64,000 nt of DNA from NCBI RefSeq assembly GCF_024521635.1, contig NW_026250406.1:620001-684000 (forward strand), given 5' to 3'. Source of the DNA: Tricharina praecox (taxonomy: Eukaryota). This document shows positions 1 to 64,000 of the stretch, one piece after another. The notes below the pieces were generated by a model that ran no database searches, was not told where the DNA came from, and was given only the letters and a program-made list of their open reading frames with translations. Numbering within the stretch: position 1 is the first letter of the stretch; each line of letters opens with the position of its first letter. The position numbers and the translations under genes were made by a program.

Positions 1-1462
1 AGTGCGGGACAGGCGGACCGACGTCGTATCGTGATGGAGATGACGGAGTAAGTCTTGGGCGTGCGGCCCGGCACGGTGCGGATGCAGTGTGCGCGGGGGT
101 GGTCAGCTTGGATGATTTGTGAGGGGCTTGGGAGTAGATACTTACAGCATGCACTCAAGTTACCTACTGGAAATGCTGTCCTTTCCTCACTGCGATCCCG
201 GCGTTCGTGTCCGTATGTGCCCTAGAGGTTCTCGGATCCATCGCTGTTGGGGTTGCTCGCTTCGCCTAGCGGGCCGAGACTCGAGTGTAGAACCGAAGCA
301 TCAAAGGATCTCAAGGGCGGCGTGGTTCTGGCGGTATGCGTAGGCACGAGGTGTGTATCAAAGGGTGGCTGCACTGTGCATTACCCGCGACGGTTGATTG
401 TGGTCGGTTACTCTAGCAGTTGGAGGTTCGAGCGGGAAAGATTCAAGCATACACAAATAAATTTACCTTCGCTACTATTCTTGGTACCGGTCTCCCGGGG
501 GCCTGAAGCACCAGTGCACTATCAAGATCGTGAGCGAATTATCGGATGGCGAGTGATCTCGCATGACGTCGGGCGCACAGCTTCTCGGTAAAATCGGCCG
601 CGCCGGCGGTTCGCAACGGAAGCTTGCCCACATCCCGCACAGCGCGCCCGGATCGCCACTTTCCTACAGACAAAGCTCAGGAGGCCCGCCACGCTTAGGG
701 TTACCGACGAGTCGGCGACAGCTTCCCAGAGTCCCAGTTGCAAGTGCGACCTTGATCGCGGTACCAAAAATAGAGCGAATAGTAGGTTAGATACGAAGTA
801 CCGGTGAAGGTTTACAGTTCATGGGGCAGTTTCAAGGTTCCCTGGCCTCCTCTCGAGTCTCAAGCCGGGTTAACCTCTGGATGGATGGCCGTGAGGTCTG
901 GGAGTAACCTTACCTGGAGATCGGGTTCGGGCAATCATTGATCAAGGAAGCCCTACACTCTACGAACCTACCGCTGTTGTTTCTGCATGTTGGAATTATG
1001 GTGAAAGTGCTGGAGTAGGTGGGTGGTGGTGGGTGTTTGGTAGTAGGCGCTGTCATCTCGACCTGCATGCATGCATGTACATAGAGTATGTCTGCCTGCC
1101 CTATTCATCTGGATATTGGATGCTTTCTTTCGTTCTTCTCCCCTCTTTCTCCTCCGTCCTCAAGTCTCGACATTGCATCTTCCCTCGCTTCATCATCTCA
1201 TCTTTACCACACTATACACACACCCGCGAAGAAAATCGGACGCGGTTAACTTGGCTTGCGGATTCGCGCGCGGATTTGCAAAGGTTAACGGCAACGTCGA
1301 ACGTCTCTACCACCGAAATTTCCGGTGCCGAAACTGCGCACTTTTCTTCACTCATCCCATCGAAATCCACAACCTCACCTCACATTCCTTCACCTCCACG
1401 GCCGTCCCCCCCACGCCACTTCGCCTCGACCTCGCCGCCACCACGCCTCGACCTCACCGAAA

Positions 1463-1936
1463 ATGCCCCCCTACCCACCCCCCACGTACCACCGCCCGAC
1501 TCCCGCCTGGGTAATAATCGGCCTCCTCACGTCCTTCCTAATCCTAATCCTCGAAGCGACGCTGTTCCAGAACCGTGACATCTACGCCTCGTACATCGTC
1601 GGTCTTACCTACACTAGCGCGATAATGATAACCTGTTTCTTCACGCTGCTCGGCCACCTGCTCGTGCGGCGGTACCCGCGCCTCGCGCCGTACCTCAATA
1701 TCGATATCGACCTGGCGAGCGTCATGACGCTGCGTGGAGGAGGCAGGGGAGGAGGACGCGAGATGGCCGAGGGGAGGAGGAGGGCGAGTATCGGCTGCTG
1801 GGTCGAGAACACACCTGCGCCGGCGACGGCGACAATACCGCCAATACCGCCACCACCGCCGCCGACGCTGCACAGAGCTGTTACGACGGAAACGTGGGCG
1901 ACGAGTGATAGCTCGCGGGGGGAGCCGGAGCCATGA
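1463..1936 (+). CDS. Hypothetical small membrane protein (~157 aa, two TM segments, Pro-rich tail)
   Basis: ATG at 1463 (AAA ATG) in frame with ORF 1325..1936. Hydrophobic stretches WVIIGLLTSFLILILEATLF and YIVGLTYTSAIMITCFFTLLGHLLV. GC-rich third codon positions. No family recognised. Confidence 0.55.
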   Translation: MPPYPPPTYHRPTPAWVIIGLLTSFLILILEATLFQNRDIYASYIVGLTYTSAIMITCFFTLLGHLLVRRYPRLAPYLNIDIDLASVMTLRGGGRGGGREMAEGRRRASIGCWVENTPAPATATIPPIPPPPPPTLHRAVTTETWATSDSSRGEPEP

Positions 1937-3900
1937 GTTGTGTGTGTTCCTATGTTTCCTGCACGCCTTGTGCTCAGGCACTTGCGGAAGTGCGGGTACG
2001 CAGGAGGTAAGGGCAGATTGAGTGCACCAACACACTCGGATACTCCTTGCGGATGAATGATTTACGGATCGACGTTGATACCCGATTATGATGTGCTTTT
2101 GCAGCCCCGGCGGATTATTACAGAACCATCGTTACTGTTACTGTACCTACTTCTACTGTTCTGCATACCGAGTTCGGACTACAGATTCGATTCGGACTTG
2201 GGGCTTGTGTTGGAACTTGGATGGGATAATTGGAGGGATTGTGGATTGTGGATTGTATTATTGTAAAGGGATTTGTACAATATTGATTGTGAATATGTGT
2301 TATGAAGTGATAAAAAACACAAGGGACTGAACTCAGGACTCGGGAGTTGAGTTTTTAGTAGTTGTAGGGGGAGACTTCACTTCCGAACTGCGAAGTCACG
2401 AAAAAGTAACGCATGAGCCGAGCGAGCTCGAGGAGAACCCGTAGACCGTCCCTCTCCCAGCACACGGACTCACGTGACACGATCAAGTAGGATGTGAAGT
2501 CAGGCCCAGGGCCGGAAAAACGAGTCTCCGATCGCTCTGGAAAAAACTAGCAAGATCTAACTGCCGGAAGGGAGCGGGACTTGAATACGGACCGCGCATA
2601 TGATAGAACCTCCCGCTTCTTCCGTGTGGGGGGCCTGAATTCTGTACGCTTTGTACGGATCTACTAAAAAGGTTAATGGGTAGCTACTTTAGATAGGAAC
2701 GGTCCTCCACTTCCATCACGACACTATTCTTACATCATAGCAGTCAGACGTCCTGTCGTATGTCTTATATAGGATCGGACAAGGGATCTACCACCGCAAC
2801 CCTCAGCGGTATCCACGGGGTATCACTCGACTCGACCATCTAACCCGTTCGGAAATAATGTATTACTGGTAATCGTGATTTCGACGGCCACTGCGTCCCA
2901 CTGCACTGTTGTAGGTACAATGAATGAAGACACCGCGCCCAGCTGCGAATTCTTCCTCACCTCAGCACTACTGCTAATCGATCGAAACATCGCCGGGCCC
3001 GGGGGAGCTTCGTCGAGGCCGGATAGATTTGACGAACGATTACAGTTTCTGCCCGCCGAAACACTCCTCTCCCTTGTGAAAGATGTCCGATCGGAAGTGT
3101 GATTCGACAAGATACACAACTTGTGTGTGAGTGTTGAGGGAAAAGGGGATTCGTTTTGTCGCGTACGCGAGAGGGATGAATGCCGAGCGGTACGTTAGAG
3201 TAGGTTTGGCTTAGCTGTAGACGATGAACTGTGTTTGTACATACTATCGAGGTAACTACTGTGGGGTTCTGGAAGTCACAGGATCCGTCGGATGTATCAT
3301 AATCTCTTGAGATAGGTACTAGAAGTTTCGGATGCAGATATCGTTACGATTCACGAGAAAAAGTCACAGAGACACAACTATCATTATAAACGTCGCCTTC
3401 ATTGCCAACCCATTCCATGTTAAGCCTTTTTCTTTCTGTATAGGCTATTCTTTGCAAAATATTGCAATTCTGGTCGAATCCACCTCCATCGGAATGGCAT
3501 CGGCGGCAGCTACTTCGGAGCTGATACCTTAGCTTTTTCAGCTGTTCAGCTCCGGAGCTAGGCAGGAGCTGCCGAGGGATCTAACCGGTATAACTGGTAT
3601 TGAAGACGCCGCCGAGTGCATGGTCGAGGTTTGTTTCGGTTTCCGGTCAAAAGTTAGATCATATTGATGAGGAGCAGCGGATGATGGAAAGATACCAACC
3701 ACACACAAATCGAAGGAACCTGACGATGAAAAGAAACACGCAATTCGAAATCAAACACACTGAACCGCCAGCCAGCCAAGCTCAGAAGCTCCACCGACCA
3801 ATGACCAATGACGCCGAGTGATCAAGAATCAAACCAGAAGAAACAACCACCAAATGTGGCCGTAACCAGCACTCGAAAAAAGCAGAGATCATCGTGGATG

Positions 3901-4113
3901 AATCTCACGTAGAATCTTGTCGACTTGTCGTGGGATTTATGGGGGAGGCAAAGGCCTCCGCCATTCATGGAGGAACCGGCCGCAATGGGGGTTACCACAT
4001 AAGTGGTAAACCCCACAGAACGGCTGGACTAGGCCCACGTCGATCTCTCTTGAGTGATGGGACAGTCTGTCCCATCACCCAGATTCTCCATCTGTCTTAG
4101 ACAGATGGAGAAT
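3901..4113. repeat. Cluster of five consecutive inverted repeats/hairpins
   Basis: AATCTCACG..CGTGGGATT (3901-3937), GGAGGC-AAAG-GCCTCC (3944-3959), GGGGTTACCAC-ATAA-GTGGTAAACCCC (3988-4014), perfect 12-bp arms with 1-nt spacer (4054-4078), perfect 15-bp arms with 1-nt spacer (4083-4113). Confidence 0.85.
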
Positions 4114-4130
4114 ATCGATCCACCGACTGA

Positions 4131-4597
4131 CTTTTACAACAAATCACATCGTCAGCGCGGTTGTTCGAGCAAGCATCAAGTGGGAGTGGGAGTAGTGAGT
4201 CTGCGGAAACTTACTCGGCGCATCTTCCAGGAACTGCATTAGTCCTGGTGTGTCTCACAGCTCCACAATGTGGGCATCGCACAACCTCGTTGTTTCCTTC
4301 CAGGTCTTTAATCTCGGCGATAACGGGAAAGTCGAAGGGTGGTGGGGTTGCGGGTCTGCAGCCCAATGGCGAATCCTCAGCTGCGATGGCCAGAGCTGAT
4401 TCTGCAGGGTTTTCAACTGTAAGTTAGATCCTATTGATGATGAGGAGCAGCAGATAATGAAAACATACCAAGAATAGCGACCAATCTAATGTTGGCCAAC
4501 CGACATCCATCGGAATGGTATCGGCGATTGCAGCGATGCTCACACACGACGTCGCCGACGTGTGTGAGCAAACACTGGAGCCACGAGGACTCGACAT
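4131..4597 (-). pseudogene. LITAF-like zinc-ribbon gene remnant (N-terminal CxxC half only)
   Basis: Exon 4215-4416 reads ..IKDLEGNNEVVRCPHCGAVRHTRTNAVPGRCA, like the first half of a LITAF domain. It lies between an upstream acceptor (CTAAC..CAG, 4417) and a GTAAGT..GCTGAC..AAG intron (4131-4214). No HxCxxC half found; the hairpin cluster follows. Joining to ATG 4597 needs a non-consensus donor. Confidence 0.35.
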
Positions 4598-5640
4598 CGG
4601 ATCTAAAGAACTGTGTTTAGAGAAAGGAAATAAACTCGGATATGCTCGGGGATAATCACTGCATGGTAAGTAAAAACTCTGACTCTTAAAGTCCTTGATG
4701 CAGTGTTGCAAAGAAGTTGGTGTTGTAAAGACAAGAAGTTGAAGTATTGTGAAGAAGGAGGAAGAAGACGGAACGATGGAAGTTCCTGATGTGTTTATAG
4801 TTGGCGCGCCGTAGCGTGAATCATTTTTTGTTTGGGGCAAGTTGGAATAGAATATTTCAATTCAGTATATTATACCGACACTGCACGTGACGTATGATTT
4901 GTCGAGGTGATTGCATCGCTTCGTCGGCTAGTTACGACCCCACCTTTCAGCTTTTTCCCACAAGCAAACACACTACATATGCCAGGTATCTATGTATATC
5001 TGATCGATCAAATTGCACACAACGTTCGTAATGCCGTGTGGGGTCAATTAGGTGCCGTGATACAATAGTCTCTGTACACGCGTTCGCATCTGCTTGTGCG
5101 TATATTTCCGTGAGCCCCAGGCTATGCCAGACGAGGAGATATGTAATTACCACTTCTCTGTCTCCGCTCGACCGTAGGCTTTTGGCAGAACTGTATATTC
5201 GATCGTAAAACAAATCCATCACCAGGCACGGTTGACCAATCTACATGCCTACGTCGCACCATCACCACCGTTGTCTCCCATACGACAGTCTTGATGGCGA
5301 ACAGCTGGATCTGTCGCGGCCACGGAGAAGTCGTCAGCCTCGTTTCTGTAAGCATCTTGAGAAAACACGACTTAATCGATCACCTCGCCAGTGTCGTTGC
5401 CTAATCGTGTAAAGGTTCACTGGGGGGCTGGGGAGAGCAGCGCGTCCGTGACAGGAGATTGACGATCAGGAGTGCACGGTATCATTCAAGAACGGACGCT
5501 CAATAAGACAGGCACGCGGGTAGCAAAGTTCGCGTTTGGTCGCAAGGAATGGTTCGCACCACGAGCACTTGAAGACTCCGCGACGGGGACAGCAGCGAAC
5601 GGATATAATGGTGCTAATTTCAAAACGCAATACTACTCTC

Positions 5641-6567
5641 TCAATTATCCGAGCTCCACTTCTCTCTCCAGCCCTGCGCGACATGCTCCACCGTAGCCTT
5701 CTCAAGAAACGCCCATCCTTCCTCCTCGAAGCTGCACTTCCCTTCCTGCCAGCCCTCTATGTACTTGTCCACGCGCGTCTCCTCCACCCCATCATCTACT
5801 CCCACAAACCATTCCTTCTCGTTCCCCTCCACGCGCAACGTGTCCTTTGCGACGTCCCACATCACCCCGCCTCCAGCGACTGAGTGCTTGTAGAAGCACA
5901 TCTCCCCGCACTTTCCACAGAACAGCCGCTCCACCTTCGCCGAGCTCTCGTACGTTCGCAGCGCTTCCAACGAGGCCGCGGGGATATCGATGAGCGAGCG
6001 CGGGACGAAGGTCCAGTTCCAGTAAGGAGCGCCGGTGGTGGTGCGGCAGGTGCGGCAGAAGCAGAGGGTGGTGGCGAATTTGCGACCACTGCGATTGTTA
6101 GCTCGGCTTGAAGTTCGGGTGCGGGGAAGTAGATACGGCTTGATCCAGTCTTTCAGTACGGCATCGTCTTTGTAGTTTTCTGGCGGGCGCAAGACGCTGA
6201 AAGTGACGGCGCCGCAGAGGCAGCGGCCCTTCAGAGCCTCCTCCTGCGGATCATCCCCCTCGCCGGCCGACAGTGGCTCCGGCTTCATCCCATGCTCCCA
6301 TCTGATCGTAGTTCCCCCAAGCACAGCGGCGCTCGCAGCGTCCTTTGGAATGTCGATGCAGCCGATCAGTGGGCTGACTCTGCCCCCGCCCTCGTGTCTC
6401 GCCAAGCGCGCGCCGCAGTATCCACAGAACAGCAGCTCAGCTCCGCCGGCATCACAATAAGTGGTGAGGAAGGTGTAAGCGGGGTGATCGAGCGTATATC
6501 CGTTATCGTCGGTGACGAGGTTCAAGCTGACGTTGCGACAGTGGCAGAGGAGATGAAGCGGAGGCAT
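5641..6567 (-). CDS. GFA / CENP-V (Mss4-like, glutathione-dependent formaldehyde-activating enzyme family) protein; one probable 48-nt intron
   Basis: Full GFA Cys pattern GRCLCGAV..LCFCRTCR..YESS..RLFCGKCG, plus a degenerate N-terminal copy (LCHCRNV..LFCGYCGA). Probable intron 6089-6136 (GTATCT..GCTAAC..CAG), giving 292 aa when spliced. Confidence 0.9.
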   Translation of the reverse strand: MPPLHLLCHCRNVSLNLVTDDNGYTLDHPAYTFLTTYCDAGGAELLFCGYCGARLARHEGGGRVSPLIGCIDIPKDAASAAVLGGTTIRWEHGMKPEPLSAGEGDDPQEEALKGRCLCGAVTFSVLRPPENYKDDAVLKDWIKPYLLPRTRTSSRANNRSGRKFATTLCFCRTCRTTTGAPYWNWTFVPRSLIDIPAASLEALRTYESSAKVERLFCGKCGEMCFYKHSVAGGGVMWDVAKDTLRVEGNEKEWFVGVDDGVEETRVDKYIEGWQEGKCSFEEEGWAFLEKATVEHVAQGWREKWSSDN

Positions 6568-6810
6568 CCTTTGATGGTCGAGGTGAGGATAAGGTTGATT
6601 GTATTGTCACCGGCGCCGAATGTGGCATCCGAATTGCGGGGACGCAGGGTGTGACGTCATGCGGTACATGCATTGGCCATCACTCGTGTTGCTGCTTTGG
6701 GAGGTACGCAGGCGAGAGCGCCAATTTTAGGGACACTGGTGACTGTGGTTTGTCCCAATTGTGCAACCGTCAACGAACACCCCTCGAGAACGACAACCAA
6801 ACTCACCAAA
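6568..6810. promoter_or_regulatory. Short divergent intergenic region with CRE/ATF palindrome
   Basis: 243 bp between the GFA ATG (minus, 6567) and ATG 6811 (plus). TGACGTCA at 6652-6659. Confidence 0.35.
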
Positions 6811-7500
6811 ATGGCATCAACATCCTCTCTGGTGCCCGATTTGAACGGTGAGTTGCGATTTTCATCTTCCATTGACTATGCGGGTGTATTCTTGCGCTCT
6901 TTACCAACTTGCAAGTTCACTAGGCACTGGGAGCGCAATCCATAGCGCTGGCTCCGTCACGGACCAGGGCTTCGCTTCGAAGGGGCAGAGTCGTCAACCA
7001 TCCGAAGACCAAGCCGCCCAGACCGCCGACGCGATGAAGATAGCACATGACCTGCAAAGTGCCACTAAATCCAATTTTCAGTCCGATAATTCAATAAACT
7101 CGAACAATGAGAAAGGAAATCCTGAAAATCGAAAGCAAATCAACCACGACTTGTCGAATGGCGTCGGTGAGCCTGCCGGGCGGCCCTCCGGTCCAGTTTT
7201 CAAGGGTGAATACTTCTTTCACTCCCGTTCCTATTTCCAATTCTACGTGGGGTGTTGATATTTTCCCCAGTCCGATGGGGACGCTGTCCCCGGACAGCTC
7301 GCGAAACCAAAGTCCCGAGACGGACATCGCCAACCAAATGCTCGAGATGCAAGAAAGTCGTGGATGATGGGGGCCCGTACAAGAAGTTTTTGCTCTGTAC
7401 GAAATGCTTCTGCAAAAGGGTAACGGACTTGGCGGACGAAGATGGCTGGACACCGGAGGAAGCTGCGGAGTTCATCCGGATTGCTAATTTGGGGGTTTAA
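6811..7500 (+). CDS. Hypothetical 3-exon protein with C-terminal CxxC..CxxC motif
   Basis: Exons 6811-6847, 6924-7205, 7271-7500 join in frame across GTGAGT..TAG and GTGAAT..CAG introns. C-terminus KCSRCKKVVDDGGPYKKFLLCTKCFCK. Branch sites are weak. Confidence 0.45.
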
Positions 7501-10500
7501 CGGGTTGGGGAGGCGTTTTTCTTTTGTGATGGAGTTCCGGCTTGATAATGTAATAGATTTAGTGGCTCTTTTCTCTGGTAGGCACGTAGAAACCTGCTGT
7601 GTGTTATGTTTCAAACTCGCAATGGATCCCGGAAAATTTCACATCGCGCACAGCCTCGATAGGTTCGAAGAGCCTCCTCATAGTTGCTTGGGTAGTCTGT
7701 TAGCCCCATTTCAATCGTATATGGATTGATGTAACAGAATTGGTCGAAATGCGTGTTTAAAAGGCGTAGAGTTGGTACCCGCTCCATGCTACTTGCTTCG
7801 TCACTTGCGCTCCATCCTGCATGAAACGACAACCCACCCGGTTCCTCCCATAGCAGCTCGAATCCTTCTCCCTAGACGGCAACAGACCCACTCTTCTCCG
7901 TCGCAATTCCTATCATTTCTCCTCACTTGAAGATAAAGGAGGATCACTTTCATTCAAAAGCAGAGCATCCACTATTCGTCCAATCGTCCACTATCCGTCT
8001 AATCGTCCAGAGTTCGCTCGAACACGGCGCCTGACCAACCTGTCTTCATTACTTGACTCGAAAGCGGTATCCTCACTTATCGGCATGAATCTACCCTCCC
8101 TGCGGACACAGCTTTCGTGTCGCAGCGGCATCTCCGTCGGCGGATATCGGCTCGGTCAAGAATTACGCAGTAACTACGACAATGTTGCCGGTTCCGCGGA
8201 TCGCTGGCGGTGATCAGGGACAACACCCTCTCGGAGGCTTCAGCAGATCATCCGCGATCTCAAGAGATATCTCTCAAGAGTTCACGGGAAAGAAACCAAA
8301 TCTCACGGCAACGATCCCCATTCGGCTTTCTGCAATGTCCCTGGTTCTGTACATTTCGATTCGTCACCACGGAGGAGATCGATTCCATCCCGAAATCCCC
8401 CGGAAGGTAATAGGGATGCTACACCTCTGTGGGTCTTTTCCGTCTGGCTTTTAGACGACTCCCTGGTCTCAGACTCTCAGGGTTATGAGCAATCGTCTAC
8501 TCGGAAGAGGACGGATGGAATGGATCAGGGTGGTAGAGGCAAGCGGCTTGGGATGTATGGATACCTCCCGTATGTCGCTGTTATTACGACTTACTGATCT
8601 TTTAGGAATGTCAATGCCCCACAGGAGATCGACTGCCCAGGAGACAGACTACAGGGCGCTTCGACGCGGTGAGGCCGAGTGCACGGTTGGTGCAGAAGAC
8701 GACTACATCGGACGGCTAGATGCGTGTTACTCCCGATACTCTCGAGCGAACAATCATGCACATCGCCATCGATATTGGCCATGGTCTGGTTATCTTTTGC
8801 TTACGGTTCGGTCCGGCTAGCGACTTCGGGAGCTGCTACATTACTCTTGCACCTGGCACATATGTTTATGAGAGGACGGATGATACAATTATTGTTTGCC
8901 TCACGGTAAAACTGCTTCATTCTCTATATTACAGTAACGTGAAGCTGACTGAGAGAAAGGTGGATACAACTTCATTTCGATCTCCAACTCGGCATCCGCA
9001 AGCACTAAAAGAACGAGGACAACGAGGGAAAATTTGCAGTAAAGATGGGAGTCCCTAGGCTTCCGGACGACTCCCTGATTTCAGGTGTTAGCCGCGATGG
9101 GGTCCTGCATGCCGACTCTAGTCTCACCGCGACCACACGCGGCACAAGTCAAAGGCTGTGAACACTCCAAATCATCTTTTTGTTCACAATCCCGCTTTAT
9201 GGCACAGGCCACTTCGGAATTTGTTCCAACCAGTGGATAGCCGTGCCGAGAGGATCCTGAGAGATGCAATGCAAATGGTGTCTTCGGATTTCGTGAAGGC
9301 CGAGATGCCACGACCAGCCTTTTACGAGAAAGGAAGGGTGGATTGCCGGCCTGAGATTCCAGTTGAGGTTGGTGTTGGTGAGAATGTGGGACCTCGCTGC
9401 GGAGGGGGTTGGGATGATGGGTGGAATGGGTGGAATTGGTATCTGCATGAAGTCAATTTTATCGACCTCGATTCAAAATTCAAACCCCTGAAGATGTCAG
9501 TCCCTGTGGTCTAATCACGTCTTTGGTTCCCTGGAGAGAGATCCACTATCACCCCATTCCCGCACGACGGCAGTCCCACCATTATCTCTGCATCTTTGGA
9601 TCTTCCCCATCGACTTGGCCCGTGGTACTCCCGAAGTGTACCCATTCTTCGAATAGAAAGCCAGAACGGCCAGCCCCACCGGATGACGGTCAAATACGGC
9701 GGAAAGATCGTCTGAAGTGTGGGATAAACGTGATGAGTGGGAAGCACCCACGTCGGCCTTTACTCCGAAGGTAGTTATCCGCCCGCAGCCACTGCTACCC
9801 CTCCGGCTGTTAGCTAACGATGTGTCTCGTAGTGTCAGCGCAACGGCATTCCACGGCTTCTTCGATCACGGCACCCGGCGGTCTGCACGTACGCCATATC
9901 CCTACGTGGTCAGGCAAGCAACAGCGGCGGCTTTGTGCCGTCAATCACCACCACACCGCCGATGGCGTTGCTGGAGAGGGAAGACTCAAACATGGGGGCT
10001 CAGCGATGGGGACGTTTGCGAAACATACACCGGGTCTTTCCTATCATGAACCACGATTCGCGAGGAGTTAAACACAGTTACGCTACTACAAAGCCCACGC
10101 TGTGGGATAATCACGACATGTCTGTTGCAACGCACTCACAACATGCTGTGTGGGGTTATTTGAGTATCCGGCCTTCGCAACGTAAGCTGCACCACCGCCG
10201 TGGAGTTGGAAACGTACTGACAATGGACATTTCACGCAATCTGGGAATTGAAGGGGGAAAAGGACAAAAACAAAACAAAAGCACATATTCTTCTTGTCAA
10301 TCCGCTTGTACTATAGCAATTCAAATTTCAACCACACGCTGCCGCTTCGGATGCGTTGCGAAAAGCAAAAAGGAAGGAAAATGGAAAAGAAAGTAACCAC
10401 TGTTGGGGGATTTACTAAAGCAACCCCGCCCAAACGGTGGCTACTGCTGAAATTGTTTTATGAGGCGTTACAACGGCGCAGCTCCTACTCCTCCTTCGTG

Positions 10501-10770
10501 CGCCTCCATCAGGTTCTGCATCTCTTCGTCCAACTTCTCCTCCTGTTTCTCCTCCACGTCGATCTCCTCCAAGTCCTTCTTCTCCGGCCACTGAACGTCG
10601 ACGCTAGTGGGCATGGGGATCTTCACCGACACCACGCCGTGCGGGGCGCGCTTCGAGCCTCTAGGCAGGCGGCAGAATGTGAAGGCGGGCTCCCTCAATT
10701 TCCCGTATTGTACTCTGAAAGCTACGTCTCGGCGAGCCGCACCATGGTGCTGGGCGCGAGCGAACAGAGG

Positions 10771-10870
10771 CCGGCCATCTTATTGCGGGCCGGCTTCGAA
10801 GCCGGCCGTCTTGTTACTGGTTGGCTTCGAAGCCAGCCGTCTTGTTCCTGGTTGGCTTGGAAGCTGGCCG
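10771..10870. repeat. 31-bp minisatellite, ~3.2 copies
   Basis: Units resemble CCGGCCGTCTTGTTACTGGTTGGCTTCGAAG. Confidence 0.8.
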
Positions 10871-11837
10871 CCTAGGTAGTTCTGCGGGCGCGGTGTCAGA
10901 TGCAGTGCGATAGGAGTGCTGGTCGTGCTTGCCTAGGCGGCCCTGCGGCCAGCCGTTGTGGCAGTAGTGAGCTTGGGGGTGCCTTTACGGAGATTTGAAG
11001 TTCTTCCAGACATTTCTGGTATCCAAGTTAGTGTTGCGTATTTGTCATATGCGCCTCGTTGCGCCTCCTCGAGTGCGCCTCGGGAATCCTGTTTATTCTC
11101 AAACTTACGCTTGCTGCTGTCTGGTGTGTCTAGCTGCCAGTAGCAGGTCATCCGCTGTTCTTTGCGAATGAATCAAGCAACTGAAACATCGCACTCATCT
11201 TCCTAACAGTTAAAATTCATTATTTGCGAGTGAGTGTGTGTGATAACGTATAACACGGATCTACTTACTTGAGATGGTAGACTTGTGAAGGTTCGATATT
11301 AGAATGTGGTGTTGTTGAAGTTGACGTAGAGAGTTGTGTGAAAGCGAGATGTGTGTGATGAAGAGAAGAAGAGAAGAGAAGTGGGTGGGCGCGGGGGGGG
11401 GGGGGGGGGGTGGGGGTTTATAGGTGCGTTGGTGCGCTAGGCTTGTTCGGGCCCTAGGGTTGAGGATAAACTTCCATGTCTGAGGCTGGCGAGATTCGAA
11501 AATTCGACCCATACTTTTTGCTAGATTGATTTACTGTTTTCTTCGTCTTGTAGCATATTCCACATCAAGCGCCTGTCCACGCTGCGCCACAGCGCCCGCA
11601 CGTTAGAAAATGATACTGAAAAAATTGCTGTAAATCTGTACTTTCTGAAGTTGCTTCGAAATTGTAATCTTTTGAGGCTTATTTCAGTTCTCTGCCGGTA
11701 GAGAACAATCCATCTTGCATTCACTCAGTCTCTCCTCTCGCTGGGTGTATGTCGAACGTGAGGCGGCACTGTGAGGGGAGGCCGAAGAAGCATACCGGTT
11801 CTCCACCGAGATACGAGCTTTTATCTTGGTTAAGTCT

Positions 11838-12480
11838 GTGGCACCACCAGCAGTGATCATCATCTCGCTGCATGATCTAGTTCAAGTACGTACCTAGGTA
11901 GCTGTGAGGGCGTGCCCCGCTGTGCTGTGGCTCTCAAGCAGCGTTTCACACGTCATCGATAGAGGAGTGAGTAGCATCGCATATGACGTCCCTCCCCCCC
12001 CTTTCTATATCTTTCTCCCCTTCTTCCCAACCCACCATCAACATCATCACTCTCCTTCTCCCTTCTTCCTACCCTACCATCAACACCCCTCCATCCTCAC
12101 GACAACTCCCTTATCTCTTACCATAACCTTCCTCCACCTCTCTACATTCACACACATCCCCACTCCCCCACACAACCCCAAATTTCTTCTCCCCACTCAT
12201 TTTCACCAAACCAATACCACCCCCGATCAATCGCATATCAATCCCCCACTGATCCGCGAGATGTACAACCACTTATCTCTTACCATCGTCACGCCTGCAT
12301 CGTCACGACTCACGACAATGTCTCCACTTCAATTTCATCATGACAACTCCCTTATCTCTTACCAACACTATCCTCCACCTCTCTGCAACCCCCGATCCCA
12401 GAAAGTTTGGCCGCTACTATCGTCCCTGCCTGCACACCGGTCATCCTTTTCCTAGCTCCGCCTACGACATGACTACGCCC
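11838..12480 (+). repeat. Repeat family R1, 5' part
   Basis: Colinear similarity to 24927-25660, e.g. GCACCACCAGCA.TGATCATCATCTCGCT and CCCCGATCAATCGCATATC.ATCCCCCACTGATCCGCGAGATGT. Confidence 0.85.
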
Positions 12481-13552
12481 TACTCCACGAGTCCAACCCC
12501 CCCTTCCCCCGGTTCCTCCTGCTCATGTTCTGCCTTGTCTTTGTTGTCCTACGAGGCATCTTACTCTTCGTTGTCTTCTTCTTCCTCCGAGGAAGATTCG
12601 GAGCAGTCTTCTTCTTCTGACGGATCGTTCCCGTCGTCGTTCTGGTCGTTGATTTTTGATTTCATTCTTGATTTCGTTCTTGATCTTGTTGTTGACCTCC
12701 ATTTGATCTGGTCGTTGATTTCCTTTTCCTTCTCGTCTTCCTCGGAGAAGTATTCTTCGGAGGAGTGTTCCTCGTCGACCACCAAAATGGCGGCGAGTAG
12801 GACGCGAGCTTCTGCGTCGTAAAACAGTAGATCCTGACGCTCGTCACCACACAGAAGAAGAAACGTTACAGGTAGAAACCCCACGCGGTTGTTAAAATTG
12901 AATCGTTGTAGCGTCGTTGCATAGGCTTATCACTTTTGTTTTTTTTCATTCATTGATTGCGTTCGACCTATCTAGATCATGGCAATATCTAACCGTTCGG
13001 CCCCCGTTTCCCCGCCACTGTCCAATTCAACTATCATCAGGCAGCCCGATATGGCTTTCCCTGTCCCCGCCGTGGCCTAATACATAGGCTTGTCACTGCA
13101 GCCGTGACATTTGATGTCACTTGGGTAAAGAGTGACGTATCGTGAAGTCCTGCTCCAGAACGGCTGTCTACAGCACCTGTGTTGTAAATCGTGCGGACGG
13201 AATGGGCACGATTACTCTAGTCCCTTCCCGTTCATTCCTTTTGTAGGCCAGGATAAAGTAGTCCGTCCCTTCCGTCATTTTGCCGCACGGAGCTTTTTGT
13301 GATGCGATTCATGGTATTTCCGCTGCAGGTACCTGTAAAATTGTTGGCTGTCGGCTACGGTCAAGAGCGATCAATCCAGCACTAACGTACTGGTGGACGG
13401 AGTACTCCGTGCAATACAGACCTCTGGACGGTCTTGATGAATGGAGTTCCTACATTTCCGGCAATGGGTTGGTAAATACTACTGGGCTGGGCAGGACTGT
13501 TCGAAAACTAGTTAGCTGGCTGCGAGCCATGTACCATAATCACCATTGAGTC

Positions 13553-14790
13553 ACGATGAATTCGAAGGGTTACAAAGTCATTGAAGATGCAGATATCTGC
13601 GATAAAATTAAAAGCAAGAAAAATAACAACTCCTTCAGCTCTAAATATCTTCCTCATCCTCATCCTCCACCGATCCGTTCCCTGATGGTATCATCTCCTT
13701 TGCCAGTACACAAGAAAAATAACAACTCCTTCAGCTCTCATCTCTCAGCTCTCAACCTCTTCGCCTTTCTCATCCTCATCGGTTTCGTCTTCTCCGCACC
13801 ATCAATCGTTGCTTCTTAGCGTTAGCACGCGCCTTCCTTCTCCTCCCTTCCTCCTCCCGGTCTTTCTCCGAGCAGGGTTCTTCCTCCTCTTCTCCCTCCT
13901 CTTCTCCCTCGTTCTCCATCTCGGTGATGTCTTCTTCGTAAGCGGCTAAGAGGGTGACTCTGTGTTGTCCGGCGGAAGAAGAGGCACCGCCGGGGCCTGC
14001 TGAGACAAGAACTCCATGTCCCCAGCGACAGGTAAATCGGCGATGAACGAACGGATGAGGTGGTGAGGGAGGAGGTGACGCTGGTCGTGCTCGTGGACAA
14101 TCTCGTTCTGTGCGTTGGGACAGCAGGTGCCTCGCTGCGACTTTTACGTTTCTTAGGATCGGGCAACGTGGGGTCGGTTGAGGTGGAGGTCGTCGGTAAC
14201 AGTATCGCTTGTTGGAGTGATGATTGTGGAGGAGGCGGCTCTAGGCTTTGAGGCCGAGCGGGGAAGGGGGTGGCAGACGTGGATCCCCAGAAGGGGATGG
14301 CTGGTGTGGAGCCGGGGATAATGACGGCGGCCATAGGTTGGAATAGTGTGTGATTTGTGGTGGTCGGTTTAAATAGTTTTTAGTTGCGACCTGTTGAGCC
14401 GCAAAAGGTTGTCGTGGTTGGGGTTAGGAGGAGGGGAGGTAGTGAGAGGAAGTTGTTGGGGTTTTTGGTGGAAGTGGTGGTTGTGAATGGATGGGGGTAT
14501 GTATAAAGCGAGGGGCGGTCACGTTCGGGAGGGAGAGAGACAAGGTAGATGGTAGAGGATGAATGCTGTAAGAAGGGAGATGTGGAAAGGCGAAGTTGAT
14601 GGTGGATGATGAAGAAGGGGGAGGGAGAGAGAGCAAGGGCGAGAGAGGAAGGGGGAGAGAGGAAGGGGGAGAGAGGGAAAGGGGGAGTGGCGGAACCCTA
14701 CATGGTGCGTGGGATTGAATTGCCGTAGCGTTGTGACTCGTTGCTGAGGCGTGTCGCTGCCATCGAGGCTTGAGTTGTCAGTCGCACATC
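13553..14790 (-). repeat. Repeat family R1, diverged copy containing ORF 13822-14334 (MAAV.., PKKRK)
   Basis: Shares the upstream CCTCGAYGGCAGCGACA block, pyrimidine-rich leader and ATGGCCGCC start with other copies. The terminal block reads GATGCAG....CTGCGATAAAATT on the + strand. Confidence 0.65.
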
Positions 14791-15189
14791 GAGCGATCAC
14801 CCGTCCCCCGTGAAGCGCTGCCTGAAACCCACAGCACCCCGTTGGGGAGCAGACAAAAAGAAAGTAGGAGAGAAGGTCACTAGAAGAGCTGTTCGCCGAT
14901 CAGCGGTGCGGCTAGGTGACCCTGGAGTTCCCAGGAACGACGGAGGTAGGGAGGACAGCGCCACCAGACGTAGAGGAGGAGGAGGAGGAGGAGGATGAGG
15001 AGGGAAGCAAAGCATCGGCCAGCGGCAGAACATGAGTGCCCAGCAGTATACTGTGTATGCAGCATATGTAGGGAGGTGCGGACGCGTGGCTGACGATGTG
15101 ATTGTTTGTTCTTGGTGCGGACAATACTATACTGGTTCGATTTCCTATTGAATTTGTTTGGGAGGCAGGGCAGCAACGGCACCACATGA

Positions 15190-17010
15190 GCTGGGCTGTA
15201 CTAAGTAGATCACTGACAGGCTACGAGCCTACTATCTGTTGCGTCGTGATGAGCTCAGGAGAATACAAAATCATTGATGATGCAGTTGTCTGCGATAAAA
15301 TTGAAAGAACAAAACAGCACCCGCAACAGCCTCCTCCCCGTCCTCGCAATTCTTCTCCCCTTCCTCCCCTCCCTCTATCTCATCTCCCTGCTCATCTTCC
15401 CATTCATTCATCATAGATTGAATCATTAAATCATCTCCTCGTCTTCTTCCTATTCATTCAACAATCATCAAATCATCTTCTCGTCTCCTCATCTTGCGCT
15501 GCCGCTTGGTCTTGTTGTCTCGTCATCTTCAACTTCGACTTCTCCTCTCCTCATCTTTCCCTTCCTTCCTCTTCTCGTCTTCTCGTCTTCTCGTCTGGTC
15601 ATCGTCGTCATAGTCGTCTTCGTCTTTGTCGGCCGAGGCTTCCTCGACCAAGTGAGTCTTAGATGTCCCGGATGTATTATGCGTCTTTCTCTTCTTCCTC
15701 ATTTTCCACCACCTTCGTCTCGTCTTCGCCACCCTTAAATTTTCCAATGCTTCTGCAAATGTCATCTCTGTTGTAATTCAATATCCTACACGCGAGCCGC
15801 CGCATAGTCGACCATGCGGCTCTCATCCTCGACCGCAAAACAGACGGCAAGTAGGCCTAGGAGACTGAGAACGTTCAGATAGAACGAAACCTCGACCGCC
15901 AAATTGCCGACGAGTAGGGCGAGGATGGCCAACTTCAATGGGGGAGCTAGTCGGTAACGGCCTCCAGGGCCGGATTCGTGGAGTAGGGCGTAGTCGTCTT
16001 GCGGTTGGAGCTGGCCGAAGGATGACCGGAGGGCCGTTTGTGGGCCAGAGCGACAGTGGTGGCCATACTTTCTGGGAGCGTGGGTTGTAGGAAATATGTG
16101 GAATCAGGACAGTCGAGAGGGACGGGATCGGGGTTGTCGAGATGTGTTTGATAGTGATGGTAACAGACAAGGATGTACGCCGGATCTTGATCCATAGGGA
16201 GTTGTCGTGAGGTGGAAGGGTGATGGAGAAAGGTAATGAAGGGGTCGTGATGGCAAGAGAAAAGATAGAGAGGTGTAGAGAAGGGTAGTAGAACGGTGCA
16301 GGATCGGGTGTGGGAGTTGTAGAGAGTTAGAGAGATTCGTAGGGGAGGGTAGTAGAACGGTGCAGGATTAGGTGTGCAGAAACGTGGAGGATGGTAATGG
16401 TAAGATATAAGGGAGGTATCGTGAGATTGGAGGGGCATTGATGGTAGGGTAGTGAACCAAACAACGATGAAAACAGGAAAGTAATGAAATCAATGAGATC
16501 ATTGAGAACGGTGATTAGAAAGATGATGAGGAAACAAACAACTGGCCGACAGAAGAGAGAGGTCTGCCTTTTATAAACAAGGGCTCTCCGAAAATTTGGC
16601 CGATCGAATCTGGTGTAGCCAGGTCGGCGAAATTTCGCCGCTCGTGCATCTGCCATGGCCGCCTTCAAATCGAATCACAACAAACCTCTTCGCCCTCGGT
16701 CACACCGGCAGGCAGAGCTGGTCTCAGCGAGTCCCAGTCTGTTCACTACCTCTTTACAATCGGTCCCGCCCGAGTCTGCACCTCCGGGCCGAAACGGACG
16801 CGCCAAGGCGTCGTTTCCGCTAGGTCCCACATTAGGAAGAAGGGGGAAGGAGGGAAAATATGTTGATGGTGGGCTGGGAGGGAACGGCAGGTGGACAGAC
16901 GAAAGGGGGAGAACAAACTTTGAGTGGTTAGTGATGATTGTCACTGCCGTCAAGGCATGGAATGCTACTCGCTCATTGAGTGATGACGTCTGAAGTGCTG
17001 CCCGAGAAAC
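15190..17010 (-). repeat. Repeat family R1 copy
   Basis: Reverse-complement similarity: 16920-17010 to 25025-25110, 15780-16220 to 23660-24110, and 15190-15500 to 24190-24510. Confidence 0.8.
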
Positions 17011-17106
17011 ACACTCGACTGGCTGGCAGCGAGGTGCCAACTCCCGACCGGCTAGAGCCTAGAGTTGGCAGGAAAGAAGTGACACGGGTCCCCATAGTGT
17101 AGATTG

Positions 17107-17415
17107 TAGATAGGCTGCATGCGAAAACAATTGAAGATCTTGCTCTCCCTCTCCGTCCTACGGACGCTCATGCCCGAGCATCCTTCTCATCACCCAGCAG
17201 AGTCCATACTCCTGCGATGAACAATGTCTACTACACCGAACCCCCCTGCCCTAGGTCCCCAGTACGACTCCCTCTCCCTCGAAGAGCAACTTGCAACGAC
17301 TGATGTTGCAGCTTGCACTCGGACTCGCCAGATAGATGCGGAGTACATATCATATTTTCGCCATCGTCAAGATAGGCTGTATACGAAATAAATTGAAGAT
17401 CTCTCTCTCTCTCTC
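17107..17415 (+). repeat. Two copies of dispersed ~50-bp motif R2 ending in (CT)n
   Basis: Consensus AGATAGGCTGYATRCGAAATAAATTGAAGATCT(CT)n at 17107-17154 and 17356-17415. Confidence 0.75.
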
Positions 17416-18936
17416 CCATGAATTAGGTTTTGCGCCGGAAAGATCTTGCAGGCATTTGTTATTGTCCTGAAGTATTCAGCACTCGAATACCTGCTACCGT
17501 GCCGGAATGATTAAGCCGTTCGCTATTCGGTACTCGAATGGCGGCTATTGTATCAGCACGATTAAGCCATTCGTTATTCGCAATTCCTCCACGAAGTCAT
17601 CGATACTTAGTACTAATACAGTAGGACTATGCGAGCATGAGAACAGTCATCCCTGTTACAATATCTCACTATATCACTCGATCACACAGTCACGTGAACT
17701 ATAAGTTTCACAGGCCCTTCCTTCCTCCAAGTTCAAGCGGAGCGCAGAATACTGTCGTCAGATATGGGGCCAGTGTCTGGCAGCGACACCTACAGTATTT
17801 AAACGCCTTTTTCTCCCACCTACGGGGTTTAGGCTTCAACCTATCAATGATCAAACCACACGATCGATCGCTCCGGAAAATGGTAAATGCAGCTGCTTCC
17901 TTTGGGACGAACTACTTTCATTCACAGAGTGCGGAGGATATGCTGCAGCCTGTCGCTCATGCTCCGCCCCTTTTCTCTATCCTTCGCGCCAAACCCAAAG
18001 TTCCAAGGAGCACCCATGGCACTCGACCAGTCCACCGCGCACAACATCCTAGTCCTATGACGTCCTCCTAAAACTTCATTTCCTGAACATCTGGGAGGAA
18101 CAGATGACGTACACGCCAGGGCCCAGAACCATGTCCTCACCCAGCATCTGGGTCCGGACATGCTGGTCGAGCAACATGGCAGTCGGCTGGTTGGTTTTGA
18201 GGTCCGATCGATCCGCCAACGGCAAGCAGGAATTCCAATTGGCGCTCCTTATATCATTGGGATGTGGGGCTTCACTGTACTTTTGTGCGGGATCAGGGTA
18301 AAGCCAGGCGATCGGTCACTGCCAGGAATGTTCCTGTAGCTCGAAGCAGCATCCGATGACGACCGCACAGTCCGTACTCAACCGATCTCAGTGCTGTATG
18401 CTGGGTGCTCTTCTTCACTGCGCTACAGAAGACAACCCCACGGTCAAACACCAAAAAACACTTCGATCGTTGAAAGGATGCAGTCGAGCTCGCGATCAGC
18501 TCTGCAAGTCTCATCGCAGTTTGCGCGTTCATCCCGACAGTCACTCCATAAACATGGGCTTCGGATGAGGGGCTGTCTCGCTCCATAGTCGTAAGTGACT
18601 CGCAAGGTGTTTGATACCATCAGCAGCGTTACTGGAGCCACCTGGGATGGTCCGCCAATGACGTAACTTGCCTGCTACCTACCTAATGTGACTGCCACCT
18701 AGAGGGGAGCTGTTTGTATTTTTTCTATTGATTGGACATGGCGCTGACGCATCTGGTTCTTCCCGTCGACTCCATCCCATCCACTTCCACTCCACCTCAC
18801 TAACTTCCACTCCCCCTTACTCACTTTCACTCATCTCACTTACTTTCACTCCACCTCACCTACTTCCAACCCTCGCCCCCCCACCCCCACTCTAAACACA
18901 AAAACTACGATCACCACCAACTCTACCCTTGGCAAC

Positions 18937-19970
18937 ATCAACTTTGCAATCAACAATCCACTAGGATCGAAGCTCCCATCCGACAACCCGGAACAAAGCT
19001 CCTATCTTCGAATCACCTTATCTCTTCCTCTTCTCGCACCTTTCCCTCTCATCCCATTCAAATCCCCTTTATCATTGTCCTCATCCATTTCCTTTCCTTT
19101 TCCACCCCCGATCCATTTACCCACCTTTTCAACTTCCTGCTGTTTTTGCAATTGCAACTTGCCATCACAGCCATCACGCCATTGCGGTTGCCTTTGGGCT
19201 TCTTCTGATGATTTTACTCCTCGAAGAAACGAGCTATGACCGTGTCAATCGGTTCAATAATCCCCTTCACCCTGGAGCCTACTTCGAAAACAAGCTATTT
19301 ACCCTCTCGGGGAGGATGGGGTATGAGGCGGGAGGCTGGAGAAAGTTTTCTCAGACGGTTCTTGACATCTGGCTGGTCTCCCGACAGCCACAATTTCTCT
19401 TGCTATGTGAGTGCTCGTCAACTATTTGATTTTGAAGAAAACTGACGTCTTCTACAGTCATTTACCACGGTATGACGTACATGTGGACTGTCGGACGCAA
19501 TGGAACTTTGATTTCCTACCTAGTACCCCCAGTTTCAAAAGGAGGGTATGGGTTTGATACGGTCGGCCTTGGGTTGATCTACTTTGCACCCATTGTTGCA
19601 ATGATTCTTGGCGAGCTCTTCGGCCACTTCGTAAGTCACATTCTCGTCCCCTTCAGTTCGTAACGATAGGGCTAACATCATTCTCAAGTTCAACGACGCG
19701 CTCCAGAACCGATTCAGCTCTCCGCGGTATCAACTTTGCAACCAAGAATCCAATAGGATCGAAACTCCCACCCGACAACCCGGAATAAAGCTCTCATCTT
19801 CTCATCTTCTCATCTCTTCCTCTTCTCACTCCTTTCTCTCTGATCTCATTCAAATCCCCTTCATAATTGTCCTCATCCATTTCCTTTCCTTTTCCTTTTC
19901 AACTTCCTGCTTTTTTGAAGTTGTAACCTGCCATCACGGCACATCACTCCACTGTCCCACTGCGGTTGCC
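18937..19970 (+). repeat. ~250-bp diverged direct repeats (18937-19192 and 19729-19970) flanking the MFS fragment
   Basis: Both copies start ATCAACTTTGCAA, share TAGGATCGAA.CTCCCA.CCGACAACCCGGAA and ATTGTCCTCATCCATTTCCTTTCCTTTTCC, and end TGCGGTTGCC. Confidence 0.9.
19190..19715 (+). pseudogene. Internal fragment of an MFS transporter gene (DHA1/Hol1-like, ~TM6-TM8) with two intact introns
   Basis: Spliced reading AFGLLLMILLLEETSYDR..QFLLL/FIYHGMTYMWTVG..GGYGFDTVGLGLIYFAPIVAMILGELFGHF/FNDALQNRF. Introns 19407-19457 (GTGAGT..CTGAC..CAG) and 19631-19688 (GTAAGT..CTAAC..AAG). No N- or C-terminal part nearby. Confidence 0.85.
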
Positions 19971-20749
19971 ATCACGCATCACCCCGTTGTCCCACTGTGG
20001 GCTCAACAGCACTGCTACGCCAGCCCACTCCAGCCAGTAGCTAGGCTCGGTGTAGACTTACATTAGGTGGCAGTCGGGTGGGGGGGGGGGGGGGGGTGGA
20101 GATAGCAGAGATTGGCAGCACGGTAACTTATTGAATGTGGCTATGCATATTGGATAGAGTGGCTTGATCTGATTATGATAATGCTTTCATTGCTTTTAGC
20201 GGGGTCGTATGTGTCCTTATATGCCACTAGGCAGAATTATAATTACTGCATTAGGTGGGCCGGCGCGGCTTGAGAGGGACCGGCCGGTTGTTTTGTTAGC
20301 CGATTGTTTTTATTTCTGTTTCTTGTTGTTTTTCTTTTTATTTCTCTTACCAGCATCAAAATAGACAATCAACCCTCGCATAATCTCTTTTCACCGTGTG
20401 TGCTTTCGTTTATATCCCGCCTGCAGCCTGGAGGCGTGTTAGCCTCCGTCCTCACGTCATCAAACTCATGGTGGCCTCTCTGGCTCCTCAACTCCACTCT
20501 GGCGCATAAGCGTCTCTTCGGCGGTGGAGAAGGTCGGTACATGACGAAATATCTGGCGAGAAGATTGATTGAAGATGATGAAAGTTACAGTGCAAGCCGA
20601 GCTGGAGATCCACCCAAGCACTTCACTGGATGGTCTCCATGGTCAGAATCTCGCAGCTAAAGCCACAAAGAAGGCCCGCAACCCCCAAGGCAGTCGATGT
20701 ACACGGTACACCGACGGATCTCGGACAGACACCAAAGCGACCTGCGTCG

Positions 20750-20910
20750 GCAATCCTCAGCGACAATTCCGAATTCGGTCAGCTCACACCGGGAAACTCG
20801 CAGAAGTGGGATGCTACCGAGGGGACCCGCGGTACCTTCACCTTCACCCGCGGCGATGAAATCGTTGCACTGGCGAAGGCGAACGGCCAGCTCGTTCGCG
20901 GACAGTAAGT
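20750..20910 (+). pseudogene. Fragment of a GH10 endo-1,4-beta-xylanase gene
   Basis: AILSDNSEFGQLTPGNSQKWDATEGTRGTFTFTRGDEIVALAKANGQLVRG(H) fits the GH10 N-terminal motif (FGQxTPxNSxKWDATE..GQLxRGH). Ends at a GTAAGT donor (20905). No further GH10 sequence nearby. Confidence 0.88.
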
Positions 20911-21076
20911 CATCCGTCTGCCCCCATGACCCTGACCCCACACTCCTGAGCGGCGGTTAACGAGAATATCTTTCAGCACGTTGGTTTAGCACTCGCAGCT
21001 TCCGTCATGGTAGGACAACTAACCGTGGATGTGCTCCCCCACCCTGCAACCGAGAGCTGACAAGAATAAGGTTCTC

Positions 21077-21325
21077 ATGGGTATTCACCAGGGGGCCTAC
21101 GACGTGGAGTGCACGGCCATTGCCCAAGCTCTGCAAGCGGACGTCCATAGGCAACACACCCTGGGGCCTTGGCAGAGTTACCATCTTCACGGACGCGCAG
21201 GCGGCCATTAGAATAGTGACCCATTGTGCCTCCGGCCCCGGAAAGAAATACGAAACCCAGGCACGAAAGCACATCGCCACCCTCCGCCGGAGGGAGCCAG
21301 AGATCACCATCGAGATCGAATGTAT
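21077..21325 (+). mobile_element. Frameshifted RNase H fragment of a Tad1-clade non-LTR retrotransposon
   Basis: MGIHQGAYDVECTAIAQAL, then in another frame RVTIFTDAQAAIR..GPGKKYETQARKHIATLRRREPEITIEI. These are typical fungal LINE RNase H motifs. Confidence 0.8.
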
Positions 21326-21430
21326 GTGACGAGACCAGTGCAGGCAACAGCCCGAAAAGCCCATGGGCTGGGGAAACGAGAAGTCTGAAACAAGCTGTCA
21401 CGAACCCACACACCACAGACACTATGCAAT

Positions 21431-22179
21431 GTGTCCTCCTCCGCCTCTTCTCCTCTCGTCTTTTCTTCTCCATACTCACAACTTCTCCTCTCTCGCGCCG
21501 AACGGGCAGCCATAGCCTCCATTCTCACCACCATTTTCACTTCCCAAACCAAACATGCGATCATCACCCAATTTCTGACAGCTTTGGACCAGCTGGCTAC
21601 GGACGATGTCGGTAACGTCAACCACAATCAAGTCTCGTTCGCCAAGGAGCACAAGATGGCATTGCTCGAAAACATCGCTCCCACCGCCAACGATTCATTC
21701 TTCACGGACGAATCGGGCAGTAGGAGGACTGTGTTGCGGACACCAAGCTTTTGGATACGCTTTCCACGGCAGTGACGAACTACAAGTCCAAGAGAGGTCC
21801 CAGGTTCTTCTTCTCCAACAACACGCATACGACTGCGGATCCAACAAGCTCCGACGTGCGAATGAGGTGCAGGAGTGGCATACATATGTGGTATGTGAAG
21901 GGTGGTGTGGTCGGGATTTATGATCCTAGCAATGTAGCCAAACCACAGGCTATACAGTAGAGGGACATGAGGATGGTGCCGTTGGCACTGCAGTTTCTAG
22001 AGGCGCTGATAAAAAAGGGTATGAAGGTAGTGGAAGTTTGGATTGGGGGAGGAGGATATACGGAGGAAATGTGCAATGAGATGAGCCGTAGGTGGATGTA
22101 TGCAGAGGTGGTTGAAAAGGCAGGTGCGGAACTGGGCAATTGGGAGGAGAGGGGCTGGGAGAAGTTACGGGCGTTCTAA
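21431..22179 (+). pseudogene. Disrupted hypothetical protein gene
   Basis: Three ORF pieces (21431-21775, 21751-21960, 21967-22179) join via one frameshift and one in-frame TAG into a protein-like sequence (..VVGIYDPS..VWIGGGGYTEEMCNEMSRRW..). Confidence 0.5.
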
Positions 22180-23199
22180 ATGGTTGGAGAGAAAATGAGT
22201 GTATGAATGTGAGTGAAAAGTAATGATGTTGGTAGAAAAGGCGGTGAATGGAAGACGTATAAAAGAGAAGAAATAAAAGGCGACGAATGTAAAGTGTGGG
22301 AAAGAGAAGGAATGGAGGTTGGTGAATCAAACGTGAGTGAAGGAGAAGAAATAGAGGGCGGTCAATGGTATCACGGCTCACGAATGCTGCCCCTTCCTGA
22401 GTACTCTCAGTGTATCACTTGGCTGCCGGAACCACCTAACCGGGTCGTCGTAGATTAGGGCGGACCCTGTTGATATCAGAGGTTGCTAGCAGCCCTCAGA
22501 GTTCATTGCTAGCCTCCAATCTTTGGGAGCATGGTTTGGGTAAGAGTGAAGTGTCACGGAGTGCGAAGGGGTGGCGGAAGCGGGTTTGGGACGGAGATCT
22601 GGCGGCACTGATGTAGGCTACGCTGCGGGACAGGAGCAGACTGGGGTAGCGCAGCAATATACTATGGAAGTGGGGTATTCAGAGCAGGAGTGATATGGGT
22701 CCGGCACAGGCGGCAGGCCTGCGCTCGTGGGTAGGTTGCGCCGAGGATCGCTTTACGATCATCGGTCTCTTCGCAGACGAACGATGCAGCCAGTTATTCT
22801 TGGGCTTCCTCGCCATCACCCATGTGGGTATTGGGCAGACGGATCCCGGAGGTCGTCGAGGAGGCGTGGCATGTGAGGTATCGGAGTCGGAACCTAGGGA
22901 ATGAGGAAAAGGCAGGCGGTAAGGATGTGAGAAGGGGCGGAGAGCGCTGAGCGGCTGAGGTTGAGGAGCCAAGGTCACTCACGCTGTTGCTCCCGATACC
23001 GTCTTTTATAGCATCTCCTAAGGAAGAGACAGGTGACGAGGGGGTGAGGAGTTGGCCCCAACTTCTGAACAAGAGATAGCAGTGGCAGTTGAATCCTCGT
23101 CTTCTGCTGCTGCCAGCAAATGTGTCACCACTACACCACGCTACATCATCTTGGTATTCACCCGAAACGCGCCTTACGTACCGGTGTGGAGTCTCCCAA

Positions 23200-24660
23200 G
23201 CGGGCTCCGATTCCCCCCCCCCCCCCCCCCCTCTCTCGCCTTTGTATATCTTCCTCCTCATTCTTCCTAAACCACCTCTCCTTCTCCCTTCTTCCTACTC
23301 TACTTTCAACTTGCTCTCCCTCCCTTCCCCTCTTCGTATGTACCCCACCATCAATCTTACGATACCCTCTTACCACTCAACCATCCTCCATCACCCCCCC
23401 CCACCCCCCACCCGCCCACCTCATGAAAACTTCCTTATCTCTTAACATCACGATCCTTCATCACCCCTCTACGGGTAGAATGGCCGGGAAACATCTGCTT
23501 TTGAATAGCTGCGTCTATACAACTACCACAACCCATCCACCCTCTACCCGGCCCACCCCTCCTTTGCTTCTACCCAATCCACCCTTACTTTGCTCCTACT
23601 CAACCCACCCCTCCTCCTTTGCTTCTGAAATTCATCCATCTTCCCCTCATCGTCCCTCATCATACCTCACGACAACCCCCTCTGGATCAAGATCCCGCAT
23701 ACATCATTCTATCTTACCATCACTATCAATCACATCTCTACAGCCCCGATCCCGTCCCTCTCGACTGTCCTGATTACACACATTTCCCACAACCCACTCT
23801 CACATAAATTATGGCCGCCACTACGACTACTACCCACACACAGCCCTCCGGCCTACTTCTGTCCGCGTGATCTCCAAGACGACTACACCGTGCTCCACGG
23901 GTCCGACCCTGGAAGTCATTACCGACTAGCACTCCTATTCATGTTAGCCTCCTCACGCTGCTCGTCAGCAATTTGGCGGTCGAGGTTTCGTTCTATCTGA
24001 ACATCTTCGGTCTCCTGGGCCTACTTGCCGTCTGTTTGGCGGTCGAGGATAATCGCCGCATGGTCCACTATGCGGCGGTTCCCGGGTAGGATATTGAAGC
24101 ACAAGAGAGTCACAATGGTGGCAAAGAGGAGAAGAGGAGAAGAGGAGAAGACGAGAAGAGGAGAAGAGGAGAAGAGGAGAAGATGGTTTAGGAAGACGAG
24201 GAGATGATTTGACGATTGTTGAATGAATAGGAAGACGAGAAGATAATTTGATGAGAAGATGTATGATGAAGGAATGTGAAGACGAGATGATGAGATGTTG
24301 AGATGATGAATGATGAATGATGAATGATTGGGAAGACGAGCAGGGTGATGGGGAAGAGAATGAGGCTGTTGCGGGTCGCTGTTTTGTTCTGTCAATTTTA
24401 TCGCAGATAACTGCATCCTCAATGATTTTGTATTGTTCCGAGCTCTTGGCCACGCAACAGATAGTGGTTTCGCAGCTAGCCAGTGATCTACATTGTCCAG
24501 TCCAGCCCAGACTTTCCCGAAATATTTGCATCGGTGGCCGCTCATCAGCCAACATCTCCACTGTGGATCATATCTCCTTCCTCCTGTTTGTATGCTCCCC
24601 AACCTTCGTCCATATGGATCATCTCTGCTGGCCTCTCCAATGTACAATGACCAGTGTTTG
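23200..24660 (+). repeat. Repeat family R1 copy
   Basis: Same block order as the 15190-17010 copy. Conserved terminal block TTTTATCGCAGATAACTGCATC at ~24396-24417. Confidence 0.8.
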
Positions 24661-24896
24661 AACTGTTGAATATATGAGGTAGATAAACATGACAATGGTA
24701 TTCGATACAGCAGCAACATCGCGAGCAGCGAGCTCTCTCTATATACAAGCTTCATAGACTAGGAAATCTCTGCATCGATCCCTTCAGGATGTCGGTGTTC
24801 CGTCACCCGGGACCCGTCACCAGTTACCCGTGCTCGGGTACCTCACCAGAGTACACTAGGGACATCACGACCTCCGGACGTCCCATATTCTGACAT

Positions 24897-26582
24897 GAAC
24901 AAGTGCTCTCGTGATAGCTTAGTAGTTCTGTTGCACCACCAGCATTGATCATCATCTCGCTAAATGATCCAATTCAGGTACGTACTACATAGTAGCTGTG
25001 AGGGCATGCCCCGTTGTGCAGTCGCTCTCGGGCAGCGTTTCACTCGTCGATCGATGAGTGCCAAGTAGCATTGCATGCCTCGACGGCAGCGACAATCATC
25101 ACTAACGACTGAACGCCGATTGAAATCCAGATTCCAAGCACCGCGTAGGTTATGTCAAACGAAGCCTCTCCTCCCCCCCTTTCTATATCTTCCTCCCCTT
25201 TTCCCCAACCCACCATCTTCATCCTCGCTCTCCTTCGCCCTTCTTCCTACTCTACCATCAACACCCCTCCATCCTCACGAAAACTCCCTTATCTCTTACC
25301 ATAACCTTCCTCCACCTCTCTACATTCACACACATCCCCACTCCCCCACACAACCCCGAATTTCCTCTCCCCAGCCATTTCCACCAAACCAATACCACCC
25401 CCGATCAATCGCATATCGATCCCCCACTGATCCGCGAGATGTGCAACTCCCGTATCTCTTACCATCACCACGCCTCCATCGTCTCGACTGACGACAATAT
25501 CCCCACTCCATCATCCTCATGACAACCTGCTTATCTCTTTCCAACACTATCCTCCACCTCTGTGCAACCCCGCTCCCAGAACGTATGGCCGCCACCGTCA
25601 TCCACGCCTGCACCCCGGTCATTGTTTTCCCAGCTCCGCCCGCGACACGACTACGCCCTACCACCGTCTACAATGCGGCGGCTCCGGGCCCTAACTATCC
25701 ATCACCAATCATCTGACGAACGACACGAAATCACTCTTCCACTACTCGCCGTCGTTTGGCGGTCTAGGACGCCGCCCCAACCAGCGATGATGCAGCGGTT
25801 TCTGGCTCTGGAAGGTCTCAAATTTCAATTGGGCGGTCGAGCCGACGTCCGCACTGCCGATAATGCGGCGGCCCCAGTTCGAGAGATGGAATTACCAATG
25901 ACTCACAATGGTGGCGAAGGAAGATGGAGGCGATGGAGGCGATGGGGGTGATGGGAGACTAAGAAGAAGAGGAGGAAGCATCCTCCTTCGAACGTCGAAG
26001 ACACCACCGATGGGGTTGCAATGAAATGAATGGAGGAGGGGAATCGCAGCCTAGAACTTGGAGGAGGAAGATGAGAAGGACGTGATGATGATTGAATGAA
26101 TGGGAAGACGAGAAGACGAGAAGATGAGATGAATGATGAATGAATGTGAAGGCGAGATGTTGGGATTTTGAGATGATGAATGCTGAATGATGGATGGATG
26201 AGAAGACGAGCAAGCAGATGAGTATGATGGAGGGGAGGAAGGAGAGCAGGACAGTGGGGACAAGGATGGCAGGAGGATGTTGCGGGTGCTGTTTATTTGT
26301 TTTTCAATTTTATCGCAGATAACTGCATCATCAATAATTTTGTATTCTCCCGAGCTCTTGACGACGCAACAAATAGTATCTTCGCAGCCAGCTAGTGATC
26401 TACATTGTCCAATCCAGATTTTCTCGACATATTTGCACCGGTGACCGCTCATCAGCCAACAGCTCCGCTGTGGACCATCTCTCCTTCCTCCTGTTTGTAT
26501 GGTTCCCAACCTTCGCCGACACGGCTCTTTGCTGGCCTCTCCAAAGCGACCAGTGTTTCAACAAGTACTCTCGTGATAGCTT
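24897..26582 (+). repeat. Repeat family R1 copy, head-to-tail with the previous one
   Basis: AACAAGT(G/A)CTCTCGTGATAGCTT occurs at 24898 and 26560. 26280-26560 matches 24370-24660. Confidence 0.85.
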
Positions 26583-26977
26583 CGTACAAAATCATCGAAA
26601 GCCGGGCTCCGAATCACACGTCATCTCCTCGTTCCCCGATGATCACATACGCCCCATTTCAGCGCGATTAGCCTCAACACCGGCTTTCCAACCTGACCTT
26701 TCCCTCGGGACACCGAAAACTGTTCACCATGATCGGTCAAACTTCCAACTGATGAGATTTCCGCGCTAAATCGTCTACATACTCGCAGAATGTTGCAGTG
26801 CAGCACCGTGGCGATGCCGACGAGAGCGCGGATGGGCAGTGGGGTTATATATGGTAGAAAGAGCAACATTTACCACTTGGCGGTGGGCGTGAACGATTAC
26901 CGGTGAGGAGTGGACACGGGCACACAGGATCACTCGGCTGGAAATTGGGCAGAGCAGAAGTTCGGTCGCGGTTGAAC

Positions 26978-27033
26978 TTTCGCCATAGTCTAGATGGGCT
27001 GCATGCCAAATAAACTGAAGATCTCTCTATCCC
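26978..27033 (+). repeat. R2 motif copy
   Basis: TTTCGCCATAGTCTAGATGGGCTGCATGCCAAATAAACTGAAGATCTCTCT. Confidence 0.75.
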
Positions 27034-27469
27034 TTTAGAATCAGGCTCAACTCAAAAACACCGACATCTGGCAAGTAACTCTGTGTGGCTCGCGACAGCC
27101 CACCCTCGGGGGAAGTATGGAAAAGTACTTTGCAGTGCGCGAAGCCTCGATTTCACGATTTATCAGGTACATCTGACACAGTATTTATCACCTTTATTTA
27201 TCCTTCTCTAGGCTGTGGGATGTGGGATGTCTTTGATGAGATCTTCTGGCTTTTTAATGGGGGCGTTCTGACTCTCGAGCTATGTGTCGGCCTCTCTGGG
27301 AACTCTAGATCTCGAACAGTCGACATCGATGTTGTACTTCTCAGATGATCTGAAAAATATGAACAGAGATGATTGTGCAGAGAAACCAATGTGAGCAATT
27401 AAATCATTATCATAATTAGGTCAAGCCACTCAATCCAATATGCATAGCCTCATACAGTAAGTGAACTTC

Positions 27470-28230
27470 CTCCTCCTCCTCGTGCTCACCATCCTGTTCC
27501 CCTTCCTCCCCTCCATCGTCCTCATCTGCTTGCTCCTCTTCCCATTCATTCATCATTCATCATTCATCATTCATCATACATCTTCTCATCTTCCCATTAT
27601 CTCGTCTTCCCATTCATTCAATCATCATCAAGTCCTTCTCGTCTTCTCGTCTTCTCGTCTTCTCATCTCCTGATCATCGCCCGAGGCTTCCTCCTCCAGG
27701 TGAGTCTCTAGAATCATCCTCGGAGGTTTCTTCGAAGGTGGAGGCTTCCTCCTCCAAGTTCTAGGCTGCGATTCCCCTCCTCCATTCATTTCATTGCAAC
27801 CCCATCGGTGGTGTCTTCGACGTTCGAAGGAGGATGCTTCCTCCTGTTCTTCCTATTCTTCCATCACCTCCATCCCCTGCATCTCTCCCATCTCCCTTCG
27901 CCACCATTGTGGGTCATGGGAAATTCCATCTCCTCAACAGGGGCCGTCGCATTGCCGGCAGTAAGGGAGTCGTTCTCGTCCGCCAAATTGGCCACGGGTA
28001 GGGCCAGGAGGCCGAAGATGTTGAGGTAGAACGATACCTCGACCGCCAAATTGGCGACGACGACGGTGAGGAGCGCCAACGTGACTAGGGGGAGCGAGTC
28101 GATAACGGCCACGGGGAGGAAGGCGAGCACCATGAGGAGGTTGCCGATGGATTTGTTTTTTTCTTTCTTTTAATTGTATCGCAGATGACTGCATCATCAG
28201 GACTTCGTAGCGTTTCGAGCTCGCTGTCAC
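27470..28230 (-). repeat. Rearranged R1 copy; 27490-27960 is a close inverted copy of ~25850-26260
   Basis: About 95 bp are identical in reverse complement (TCCTCCTCCAAGTTCTAGGCTGCGATTCCCC...GGAGGATGCTTCCTC). The terminal block at 28150-28230 is in the opposite orientation. Confidence 0.85.
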
Positions 28231-28416
28231 CCAATATATGTAGAAGGCTCGTAACTGTACCACCAACGGCAGAACCTTCACTTTCGCATTTCTTCGCACA
28301 TCCTTCCATCCACGCAACCTCATCCCTGTCATCCTACAGAATAAGAAACAACCCTGACCCCCACCGTTTCTCCGTCGCGTCACCCATATTCTAATGGATG
28401 GAGACAAAAAAGATAA

Positions 28417-28521
28417 CTCCTTCGGGTGGGCTTGAACCACCAACCTCTCGATGACCGAACAACCACAGATGCGGTAACTAAGGTAACAGTCGAACGCGCT
28501 AGCCAATTGCGCCACGAAGGA
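28417..28521 (-). tRNA. tRNA-Asn(GTT), 31-nt intron 28453-28483
   Basis: Complete cloverleaf: acceptor TCCTTCG/CGAAGGA, D arm GCGC, anticodon arm TTCGA-CTGTTAA-TCGAG, T loop TTCAAGC, discriminator G, downstream T run. Confidence 0.95.
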
Positions 28522-30045
28522 TGTTTCATGTCTGTTGTCGGCAAAGCCCACTACAGAGAAATCTTAGATAAGCCACTTCTGATTCACCACTTATCGTGTG
28601 GTCCCACATCCCCGCGACGGGAGAATTGTTATCGTTTTATCGCTGAAGACGGCAGCATCGAGGAGTGATCGTCGCTATAATTGTCTCCACACCCGAAGTA
28701 ACTATTCTCGAGAGGTGCGACGGCATTTCCTGGAGGGGGCGTCATTGTTGATGTTGTTTCGCCATCTCGAAATGCAGCCCGCGACGGGGACCTACAGCCC
28801 ACAAACAGCATTCGGTGACTAGGCCTTTGGCCTTATCGAATGGACTTCCCGACACCCGCCACTTCCGTTGCATTGCACCGGCGTTGCCATTCATCGAAGA
28901 ATAACCGCGCCGTGTGTGACGGAGATGAGCATGTCCTGTCGGTCCTTTGGATGGAGGAGACGCCGAAACCGCGAAGTCCCTGCAGAAGCGTTTGGAAATC
29001 CTCACGAAGCTCGATTGCAAAGTCCTTCCAAGCTCCAAACCCTAGCACGCAGCTTCTTCGTCTGCATTAAGAGCATTCAATGATAGACTCTCAGGAAGAG
29101 ACTCACCTACCCTGCTTCTCTAGTACACTGTGCTCAGAGCGCACCAGCCCCTTCTGTAACAAAATTCGTGCTTCCGAATGATCTTCCTCGTGGCCTGGGG
29201 CTATCCCTCAGGATGCCCGCACAGAAACCGTCCGCTTCCCTCCGTATTGTGAGATCCTGCGGGCAAGGAACCCACACACGAAGATAGGCCTCTGCTCTTC
29301 GTGCATCGATCTCTCCATGTAAATCTTGTCTCGTTTCATCCGAATAGTGGTTTTCTCCAGTAGTCCGGCTTGTGTTTATTCCAACCCTCGGCACCGTAGC
29401 CAATCAGCGTCTGCTCAAAATAAGAGTTGTTTGCTTACCGATCGGCCGGTGGAATCTCGCAAGAGGAGACCTTCTCTGAATTTTCCACAAGCTGAGAACG
29501 TATGGCATGGGAATTCCTTCCACGGTCGTGTCCCAATTGTAGGTGAAGATGATCTCCCTCAGATTCTCACTTGGAGGCCCCGATGCTCCCATCGAAGTGG
29601 CCATTCCCATAGTTGCAAAGCTGCTTATAATCGCAGGTATTGTTTCTCCACCGCCACGTCCCGTTTTATTGGTGACCAAAAAAGCGTTCTACGAAACTGA
29701 CGGAATTGCTGTAGCCTCGGAATACCTTTGTACTCTGTCTCACCGGACCGGGCAGTAAATGCTTCCAATCCGGCCGTCGCAACAAGATCGAAAAGGAGAA
29801 CATTGACCTCCACAAACCACCGACCGCCTATGAGGACTCAGGAGATAAAGCGCAGCCGTTCGAAAAATTTGCCTGATCTAGAATCTATTAGGACAAAATT
29901 CTCGGGTATTATGCGATACGCCCTCCAACTCACCCACACATTTGCTGGGTATTTGCGATGGCCAACACCAAATTTGCATCTCCCAGCGCCGGCAAGTTGG
30001 AACACTGCCCCCAGCAAAACGAAATGCTCCACGAGCAAAAGTAAA

Positions 30046-30141
30046 CTCCTTCGGGTGGGCTTGAACCACCAACCTCTCGATCGCCGAACCCCAGTAGTGG
30101 AATTAACAGTCGAACGCGCTAGCCAATTGCGCCACGAAGGA
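30046..30141 (-). tRNA. tRNA-Asn(GTT), 22-nt intron 30082-30103
   Basis: Exons identical to the 28417 copy. TTTACTTTT follows. Confidence 0.95.
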
Positions 30142-31253
30142 TGTTCGATGTTCCAGCTCGAAATTGGCTCATATGCCGTATTGTAAGACGGTTCTGCGAA
30201 GAAGGAGGCTGTACCGCGGCTGGTTGAATAAGATTTTGAAGTCAGATTGGGCTTCTTAACTAGGAGAGTTCATCGAGTGAGGCTAACCATGATCATGATG
30301 ATAAGCCACAATGGCACAGTGACTTCGCCACACGTCCAGCGCCGCCAACCTGCCGGAGTTCGTCCGCACTGAAGCGCTTCTTCGCAGTACAGGAAAGCGT
30401 GATGTCCAACAATCAACCGAAAGCGGCTTCGAAATAGCTCAGAGACATTTGAACTCGTCCTTGTAATGGGACCAGCGCGTAGCAGCGGAGATGTCGACGT
30501 GACTTGGCGAATGTTCCGAACGATATTACTCGTACTGCTACTGGGTGACGGAGAATATGACCTTTTGCTGACACCCCGGCTCCGCTGAAACGCGTTGATG
30601 ACTCGGAAGTAGAGCGTGCTTGTGGGAACTCGAGCACATCTTCTGTCCGCCCGGGAGCGTCGGAGTATGAATGCGTCAAGCGTGGAGTTCTCGCGGTTGA
30701 TTGACGAAGGGTAAGGCTGTTGGCACAGCCCAACACAGATGGTGGCCCCGATCTCCTTCCAAGGCCGGAGCTTATTGAGATGTAGCGCGCGTGCCGGTGT
30801 AGTAGTTTCCATATAACCGCGAGTGGCTGGCGGGAAAACGAGTGAACGAGTGGCCGCGGCCCGCGGGAGGGAGAATATTGAAGGTGTCTGATCTCTGCCT
30901 TTACGCCACAGTTGGCACGATCGCCGCAACACGTAACAATATATCAGAACTACTCCGTATCATATTAGCTCCACGTGTGAAAGTTTTCGGTTTGAAGGAA
31001 GTTTCGAAACATACTCAGATACTCCTCAAGAGCGTTACGTCGGATCCAATCCATCTTAGCGGGATGTCGCCTACTTGATGGACAAGTGCAGTTTGTGGAA
31101 CCCTCATTAAACTCCGACAATGCGTGTCGACTCGTACTCTACGGCGAACACAGGTACAGTTGTCGACGACATCGCGATCTGAGGAGATCCATCGATGTAG
31201 CAGTCGGTCCGTGTGGAATGCGAGTTGGTAAGGTGCCAGCGACCGGTGATCTC

Positions 31254-31314
31254 TTCGTCAAAGTCTAGATAGGCTGTATGCGAAATAAAACAGGAAGATC
31301 TCTCTCTCTCTCTC
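31254..31314 (+). repeat. R2 motif copy
   Basis: TTCGTCAAAGTCTAGATAGGCTGTATGCGAAATAAAACAGGAAGATCTCTCTCTCTCTCTC. Confidence 0.75.
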
Positions 31315-32352
31315 GACCGGCGATCTACTCCCACATCACTATCGGTATGGTTCTTAGTGGATGGGCTGTGGATCCACTGCACAATCTTTTTAGAAAGGAC
31401 ACAAGCAGAGGCCGCCCAGGACTTCGAACGCCGCGGCGATCGTTGAACACCATTCGACGCAGACGTTGATGTGGTGGGATACTAATATCTTCTTCACTAA
31501 TCTGTCAGCATCCGTTCCCGTTCGGTGATTCTGTATCCTCGGAGAAATTACAGACGTCCAGGTCAGTAATCTAATTTCCGTGCTGGCACCTATCACTTGA
31601 CGGTCCGTGCTAGAGATGATGTCCAGAAGGCGTGTGGGATGAAGATTGGTGATGTCATTAAAGTTCAACGATGATAGCGATTGGGGTGAAGTGATGGGAG
31701 AGAAGGATCCACAGTTGGAGAACGGCGGGGAGGGATTGAAAGGGGGATCGCTAGATGAAGCGAGCTGGAAGGGATAGCATGAGCCGTCGTAGATTGACAG
31801 GTGGGTGGTTGGATGTGTGAATCGTAATTCTGTGGTTACGGCGATGTGAGTGTTTGTATCGGTGGAAGTGGGGTAGTAATAGATGGTGGTGAGGGTTGAT
31901 ATGCGCAATACATACGACCTCCAACCCCGCCTCAGAAGCTAGGACGAACGTGGCAGAAAATCCATGCACGCGTCTGAATGCAGGCCCATCATGCCAAAAG
32001 CAGTGACTCCCTGGCTCCGGATTCTTCGCTCATTCGGGCCGGAACGGGCGGGAGTAGTGCCGTCAATTTCCGACTGGCCTACGGATGACGATGCCTGAGA
32101 GTAGGTGCGATTTCTGCCAACTCCAAACAAATTCGCAGTGCGCGCAAATCAACCTCTGTATACTACATTACTTGTGTACAATCTCCCCCCTTCATCAGCT
32201 GTGATGACCGTACTAATTCAATGACCACCATAGCTTACACCGTCAATATCGTACGCACCAATTTCTCCCCTCAGTAGTCATTGATGGTATGATACATCGT
32301 CGACCACATCCAAAAACCTAATAGTGTGCAACACAAGCCTCTCTCACAAGCG

Positions 32353-32439
32353 TCCTCCGTGGCGCAATTGGCTAGCGCGTTCGACTGTTAAACCCCAAAG
32401 GCAATCGAGAGGTTGGTGGTTCAAGCCCACCCGGAGGAG
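32353..32439 (+). tRNA. tRNA-Asn(GTT), 13-nt intron 32391-32403
   Basis: Same exons with acceptor variant TCCTCCG/CGGAGGA. TTTT downstream. Confidence 0.95.
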
Positions 32440-33203
32440 CAATCTTTTGCATTTCAGGCTGAGAAGGAATGTTTTTTTCGGCGGGATATTGGGGTGACAG
32501 AGAATTCGGACTGCGTGGCAGTGGATGTGTCGCGGGGGTCGCTACGTGAGACGGGACGGATCCGTTTGGTTAATGACGAGAAGGTTGAATACTCGAGGGA
32601 GAAAAACATACATCTATGGCAGTGGGAATAACTGCCACGAGTCTGAAACGGAGAAGAGGAGGGGTGGATCTCGTTTAGCTGCAGAAAAGACAGTGGGAAG
32701 CAAACCAAGGCAAGAATCCCGATGCCACGAGGTGAATTTTCAAGATGCTAACCCAACTAGGTACGCTGTTGGGGGTGGATGGCCGCTCGCTTTCCGCCGG
32801 ATGTCACACGGGGTCGCTGAAAGTTTGTAATTATCAGGTGAAAATCACACACCGGAGTTCTGGAAAGAGAGACCTTTAACGGCCGATGGATAATTTTCGA
32901 GGGAACTTCAACATATCGCCGCGTTCACTCAGCCTGCCGCCACAACTGGTAGTGAAGTAGGGTCACTGTTAATAGCAATCATGCAGAGTTCCGGGGTGAG
33001 GGAACATCTTCGAAGCGAGTCGGAAACGCGCGATTGTTTCGATACCTGGCCCACTATCAGGTAGTAGAAAGAGTCCACGTTACTGGTAATCACGTGGACG
33101 ACCACGCAGCAGCGAACAGCCGCGCCCTGCGTGTGGTTTGTAAAGTGGTGCCAAGAGAATTTTGGAGGTCAATTGATTACAGTATTATCCAAGACATCAA
33201 ACA

Positions 33204-33300
33204 TCCTCCGTGGCGCAATTGGCTAGCGCGTTCGACTGTTATTCCCACTTCTGTAGTTTCGGCGATCGAGAGGTTGGTGGTTCAAGCCCACCCGGAGGAG
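33204..33300 (+). tRNA. tRNA-Asn(GTT), 23-nt intron 33242-33264
   Basis: TCCTCCG variant. TTTCTTTTTT terminator immediately downstream. Confidence 0.95.
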
Positions 33301-34147
33301 TTTCTTTTTTCTCATGTCTGTTCTGCTGGAAGGCTGTGTTTTGAAGGTGCGAGTTAGAATATTCTAGATGGAGGAGCCAAGATGTGTCACGAGTGTAGAA
33401 TCTAACTTCAAAACCTCGATCGTGTATGTAAGCAGGCCACCTATTGCGGTTACGTGTGGCTACCAAGTAGGATTCAGCTGCTTTTCTTAATTCTACATAG
33501 GCTGTCGGCGCTGCAGAGTGTACGAAGTCTGCATGGGTTCCTTCGCCCTGCTTTTAGTCGTCCCGCTTGACATGTTCTAAGTTTCCTATCACTGCTGTAT
33601 CCTGCACTGTGGGGCTTGGGGCCGGGGGAGGGGCTCATCCATTTTGTTCCGCCGCCCGCGCGCAGCCTTGCTAGACTATGTACCTGGTATAACGAACTCT
33701 CGAAAGAAAGCATTCCTGCCCGCTTACGAGGGAGAGATAATCAATTTACTGTCGCATGCGGCCTGTCTAAACTTCAGCACGCCGTGATTTTGCTTAACAA
33801 ATGGTGGCTTCTGAAATCACGTGTTACGAGGGATCGAGTGATCATATGTGCCAATGGTTTGTGCTCCTGCTTCTACCCAGTTACACACTTTGGTAGTGGC
33901 TACAAATGTGTGATGAGGGGTTATTATTCCGTGTGGTGCCCTTTGCGACGTTTTGAAGCAGGAATTACCTACCAGGGGACTTCGCCATCCCTTGATCGTG
34001 CACTAATCGTTCGAACCAGCCTCGGTGGTCGTTGGTGTTGGTCGTTCGACAACACAAACGAAACCCCGAGAAAACTCACCCCCCGAAAAAGTGAAAACAG
34101 CACATCCGCCAGGCTAACCGCGCGACAGCATCACATTCGCCCACGAA

Positions 34148-34913
34148 ATGTCCGTTCCACGGACCCACCGCCCAGGCGCCGCGACTACAACTGATGCGTC
34201 GGCCGCTGCTGGTGTTTCAACAGGATCCCACGAGCTACCGACAGATGCTGTATCAAGCGAAGTTTCCGATACGCAACTGGAGTATATTGTTTATGTACGG
34301 CTGCCCTTTCCGCGGCGTGGCTTCGTCAACCCTCCCCAGGTATGACAAGCCCCACTCATATCCTCAGTCAGACCACAATACTTACCGACACTCGCATGAT
34401 CAGGTGTGCTGGAATGAACAGAAGGAGCGGCATCTCTGGCGTACGGTTATGCGAGAGGACCGCACACAGCCTATCGATTGTAAGTTTTCGAGATTGCCAA
34501 TGCGTCTTCGGAATGGTCTGCTAATCGCTGTCTAGGGAACAAGCTGTATGGCTTTGAATCTCCGCCGCTAGTATAGAAGATTATTAACAAACAAACATCA
34601 TAGTGCCGAAGACCTCCAGGTCACCCCGCTCTTTTGCATGCGTGTGATAAGTCTGCTCATCAACCAAGAGCAAGCCAAGCTGATGAAGGCCGCAAGGAGA
34701 CCGTCTACCTTTACCGCGCCTCGCGCTGGTTCCTCGACGCTGTCTCCAGAATCGGAATTGTTATCACCATCTTCTTCGATCATGTATGAGAAATCCCAAC
34801 CCGCTTCCACGGATGATCCCGCCTGGGAGTTGGTGTCATCGTTGGAAGAATGTCGTCGAGCGCCGCATAACGTTGAACCGGGGTCTGTGGTCGAATGGGA
34901 TCTGGATCCTTAG
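34148..34913 (+). CDS. ATG29: Atg29-like protein, N-terminal domain only (195 aa, 4 exons including a 10-nt micro-exon)
   Basis: Exons 34148-34339, 34404-34479, 34536-34545, 34604-34913 join in frame (588 nt). Sequence YIVYVRLPFPRRGFVNPPQVCWNEQKERHLW..IDWNKLAEDLQV matches the Atg29 N-terminal signature (RLPFPR..DPP..W...K...LW..IDW..LA). Confidence 0.75.
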
Positions 34914-35250
34914 TTACTTCGATCTAGGAGTTTTCATGCTCCGAAATACAGTTTTCGTACGTGTGTGAATGCCCTCAAATACCCTCAAATGGGTGCGACC
35001 TGATTGTTGTATCTTATCGGCGTGACAGACTGACGAGGCGATGCGATACCACACCGATGCTCCCTCAAGAATAACGGCGTGGTTCGATTCATTAGTCTTC
35101 GAATATCTCCAGTCTTTGTGTCTTAAGTGTTTTCTCTTCATGTCGAGCAACAGAACCACCAGTCGCCCAGAAACACCCACCTCCATCGCCGTTGATATCC
35201 CCCGCCCTAGGCGCAAAAAATGAACTTCCGCGTCGGAAACAAAAGAGAAA

Positions 35251-35348
35251 CTCCTCCGGGTGGGCTTGAACCACCAACCTCTCGATGTCGAATATTCACC
35301 AGAGTGAAGTTAACAGTCGAACGCGCTAGCCAATTGCGCCACGGAGGA
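35251..35348 (-). tRNA. tRNA-Asn(GTT), 24-nt intron 35287-35310
   Basis: TCCTCCG variant. TTTCTCTTTT downstream. Confidence 0.95.
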
Positions 35349-36361
35349 TGTTGCATGTTGGAGCTAGCAGAGTGACAGCCATTAAACGTCTAGCTCAGAA
35401 GCTTGATTATAACGTCTAGATCTGATTGGAAACCATGGGAGCAAGAAGAAATTGCCGCAGAAACATTCCGAATATGCACGAACAGTTGACACAAGGTGGT
35501 ATGCCGCGAATAGTTGGTGTGAATATTACACACCGCACGGCAAAGCCAGCCAGGTTATTGTGTCGGAGAGGATGGACACCGAGCCTAATATTTAAGCCGA
35601 GATGAGTTTCAATCTGCTTCCTAGCTTTCCGCTCATGTTGATTCTTCCTGACCCGTTCTATTCTCCTGACTGCTGGAATCAATGGAAAGTTTGTCGTTCA
35701 AGGTTCGGTGGTGCTCTGTTACTTCATTTTTAAGCAACGACATCCACGTTAAATAGTCCGAATTTCCAGGACCGGGCTTGCTGTATCGCGGGAACGTCTG
35801 CTATTATAGTTGTTCGAGCGGTCGGCAAATAATACTTTTGAACACTGATTCTACATACATACAGCCGATTGCCGTGGCCCTGGAGGTCGATGGTAATCGG
35901 ACGCGACAGTCCTGTCATTTGCGACGAAGGCGGAACTAAACCCTCGTTGCGGTGTTGCCTCCAGAGGACTCCACGCAGTCACTTTCATCATGAGGTGCTA
36001 CACTACTGATCTTTGTGGTGGTCACTCACGCTGAATCACTCAGGGGATCTTAATAGTCTGTTCAATGTGTGTACCATTATGAGTCACTCGCCCATAACAG
36101 TCCACTCCTGCGGAGATAGATTCCCAAAATACATGAACGGTGAAAACAAATTGTATAACTATATTAAAGCGTGCATCCTGACACATACTCTCTATGCACG
36201 AAATTAATACTTCCTTACGGATCGTACGGCCGCGCTTTCTTCAATGCAAAGCTGGGTTCCTCCAAGGTATGGTAGGGTTCGACCCTACCAGGGTCAACCC
36301 TAAGAAGGTTCATCCGTCTCGGGTTAGCCTTGAACACCTGTCTCGCGTATTGCTATACGTC

Positions 36362-36855
36362 CAGTGTTCTTCATCGTCCGGTCCGGACGGCCAAAATGCT
36401 GGACAGTTCGAGCCTGGGACGGACGGCCCACGGGTCGGTCTACGTCCGGCGGTGGAGGATGACCGTCCAAGTCACGTGAAATGATTTGCCTGATTGATGA
36501 TTTCTTAGCAGCGATATCCTATGCACCACCTCAACAGTTCATTCCTCACGGCTCCACTAGCTGTGACAAGTAATAGTATTCTGACTCGGACGCCTAATGT
36601 GCGGCGGCGACCGGGCCTTATCACAGCGCTGAGCGCTCTAGGCACCATATCATACTCGGCAACCCAAGGTACACGCCTGAAATCAAGTTTTTACCCAACA
36701 ATTGACGGACTGCCATCGACAGCTGTCTGCGCGTTGTTCGTCTCGTCTGCCTGCTGAAAGAAACGTGGCCCTCACGTGCTAGGCTCGGTCAGGCGCGAGG
36801 CACGCCGTCCGTCCTCTTATGAGGCCCAGGACGGGCCGGACAATGGAGAACACTG
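36362..36855. mobile_element. Non-autonomous hAT-like element
   Basis: TIRs CAGTGTTCTTCATCGTCC / GGACAATGGAGAACACTG and subterminal GGAC/GTCC repeats. Flanks TATACGTC and TATAATACGTC form an imperfect TSD. Confidence 0.75.
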
Positions 36856-36892
36856 TATAATACGTCGCGCATAACAAAACAAGAAAAAAGAA

Positions 36893-36980
36893 TACACGAG
36901 GCGGGATTTGAACCCACGTCTCCGTCGGCCTTCGCCTGTCGGTTGGGAGGACGGCATGCTAACTACTGCACTACTCGTGT
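36893..36980 (-). tRNA. tRNA-Gly(CCC), atypical, 16-nt intron 36928-36943
   Basis: ACACGAG TA GTGC AGTAGTTA GCAT G CCGTC CT CCC A [intron] C GACGG AGAC GTGGG TTCAAAT CCCGC CTCGTGT A, followed by TTCTTTTTT. All four stems pair. Confidence 0.8.
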
Positions 36981-37939
36981 TTCGCATATTACGTGGACGA
37001 CACTGCAGGACATGAACTGTAGCCTTGGCGTTGTGCCAGAACGGGCAGGTAGTGCTGATCATACGCAGTCTTGTTTGCTGTGGTAATGCAGAAGGAATTG
37101 ATGAACGCCGGTGCAATTCATTCATATTAGCGCCGCTGTGCGTCCATACTTTTAGAGTCGGGCATTGCGCAATGCACGACGCAGTTAGCCTCCTATGATA
37201 CCCTACACTTGGTCGCATGCATACGTGGTTCCAAGTTGGGTGCCTGCGGTATTCACGGCGGGGTGAGTGTTGTGGCCACGATGAGGACTAGTAGGGGCAA
37301 ACGAGGTGTCACGTGAATGACGGAGCCAGTGATGGATCCGCTGCGAGGCCAGCGCTGTATCCACAGCGAAGGCAGCCTGGTATCCATGGCAAGGAGCAAT
37401 AGCGAGACAAGGTACCCGCGGCGGAGCCAGCACGGAGTTCACAGGGCTGGATTTAATTCACGGGGGTCTTCGTTGGTGAAGGGAACGGTGGACGCCTACG
37501 TCGCCATGCAGGAGACCTCATTCACACGTGTGGAGATCCTACTCAGGACTCAGTAGGGGCGGCTAGTAAGGTGTGTTAAGACAAGGATGCTGCGTAGTTC
37601 AGGGTGACGGCGATCGGCTGCGTACAGGAGGGATTGCCTCGATGCAAAGGGTTTGACTAGGCGTCTTGCATCGTGGAAAGGGGTTGCTCGATGGGTGCGG
37701 TGCATGACTTGGAGCGTCAACACGCACCTGAAGCAAAAGCCTGTTTTCCCGATGCATCTACCCCACGTCATCACCCCACTCACTCCTCCTCTTCTATGTG
37801 CACCGAAAATATTCTGACACCGACACAAACACCACTCCTTTATAAACACCCACAACGAACCAACCATATCTCCACAACCATCACCCTCAAACAAGTTACA
37901 ACAACTACCAAAGAACCCGCACGGACTACAATACAAAAA

Positions 37940-38552
37940 ATGAACGTCTTCAGCGTGATCTAGTCCTGTAAGTAATATGCTACATCGACTGGCAGGAGCT
38001 CACGAATAATATTTTATCTCGGTCTAGGTGTCCGACAGGTCGGAATGACCACTCCAATGAGGAAGGGAGGTCACGGCTCTTGATTTCACCACTTAGAACC
38101 ATTGGAATTCTGGTATCACCCAGTGTTCTACATAGACCAGGCCGGTCGGCCGACCAGACCTGATTTTTTTCTGGTCGGGATACATCCCGACCGACCAGAC
38201 CTTGCCAGGCTCAGTCGGCCCAAGCCGGCCGACGTCGGGTTAACTGCTAATTCTATCAGCCGCAAAACATTGCTTAGTTTCTAGCGTTTTTTAGAGCATT
38301 CGGGATATAACCCGACCGACCGGACCATACCCAAATTTGGTCGGGACTGGTCTATGTAGAATGCTGGTATCACCATTGCCGGGCTCGGTGTACGTCTTAG
38401 TAGCGGGGGTGGCATCTATGTGAGGTCAGTGTATTATACTTCCCACATTCACGTGGATCGTCTTTTACTAATCAATTTGCAGACCGAACGAGAACCCCAA
38501 ACCGAGCAGCAGCCGTATGCAATGGCTACAAATGACATGCTGACTCGCTCAG
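37940..38552 (+). pseudogene. Probable dead member of the micro-exon gene family, interrupted by a hAT MITE
   Basis: TATAAA at 37841, C/A-rich leader, 28-nt exon 1 with premature TAG, phase-1 intron 37968-38027. Exon 2 starts CVRQVG (cf. CLRLVG in the 41455 gene). Further intron-like segments to ~38552. Confidence 0.4.
38121..38366. mobile_element. hAT-type MITE
   Basis: TIRs CAGTGTTCTACATAGACC / GGTCTATGTAGAATGCTG, perfect 8-bp TSD GTATCACC, CCGAC/GTCGG subterminal repeats. Confidence 0.92.
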
Positions 38553-39535
38553 CGTCGCCGCTTCTGTGGATTATAAGAGATGGAATGTCAGAGCCTAGAG
38601 AGAGTTTCTCTGCCGACAGGAAGCGAGAGGTTATGCGTCTTGATCGCGTCTTGATCGGATTGCGAACATGTTCGTAACCAAGTCGAAGGTTGATGCCTTC
38701 GCTGTCGTCGAAGAGGTGCGGCCAAATGGTGCACGCATATACTGCGTGACGGAAGGGTCTGAGGAGGGTGCGGCGCCCGAAGGCAGCGAGAGGGGCAATC
38801 GAAGTCGCCCCTCCCGCTGTCGTCCAGATACTTACAAAGAACATTAGTAGTCAAAAACTACTATAGGGTTCATCCCCCCGAATCCTAGTGACACCCCGCC
38901 GCCGGACACTAAGGGTGTAGCTTCTTCTAACATCATCACTAACCAATTTGTATTCACTTTACTGACTGATTATCCCAATAGCTAAGGATATTGGTACGAC
39001 TTACCTGTCAGTGATGCAGTTTAATGTCCTCAGGCATCAATAGACCGAGTTGGGGAATAACTTCGGTGGGAACGGACGGATATCTTGGGGAATGGATATA
39101 GCGAGATTTGGGTTTTGCTTCTATATATCCCTTTAAATACTCTCTCTGTTGTCGGCTATTGTGTTCTGTGTCAAGCAGTCAAATCACCATCTGTCTCTCA
39201 CTCGTTCGCTCAGATCCGCTTGACAAAATTACCCTCAGGTTTTTGAGCATTCAATCATCCACTGATGGAATTATCTTCCTGCTGGTGTTTTGTTTGCCCG
39301 GCAGATGCAATAGTAATTTGGTCGATAGGATACGCTTTGGTGGCCAACCGGCATAAGCACCGCCGCAGCTTCCAGCGTGAGTTCACGAGACGAGCCGTAG
39401 AACTTTAGCACAACCCGTGTTGCGGATCAGATCCGCACGCAGTTAATGCCACAAGTTTCTAGCTAAGTATTGGTGGTGTAAGAGGCGCCGTTTGCGACGA
39501 AAATTAATATACCGTCTGCGTGTTCGCCATATACA

Positions 39536-40561
39536 TGTTCTAGCCTGCCGGGCAAAACTAGTATCTCATAAATGGACCGGCCACCCGACCAAGTGACCGG
39601 CCCCCGAAGAAGTGACTGGATATAGGAAGTGACCGGACAGTGGGGAAACTTTTCACGGACAGACCGGTCTTTGGGCATATTTGTGAGCAGGTCAGTCTGG
39701 CCACAAACTTTCCGGCGCTGGCAAGTAAAACTCAATCGAGTCCCAGCCGAGTCCTGTATAGAAGCCAGCAAACTGATTCCCGAGGCCGAGCTATCCGGCA
39801 CGATTACACTTCACGCAGCAGCGGCAAAACCATCAACTAGCGAGCGAATATCCATCTCCTGCAATTGCAAGCCCTCACGCTGTACCAGCAAGTGCCGTTG
39901 TATGCATGAAGAACAACGTCAAATGTTCAGTCCACTGCCATGCAACGGAATTCGACTGCAATAATCTGTCGAGTTTGGAAACTCGTACGGAAACTGCCTT
40001 AATTGATCGTCCTCCTAGAACGCAACCATTACGATCAGTAATAGCAGAAGCTCCAGCTGCCTCCTCCGAACTGTTCAGTATCGATGGATGGAACACTCCA
40101 CCACCCGCTACTGCTGTTCTACCAGCACCAACATCAGGCCGCCACAGTCTCCGCTCAGGTATCCAAACAGAATCTAGCCAGATAATGGCTCGGCCTACGG
40201 CTAAAAGCAACACAAAAAAGGTTATTCAGGGCGGTGGTAGTACCCAGAGAGATGCTGGAGGGAGGAGAGCGGGGGGGAAGTCGGAGAGAAAGGATGTGGG
40301 GAAGCCGGACGGGGGTTGAGAAAGCGAAGGAGGGTGAAAACCTAGGTGATGATTCGTAGATTGACTGCGTGAGCTGTGTGGAAAGATTTGAGTGTTGAGT
40401 CGATAGAAAACTATTGTGATGTCCGCGTATATGCACATAAATTTGCCCGTTCCACCCAGAATATTTTCTGACTCGGCTGTTCGGTCAGATCGCATATGCA
40501 GTCATTTGCCCCGCTGGCCGGTCTATTTATAAAAACCAGTTTTGCCCGGCAGGCTAGAACA
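39536..40561 (+). mobile_element. Internally deleted Ginger-like (integrase-type) DNA transposon
   Basis: ~47-bp TIRs starting TGTTCTAGCCTGCCGGGCAAAACT and ending ACA. 4-bp flanks TACA/TAAA. Frameshifted Cys-rich C-terminus SCNCKPSRCTSKCRC/MKNNVKCSVHCH. No DDE core. Confidence 0.75.
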
Positions 40562-41454
40562 TAAATAATACCCATGCGTCGCATCGCTGTCTTTGAAGAG
40601 CCAGCTTAACTAGAAGGACGCAAATCGCTGGTATCCCACCTTCGTTTCCCATCCGATTATCCCAATCGATAGGCTTTCCAGCACCTTAAACTTCTTTTGT
40701 TCGAGGCTCTTTGGGATTTGTACCATCAGTCCAGCACTACGACGCAGGTGGTGCGTCGATTTGGGAATGTCTTCATTACTCCTGTTCAATATCAGCGTAG
40801 CATAGTCCCAGCTCCAGGCTTCGATGAATTGGTTATGGTTCAGCCGCCCCTGATCTCTAATGTGTGCTTGCCCTAAGTCACCGTCCACACAGCGATGTTG
40901 ATGTACCCCACCACTGGCAATTCGAGGCGTGAAATAAGGACACCTCTCGCACCGAATAGCTTTAGAACGCCTTAGGTGAAGACGCAGGAAGCGGCGCGAC
41001 GAAAGAGTCTTATATGTGGTATCGATGAAGAGAGAGGGGGGGGGCGAGGTCAAGAAAGAGATCAAGATCCATGGTCCGGTATTTGATGAGAGCAAATACC
41101 TGTCAATGAGTTACCAGGATAGCGGTCTGCTAGACAAAAATATCACAAACAATGCCACGTGCTGGCATAGTACCAGTGACTAAGTACATAAGTAGTCGAT
41201 CGTGTAAAGAAAGTTGTGAAGGAGCCAAAGCCTCTGTCGTAAAAGTTGATGTTATTCGCACAGAAAATACTCAGCGATCGAGGCTCTCTAAATCGGGTGT
41301 CGTGCATGGAAATCGCCCATCCAGACTTTGGGCTGCCACTCCCCTTCCTTCACAACCACACACAAATCCACTGTCCACCCAACGGCAACCCCACGAACCA
41401 CCCCGAAGCACGAAACGAACATTCGCGATCCGCCAGTAGCGAAATCCAGAAATC

Positions 41455-42028
41455 ATGCCCATCATGCTATTCGCCACTGCCAGTATGCCTCCGCTTCAGA
41501 GACAGCTGACTAGAGACTGATGTTCCTTTCCCAATAGTGTCTGCGCCTGGTCGGAAGCCCCAATCGCTGCACCTGTTTCGTTCGCAAGAGCGTTCATTGT
41601 ATGTCTCACCAGTTCTTGCTCATGCATACTGCCATTCGAAAGCTCACATGCGCCACCAGTGCACGGCAAGGCCATCCTTGGCAGAAATTACCATTACCTC
41701 GACAAGGACTTCTACAAGCCCGATCGTGGACAGAATCGCGGCCACAGTGGCGGTGACCGTGGTAACAATGATCCCAAGCAAGGTACAGTCTCTAAAACCT
41801 TCCGCGCTTCCTACGCTGGTTTAGCTGACAGATATTTCAATAGGCTCCGACAGTATGGATCTCCTGACGTTTTATGCGCTGCTGTGTTCGAACTGACGTC
41901 GAATAGTCTCACCTGTCACGTTGATTGCATTCCCACTGTGGGCAGTTGGCTATGGTTTCTACTATGAATACGTCCGCGAGAAGACTGCAAAGGCTGCTGA
42001 GGAAAAAGCTAAGGAATCTGGTACCTGA
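41455..42028 (+). CDS. Micro-exon family gene 1 (5 exons; exon 2 appears to carry a +1 frameshift)
   Basis: Exons 41455-41482, 41538-41598 (61 nt), 41660-41782, 41844-41852 (9 nt), 41907-42028. C-terminus ISPVTLIAFPLWAVGYGFYYEYVREKTAKAAEEKAKESGT*. Confidence 0.6.
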
Positions 42029-43186
42029 TCGAAGAAGGCGTAGATTTTCAATACTATAGGGGGTTCACGAGCATGATGAAGCATTCTCGAATACATGGTA
42101 AATCATGTGTGAAACCCGCTTCGTCTACCCGGTACCTTCAATGCCATCCGAGAAAAAACGTGCGTGATGCCAAAGCCATGTGGAATACTAAATGGTGAAT
42201 CATGTGTGAACTCGGCTTCGTCTACCGAAAGCACAGCCGATAGCCCGTTGCTAGACTGCACGCTCCCAAGCATGGTGATTTTTAGGCGTCAAGCTCTCAG
42301 GTATGGAGAAAGGGCGTGCCCTAGTCTGAGCGCTGGTGCACTATACGCCGTATTGAGCATGGAGTACCTACTAAAATAATGCCGATGCAATAGACAACGC
42401 CTTTGACGCAAACATGGACGAAGAAGTCTGGGTATGAGCGGATTCTAGGTGACCGATAGACAGATATGATGAGAATCTCCCTCTGACCTGGTGGATCCTC
42501 TAATATCCTACTGCTCCGGCCCACAAACCACCCCCAGGGTTGCCTCTACTTCAAGATAGTAGCTAGGTTAGGTCGATTATCTGAGCGGAGGTACCGTGAT
42601 ACTACGATTCCGAGGGTTTGTCGTTTTCTCGGTGTGGTGTGGGTAGATCTAAAACGTCAATTTGGAAGCCGATACGATAAGATGAAAAGACGGGGAACTT
42701 TTCACTTCAGTGTACCGTATTATCTCGGATAACTGTTGGCTTTTTTTGAGTGGTTAGCGCCGCTACACGCAGGCTTGGCGCGCTTCTTACACGCCGCATT
42801 TCGGGTGCTTGGCGCTTAGTCAGTATCAAAATCACTAGCGCAAAGTTTCCGTGATGTTTCTCCACATGCACAGCACCCACTTCAGACCTCGTCTCTCCAG
42901 CAGACTGCCACAACATCATCATCTTCAGTGTTGCCGATGTTGGGAAACAGCTCTACAATCATATACCGCTTACCTACTCCTTCCAGTCGCTTGTTTCTTC
43001 TCGCTAATACTGGTTCACCTGGAACAGGCATCCTCCCCATGCGCGCTGAGAGAGTGGCCGATGAGCCTGCTGAGGATGCGTTCACTGAACCTTCGCTGGG
43101 CACGCCCACCGAACCTGTCAAGAGTACACCACTCAACCTGCCGAGAGCGCCCCGGCCGAGAGCGCGCCTTCCGAGCCTCGTAAGAA

Positions 43187-43270
43187 CGCGCCCACTGTGA
43201 CAATAACGCGCCCACTGAGCCTGCCATGAGCGCGCTCACTGAGCCTGCCATTAGCGCGCCCACTAAGTCT
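43187..43270. repeat. 24-bp minisatellite
   Basis: CGCGCCCACTGAGCCTGCCATGAG-like units, 3-4 copies. Confidence 0.75.
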
Positions 43271-43920
43271 GCTACTGATGACGCGTCAACCGAGTATGTC
43301 GAGAGCTCGCTCACTGTGCCTTGTAGACATCTTTGACGAGCGATCAGTCTGATATTGTTGTCTGTCGTTGTCGGGAGCATCTTGAGCCGTAGATGTAAGA
43401 ACAAGAGCTGCGAATTCTGATATGACTGTGTCGGCAGGTGCTACTTTCGTAGGAAAAATGACCTCGTTGTTCTCCATTATTGTCTCCGTGATTTCTATCG
43501 ACTTGATCTTTGTAGGGTGTACTCTACTTGTACTGTAAAGCTCTACATCTGCCATTCCCACGATGCTTCCGCAGTTTCAGCCGCATTAACCTAATCGGCT
43601 GATGTTCTGTTGCTGCGCCGGCGCTAACCATATTCACGCTAGTGTGCACTTCTCCGCGTTAGTTCCATTTCAAAAAGCGAACAGTTATCTGAGATAATAC
43701 GGTAGCTAGTGATACCTTCAATTCGTGGCTCAAAAGACCGGTTCCGGACACATTAGCAATGTCGCGATAGATTGAAGCAAGCGTTGAAACTGCGAGTTGT
43801 GTGCCCCACCTCTTTCCACCAAGACCCTTCCACCACACCATCGACATCAAACAACTTACATCATCAGGAACGACATCCCCAGAAACATACTCGACTCCCC
43901 AACCTCCAGATACAACAATA

Positions 43921-44516
43921 ATGCCGATGTTCTCCAAGCTTTTTGGCATGGGTAATTACTTCCGTACAGTCAGAATTCTCAACGGGATTAAAAACTGATG
44001 TGGTCTCCGTTAGGTGCCTCTTGCGCGGTAGCTGAGGTGTTCCCCAAGCTCAAGCAAGTCTCTATTGCGTCGCGCAATGGAATCAAGTGTGAGTCCCAGC
44101 TGCGCCGGCTCATACTATATGGATCACCATTCGGAAGCTTATGCAGTGTATGGACGTGCTAGTTCCCTACTACAAGCTCAGTAGCCGCGGCAGCGTTCGC
44201 TATGTTGCCTCGGGACCGGACAAGAACCTCAAAAAGAAACACGATGACGACCACAAGGGTAAGAGCCTTATCCATAGCATCCCGCACTCCTTATTGAGAT
44301 AGGGTCACTGATGCAGCTATTGACAGGACGCTTGGGTACCACCACACTTCCGCTTTTTCCGCGATACTTATGAACTGACGTCTAGCTGCCCTCCTCGTCG
44401 GCTTCGGTATTCCCGGAGCCTGCATGGCAATCGGCCTCTACTCGTGCATCCTCCTAGACAAGAAGCATGCCAACGACAACAAAAAGGGCAAGTCGGAGGC
44501 GGAAATCGCTGCCTAG
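43921..44516 (+). CDS. Micro-exon family gene 2 (113 aa, single TM)
   Basis: Exons 43921-43951, 44014-44088, 44163-44258, 44327-44335, 44386-44516, all introns phase 1. MPMFSKLFGMGASCAVAEVFPKLKQVSIASRNGIKFPYYKLSSRGSVRYVASGPDKNLKKKHDDDHKGRLAALLVGFGIPGACMAIGLYSCILLDKKHANDNKKGKSEAEIAA*. Confidence 0.7.
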
Positions 44517-45409
44517 AATCGTCACATTTCGGTCAATTTTAGTCACCGTTAAAGCGAAATCTGGAAAACGAGTATCTGGGTCAAAGTTCTAAGTTCTTTC
44601 CGTGTTGTTTTACTTTTTCTCGTAGGCCCTCTCCCATGTGATTTGCAATGCGAATTTTGAATTCGGAAGATGCCATTAGACGTGTGCCAGTCGCTGCCAC
44701 AGACGTCACGGTTCTACGCACCGCCATAGTAGTCGGTGTCAGTCAAATCTTAAAGTAGGTGGGCGGAGGAACCCCTCCATAATATGCTGAACCCCCACAG
44801 GTAGGAACGATAGCTGGTTGAGTAGAATCTAGCGGCGAAAGAGAAGAAGGACGGGAAGCAACACGCAAAGGATATGTCAATCACCATGCATCCGAAACAA
44901 GCGTTCCGCCGTCGAAGCCTCAAGGCGTAACCCTGCTGCTATACTTCAGAGTACCTGAAGCTGCCCCGGAATGAAAGATACTTGCTGGATAAGATCTGGT
45001 TGAATGGGTGATATTGACATTTAGAGGGCGAGAAAATGGGAGAAAAGGCTCCTAACAGCGATGCTGATTATATGGGGTGATCTTAGTTCATCCTACCGGA
45101 GGGGGAGATCATGATGCTGGATTGTGACCTCACAAGGAGAGCCTCAAAAGGAGAAAAATAAAATATCTAAAAATTACGCGGTCTTTCCAGTGATCTCATG
45201 ATAGAGCTCATCAGGTGCGCTACAGCTATTGAAAGGACGCTGGATGTTTCCTGTTTTGGTCTTTTGAGCAGCGGGTCAACGACACACATTTCTACCAAAC
45301 CCAACCTTTCGTCCCCCAAGCTTCCTCCTCTATCCCCCCAACCTCTTCCTCCCGACAAGAAACGTCTTCAACAACACCACAAAATACACCGACGACAATC
45401 ACTCTCAAG

Positions 45410-45954
45410 ATGCCCATCATGACTCCAGGTAATTTATGATATCTCCGACTGCTAGTAGCAGCTTCATTGAACTTGTTCTCGCTGCGCAGGTTCTCGCATT
45501 TACGGCAAGAGCGTCTTCAAGTTGGCCTCCCATGGCTACCGCCTCGGTGAGTTCCCGGTCTTCTAATTCATCGCCTGCAATTTCATCCGAGGACTAATGA
45601 CCACCAGCGGCCAAGAAGCCTCACCCAAGTCGTCTCACTTCATACAAGGGAGGAGACGGCTACAAGAACTCCCATGACAAGATCGACGGTACGTTTATCC
45701 TTTTGTTACTTGAATCATAGGCATTCATGATCACTGACGGTGTTTCCTGACAGCTCGCTTGTGTCAGTTATCCCCTCGACGTTGAGTTGAAGCGCATCTA
45801 CTGACCGTGACTAGTCGCGTGGCTGAATATTGTCGTCATTCCGGCTGGATGCCTGGGCTTGGGTCTCTACTGGGGATACCGCCATGAACCCATGGATAAA
45901 AAGGGTCGCGAGGAACTCGATGTTCTGCTACACACTTCCTTCTGTACCAAGTAG
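45410..45954 (+). CDS. Micro-exon family gene 3 (101 aa, single TM)
   Basis: Exons 45410-45428, 45490-45546, 45608-45688, 45754-45762, 45815-45954, all introns phase 1. MPIMTPGSRIYGKSVFKLASHGYRLAAKKPHPSRLTSYKGGDGYKNSHDKIDARLFAWLNIVVIPAGCLGLGLYWGYRHEPMDKKGREELDVLLHTSFCTK*. Confidence 0.75.
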
Positions 45955-47399
45955 ATCGACAGGGTGCTGGGACTACTAGTTAAACGAAATTCACGAACAA
46001 GTAGTAGTCAAACGTCCTCACCGACGTATCTGCTCCCGCATCGTGACCTGCCATAGGCCCATAGTGACGAACTGTTGAATACCACTACCTTGCAAGCGGA
46101 CATTCAGCCGTTGGCGACAAGACGCTTATACGATCATCTATGCTAGGGAGTTTACTACATGAAAGAACTGGCGCCTACGAACACGTTGGGAGATATCCAC
46201 AGGAAAAGGCACAGATGCGGAGTTCGTGATCAATGACACCGCTAATGGAGATACATTGATGATCTATCTCCAGCATTTAAATGCGCAGAATCCCACCGTG
46301 AAAACCAAAAGCTAACTCCATAAATGACAAGAAACACCAGAACCCAACCCAAGAAACAAAAAGAAAAAACGGAAAACAAGACCACAGCCCATTGACGCTG
46401 TAACACTCCTCACACCCTGCCCCACATGAACTCCTCAATCGCTGCCGAGTCGAGTCTTGCCCCGAGTCGAAAAGACGTTTGCTGCGATGGCGGCAGCCCT
46501 CTAACCCCTCGCGGTGTTGATGGGGAGTTTAAACCGCGTTTGGGTCCTCTTTGTAGTCCCCTTTGCCTCTCCTTGAGACTTGGCCGGCTCTTCTGCCGGC
46601 CTGGCTCGGGGCTTGCGAGGCTTCTTGGACTGAGCCACCTTTGACGTCGGGCGGAGATTTTTCGTTTGCGGCTTGGACATTGTCGACGTTTGTCCTTTCG
46701 GTTCGGTGCTTAAGTCTTTTTGCGATATGTCGGCCAGAGAATCGAGATCGTAGGCGTATCGATTTGCGTCTGTATGAGGTGAGGTCGGTAAATTTGGTCT
46801 TTCTTGCAAGCTCGTAGTGGGTTTCAGGTGTTTAGTTTGTAAGTGGTGATGCTGGAGGGGAAAGAAAGGATCAAGTGGTTTTTTATCCTGTTGCAGTGGA
46901 ACAATTGGATGGACGATTTAGACGGCGCAATAGAATAGTCACGAGCACGATTTAGATTCGATATTTCAATGGCTGGATTCCATCAGCTACATCTTGGAGG
47001 TGAGACCATTTGAAGATGGTGACTGGATCATGACTGGATTATGAGTCCGGATTCAACGAGACACTGCAATGGATGGTTACAAAGAGCTTCACCGGTGAAA
47101 GTCTCTGATTCTGCATGCCTACTGCCATAGGAATCCTCAGTCAGATATGCAGTATTGGTGGGCGATCTGTGTAGTTCAAGTTGGGTACCCGCTAAATTGC
47201 AGGTTTTGTTGCTGACCCGCCACAGTGAGTACCTCCTTAGCGTGTGGTTCTTAGTGGAATAGGGGAGGATCGAAAGCTTTATCCCCAAGACCAGCAAAGC
47301 TACAAACAAATGATCAACGATAGCAATAGCGACGTCAAGTATCAAACAGCGGACTGAAGCTGACTTCCACGGCTCTCATTAGAGTGGGGTCACGTATGA

Positions 47400-48000
47400 G
47401 CACGCGTCAGGTGTGTCTTCGGAGATTTCCTCATCATCACCTCTTCGCTGACCACCTGGGACAGACAAAGCAGACAGTGCTCTTCAACGAAGCAGAAGCA
47501 CTCGACTTCACAGTCACCATGGACGAGGAACTCACGGTTAGAGCACCGAGCGCAAATGCCGGGAGCCCTCACCCCCAGGGCTCTCGCTGTACACGGGTGG
47601 ATCCCGGAACCACGACTCACGAGTTAAAGGCGAACGAATGGGCCAAGCTAGCAGCCAGCGACCCCACCAATCGCGGACTGAAGGGCCCCCGCTACCTGAA
47701 CCAGTACGGCACCCGATCACTGCCATGGTACCACCCCCATCACTCGCATACCTGAGGCACGGAATCAGGAAATCCAAGTTGCAAAACCCCAAGGCATTGG
47801 CTGACCCCTGAGTCACCAAGATGTATCGGTAACACCATAGACCTTGCTAGAGACCCGACCAGATCCCAGCCATGGGCCATTGCCCCCAAGCACCCGGCCT
47901 CAAGATTCGACCAGCTGAAGACACAACACCGTCCTCCGAAGCCTGGAGGTGCGGCAAAGGGACGCACTGACGACCGCTTCGGATGGTGCAACTGCATGAT
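47400..48000 (+). mobile_element. Degenerate LINE ORF1 (gag-like) relic
   Basis: PRALAVHG..NRGLKGPRYL..WRCGKGTH remnants across frames. The nucleotides around CCC.AGG....CG.TGTACACGG also match 20682-20706, just upstream of the GH10 and RNase H pieces. Confidence 0.4.
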
Positions 48001-48934
48001 TCTAGCCCAGGAGACTTGGAAGACCCGACACCACTTGGCAGAGACTGTGGGCAGATCTTCCGACAGAGCCAGGGCGGGGTAAGGCGTGCTTCAAGATCCG
48101 AGGCTTTTTCGCAGACGAGCGGTGCAATCAGGCCATCCTAGATTTTCTCTCCTCCAGTGCTGTGAGCAGACAGATCCTAGAGGCCGCTGAGGAAGATGCA
48201 GTAAGAGAAGTGACGGGGTGGGAGCTCAGGGAGCGGAGAGAGTGAGAGGCGGAGGTGAAGCAAGAGTGGGATGAGGAGGGTGCTTAGGTCAGGTAGCCGG
48301 GGTCACTCGCTGTTCCTCCCGGGTTCCCGGACCTTCGTTCATGATCATTGGTGGGATCCCCTGATGATGAGGCATGAGGGAAGGTGGAGTAGGGAGACTC
48401 CTGGGCGAGAAAGAGGAAGGTGGTGCGCTTACTATCACTTCCCTGATGTGCTCCATCTTCATTCCTAGGAGAGGCGGGCGAAGGGTAGGGGAAGCGACAC
48501 CGAGCCGCTCGACGAAAGTCGTGTTTTAGACTGGGGCGTGAAAACGGAGGATATTGGTGGACAATGCCATGATCTAGATAGCTCGCATGCAATCAATGCG
48601 GAAAAGAAAAGCCTATTCGTTGATGGCCGCTGAGATTTGCCTGCTCGAAGAAACAAATTTTTATACCTTCTTCCTAGATTCCCACCATATCTCCGAAACA
48701 GAAGAAAAAGCCATGCCGCGAAACGTAATCCTAAGAAACAGTAACAAATAGCAGCGAAAAGACACGAACATGCAACGAGAAACAGATGTGTAGTTGGTGA
48801 AGCAGAGCGAACATTGATCGTCTCAAGCGTATAGACCGAAGGACGATTGGGAAGCAAAACAAACGAAAGGACAGGTAGGGGGCGCTCGAAAAGCAGACAA
48901 TCAAGCGGGTTAAAACCAGAAGATCGAGCCGACA

Positions 48935-49262
48935 GCGCTGTAGCGCTGTGGGAAGGTGGAAGCATTGGTGAGAAAACCCCTACGGAATTTGTGTCAGATA
49001 CGATGAATGCGGTGCCGTAGAAGTAGACAGGGAAACATACGTATGGTGCGTGATGTCAAGTGGTGTCAGTGCTGACGCCAGGAAGTAGAAGCTAAAAGAT
49101 CGAAAACACAACGCTGTGTGAAATTGGAAGCGATGGCGAGGAAAAAAACCCTACGGAATCGGTATCAGAAACAATGTAGGCGAGCCGTAGGAGTAGTGGG
49201 GAAACGTACGTATCATGTGTAATGGCTAATGGGGTCAATGTTAGCTTCACAAAGTAGAAGCC
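48935..49262. repeat. Diverged tandem duplication (~170-bp unit x2)
   Basis: Both units contain AAAACCC(C)TACGGAAT..GCCGTAG.AGTAG..GGGAAAC.TACGTAT..AAGTAGAAGC. Confidence 0.75.
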
Positions 49263-50005
49263 GTTGCGAGGGAGGGCGTCGAGCGAAGGGAGTCGGAGCT
49301 CGTAGTTACATTCCACCACGCTGCGTTGTGAGATACGGGAGGAATCATCCGGGAGTCCGCTGATGGCTCTGGGTGTCCCTCATTTCCAGTAATGGTAACC
49401 TGTTCTACCAAAGGTATGTCGGAAACAGCCGCGGATGACCCCGAAACTGCGAGCGTAGTGACGGAAGCTGTCATGGAAATACTCTCTGCAGCACCGGCAA
49501 GGGCAGAACCCCCCGCCTCTACATCAATCTCGTCTAGAGCCTTGCGGTAACGCCCGGCGGCCCATTTACCCCATCCATAAGCGGCCATTACAAGCAACAC
49601 CAGCGGGGGTCCGGCGATCAAGAGGGCGTTCTTCAACATCATGTTGATGGTGTCTGCGGGACCGTGGTGACGAGCTCGAGAAGCTGTACTGTTATGTAGA
49701 GGCCTGCCACGTTCGTTAGGATTTTCAAAACCAGCGCAATAAAATCCATTTACTACGCGCGGGTGCGCGTGCGCGGAAAACTGACTGGTTGAAGGTGAAC
49801 TGGTGCGTGGCGGGAGATCGTCAACGGTTGAACGAATGTCAGTACACCCTGCAAACAATGTAAGCGTTTGAACCAGAATGACCGCACAAAGACCTGCGAT
49901 GATGAAGCGATTATGGTGGTATTTTGTGCAGGCGCTGGAACGACTCTTCGGAATTGAGTGCGACGGTGAACTTGAGTGATACCTAAGATGCGAAAGCGGA
50001 GACAC
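49247..50005 (-). CDS. Hypothetical membrane protein (252-codon ORF, two hydrophobic segments); start uncertain
   Basis: FIIAGLCAVILVQTLTLF and ALLIAGPPLVLLVMAAYGWG followed by basic residues. The ORF opens with GTG rather than ATG, so it may be a pseudogene or lack an upstream exon. Confidence 0.4.
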   Translation of the reverse strand: MSPLSHLRYHSSSPSHSIPKSRSSACTKYHHNRFIIAGLCAVILVQTLTLFAGCTDIRSTVDDLPPRTSSPSTSQFSAHAHPRVVNGFYCAGFENPNERGRPLHNSTASRARHHGPADTINMMLKNALLIAGPPLVLLVMAAYGWGKWAAGRYRKALDEIDVEAGGSALAGAAESISMTASVTTLAVSGSSAAVSDIPLVEQVTITGNEGHPEPSADSRMIPPVSHNAAWWNVTTSSDSLRSTPSLATASTL

Positions 50006-50210
50006 TGTGGTCGTTGTTCAACTTTGCGATGTTGCCGGCGGAGTGGGTTCGGGTTTTGTAGATGTGTGTGTGCTCAAATGCTCAGTAAAACGGCGTACTG
50101 ATCATTAGCTACTATGAAGTAGCTCCTAACACGGGTTGTATCTTCTGTGTATGGAGACGCCAGCGAAGAGAGGCGACGGAGCGAGGATTCAGGTGCGGGC
50201 TGGTGCTGTT

Positions 50211-50342
50211 GATGGGAGTGTGGTAGTAGTTGATGGGATTGTGGCGGCCGAAGATGGGAGTATGGTGGCACAAGATGGGAGTGCGGTGGCACAAGATGGC
50301 AGTGTGGTGGCAGAAGATAAGAGTGTGGTGGCAGAAGATGGG
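50211..50342. repeat. 21-bp tandem repeat (~6 copies; minus strand encodes LPSSATT-like heptads)
   Basis: GATGGGAGTGTGGTGGCA(C/G)AA units within ORF 50189..50485. Confidence 0.8.
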
Positions 50343-51837
50343 TATGGTCCTGTCGGAAAGTAGAAACGGTCTGGCATGGCACCAATATAATGGTAGCAGA
50401 GCACAACACCCCAGGTAACCGCTAAAGATACCTCAACACCGTCCAGCAGAATAGAGGCAACTCCGAAGAAGATGATCAATTTCACTAATCAAGCTACACT
50501 ATGGCACGACTTTACCGGCCCAGTAATCTATCGCCGACTGACGGCTTTCTTCATTTCCGAATGGTTTCAATACCAGGTATAGCTACATAGGTTCGCCAGC
50601 ATGGCCGTCGTAAATAATGGAGAAGCAAATGAAATTCAATCAATCCACACCATAGCTCTGTAAAACAAATACAATCTATGGAGCCACTGCACTGGTCCCA
50701 CAAACCCAGCCATTGGCACCAGATGGAATCTTTATACAAGACACCAGCCCTCAAAAAGAGCATGAACAACAAGGCCCGTAGCGTCCTTCTGGCCGTTATC
50801 TGGCGGCTGGTCTATCCATTTCGTTTCCTCCTGATATCCGCCAATCTCGGACTGTCCACTTCCCGCTATTATGGTTTGCGTCTGCCGGTGTACCGTATTC
50901 CCAAGGCTTCGGCGGCAGAAGTGCAGCCGCTTTGTTAGAGTCGGTACTGCCAGGGACGATGCTGACTAGGCGCTCATTCTCCACGAAAGAGTATTGCTGT
51001 GTTTCCCACAGTGGCGGGGTTATGTACATAAGATATTGCGTCGCCACGGGGCTTCGAGTGTTGCAAGTAACTGTCATTGTGTTCTGCCTAAACTTGCGAG
51101 TCGGAGTCCGATGAGACCGTAAGTGCCAGACTAGATAGCAAACGGCAACCCAACGACCTACAGTTTATACAGCTCTTTTGCGACCGTGAGGCTGTATAGC
51201 CACTTGCAGACGCTTCCTTTAGTCAGACAAAGGATCCGCAGTGTGGCTGTGTGAGGGCCCCAGCGGGGTGCCGTATCAGCAGTCGCGTTTGGCGCAGTAG
51301 GGGGAAGAGGGAGAATCAGGCCAGAACCTCTAACAATTAGCCGGTTGAAATGGCCACACTGGTTTAAACAGTTCTGTTCTGGTTCATTTTGTTCCCAGTT
51401 CAGTTGGGAACAGAGGCTGTTATTTCCCAGTTGGTTTAGATAAGTCTGGCAGTTGTTCACGGGAAAGCTGGCAGTACTGTCAGTTCAGCGAATGAACTGC
51501 CAGTTCAGGTAGGGCCTGGCTAGGGCAGCCAAAGTGGGTGAAAGAAATTCTAATAGGCACGGAATGAGCGATAGAAGATGGGCACAGTACTACTAGTTTA
51601 TAATTACTACTCTGATGCTACCTACCCATGGGAGTACGGCGATTGAACCCCTTGATACTCTCCAGAGCTCCAGCGCACTCGGTACTTAGGGAATGCCGAT
51701 GATCAGTAAGAATTATCTTGCACTCGGAAAACGCCCGTTAAACCCAAGAAGACAGGGCTAGGATTGCCCGGCTCAATCTCTATCGTCGGCGGGGTCCACT
51801 TATTCCAATCAGTGGCATTTGAAGAATTCGTCAACCC

Positions 51838-51930
51838 AGAATATCTCATTATTCTATTTGCTAGAATATCTCATTATTCTACTTGCTAGAATATCTCATT
51901 ATTCTACTTGCTAGAATATGCCATTATTCT
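51838..51930. repeat. 25-bp tandem repeat x3.7
   Basis: AGAATATCTCATTATTCTACTTGCT; copies 2 and 3 are identical. Confidence 0.9.
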
Positions 51931-52088
51931 CCGTTCTTCTTCCCCCTTCTCCCATCATAGGTAGAGTGTATGGGTTAACAAAGGTATGAAATGTTCGTGG
52001 CACATATTTCTGGCTGACTGCTTCGTAATATTGGCGCGTGAAGAGGACACTGGAGCCCGATAAACGGTGGACACAGTGTGGATGATGA

Positions 52089-53330
52089 ACCAGATCATCT
52101 GTCTGGCAAAACACCAACACAGGACCCAGGTCCCATTGACAGTCATCTACCAGATCAACTGGCGGAAATAGGGCTGGGTATATACCCAAAGCCAAGGATC
52201 TAATCAGAGTCAATCCGCGACAAAGTCAGGTCGTGTTAACATCAAAGGTGGTAGCCCGTTATCGCAGGCGCAGCGCCGAAGGCGTCCACGTTCCAGATGT
52301 CGCCAAAGGGACTATAGTAACCCGAAGAATATCAGCACATGCGGTCAAAAACATTGTCAGGCAAGCAGAGACAACGTAAAGGAACTCACCATAAAATTCC
52401 CCTTTCAGAATCGGCCAAAAGAAAAGTTCCTCGTGTTGCGGAAGATAGTACCATTAGTGACCATCTCGCCGTTGGGAAGTTTGATATTGTTGTCCTCGAC
52501 CAGGACACGGTAACCCTCGGCGGACAGCTTGGTATCGGCGAAGCTCAAGATGGTTTTTCTCGCCTTCGCCAGATGCACACACCATAGCCCTTTGCGGCCG
52601 CCTCCGCGTCTTCAAGCTTCACTCTGGCGGCGATCCAGTGTGCAACAGTCACAACCATCTCACGACGGTTGGTGTTGCTCCTGAAGGCGACGCTATGGAT
52701 TCGAGCATAGTCCCGAAACCCCGCACCCCCGCACCCCCTGCACCACGATGGTCGTGAGGTTGGGCCCAGCTGGCCCATCCTCATCGCCGCCGCAGTGGTG
52801 TCAGGCCAGACCAGATCAACTGGCCGGCCAGACACCAAAGGCAGGACCTAGGTCCTTCTGGCGGACATTGACCAGATCAACAGGCAAACATCCCGCGGAG
52901 ATAGGCTCCAGGTCCTGCTGACGGCCGCCTACCAGATCAACTGGTAGGCATCACCTTTGGTGTTGCCACTAAAGGTGGGGAGGCGTCCACTTCCCAGTTT
53001 CCCCGAAGGGACTAGAAAAACCCGACAAATGTCAGCACATGAAGTCAAAGACATCGTCAGACAAACGGAGACGACGTAGAGAAACTCACCATAAAATTCC
53101 CATCTCAGAATCAGCCGGCGACGGCCGGCCGGATTCTTCATAATGGAAGCGTAGTGTCGCCACCGCATTCGATTCCTGTGTGCATGGCGACGTGGAATCT
53201 TCCGTCTCCCCGTCCAGATTGAATTGGTCCACGGCGTGCTGAATCTGCTGTGCGTAGACTGGCACACTTCCCGCAACCCATAGGCGTACTCTGTGGAGCT
53301 CGCCACCGTCTCATATTAGCGCGCTCCGGG
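52089..53330 (-). pseudogene. Decayed gene with a duplicated intron-exon block (52089-52415 and 52810-53115) and PVDLV peptide repeats
   Basis: Two homologous 78-nt introns (52312-52389, 53012-53089; GTGAGT..GCTGAY..TAG) exactly 700 bp apart, both splitting DSE.GILC|PFG. ACCAGATCA motif x5. In-frame stops. Confidence 0.6.
52432..52578 (-). pseudogene. Internal fragment of NAD-specific glutamate dehydrogenase (Gdh2/GdhB type)
   Basis: VHLAKARKTILSFADTKLSAEGYRVLVEDNNIKLPNGEMVTNGTIFRNT fits the fungal NAD-GDH segment LAK.R..I..FD.SKLS..GYRVLV...NV.LP.GE.V.NG..FRN.FHL (recalled). C/G-ending codons. Similarity stops on both sides. Confidence 0.8.
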
Positions 53331-56300
53331 CGGCGCCACGTAGTTATCAGCGGGAACTAGTCCGATATTGATCGGGTGGAAGGATGATTGTGTAAATCGG
53401 GCCGATTAGGTTGAGTTGCAAAAAGCGCCGTTGGGAATTGAATCGTTCGGCGGCGCGGGAGGGTGAAGTTGCATGGCAGGTGATGGTGGTGATGCTAATC
53501 AGGCGGGATCCGTATTTACATCTTTGCGGAAGGGATGCAGGTGTTGAGCGTATTACATACCGAACGGGTGAGAGGTAGCGATTGAATTGAAGGCGCTGAG
53601 CTTCACGCTCTGCACACCAGAAGCGGACCAACCGCAGTTCTGAAGGTGGTCGAATTGTCGGTCGAATAGATTCGGCCCGCCCTCCTTGGGCACCTAAGTG
53701 CCTTGTTGAGCTCCGAAATATCGAGCTCAATTGCCGGGTCTTGGTGCCTACACGGCACCAGCCGCATTCGTCAGGCTGCTACTGATGCTGGGGATTGAGA
53801 AAGTAGGGAGAGTCAAAAGGTTCTCCTTGTGCACCAAAGTGCTGTATTGAGCTCCGAATAGATGAGCTAAACTACCGCGTTTGGACGCCGGCAGCGGACC
53901 AGCCGCAGGTGACTGTCCGGGTTCTGAAGTTCGAGGAGGTGTGAATAGGGATAGATGTGGCAGTCGAGAAGTGAAGGTAAGGGGGGTGATAGTGGGGGCC
54001 GGGGCAAGCCCGGCATCTCTGGCAAGAACCGATTAAACTTGGTCGTTACTGCGTTGTAGAACTCGTGGGTGTTGTCGTTGGAAGCGGACCAGCCGAATGT
54101 CTCGGAGCGGTAGTCGTCGTGATGGTAGTTGTGATAGTGGAGGAGGTAATAGTAGCATAAATAATGGTGGAAGAAGTGTGAGTGAAGAAAGGAAGCGGGA
54201 GAGGTGGTGGTGGGACGGAGGGGGCTTTTGTTGGGGATTTTGGGGGCTGTGGGTGCCTTGATTGTGGGACTGTGACGGTGCGACTTTTGAATGAGGCTAG
54301 GGCTCGTGGATGATAATCGGTACGCCGTCCGCCTCTCACTACATATGACGCCGTATCGTCTTTCGAATTCTCTAGTCTATGGTAGATGGACAGCGGATGT
54401 CAGCACTGCCAAACCTTAGTGATTGGTTTCCTCGCACAAACCGGAAGTGAAGACGATCCAGGTTTCTTCCTGTGGAGTGGTTAGATATCTGCTAAAGATT
54501 TGCCTTTGCGGTCTCCGCTGAAATCGTGACGCCCTTGGTCTAGTGTGTTGAAATGTCCGTGGAATCCAAAGAGGCCATGCAATGCAACAAACGACTTTCC
54601 CCCAGAGAACCGCTTAGATACAGAAACTGCCACTCACCTCACAGTTTGTCAGTAAGTCTTCGCAGAATGTGTCTTCCTCTCAAGACAGGTGATGAGAACC
54701 ATTTCCAATATCCGTGTTTGTACAAGCGCAGTGTTGATGAAAGATAGTGCTATCGTCAGTTCTGAAGATCTCTGAAGAACCAATGATGCGGCTAACGTGT
54801 CGCATGATCTACCCCGAGTAGACACTAGAGCTGCATTCACTCACTTGAAGAGATGTCACGACCGCGTTTTCGTCGGCGGGTTGAGCCTCGTGGCCGATAG
54901 GAGCAAAAGAGGCGGAACGCAATTTTGGGGTTTGAAGTGGCGGCGTCGCTCTAGGTGCTCGTGATAAAGTTGATAGGTGAAGCGGAGGAGAACGGCTGCT
55001 AGTTTTCTCTTCGGTGTTGAGACGGGTAGAAAAACGTATGAACAGAGGAATTGCGGGTACAGTGCGATCTGAATTATGGAGGTAATAGTACCGTTGAATA
55101 GAAGCGATGCAGGCTGTAGGACGATCCCCGTCATTCGTACGACAGCAAGGACAAGCAAACGAGTGCGACAGGGAGAGGCATTCACGCGTGGTGGCAGGCT
55201 GATATGAATCACTTCCCATCTGGCTCACGATACGACGACCCAGAATCTCAAAAGCGAGTAAATTATATTGAGTGGACTGCGCACGGTTGTGTTCCTTCTA
55301 GGACATTCAGAATTCATCAATTCGCACCACCAATTACCCGCTACTTAGGCTCATAGAAGATCTCTGAACATGGACGGCCTTGTAAATGACTCGGGATTTT
55401 TTTATGCCAATACATAACCGTCACCACCATCCATGACTTCATCGTGTGCAGCTGTTTCCCCTTCTGTATTGTAACATTACCTATTTCGCTAGAACTCTAC
55501 AGGGGACAATAGGTTCCCCACCCTACCTTCAACAGCCCTACAGCGTAATCGAACGGCTAAGGGCTCGCTTGCATTCCTAATCGACTGGGGTCATCCTGGA
55601 TAGCCCTACGACTTTACCGATGGGCGTAGGGTTCGCCTGCAACCCGAATCGGCTGTGTGAATTCCGGACAGATCGTGTCCTGAATCACCAATCACTTCGA
55701 GGTGTTCAATCATGGAGCAGCCGGCGTCGCATGCATTCTGTGAGATAAACTGGCGATACCCCAAAATTATTCGGATGATGGTGGTAGGAGTAGTCAAAGA
55801 AAAGCCAACAACATACTCGTTCTATAGATCGAGCCTGAATTACTAGTCTGCAGTCGCGGCTCTTCGTCAGGAAGCAGTGTGATATTAAAAAACAAGAACT
55901 GTCCTCAGTAGAATAAGAAACACCAACAGAAACAATACCGGGTAGGTCAGCGGCAAGTCGGAAACCATAGTCCGGAAGCCCCACGGAAACCAAGAAGAAT
56001 AGAACCGACAATGCTGGAACTCATGCGACTCGGGTTGTCCTGGTGATCGAGCAAGAGAGCCTACTCGATTACTACTATCCAGCATCCCCGACGCACGCGA
56101 ACTGGGCATTACTAGTCGGGGGAATGTCCGCTCGAACGACATTGGAATATGGAACGATTAATGAATCGATGGGAAGGTATAATAGATTTTGCTACTAATG
56201 GTAGTAGAGCCTGAAGAAGGCGATCATTTGACATCAGAGTGGACCTTTTCCTTCGATTAGAGAAGCATTACGTGTGATTTTCAAATATTACAAAGTCGGG

Positions 56301-56337
56301 GCCCTCAATTCATAAAGCCTCACATGTACCCCCCGAT

Positions 56338-56859
56338 TTAAAAGATCCAGGGTTCACCGTCATCAGAAGAGATATCCTCCTCACCAGAAAAGTCAACCTC
56401 GTAATAGCTATCCCGAATCCTATCAACCCAAGCCATTTCATCTTCCTCGTCGTTGACGACGTTTTCCTCCTCCTCCGGAACAGCGTCTGGTCCGACCAAA
56501 ACTCCAAGTCTCTGAGGGACGCCCTGTTGGTTGAACCAGGTACGTACACGATCCGGCGCATCGTTAACGGTGTATCGCATCGTGACTATGGTTTTGTCAG
56601 AGAACACCTGGGCTAAGGGTAGTGTGAACCAACCATCGGGAGAGATGGGGGCCAGAGGGACGTTGATACGGACACGCTGGTAGCCGCCCACGTTTCTGGC
56701 TGCCAGAAAGCGGCGGGCTCGGTCGATAACGAAGGTGTAGAGGCTACTACCGAGAAAAGCCATCACGATCGAGGCAACGAATCCGACCTTGAGGACGAAC
56801 TGAAGGGCCGCGATAACCGAGGAGGCGAACCTGCGAACGACATGATAGAGCTGAAGCAT
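56338..56859 (-). CDS. Hypothetical protein (173 aa; N-terminal hydrophobic region, acidic tail)
   Basis: ATG directly follows an intron acceptor (GCTAAC..CATAG). Protein-like composition. Upstream exons are possible. Confidence 0.55.
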   Translation of the reverse strand: MLQLYHVVRRFASSVIAALQFVLKVGFVASIVMAFLGSSLYTFVIDRARRFLAARNVGGYQRVRINVPLAPISPDGWFTLPLAQVFSDKTIVTMRYTVNDAPDRVRTWFNQQGVPQRLGVLVGPDAVPEEEENVVNDEEDEMAWVDRIRDSYYEVDFSGEEDISSDDGEPWIF

Positions 56860-58138
56860 CTATGTACATCACGGTTAGCATTCCTTCGTTAGAGCGAAGC
56901 TGAAGTTTGAATACTATTCTGTTGGAAACAAATGTGAGATCTGTGAAGGCGATATGGGTGGCTTCTATTACAGAGTTAGCTGTTGAGGGTAGAGGCGAGG
57001 AGTGAGGTTTGCATACCGATTGAAGCCGTCGGAGGATGTGAAAGATGGGCTGTCGGTATTGTCGTAGTTGATTCAGGATGTGGTAGGTAAGCTGTGGAAG
57101 TTGTCGTAGTTGATGGAGGATGTCGTAGGTGGGCTTTGGGTGTTCTTATAGTAGACAGAGGATGGTTTGGCCGATCGGATTGTGTCACCTGCGTCTGAAT
57201 GTGGAGCCTTGCAGTCAACGCCGTTTGAACGTCAGAAACCCCCATTTCATCCATCCCGCTGCGTTTCCAAGCGTCCTCATGCAGTGTTCGACATGGTCCA
57301 GTCCGTCTGTCCTGAACCTCGAAATGGAGTGTAGCTTGGTAGTCCCTACAGGGGGGTCAGTGTTCGGACGGCCTACTCCGAAGAGAAACAATCGAGAGCA
57401 GGACGGACTCCTGCAGTCGACTGTAGTCAAAGACCGATAGTAAATGAAGAATAATCTCACGTGTCAACTGCTACATCCGCTCCCTAGTCACGGCAGAGGT
57501 AGAGAAGCAAACACTCAAAGCTGCTGAACAGCATTGCGTAGTGAGACCCAGTCTCATCATTGTTTGAATGACGACCATGACCGTCACTACCGGAACTACT
57601 CAAGGAGGGAGCTTTCAGCACCCTACTGCATGAGGAACCGACCCGCAAAAAGTGCCACCCTCGCCTTCTTGTAACTACTCCGACTATAGATCCCGATTCT
57701 TCTAATTGACCAGGCATCGACACAGCATGACTACCTATTCCCCTGTCTCTTCATCACCACCACCCTCTTTCTGAAACCCATTCCCATCGGAGATGCAGTA
57801 GTATTCCTCTTAGTAGCTGCCCACGGCTCCCCAATCGTCACCATCCTCCTCGCCATCTTCATACCGCTCAGTGACTTCGCTCTTTATGCTCTTCCGACTA
57901 GTACAATCACGGAAGCAACTCGAGCTCTCCGAGCGTTTTTAAATCGTTTATCTATACCATTCTGGTAAGCAATGTAATACACCTTTCACACTCATGGGAG
58001 GGCTGTCAAACGTTCCTGCGAGGCAAGGCCAGCATCTCGTAGAGTATGAATCCAATCCCATGGGCAGGGTAGAAGTGCAACATAGAGGGGTTCTTACTGA
58101 TGTTCCCCCCGTTCTGACAGTAAGGTGAACCAACCGGC

Positions 58139-58366
58139 TCAAACGATCTCGCCGATGGATCCGAAGACCTCACGGATGAGAATGGCGCCGTCGATGAACG
58201 AAACGAATACCGATATCAGCATCGCGTAAAGAACCAGGCGGAGACTCGGAGGGTGAGCACCGGCGGCGTTTTCGAAAACACTGCTAGCTTGTGTTTCCCT
58301 CGGAAGGAGCCGAAAAATCCGTATTTGTCGGTGTGGAATGGCGCCGGCCCTCTGCGCCCGGGTCAT
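58139..58366 (-). CDS. Hypothetical small membrane protein (75 aa)
   Basis: ATG at 58366 after a C/A-rich leader. Hydrophobic LVLYAMLISVFVSFIDGAILI. Confidence 0.3.
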   Translation of the reverse strand: MTRAQRAGAIPHRQIRIFRLLPRETQASSVFENAAGAHPPSLRLVLYAMLISVFVSFIDGAILIREVFGSIGEIV

Positions 58367-60034
58367 GGAAAACAATGAGAGGGGAATGGTGTGTGTTGGT
58401 GGAGTGGTTGGCTGCGTATGTGGGCCGACCACAGCAGAGACGCATCCGGCTATGTACCTATCCCAGGCATTGTTAGCTCTCAACTACGTGCTTTCAAAGG
58501 ACTACTAGGAGAGTGCCTACGCAAATCCCCATCCCAGCCCTCCAATCGCAACACATCGACTCCTCAATTCAACACCGCGACTCCTCCATGCTAACAACTT
58601 CACCTGTCTATAACGCTTTTACTCTCAAGCCCGCTGTCATAGAAGAATCCTACCATTCGCTGAGTTACTTCAGTATTCGGATCCCCACGCCAAATCGGTC
58701 GAAAAATCCTTCTGTCGATTACGCTACGCTCGCTGCCCCTTCGGATTACGACCGATTATCGCTTCACTTGAGCTCAGGATATGCTTGATGGGGTTTCATT
58801 TCTCATTCAGCTCAGCAGGGAGGTGCCAGCTACGGTGAGCTGTTTGAAACCTGGATGAAGGAGGTAGACCGTAGCTTCCGCCAAGCTACCTGGATTTCAG
58901 TCGCCGCCGTCGCCCGCCGGTTTATTTTTGGGACTGTGTATTGCGTTGAGTATATCTCTCCAGTTGGCGAGTTTGTGTTTCAACTGCTCATTGCTAGCCG
59001 CGAAGCTGAGCACTGCTCCGTTGACCTACGTTTGGTACCTACGTTTCGTCGGGAAGGAATGAGCTCTTCGCACAACGGCAGACCTCAGTCGGAGCCCGAC
59101 AGTCTACCCGCCGGTATCAGTCTGTCCGATCGCAGTCTAGAACAGTATACTCTAGTATTCACGTCTGAACCTTTCCTGCTTCCCCGGGTACGGTATGGGT
59201 TTTCTGCTGGTACGTGAACCGGGAAATTGGGCAGTGGATTCGAATTAAAGCTGACGTATGCACAGCTCAGGACCACACGAGGCGGATAGACCAATGTCTT
59301 CTAGAGAAGACGACGAGCCATATATCTACGGGGTTATACACTTGAAGTCAACCTGCATGTGCGGGGAACAGGGGTACGTTCTCACCATAGAGACATGCAG
59401 AAACGTCTACCTTTTTCTGCAGCCATGCTAACCGCCGTCCAGTTATGATATCCAATTAATATCCGGTTATTATAATCAAAGAAGGAGCTGGGACTATCTG
59501 AGCTACGTCGGTAGCCCTCGCCGGCAAGTTTTATTCGCGGTGTTTGACGGCATCAGCGAGTGACATCGTGTGCACAAATGCAATATGTGGCATGTGCTCT
59601 CGGAAGATCCACAGACGGGTCGGAAAGTGCATTCGGTCTTCTACATCAGCTCAGACGTGGGATCACTGCGAGTGTTGTCTTTCAAGGGACCACAATCGAC
59701 AGTCATAGGAGCCTGCCGTCACCGCCCCGGGGTAAAAGGGGATCGAACCGGGAGCTTCGGTTGTGGCCCCTGGCCAGTGGAAGATGCAGGTATAGGATAT
59801 GACGGCGTTAGAGCTGTACGGTGCTTGCAGCACAAGGGTCGCTCAAGCAGATGGCTCGGTACATGATGGCTTCTTTAAAGCAGGTCAAAAAGGGCGGCTA
59901 CATTCCGCCGGCTCCACCTTCTTCGTTAGTTCCTATTTCGCAACCAGATACAATACTGGGGAAAACTGGATACAACCTGAAACCTCAGCAGGATCCCCCA
60001 ACGATATATCACCAAGTCGAAAACATCAATCCAC

Positions 60035-60313
60035 CAGTGTTCTACATAGACCAGTCCAGACAAAATTTGGGTATGGTCGGGTCGGTCGGGATATATCCCG
60101 ACCAAAAGAAACTCTGGCCTGGTCGGTCGGGCTATATCCCGAACATAAACTTTCAGGTCGGGTCGGGATAGGTCGGGCTAAGAAACAACATTTGAAGCCG
60201 GAAATGCTCTAAAAAACGCTAGAAACTAAGGAATGTTTTGCGGCTGATAGAATTAGCAGTTAACCTGACGTCGGCCGACATGGGCCGACCGGTCTTGTCT
60301 ATGTAGAACACTG
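60035..60313. mobile_element. hAT-type MITE, same family as 38121-38366, opposite orientation
   Basis: TIRs CAGTGTTCTACATAGAC / GTCTATGTAGAACACTG and perfect 8-bp TSD CAATCCAC. Internal AATGCTCTAAAAAACGCTAGAAACTAAG is the reverse complement of the 38.2-kb copy. Confidence 0.93.
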
Positions 60314-63300
60314 CAATCCACCACGCCGTTACGCCGCACGATATTCCCCCAGTCCTCGCAGTACGCACACGCCAAGCGCTTCATCGTATACCACAGGCCC
60401 AACTGTTTCTCTACAGGACTCGACGTCTTCGATTTTTGGACTACTTTAACCAGGAGCAAGACAATGATTCGACTGTGCATTGATCGATGGCTGTAGCTTT
60501 ATGGGAGTATCAGCATACACGGCAAACGGCTATAATTCCATGATTCTTTTTCGACGTTTCAAACCCACCTCTCAAACAATGGTCTACCCGAGAGTCGAGG
60601 AGCATTAGCCATTCGCGCAGACGGCTGCACGGAGTTCTTCCGGGCACGGTTAATTTGCGCATCGGATACAAAACCCTCTTGCGATACGCCCTAGACAATG
60701 GCAAAAACAAATTTGTTCATATGGATCGATGAGAACCTGAAAGATGTATGGCGGCTACCCTACCCCTCACGGTGAATTGCCTCCATAAATTGATGATGCT
60801 AACGGTTTTTACTTGATCTAGCAAATCGAATTCGTCATCTGAACCGGAGATGCGGTGAGACACCCCATCGATATCAGGATCTCTCGTACCTCGGCGGAGA
60901 TCTCCGACCTCAGCGAGAGGACGGTTACGACACGCCATCGGAGCCCGGGTACGTCCAAATGGAATGGTGGAAAGTACAGCTCAACTACATGAGGCAAAGG
61001 GGGATGAAGGCCATCATTATTATCCATGTGCCGCCTGTATCGACCGACGCCAAGATGAACGCCTGGGACGAATGGTGAATTTCACTATTCTACACTATGA
61101 GACGGGGGACGCTTACTGTTTCCGAGTTGCTGGAGGAAGTACGTTCTTTGGGCCCGGCGATGCCGGGATTTCATCCTCGCACACTTACTTGTACGGACAC
61201 ACGAAACTCGATTCGCGACCACTGTATGTTACTCAACAGCGATACCCTGAAGCCGCCACATCTCCGATATAGGAGGGGGAAGGGGAAAGAAAAGGGAAAG
61301 GCAGCCGAAACGAGATAGGAGGAAAGGATAAGGGGAAAGAGAAGGGCCGGAAATCAAGCGCTTCGGCGGCAGCCGAAGTCTGTCCGACGGTCAAAGAATC
61401 CAATCTCGAAGACTACCCGAACCTTTCAACGTCGTTCTCAAAGCCTAAGGCAATCATTGAAGCAGTGCAGCTCGTATGGGGAATACGCGCTGCGCAAGGC
61501 AGTGGACCTACTACCTGGTGACTGGACTGTTAACTAGGTAGTCATCATTTACGAATCACAAGCGGAAGTTAGCTATCAAATAGTTCGCCGTGTTGAGCAT
61601 CATCCTCTGGGAGGGAGTAGGGGAGGACCGCGCGAAGCAGTATCGGCAGCTACTTGATATCACCTGTCGATTGAGGGCTGCAGATCCGAGCACCGCCTGT
61701 ACGTTTGTACGTGACCCTGTGGCCAAGCGATTCCAACGAATTTTCATCTGACCTTTCACGTGTTCCCTAGCTTTCGGCATTTGCGTGGGGTTATCGCAGT
61801 CGATCGCACATTCATGAAGGGGAGAATAGAGAGAGGTCTTATTAGGCACCTGTCAACCATCCGGCGGTGACCTACCGGTACCCAAAGAAATACAATCGAA
61901 AAAACTGTGGCATTTTAGACTACAGAGCCGAAAACTATAGCATTTCAGACTTTTGCCGTTCAATATATGATACGTTCTCTACGTTTCTCTATGAACACGC
62001 GACTGGATAGATGATAGCTGCAGAATGGATTGATATGCAGGTCGTTGACCTCAAAGTCTACAAAATGCCGACACCGCGCCCACGAAATCAAGCAACATTC
62101 TGTGCTTCCGTCCCAGGGTGATCCCACCGCGAACCCATTCATAGCCCTAAAGGTCGTCAGAAGCGTGTTCAGCGCAACACTCTGCTATGCCACGGTTCCA
62201 TCTCGAGGGAACGGCGGAAGATCCTCCGGGATTCGCCGAAACACGTGACATGGGCGGGTGACATCCTATGGAGCGCGGCTGGTCCTGCTCACAGCAGTTT
62301 ATCACTCAAATAGTTGGGGCGTGTATGATATGTATGAGATTCAGCCTATGTAGTTACGTCGCAGAAGAAAGATTACCCATGTTGTCACGGCGTCACGCCT
62401 TCGGTAGTGTCTTCATCTATGGTACAGAGGGAGCTGCCGCCTAACGGGCCCACGTCTCATTACCCACGCCAACTTACGGGGGTGGTGAGCACAAACTCCC
62501 TAGGCCGCATTCTAGACGCGATTTACGGCCGAGTTGAGGTGCAAAAAAAAAAAAAAAGCAAACTCCGCACGGCGCACACCCTGCATATTCGGAATTGTTG
62601 GCGGCTGACCTCTATGTATTCGGCTCTGGCGGGAAATTTACAGGGCCATTTTGGAACCGATGGCCGAGCTACATAAACCAGGACGCATGGACAGCTATGA
62701 CGCTCCAGACTCCAGTCGCGGTCTTGAACACCCCCGAAACTCCGATAACTCGGAGCTCTGGCATCTACTCTACATATAGCACTCATGAGTGATGAGGCAC
62801 GATTCATATTTGCACTTTCACCCGATGCTTGGCCGCTCCTCTCAAACTACACATCATGTACGGTGTACCCAGTGGCACCGGCAAAGTACAAGCGCTTCAA
62901 ACGTCATGCAGTGCAGAACTTTGGCGTTCCGAAACAACGAAAGGAGAACATTCAGGTAACGTCGTATAAGTAGTATTGAAATTTTCGGCATCCGCAAGTC
63001 TAACGTAGCAATATAAAATCAGAGAAAGAGGAATCCGTACATGCTGATGATCCTGTAAATTAAAAAAGCAAGGAGCAAACACCGCGTTCCAGCCCAAAAG
63101 AAATCATGAAAGCCAGAGAGACAGAACAGGTATAACCCATTATAAATTAAGTGTGAAGCGTGAAGTAAGTAGCCGGGTCTCTACGCAACGCTCCCCGATG
63201 TAGTGCAGTCGGCGATGCACGTGTAATAACCCCGTAGCCGTAATGAAGATACCCTCTAATGCGAACCTGTGACGCAGACGATGTCAGGGTATTTTTGTCG

Positions 63301-64000
63301 TCTGGAAGTAAGGGTCTGGTTACACACCATAGCTCATCTCTTCACTGGCCCCAAAGCAAAAGATGGTCTTGTCCTGTGGCCTCCGAGGCCGCTGCCTGGC
63401 CATTCTTATTGCGCGCGCCCGGCGGACATGCCGGATCGTCGTTCAGTCCCACGCATTTGAAATCCCACGATGGATTGCGCGTATGCGACGTCGAGTCGGT
63501 GCCCATCTGGATGGTTGATGGCTCGTACGAAACGGATACCGACATCGTCTGCGGTAATGACATCGCTCGCATCCGGTCTGCGCTCGGGGTATTGGTTGTG
63601 GTGGTATTTGTGGTTGTAGTGGTGGTGGAGGTGGTGGTGGAGGTGGAGGTGGTGGTGCTGGTCGTGGTTGCAGTTGTTGACATTAAGAGGAGAATAAAAG
63701 GTGTCGGATGGGTGGGCTTGGGGGTTTAAGTATCAAGGAGTGTGTGGGTTTTGACGAGGTCGAGATCGAGGGGGTGCGTGAATGCCTCAGCAACTTGTCG
63801 ATTGTCAGCTTCCCTTGCAGAAGTGAAGAGCGCGGTAAAGCATGGACCAAGTCTGCCGAGGACACAGATCTGAGGCGAAGACGGTCGGCGAGATTATGCA
63901 GTCTTAAAGGCCGTTCAGCAATGAGGAATGGTAGCAAAACGATTGTCCACTATTTGAAGCGAGCCGACACAGTGGCTGCATGCTGTTTCGGGAAAGGTGT

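Follow-up and report, generated by a model that had tools for sequence, protein, structure and literature searches.

Internal fragments of three genes in a repeat-rich region of the Tricharina praecox genome, probable scars of break repair

For budding yeast, templated insertions at chromosomal breaks are reportedly the subject of a Dna2 study. In two reports (PMC12214859; also PMC11724301), such insertions are ~10-1000 bp long and come from nuclear donors on other chromosomes, and their junctions have been analyzed for microhomology. In grass genomes, filler DNA or “gap patching” by SDSA is found at repaired breaks (Wicker et al. 2010 as cited in PMC3445842 and PMC4423477); the filler consists of copies or fragments of foreign genes from unlinked loci, often beside mobile elements, which leave the donor intact and form non-collinear pseudogene fragments. 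Work on Caenorhabditis elegans helq-1 traces tandem duplications, from ~100 bp up to 10 kb in length, to aborted SDSA joined by polymerase theta (PMC8654963), and work on human class 2 templated sequence insertion polymorphisms describes patches from a distant locus, held to be RNA-derived, with end-joining features and with neither target-site duplication nor poly(A) (PMC5110952). Pack-MULEs (PMC3445842) and Helitrons (PMC4289320) capture internal gene fragments with their introns in repeat-rich DNA, and the products can be annotated as chimeric genes.

The locus described here, a 64-kb stretch of the genome of Tricharina praecox (Pezizomycetes) that we refer to as the window, shares features with each of these systems. 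Its inserts of 147-526 bp fall within the yeast range, and its 256-bp and ~330-bp repeats within the range of the helq-1 duplications. However, the yeast events are experimental, follow an induced break, and are raised in mutants, whereas those in the window are old, fixed, and natural; the yeast passages considered do not describe a flanking tandem duplication, which is present around one piece here. The helq-1 insertions are short and templated from the flanks of the break, in contrast to several hundred bases from an unlinked gene. The grass cases are from plants and usually tied to transposon insertion or excision, whereas here the host is a Pezizomycete and at least one patch lies where the two copies of a 250-bp tandem duplication meet. 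The human class 2 patches are best matched by one piece (GH10), but they are regarded as RNA-derived, and the introns retained here favor a DNA template. Unlike in Pack-MULE and Helitron capture, neither the pieces nor their surroundings showed the defining termini.

The window contains internal copies of three genes, which encode an MFS transporter, a GH10 xylanase, and an NAD-GDH (Table 1), set in repeat-rich, gene-poor DNA with many mobile-element remains. A first-pass annotation had reported all three snippets, and tblastn searches of the window with the full-length T. praecox proteins P0015 (MFS, 570 aa), P0002 (GH10, 409 aa), and P0020 (NAD-GDH, 993 aa) place them where it had put them. 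Its sizes of ~520 bp for MFS and ~147 bp for GDH agree with the 526 bp and 147 bp found, whereas its ~155 bp for GH10 is a 155-nt exon part of a larger piece, which continues through a whole 72-nt intron and 34 nt more to 261 bp. The donors that it expected elsewhere in the genome were identified at the protein level as full-length, intact genes on three other contigs (869,811, 3,203,600, and 658,227 bp); the contig that carries the local gene models is 1,721,661 bp long. The donors thus remain in place, as befits a patch that copies and does not move its source. All three pieces begin and end inside donor exons and look like arbitrary internal stretches, also a property of break-repair patches, although the upstream end of the GH10 piece is ambiguous in this respect, with GH10-like codons beyond the identical block. 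The other five of the six ends are sharp: the best in-frame extension scores 0, a value equaled by 3000/3000 shuffles, and frame-shifted extensions score at most 6, equaled by 216/3000 shuffles. Three introns, two in the MFS piece and one in the GH10 piece, are retained with GT..AG ends where the donor proteins run continuous, which suggests that the template was DNA or was unspliced, in line with what had been concluded earlier from the MFS introns and the GH10 donor site.

Table 1. Features of the window associated with the three gene pieces
Feature	Positions	Strand	Description
MFS, left direct-repeat copy	18937..19192	+	256 bp; weaker similarity may begin at 18916
MFS internal copy	19187..19712	+	Donor P0015 residues 278-421; 526 bp; exon part 19187-19406, intron 19407-19457, exon 19458-19630, intron 19631-19688, exon part 19689-19712
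MFS, right direct-repeat copy	19729..19974	+	246 bp
LINE A, left part	20616..20745	+	Before and at start of RNase H domain; YTDGSRTD motif 20707-20730
GH10 internal copy	20750..21010	+	Donor P0002 residues 124-186, one stop; 261 bp; exon part 20750-20904 (155 nt), intron 20905-20976 (72 nt), exon part 20977-21010 (34 nt)
LINE A, rest of RNase H	21005..21416	+	Stops and one frameshift; homology restarts at the TGG that ends the GH10 piece
LINE A, ORF2 C-terminal end and 3' part	22734..22995	+	P0040 residues 275-306 at 22734-22829, E 0.003
GDH, left degenerate direct-repeat copy	52074..52416		
NAD-GDH internal copy	52432..52578	-	Donor P0020 residues 703-751, frame open; 147 bp
DNA between GDH piece and right repeat	52579..52792		214-231 bp; shares the gap with the GDH piece
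GDH, right degenerate direct-repeat copy	52793..53116		

Residues 278-413 of P0015 match 19187-19645 (tblastn, E 3e-65), and the match goes on past the second intron to 19712; 120 of 139 residues are identical to the donor, 19 differ, and there are no stop codons, with introns of 51 and 58 nt. The ~250-bp direct repeats noted at first sight around this piece are indeed present, with 202/233 aligned bases identical and 32 gap columns. The piece is flush with both copies, which border directly on the insert and run on into unique sequence on the outside; the 16 nt that separate it from the right copy (19713-19728) are repeat-derived if that copy starts at 19708. At its end, the left repeat reads GCGGTTGCC in both copies, and the GTTGCC there encodes Val-Ala of the donor and is compatible with the donor sequence, which is known as protein. 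For all pieces, junction microhomology and exact breakpoints were read from donor proteins and not from donor DNA, and on this reading we infer that the repeat end and the donor have a minimum of 4 nt, and as many as 6-7 nt, in common at the left MFS junction. The entire MFS structure is enclosed by a perfect 12-nt inverted pair (18690-18701 and 20064-20075), which weighs against a break-repair origin.

The match of P0002 spans 20678-21010 (tblastn, E 1.5e-32), and residues 124-186 are identical but for one stop, a donor TGG read as TAG at 20987-20989. No direct repeats flank this piece. To judge by the sequence on its two sides, it was inserted almost cleanly where a decayed non-LTR retroelement, which we call LINE A, encodes RNase H: RNase H homology is found at 20656-20745 and again from 21005, and the residues that flank the piece are adjacent or a few codons apart in relatives. 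The left part of LINE A is similar at the DNA level to a second retroelement remnant (47496-47607), and its protein and HMM matches are weak but collinear; the open reading frame at 20961-21326 matches an HMM built from 97 relatives (E 6e-28), and the Pfam RNase_H domain is present in 13 of the 20 relatives scanned. Further along, 22750-22995 matches 48088-48321 of the second remnant, which is without the RNase H core, at 61%. From the start of RNase H to 22734, LINE A is ~1.2 kb longer than its relatives; ~290 bp of this surplus are the GH10 piece and a 30-bp extra stretch, and ~0.9 kb are further extra DNA. The TGG at the right junction is common to both sequences as far as a donor known as protein allows. 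Similarity to GH10 extends in frame over 24 further codons (20678-20749) before the identical block (8/24 identical), with a score reached by 0/5000 shuffles and by 2/18,252 window positions. These codons weigh against the break-repair reading, and the DNA on which they lie is retroelement-derived; they could be due to chance, to homeology that guided the choice of template, or to an older GH10 piece, since partly overwritten.

Residues 703-751 of P0020 match 52578-52432 (tblastn, E 3e-21), with 46/49 identical. The ~300-bp direct repeats that the first-pass annotation had placed around this piece exist as copies of ~320-330 bp, but they are degenerate (only 67.7% across a 331-column alignment of 52089-52416 with 52810-53116), and the piece is near-flush on one side only. 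It lies 15 nt from the left repeat, and on the other side 214-231 bp of further DNA intervene, for which the rest of the window holds no second copy and searches of Pfam, Atlas, and PDB gave no match. The repeat core (52278-52416 and 52979-53116) has 113/138 identical bases.

The three pieces differ in divergence, ~0.067 substitutions per site for MFS (range 0.04-0.10, from 19/139 differing residues), ~0.03 for GDH, and ~0.007 for GH10, and because they differ in age, they represent three separate events. For MFS, the age of the insert is concordant with that of the repeats (0.146 pairwise, or 0.073 per lineage), and since these match, a single event that combined tandem duplication with ectopic copying fits. 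For GDH, the two are discordant: against 0.104 per lineage in the repeat core, at most 3 residue changes would have a probability of 0.007 with d = 0.10 and of 0.021 with d = 0.09. The GDH piece thus looks younger than the repeats around it, and a single duplication-plus-insertion event is doubtful in this case. The first-pass proposal of one duplication-plus-templated-insertion process for all three pieces therefore fits MFS well but is not supported for GH10, which has no flanking duplication, and is doubtful for GDH, which looks younger than its repeats; as the ages differ, perhaps more than one mechanism lies behind the three pieces. The donor state is common to an outgroup at 8 of the MFS differences and the fragment state at 1 (10 are uninformative), and the donor state is common to outgroups at 3/3 of the GDH differences, so that in both cases the changes lie on the fragment lineage, the pieces having apparently decayed as pseudogenes since insertion. 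RIP is expected to yield high TpA/ApT together with low (CpA+TpG)/(ApC+GpT); its signature is absent in the pieces, repeats, and retroelement remnants, with ratios of 0.48-0.79 and 0.95-1.35, respectively.

We consider it moderately likely that the pieces are scars of break repair, i.e., filler DNA or templated insertions, left on at least three separate occasions. Scars of this type are already known, and they are unusually clear at this locus. A broken end in repeat-rich, gene-poor DNA would prime synthesis on an unlinked gene and copy several hundred bases of genomic DNA from it, introns included, before it was rejoined. The MFS event would also have re-copied ~250 bp of local sequence and so left the patch flush between two direct repeats, an outcome expected if the extended end was rejoined upstream of the break, whether by aborted synthesis-dependent strand annealing with end joining or by a replicative template switch. 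The GH10 patch would have been laid into a dead retroelement with almost no target loss or gain, and the GDH patch would have been placed, with or after another stretch, at the edge of a local duplication that predates it. The window has four local direct-repeat pairs of at least 130 bp, which bracket ~2.35 kb of the 64 kb, and 2/3 of the pieces are inside such intervals (chance P ~0.004 by our arithmetic).

The same repeats could instead be parts of a mobile element, with the pieces as cargo of a Pack-MULE-like, Helitron, or other DNA transposon or of a small terminal-repeat retroelement. Mobile-element remains are abundant in the region, and Helitron capture of gene fragments is documented in fungi (PMC4289320), yet we regard this origin as improbable. 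The perfect 12-nt pair around the MFS structure is the only inverted repeat at the pieces; there are no long terminal inverted repeats, the pair has no target-site duplication beside it, and none surrounds GH10 or GDH, for which reasons Pack-MULE and other inverted-repeat cargo was rejected. By our arithmetic, a perfect 12-nt pair is expected ~0.1 times per 2-kb region, and 2/100 shuffles of the window gave two matches to its pattern. Helitrons have a 5' TC and a 3' hairpin with CTRR and insert between A and T; these motifs are absent at the ends of the pieces, and the 434 open reading frames of at least 65 aa in the window include no transposase, Rep, helicase, or Helitron domain, which leaves the capture by Helitrons or Pack-MULEs mentioned in the first pass without support. 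TRIM-like elements have LTRs that start with TG and end with CA, a primer-binding site downstream of the 5' LTR, and a 5-bp duplication. In size, 250-330-bp repeats that enclose 390-540 bp would suit miniature LTR elements, but the repeats here have neither a TG start nor a CA end, and MFS coding sequence directly follows the left copy, at the expected primer-binding site, so such an element was rejected as well. The repeat pair around MFS is unrelated to the one around GDH, and neither the pairs nor their inserts have a further copy in the window.

A template of RNA, in the form of unspliced transcripts reverse-transcribed to patch breaks or of template jumping during retroelement copying, is no less improbable. 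All three donors are transcribed genes, the local retroelements encode reverse transcriptase, the GH10 piece lies inside a retroelement in the same orientation, and a relative, P0070, fuses a tyrosinase fragment to the same RNase H; in the human class 2 insertions, according to PMC5110952, break repair uses a reverse-transcribed RNA patch. Against this, an intron remains at 3/3 testable positions, of which the 526-bp MFS piece has two, none of the three pieces has poly(A) or a transcript 3' end, and the MFS and GDH pieces do not adjoin retroelement sequence. For GH10, it would take a coincidence for a jump off the retroelement RNA to return to nearly the same nucleotide, whereas this result follows automatically from insertion at a break. 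LINE-mediated retrocopying (processed pseudogene or class 1) was rejected on the three retained introns, the internal position of the pieces, and the lack of poly(A).

We assign a similarly low probability to deletion remnants, i.e., whole dispersed paralogues of which deletions and element insertions have left internal stubs. Decay and rearrangement mark the region, LINE A holds its ~0.9 kb of unexplained DNA, the second remnant lacks the RNase H core, and an older remnant could account for the GH10-like codons before the identical block. However, three unrelated genes would have had to be duplicated whole here and each trimmed on both sides, and none of the five sharp ends runs on into decayed sequence of the same divergence as its piece. 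Beyond the three matches, tblastn yielded no donor hit in the window with E < 0.009, and the weaker hits are low-complexity; genes decayed in situ, which the first-pass annotation had named as the observation that would speak against capture, were thus rejected, the 24 codons on retroelement-derived DNA being the exception. The MFS piece is flush between local duplicates of matching age, and GH10 splits a retroelement domain cleanly. An assembly artefact (chimeric reads or a mis-join) is very improbable: the GH10 piece equals the donor protein but for one codon, a divergence compatible with a recent or artificial origin, but that codon is a stop absent from the donor, MFS differs at 19/139 and GDH at 3/49 residues, each piece has two clean junctions in continuous local sequence, and the flanking duplications have diverged.

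If the pieces are scars of break repair, T. praecox might habitually mend breaks in repeat-rich DNA with unspliced copies of several hundred bases of expressed genes, sometimes re-copying 250-330 bp, a generalization that we view as rather doubtful. The choice of donor might depend on transcription-linked structures (nascent transcripts, R-loops) or on chance homeology, as hinted at by the GH10/retroelement junction. Such a habit would make patches common genome-wide, supply short gene-derived targets to homology-dependent silencing systems, and seed annotated chimeric reading frames. In the window, 2/3 of the pieces lie within predicted genes: the MFS piece is part of the annotated 249-aa local model P0014, and the GH10 piece is part of the annotated 240-aa model P0001.

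Each suspect open reading frame (ORF) was searched against a protein collection, with longer proteins requested, and the resulting donors were compared with the window by tblastn. For each of the three pieces, one full-length T. praecox gene was found on another contig: the MFS transporter P0015, the GH10 xylanase P0002, and the NAD-specific glutamate dehydrogenase (GDH) P0020. The first-pass annotation had described three genes present only as internal snippets, and this description holds, with donors on three other contigs and with the remaining parts of all three absent from the window in tblastn searches with the full-length donor proteins. The MFS piece corresponds to residues 278 to 421 of P0015, agrees with it at 120 of 139 positions, and contains no stop codon (tblastn and sequence); the GH10 piece corresponds to residues 124 to 186 of P0002, to which it is identical except for one stop, a TAG where the donor has Trp. 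No in-frame continuation was detected past either end of the MFS piece, the downstream end of the GH10 piece, or either end of the GDH piece (best extension score, 0); shifted-frame extensions at those five ends score at most 6, a score that 216 of 3000 shuffles reach. Decay of the rest of each gene in place, which the same annotation had raised as an alternative, is thus made unlikely both by these ends and by the lack of any other donor part in the window. Three intervening stretches have GT..AG ends and interrupt the pieces at points where neither the donor proteins nor their orthologues show a break. Judged from the sequence, the likeliest reading is that they are introns of the donors that were copied too, in agreement with the earlier remark that the MFS introns and the GH10 donor site are retained; in that case, the template would have been DNA or unspliced RNA.

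Gene pieces, their donors, and other features of the window
Feature	Position	Strand	Details
MFS piece	exons 19187-19406, 19458-19630, 19689-19712; introns 19407-19457, 19631-19688		
GH10 piece	exons 20750-20904, 20977-21010; intron 20905-20976		Pfam, 43.8 bits
GDH piece	52578-52432	minus	P0020 residues 703-751, 46/49 identical
MFS donor, P0015			570 aa; contig of 869,811 bp
GH10 donor, P0002			409 aa, endo-xylanase with CBM1; contig of 3,203,600 bp
NAD-specific glutamate dehydrogenase donor, P0020			993 aa; contig of 658,227 bp
P0001, BZA05DRAFT_416067	20639-22176		240 aa, annotated "hypothetical protein"
P0014, BZA05DRAFT_388308	19208-20063		249 aa, annotated "hypothetical protein"
GFA-domain gene	5644-6606	minus	Pfam, 53.3 bits
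ATG29_N	~34.1-34.5 kb		Pfam, 27.1 bits
Non-LTR retroelement, ORF2 C-terminal matches	14841-14963; 24897-24980; 26454-26588; 47453-48221		
Non-LTR retroelement, RNase H region	20.6-21.4 kb		
tRNA gene cluster	28400-28531; 30030-30151; 32347-32450; 33194-33316; 35235-35365; also 36893-36980		

The MFS piece lies between direct repeats (18937-19192 and 19729-19974) that are identical at 202 of 233 bases, with 21 transitions, 10 transversions, and 32 gap columns. The left copy reaches the patch directly. The same sequence, GCGGTTGCC, ends both copies; beyond it, the right copy runs into unique sequence and the left copy into MFS codons. Because GTTGCC encodes Val-Ala of the MFS donor, the left switch point would fall within at least 4 and up to 6 or 7 shared bases, judging by the protein sequence of the donor alone. 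On the opposite side, the last MFS codon is followed by 16 nt (19713-19728) before the repeat core begins, but there is no such gap if the repeat starts at 19708. Simulated neutral substitution on the piece puts its divergence at ~0.067 per site (range, 0.04 to 0.10), and the repeats have diverged by 0.146 pairwise, or 0.073 per lineage; outgroups assign the ancestral state to the donor at 8 sites and to the MFS fragment at 1, with 10 sites uninformative. Both the anatomy and the matching ages fit a single event in which ~250 bp of local sequence was re-copied and an ectopic copy of 526 bp was inserted at the junction. For this piece, the duplication-plus-templated-insertion process that had been proposed gains support from the flush left junction and the agreement of the two divergence values. 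A perfect 12-nt inverted pair (18690-18701 and 20064-20075), unique in the window, encloses the repeat-MFS-repeat structure, and its right arm is directly followed by a G tract of ~24 nt (20075-20098). The pair was rejected as a set of transposon ends, as no target-site duplication adjoins it and it is not far from chance.

The same process does not extend to all pieces, as no flanking repeats were found within the window around the GH10 piece. The ORF at 20961-21326, just downstream of this piece, has 120 relatives at E values up to 0.001 in a representative library; the Pfam RNase_H domain was found in 13 of the 20 relatives scanned, and Atlas gave the same lead. RNase H sequences were placed by tblastn with five relatives and by an HMM built from 97 relatives, which detected homology on both sides of the piece: weak, collinear matches on the left (20656-20745, with the motif YTDGSRTD at 20707-20730) and, on the right, homology from 21005 onward that is strong at 21068-21320 (HMM E value, 6e-28). 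At the DNA level, 20616-20706 matches a second remnant of the retroelement at 47496-47596, and the next 18 nt match it at 14 of 18 positions, allowing for a 9-nt local duplication (our reading of the alignments). Because in RNase H relatives the residues on the two sides of the insert are direct neighbors or separated by a few codons, and because the retroelement resumes with the Trp codon TGG, which also ends the GH10 piece, the piece reads as a near-clean insertion into an element that had already decayed or did so later.

Between the RNase H start and the C-terminal motif (22734-22829), this retroelement contains ~1.2 kb more than its relatives do. The GH10 piece and a 30-bp extra stretch account for ~290 bp of the excess, and the remaining ~0.9 kb, at 21416-22734, may hold further patches from unrecognizable donors; ORFs in the extra DNA have no PDB match. 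The second remnant (47453-48321, plus strand) is devoid of the RNase H core, and its YTGGSR motif (~47590-47607) is followed, at most 20 bp on, by sequence that is normally ~110 residues further.

The 24 codons upstream of the identical block (20678-20749) are in frame with GH10 residues 100 to 123 and encode 8 of 24 identical residues. In an anchored in-frame test, this similarity score was reached by 0 of 5000 shuffles and at 2 of the 18,252 positions of the window. The stretch also aligns with xylanases in PDB, yet its DNA is retroelement-derived. A longer decayed GH10 sequence upstream is unsupported by free local alignment: only the anchored test stands out, and a frameshift-tolerant alignment of GH10 residues 61 to 123 with 20400-20749 scores 28, compared with a mean of 26.9 and a maximum of 38 among shuffles. 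The GH10-like stretch could be a coincidence, could be homeologous sequence that guided the broken end to its template, or could be what conversion has left of an older GH10 scrap.

The GDH piece does lie between direct repeats, as the first-pass annotation had stated. The two copies (52089-52416 and 52810-53116) align over 331 columns at 67.7%, with a core (52278-52416 versus 52979-53116) identical at 113 of 138 bases and a poorer block that holds a short internal motif two or three times per copy. The motif, of ~14 nt (PVDLV on the minus strand), lies within 52074-52171 and 52793-52950 and blurs the alignment register. The piece is 15 nt from the left copy, and 214 to 231 bp, with no Pfam, Atlas, or PDB match and no second copy in the window, separate it from the right copy, whose ORFs have no PDB match. 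Divergence is ~0.03 per site in the piece and 0.104 per lineage in the repeat core, and the probability of 3 or fewer changes in the piece is 0.007 at d = 0.10 (d, substitutions per site). Given these values and the unmatched DNA in the gap, a single duplication-plus-insertion event is doubtful here: either the duplication is the older of the two, in which case the patch would have come to lie at an existing junction, or mutation is faster in the repeats. At 51838-51930, there is a tandem repeat with a 25-bp unit (3.7 copies, 95% matches).

With 1 change in 63 codons, the GH10 piece has a d of ~0.007 and at most ~0.04, whereas that of the MFS piece is at least ~0.04, so the ages of the two differ. 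There are at least two separate events within 34 kb, and probably three.

We favor the reading of the pieces as break-repair patches (filler DNA or templated insertions). Transposon cargo was rejected, as no terminal inverted repeats or target-site duplications were found at or around the pieces, and element-encoded capture found no support, as none of the window's 434 stop-to-stop ORFs of at least 65 aa showed a transposase or Helitron domain in a Pfam scan. Nor were there LTR-type ends or a primer-binding site, as in an LTR-type element, or the poly(A) tail and spliced structure of a retrocopy. No signature of RIP was found, and an assembly chimera is contradicted by the differences between each of the three pieces and its own donor.

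Gene fragments in grass genomes occur as filler DNA from SDSA repair, and mobile elements frequently lie next to them (PMC3445842, PMC4423477). Templated inserts at yeast breaks span ~10 to 1000 bp (PMC12214859), class 2 templated sequence insertions in humans patch breaks and lack target duplications (PMC5110952), and end-joined aborted SDSA intermediates give rise to tandem duplications of ~100 bp to 10 kb (PMC8654963). The T. praecox structures appear to combine these outcomes, and their kind is already known. In a limited literature search, which does not prove absence, no description of patches of this type, either in Tricharina or in other Pezizomycetes, came up among the papers listed. 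A similar chimera of gene scrap and retroelement is seen in another genome: in P0070 (269 aa), a relative of the RNase H ORF, a tyrosinase fragment (Pfam profile positions 170 to 202 of 214) comes after a retroelement C-terminal motif and is joined directly to mid-RNase H.

The usual evidence for repair that copies distant genes comes from induced yeast breaks, repair mutants, tumors, and grass genomes. If our reading is right, the window preserves, as a clean record, break repair that copied pieces of distant genes and took place naturally in a wild fungus. At the MFS locus, the matching ages would then link the ectopic copy of 526 bp and the short tandem duplication to a single event, a connection that can seldom be made when events are old. 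There are also consequences for annotation. The proteins P0001 and P0014 of T. praecox (Pezizomycetes) match the window exactly, both on a contig of 1,721,661 bp, and both come from chimeric models. The P0014 model runs on from the MFS scrap into the right copy of the repeat. In the P0001 model, for which a GH10 domain is recorded, the GH10 scrap is joined by splicing to decayed RNase H sequence and to unassigned DNA. Such loci therefore inflate gene counts and domain censuses.

The G+C content of the window is ~51% throughout. Only GH10, GFA, and ATG29_N scored above the Pfam cut-off among the 434 ORFs, so the window is poor in recognizable genes; the same scan missed the MFS and GDH pieces, and Pfam is thus insensitive as a screen for more gene scraps. 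Scanning 108 ORFs of at least 30 aa around the pieces at E values up to 1 gave no Pfam match above the cut-off. The window is rich in repeats, several of which are the remains of a non-LTR retroelement. Two blocks (11835-16213 and 23664-28110) have in common a complex set of direct and inverted repeats with 72 to 89% identity, including ORF2 C-terminal remnants of the retroelement and C/T-rich low-complexity sequence. The middle of the window is occupied by a tRNA gene cluster: a five-copy "repeat family" of ~125 bp consists of intron-bearing tRNA genes with near-identical exon halves and variable middles. ARAGORN calls three of the five copies as tRNAs (Asn-GTT and two with odd anticodons), plus a tRNA-Gly(TCC), and the odd anticodons probably result from mis-parsing of the intron.

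Follow-up and report, generated by a model that had tools for sequence, protein, structure and literature searches.

The small genes studied here, from the fire-site cup fungus Tricharina praecox (Pezizomycetes), raise the question of whether three short reading frames without DNA similarity are real and related genes, and what kind of protein they encode. The initial annotation of the 64-kb stretch of DNA analysed (hereafter the window) had placed three co-oriented genes at 41455, 43921 and 45410, and the coordinates of the three ATGs as well as their location on the plus strand were confirmed. Gene 2 (43921..44516, +) has five exons of 31, 75, 96, 9 and 131 nt (43921-43951, 44014-44088, 44163-44258, 44327-44335 and 44386-44516), encoding a polypeptide of 113 amino acids when the 9-nt exon is included. 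Gene 3 (45410..45954, +) has five exons of 19, 57, 81, 9 and 140 nt (45410-45428, 45490-45546, 45608-45688, 45754-45762 and 45815-45954) and encodes 101 amino acids. The internal exons of 75/96/9 and 57/81/9 nt proposed initially were exactly reproduced, as were the four phase 1 introns of each gene, all of which have GT..AG borders and a length of 50–74 nt; retention of any one of them results in a frame break or a stop. Translations of exon 5 matched T. praecox proteins annotated as hypothetical at NCBI with 100% identity. The gene 3 model is identical to BZA05DRAFT_442077, 9-nt exon included, and the NCBI model of gene 2, BZA05DRAFT_416072, comprises 110 amino acids without that exon; the accessions of the two proteins are consecutive. 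The gene models of genes 2 and 3 are taken as shown and, because both were already annotated, the family is not 'hidden' as had been suggested.

Evidence for relatedness came from the protein level. No DNA similarity between the three loci was detected by blastn (best E 0.14). The predicted proteins of genes 2 and 3 were similar with a local z of 7.6 (0/500 shuffles) and those of genes 1 and 3 with a z of 7.1–11.8 (0/500 or 0/1000 shuffles, depending on the comparison); the pair of genes 1 and 2 taken alone was not significant (z 0.2, 194/500 shuffles). By this protein similarity beyond shuffles and the shared intron positions and phases, the three genes are judged to be diverged paralogues forming a tandem family. 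GC3 was 0.73 in gene 2 against an intron GC of 0.47, and 0.67 in gene 3 against 0.46. All three genes are regarded as real coding sequence because the protein similarity (z 7–12) persists without DNA similarity, and because genes 2 and 3 combine a GC3 excess with introns whose retention breaks the frame. The proposal of a clustered, fast-diverging family of small one-helix proteins with basic N-termini and a charged tail was supported, at a size of ~93–113 amino acids and with the helix in the C-terminal part. Our favoured reading, which we hold to be probable, is that genes 1–3 are tandem paralogues, either old or fast-evolving, of a family so far known only from T. praecox and encoding one-helix membrane proteins of this size, which would be made and seated in the membrane as single-pass proteins.

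Gene 1 (41455..42028, +) is the weakest member. A total of 29 open GT-AG models were enumerated for it. The path with the best signals, using an exon of 61 nt at 41538-41598 followed by the acceptor at 41659/41660, breaks the frame, and open five-exon models require an intron of 44 or 86 nt with a weaker acceptor in addition to a phase 2 intron. A four-exon model of 28/123/9/122 nt (41455-41482, 41660-41782, 41844-41852 and 41907-42028, +) with phase 1 introns throughout, encoding 93 amino acids, gave the best alignment with gene 3 among the models compared (local z 11.8). Its N-terminal part alone aligned with gene 3 at z 5.3 (0/1000 shuffles), compared with z 0.9–1.9 for the other three models. 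The four-exon structure is thus the one favoured by homology, and the five-exon layout thought to be common to all three genes holds for genes 2 and 3 but is doubtful for gene 1. The 61-nt segment or 'pseudo-exon' (41538..41598, +), which has a good acceptor signal on one side and a good donor signal on the other, may be a cassette or poison exon, a former exon 2 that has lost its frame, plain intron, or the product of an assembly error of 1 nt. Gene 1 also has a GC3 of 0.56–0.59 against an intron GC of 0.50, with weak codon-position bias, and a weakly hydrophobic helix (Kyte-Doolittle mean 1.33), and it may be in decay. It was absent from the matches of a profile search against 1.84 billion protein representatives, which points weakly to a gene lacking an annotation; at NCBI it may be either unannotated or mis-modelled.

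The state of gene 1 bears on a different view of the whole locus, according to which these would be young or decaying ORFs of little or no function, perhaps transcribed but evolving near-neutrally in a gene-poor, repeat-rich compartment, with gene 1 already a pseudogene. Such a view would accommodate the frame-breaking segment, weak hydrophobicity and weak GC3 bias of gene 1, the finding of relatives nowhere, and the surroundings, as only one of 93 ORFs scanned in the window reached the Pfam cut-off and dispersed repeats are frequent across it. However, drift that erased DNA similarity would hardly have spared the reading frames, the phases of the introns, the 9-nt exon or a protein similarity of z 7–12. 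Selection linked to translation is also indicated by the marked excess of GC3 in genes 2 and 3, and we consider neutral decay unlikely.

A feature common to the three genes is an exon of only 9 nt, located at 41844..41852 in gene 1, 44327..44335 in gene 2 and 45754..45762 in gene 3 (all +). In gene 1 it codes for the residues directly N-terminal to the membrane helix, and in genes 2 and 3 its contribution is an Arg-Leu pair that borders the helix on the N-terminal side. Exon 3 and the last exon are separated by a stretch of 124, 127 and 126 nt in the three genes, about twice the length of the other introns (50–74 nt), and in each gene both halves of the stretch carry their own CTRAY branch motif and AG. 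In the three-gene alignment of this stretch, invariant columns concentrate on branch and splice signals, and the 9-nt exon and its two flanking introns, the last two of each gene, keep the same register. A parse into branch motif plus AG, 9 nt and GT arose in 1.3–1.4% of shuffles (20,000 per stretch), corresponding to a joint value of 2.5e-6 that overstates independence because the three genes share ancestry. The 9-nt exon predicted initially is therefore well supported by splice and branch signals, by the shuffle test and by the public gene 3 protein. It is most likely constitutive, in which case the public model of gene 2 simply misses it, although that model leaves some room for skipping or non-use.

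The double length of the stretch and its two complete sets of splice signals also recall the stwintrons of Pezizomycotina. In the [D1,2] type, the donor of an outer intron is split by an inner intron (PMC12403724). Unlike that arrangement, the two T. praecox introns lie side by side with 9 in-frame coding bases between them, and the public gene 3 protein includes the encoded residues; the stwintron reading was rejected on these grounds. Fungal micro-exons in ordinary genes offer a closer parallel. About 9% of gene models in Coprinopsis cinerea are stated to have an internal exon of ≤15 nt, and gene predictors to miss such exons (PMC12230235), and a regulated micro-exon has been reported in Trichoderma Xlr2 (PMC11121469). 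The T. praecox exon resembles these in being a short internal exon of a kind that gene predictors overlook; it differs in being kept in three diverged paralogues, at the edge of a membrane helix, and in being droppable in frame.

The symmetric internal exons invite comparison with the micro-exon genes (MEGs) of Schistosoma, whose coding sequence consists largely of many symmetric micro-exons of ~6–36 nt and which encode secreted products with signal peptides. Clustered, fast-diverging small proteins and symmetric exons in multiples of three that can be skipped without loss of frame are common to both systems. Unlike the MEGs, the T. praecox proteins have a membrane helix and no signal peptide, and each gene has one 9-nt exon, with other internal exons of 57–123 nt, so that the term 'micro-exon genes' in the initial annotation is an overstatement. 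A MEG-like role, with phase 1-1 exons skipped combinatorially to diversify proteins for recognition or conflict, would draw on the symmetry of genes 2 and 3, where every internal exon is a multiple of three between phase 1 introns, so that any skip keeps the frame, and on the public gene 2 model, which remains open without its 9-nt exon. Against this, there is a single micro-exon per gene, gene prediction may simply have overlooked it in the gene 2 model, and loss of exon 2 or 3 would delete most of the N-terminal region instead of varying it. Exon skipping is also rare relative to intron retention in filamentous fungi, and combinatorial diversification is in our view very unlikely. A narrower role, in which the 9-nt exon would be a splicing-controlled switch at the membrane-helix edge and the 61-nt segment of gene 1 a second switch acting as a poison cassette exon, is given little credence here. 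If it were true, inclusion would put Arg-Leu before the hydrophobic segment in genes 2 and 3 and move the start of the helix by three residues. Arrest of the helix in the membrane or its orientation could then change, for example between stop-transfer in the inner membrane and onward passage, giving two differently sorted micro-proteins from one gene. This would be a rare case of a filamentous ascomycete regulating the use of a micro-exon, and one common to a whole paralogue family.

Returning to a constitutive exon in a family of one-helix proteins, the predicted polypeptides can be divided into four parts. A Met-Pro start would be followed by a basic N-terminal region of 45–65 residues, rich in Ser, Gly and Lys and predicted to be disordered. 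The three residues from the conserved 9-nt exon would come next, exactly where the membrane segment borders on the N-terminal region. This segment is a single putative membrane-spanning helix that contains an invariant Pro and ends in Gly-[Leu/Phe]-Tyr, and a helical charged tail of 21–28 residues is expected to complete the protein. The helix core, noted previously as P-x6-G-(L/F)-Y, is conserved as P-x6-G-F-Y in gene 1 (41933..41962, +) and as P-x6-G-L-Y in gene 2 (44412..44441, +) and gene 3 (45841..45870, +). In a six-frame translation of the window the pattern occurs at four places, three of which are the last exons of these genes; the fourth, at 38209(-), is non-hydrophobic and a chance match. 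Invariant positions across the three proteins are the P, the G, the Y and a single K in the tail. Mean Kyte-Doolittle hydropathy of the helix is 2.08 in gene 2 and 2.01 in gene 3, and the tails contain 5 K+R and 4–5 D+E. An AlphaFold2 prediction (mean pLDDT 54) placed residues 1-44 at pLDDT < 50 and gave one helix at 46-100, its membrane part at pLDDT 68–78; there was no confident N-terminal helix.

Searches for relatives were carried out with several methods. No Pfam family was matched at E ≤ 10 by the two full public proteins and two pieces of gene 1, nor at E ≤ 0.1 by six exon pieces. A three-sequence profile searched against 1,835,955,588 representatives gave six matches at E ≤ 0.001, consisting of two of the queries and four bacterial repeat proteins of 438–3041 amino acids. 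Word-index protein searches returned only self-matches (1/7, 1/5 and 1/2 candidates). A sequence search of the PDB yielded 11 entries at E ≤ 10, none of them meaningful, with a designed coiled coil as the best; no small subunit of complexes I–IV was among them, and the nearest mitochondrial entry was Rcf2 (E 1.4). A first metagenome scan produced 597 pattern matches, none confirmed. Of the 207 matches in a second scan one was confirmed by tblastn and then rejected as a chance occurrence of the 12-residue pattern in a 745-aa multi-helix ORF of bacterial type. Three soil metatranscriptome runs yielded no contig for 41300-46100 (0 contigs in 3/3 runs), a result without bearing on expression. The earlier failure to recognise a family was therefore borne out by Pfam, PDB sequence, profile and metagenome searches and, judged on annotated proteomes and metagenomes, the family has so far been found only in T. 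praecox.

The initial annotation had further assigned the proteins to mitochondria, on the basis of N-termini rich in basic and poor in acidic residues. The composition was confirmed, the K+R/D+E counts over the first 40 residues being 5-6/3, 6/1 and 8/0 for genes 1, 2 and 3, respectively. In addition, among the feature neighbours in ESM-Atlas, those bearing a name were for both annotated proteins small single-helix mitochondrial subunits, namely ESSS/NDUFB11, SDH7, COX7B and NDUFC1. Scores were 0.80–0.85 and 0.85–0.89 for the two proteins, and ESM-Atlas rates scores < 0.9 as leads only; 112–152 of 256 features were shared, where true family members typically share 170. The two results are not independent because the proteins are paralogues. 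Resting as it does on composition and these weak language-model neighbours, the mitochondrial inner membrane is a tentative first choice of compartment for the proteins of genes 1–3. There, the basic N-terminal region would act in the manner of a presequence, and the helix would anchor the protein by stop-transfer. The same genes and proteins may, with a comparable and likewise tentative degree of belief, be non-mitochondrial. In that case they would span a membrane once in the ER, the secretory pathway, the plasma membrane or the vacuole, with a cytosolic N-terminus and the helix as a late signal-anchor. The basic N-terminal residues are mainly Lys with few Arg, gene 2 has hardly any charge in its first 20 residues (1 K+R, 1 D+E), and AlphaFold2 predicts a disordered N-terminal region rather than an amphipathic helix. 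The maximum N-terminal helical hydrophobic moment is 1.0–1.3, values for which there is no calibrated threshold. Charge across the helix is nearly balanced and therefore does not dictate topology. Set against a secretory location, the N-terminus is not signal-peptide-like, and the named neighbours of both proteins, weak leads as they are, are mitochondrial and not secretory. The composition claimed initially thus stands, and the localisation derived from it is weakened by the preference for Lys over Arg, the near-uncharged start of gene 2 and ESM-Atlas scores of 0.80–0.90.

Given the same neighbours, the genes could descend, with extreme divergence, from a small subunit of the respiratory chain that is already known, ESSS/NDUFB11 of complex I being an example. 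ESSS clusters scored 0.81 with the gene 2 protein and 0.89 with that of gene 3, and the ESSS family or clan made up 7 of the 10 best named matches of gene 3. ESSS/NDUFB11 (PF10183), SDH7 (PF27931), COX7B (PF05392) and NDUFC1 (PF15088) share the architecture of ~100 amino acids with a basic, acid-poor N-terminus, one helix and a charged tail, a likeness that amounts to resemblance only. In contrast to it, no sequence match to these subunits was obtained by Pfam, even at E ≤ 10, by the profile search at E ≤ 0.001 or by the PDB search, and the ESM-Atlas scores lie below the level of evidence. Conserved housekeeping subunits would also not be expected in three fast-diverging tandem copies, whereas the T. 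praecox genes are species-restricted and tandemly triplicated. Descent from a respiratory subunit appears highly improbable.

The paralogue reading places the locus among fungal orphan gene clusters, which consist of taxonomically restricted genes. Like the genes of such clusters, those of T. praecox have no known homologues in other species, encode short proteins, occur in tandem and lie where repeats are frequent and conserved genes few, and there is no difference in kind; the locus is a species-restricted gene family, real but fairly ordinary, and alone opens no long-standing question. If confirmed, the findings would correct the T. praecox annotation, where the 9-nt exon is missing from gene 2 and gene 1 is perhaps unannotated or mis-modelled. 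They would also provide a clean case in which selection has kept a micro-exon in paralogues that have otherwise drifted past recognition at the DNA level, which could be used to train fungal gene finders, and a small, tractable orphan family for studying the origin and sorting of single-helix membrane or mitochondrial micro-proteins.

Three candidate relics of further copies were considered and left as unproven. Two 19-nt matches, one at 45223-45241 to the border of the gene 2 micro-exon and one at 42369-42387 to the start of gene 2, did not reach significance within the window (E 0.14, or no match at all), and a peptide encoded at 42073-42123 that resembles exon 2 of gene 3 had an E of 1.6. 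Finally, each ATG is preceded by a C/A-rich, G-poor tract on the plus strand, at 41305..41454 for gene 1 (C 0.40, G 0.15), 43771..43920 for gene 2 (C 0.35, G 0.13) and 45260..45409 for gene 3 (C 0.40, G 0.10), compared with a mean of 0.26 for both C and G in the window. The tract upstream of gene 1 is likely to represent a 5' leader or core promoter region.

Three genes begin with ATG codons at 41455, 43921 and 45410 of the window on the + strand, as the initial annotation had proposed, and the sequence evidence indicates that they form a real tandem, species-restricted family whose predicted products are small single-pass membrane proteins and whose 9-nt exon is conserved. For gene 2 (43921..44516) and gene 3 (45410..45954), the exon sizes and four phase-1 introns originally claimed proved exact to the base, resulting in GT..AG models with exons of 31/75/96/9/131 nt (gene 2, + strand, 113 aa) and 19/57/81/9/140 nt (gene 3, + strand, 101 aa). 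The predicted introns of both genes are 50–74 nt in size, and retention of any of them leads to a frame shift or stop. GC3 of the exons was 0.73 (gene 2) and 0.67 (gene 3), compared with an intron GC of 0.47 and 0.46, with the smallest GC3 excess of the three in gene 1 (41455..42028). Upstream of each ATG lies a C/A-rich, G-poor tract of 150 nt (G 0.10–0.15, against 0.26 in the window). The last-exon translations of genes 2 and 3 were 100% identical to two NCBI hypothetical proteins of T. praecox (Pezizomycetes, Pyronemataceae), BZA05DRAFT_416072 (110 aa) for gene 2 and BZA05DRAFT_442077 (101 aa) for gene 3; the accessions of these proteins are consecutive, so there is no annotated gene between the two. 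The family is thus not 'hidden', since both genes were already annotated and the public model of one includes the micro-exon; the locus represents a tidy case of annotation and evolution, not a new kind of system.

Local alignment of the predicted proteins demonstrated similarity between those of genes 2 and 3 (score 61, z 7.6, 0/500 shuffles) and of genes 1 and 3 (z 7.1, 0/500 shuffles), whereas the pair of genes 1 and 2 was not significant by itself (z 0.2, 194/500 shuffles); gene 1 therefore belongs to the family via gene 3. A blastn comparison within the window identified no DNA similarity among the three loci: all seven off-diagonal matches had E values of at least 0.14, and only one linked the neighbourhoods of two of the loci. 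These results agree with the earlier description of a fast-diverging clustered family. The resemblance of the proteins, the open frames, the phases of the introns and the micro-exon thus persist where all DNA similarity has been lost, which argues for selection acting on the protein products. Some spacer sequences also resemble the genes. The spacer 42073–42226 contains a 38-nt direct repeat (at 42092 and 42189; 87%) with a translation like exon 2 of gene 3 (tblastn E 1.6), and 19-nt matches to the start of gene 2 and to the border of its micro-exon are found at 42369–42387 and 45223–45241. None of these resemblances is statistically significant; they may be remnants of copies that have decayed.

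Translating the window in six frames gave four occurrences of the motif P-x6-G-[LF]-Y, previously noted in the transmembrane helix: one in the final exon of each gene, and a fourth that was dismissed as a non-hydrophobic chance match. The P, G and Y of the motif, together with one tail Lys, are invariant across the three proteins. Each protein has one hydrophobic helix followed by a charged tail of 21–28 residues (5 K+R and 4–5 D+E), and the N-termini are basic, with K+R/D+E in the first 40 residues of 8/0 (gene 3), 6/1 (gene 2) and 5–6/3 (gene 1), both as first described. AlphaFold2, run on the three-row alignment, predicted a single long helix from residue 46 to 100 with pLDDT 68–78 across the membrane part; mean pLDDT was 54, and residues 1–44 were mostly below 50. 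All three proteins start with Met-Pro-(Ile/Met) (at 41455, 43921 and 45410), the remaining N-terminal region having diverged. Removal of the initiator Met would expose an N-terminal Pro, the feature that marks proteins as Pro/N-degron substrates for the GID ubiquitin ligase; the Met-Pro start may be no more than a start-context constraint.

The five-exon layout said to be shared by all three genes holds for genes 2 and 3 and is doubtful for gene 1. The clear parts of gene 1 are exon 1 (41455–41482), the 9-nt exon (41844–41852) and the last exon (41907–42028); the frame is lost when the best-signalled internal exon (41538–41598, 61 nt) is followed by the best acceptor, which precedes 41660. There were 29 open GT-AG combinations, and four of these models were compared with genes 2 and 3 by local protein alignment. 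The best fit to gene 3 was obtained with a four-exon model in which 41482 is joined to 41660 (28/123/9/122 nt, 93 aa, all introns in phase 1), with a whole-protein local z of 11.8 compared with 7.0–7.5 for the others; for the N-terminal part the values were z 5.3 (0/1000 shuffles) against 0.9–1.9 (67–175/1000). In this model the 123-nt exon runs colinear with gene 3 exons 2 and 3 together, and gene 1 would therefore be without one intron. The model puts the 61-nt segment within a 177-nt intron. Good acceptor and donor signals flank this segment, which could represent a poison cassette, an earlier exon that has been frameshifted, the product of a 1-nt assembly error, or nothing. The helix of gene 1 is the weakest (mean hydropathy 1.33 vs 2.0–2.1 in genes 2 and 3).

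Between exon 3 and the last exon, each of the three genes has a stretch of 124–127 nt, roughly double the size of the other introns. It parses as intron, 9 nt, intron, with a separate CTRAY branch motif and AG in each half; the 9-nt exon of gene 2 is at 44327–44335 and that of gene 3 at 45754–45762. When the three stretches were aligned, the invariant columns fell on both branch motifs and on the inner AG and GT, with little else kept. In 20,000 composition-preserving shuffles per stretch, with the outer signals fixed and branch motif plus AG, 9 nt and GT sought, such a parse arose by chance in 1.43%, 1.29% and 1.35%; when the exon could be any multiple of three between 3 and 30 nt, the rate was 6.7–7.0%. 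Multiplying the three values for 9 nt gives 2.5e-6, a figure that treats the genes as more independent than they are, given their common ancestry. The pattern points to constraint on the 9-nt exon, which would have been retained through the strong divergence of the three genes. The public gene 3 protein is identical, letter for letter, to the model with this exon, and the public gene 2 protein corresponds to the model without it. Residues encoded by the 9-nt exon sit directly before the helix; in genes 2 and 3 they include Arg-Leu. The exon, which is conserved, is probably constitutive. The locus was also sought in three soil metatranscriptomes, which yielded no trace of it. RNA reads of T. 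praecox exist: 2–15 million read pairs per isolate guided the annotation of a second assembly (PMC12773724), and the JGI assembly presumably has a transcriptome as well. Fungal micro-exons are in themselves no rarity; for Coprinopsis cinerea, one account gives an internal exon of at most 15 nt in about 9% of gene models (PMC12230235). Every internal exon of genes 2 and 3 is symmetric, so the diversification by exon skipping suggested initially could in principle occur; nothing seen in this analysis supports it.

Searches for relatives bore out the initial failure to recognise a family. Pfam yielded no match to exon pieces, nor to the full proteins even at E<=10, word-index protein searches returned nothing beyond the query proteins themselves, and there was no meaningful match among PDB sequences and no real relative in two metagenome scans. 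A three-row profile searched against 1.84 billion representatives recovered, apart from its two queries, four bacterial proteins with repeats of cadherin-like, CARDB and peptidoglycan-binding types; these four were regarded as spurious. Across Pfam, PDB sequences, protein representatives and metagenomes, the predicted family is therefore known from T. praecox only, and assignment of the three proteins to a known family is not possible. For both annotated proteins, the named ESM-Atlas feature neighbours were small mitochondrial single-helix subunits (ESSS/NDUFB11, SDH7, COX7B and NDUFC1), with scores of 0.80–0.85 (gene 2) and 0.85–0.89 (gene 3) that the tool rates as leads only; shared-feature counts of 112–152 fell short of what genuine members typically show, and the queries are paralogues of each other. 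These neighbours and the acid-poor basic N-terminus tentatively favour the mitochondrial inner membrane as the single most likely compartment. A membrane location outside mitochondria is about equally likely, given that the N-terminal charge is Lys-rich, the first 20 residues of gene 2 are nearly uncharged and AlphaFold2 gave no confident N-terminal helix.

Among stop-to-stop ORFs of at least 95 aa in the window, 1 of the 93 scanned (18 + 75) reached the Pfam cut-off, a GFA domain at 5641–6606 on the − strand; a sub-threshold match to ATG29_N was located at 34095–34535. So few domains in 64 kb is unusual for a fungus and suggests a compartment rich in orphan genes or made up of decayed repeats. 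Dispersed repeats are frequent in the window. The region 11900–28600 contains many direct and inverted copies (100–275 nt, 71–94% identity), including the pair 11995–12269 and 25173–25447 (94%) and the arms 25843–26070 and 27745–27972 (89%), as well as CT-rich microsatellite-like tracts; these probably derive from old transposons. Between genes 1 and 2, a 992-bp element (42713–43704) with 33-nt terminal inverted repeats (94% complementary) includes a degenerate 24-nt tandem repeat in seven copies (43049–43321). A Pfam scan of its ORFs gave no match, and it looks like a non-autonomous, MITE-like DNA transposon. Long runs of about 16–19 G at 11384–11423 and 20066–20105 could represent homopolymer tracts or positions prone to assembly problems. 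ARAGORN identified a tRNA gene cluster at 28400–36980, comprising Asn(gtt) (30046–30141, −), a copy read as Asn(att) (33204–33300, +), Val(aac) (35251–35348, −) and Gly(tcc) (36893–36980, −), and a tRNA-like repeat copy at 28408–28538 received no ARAGORN call; the lengths of 88–98 nt suggest introns in these tRNA genes.
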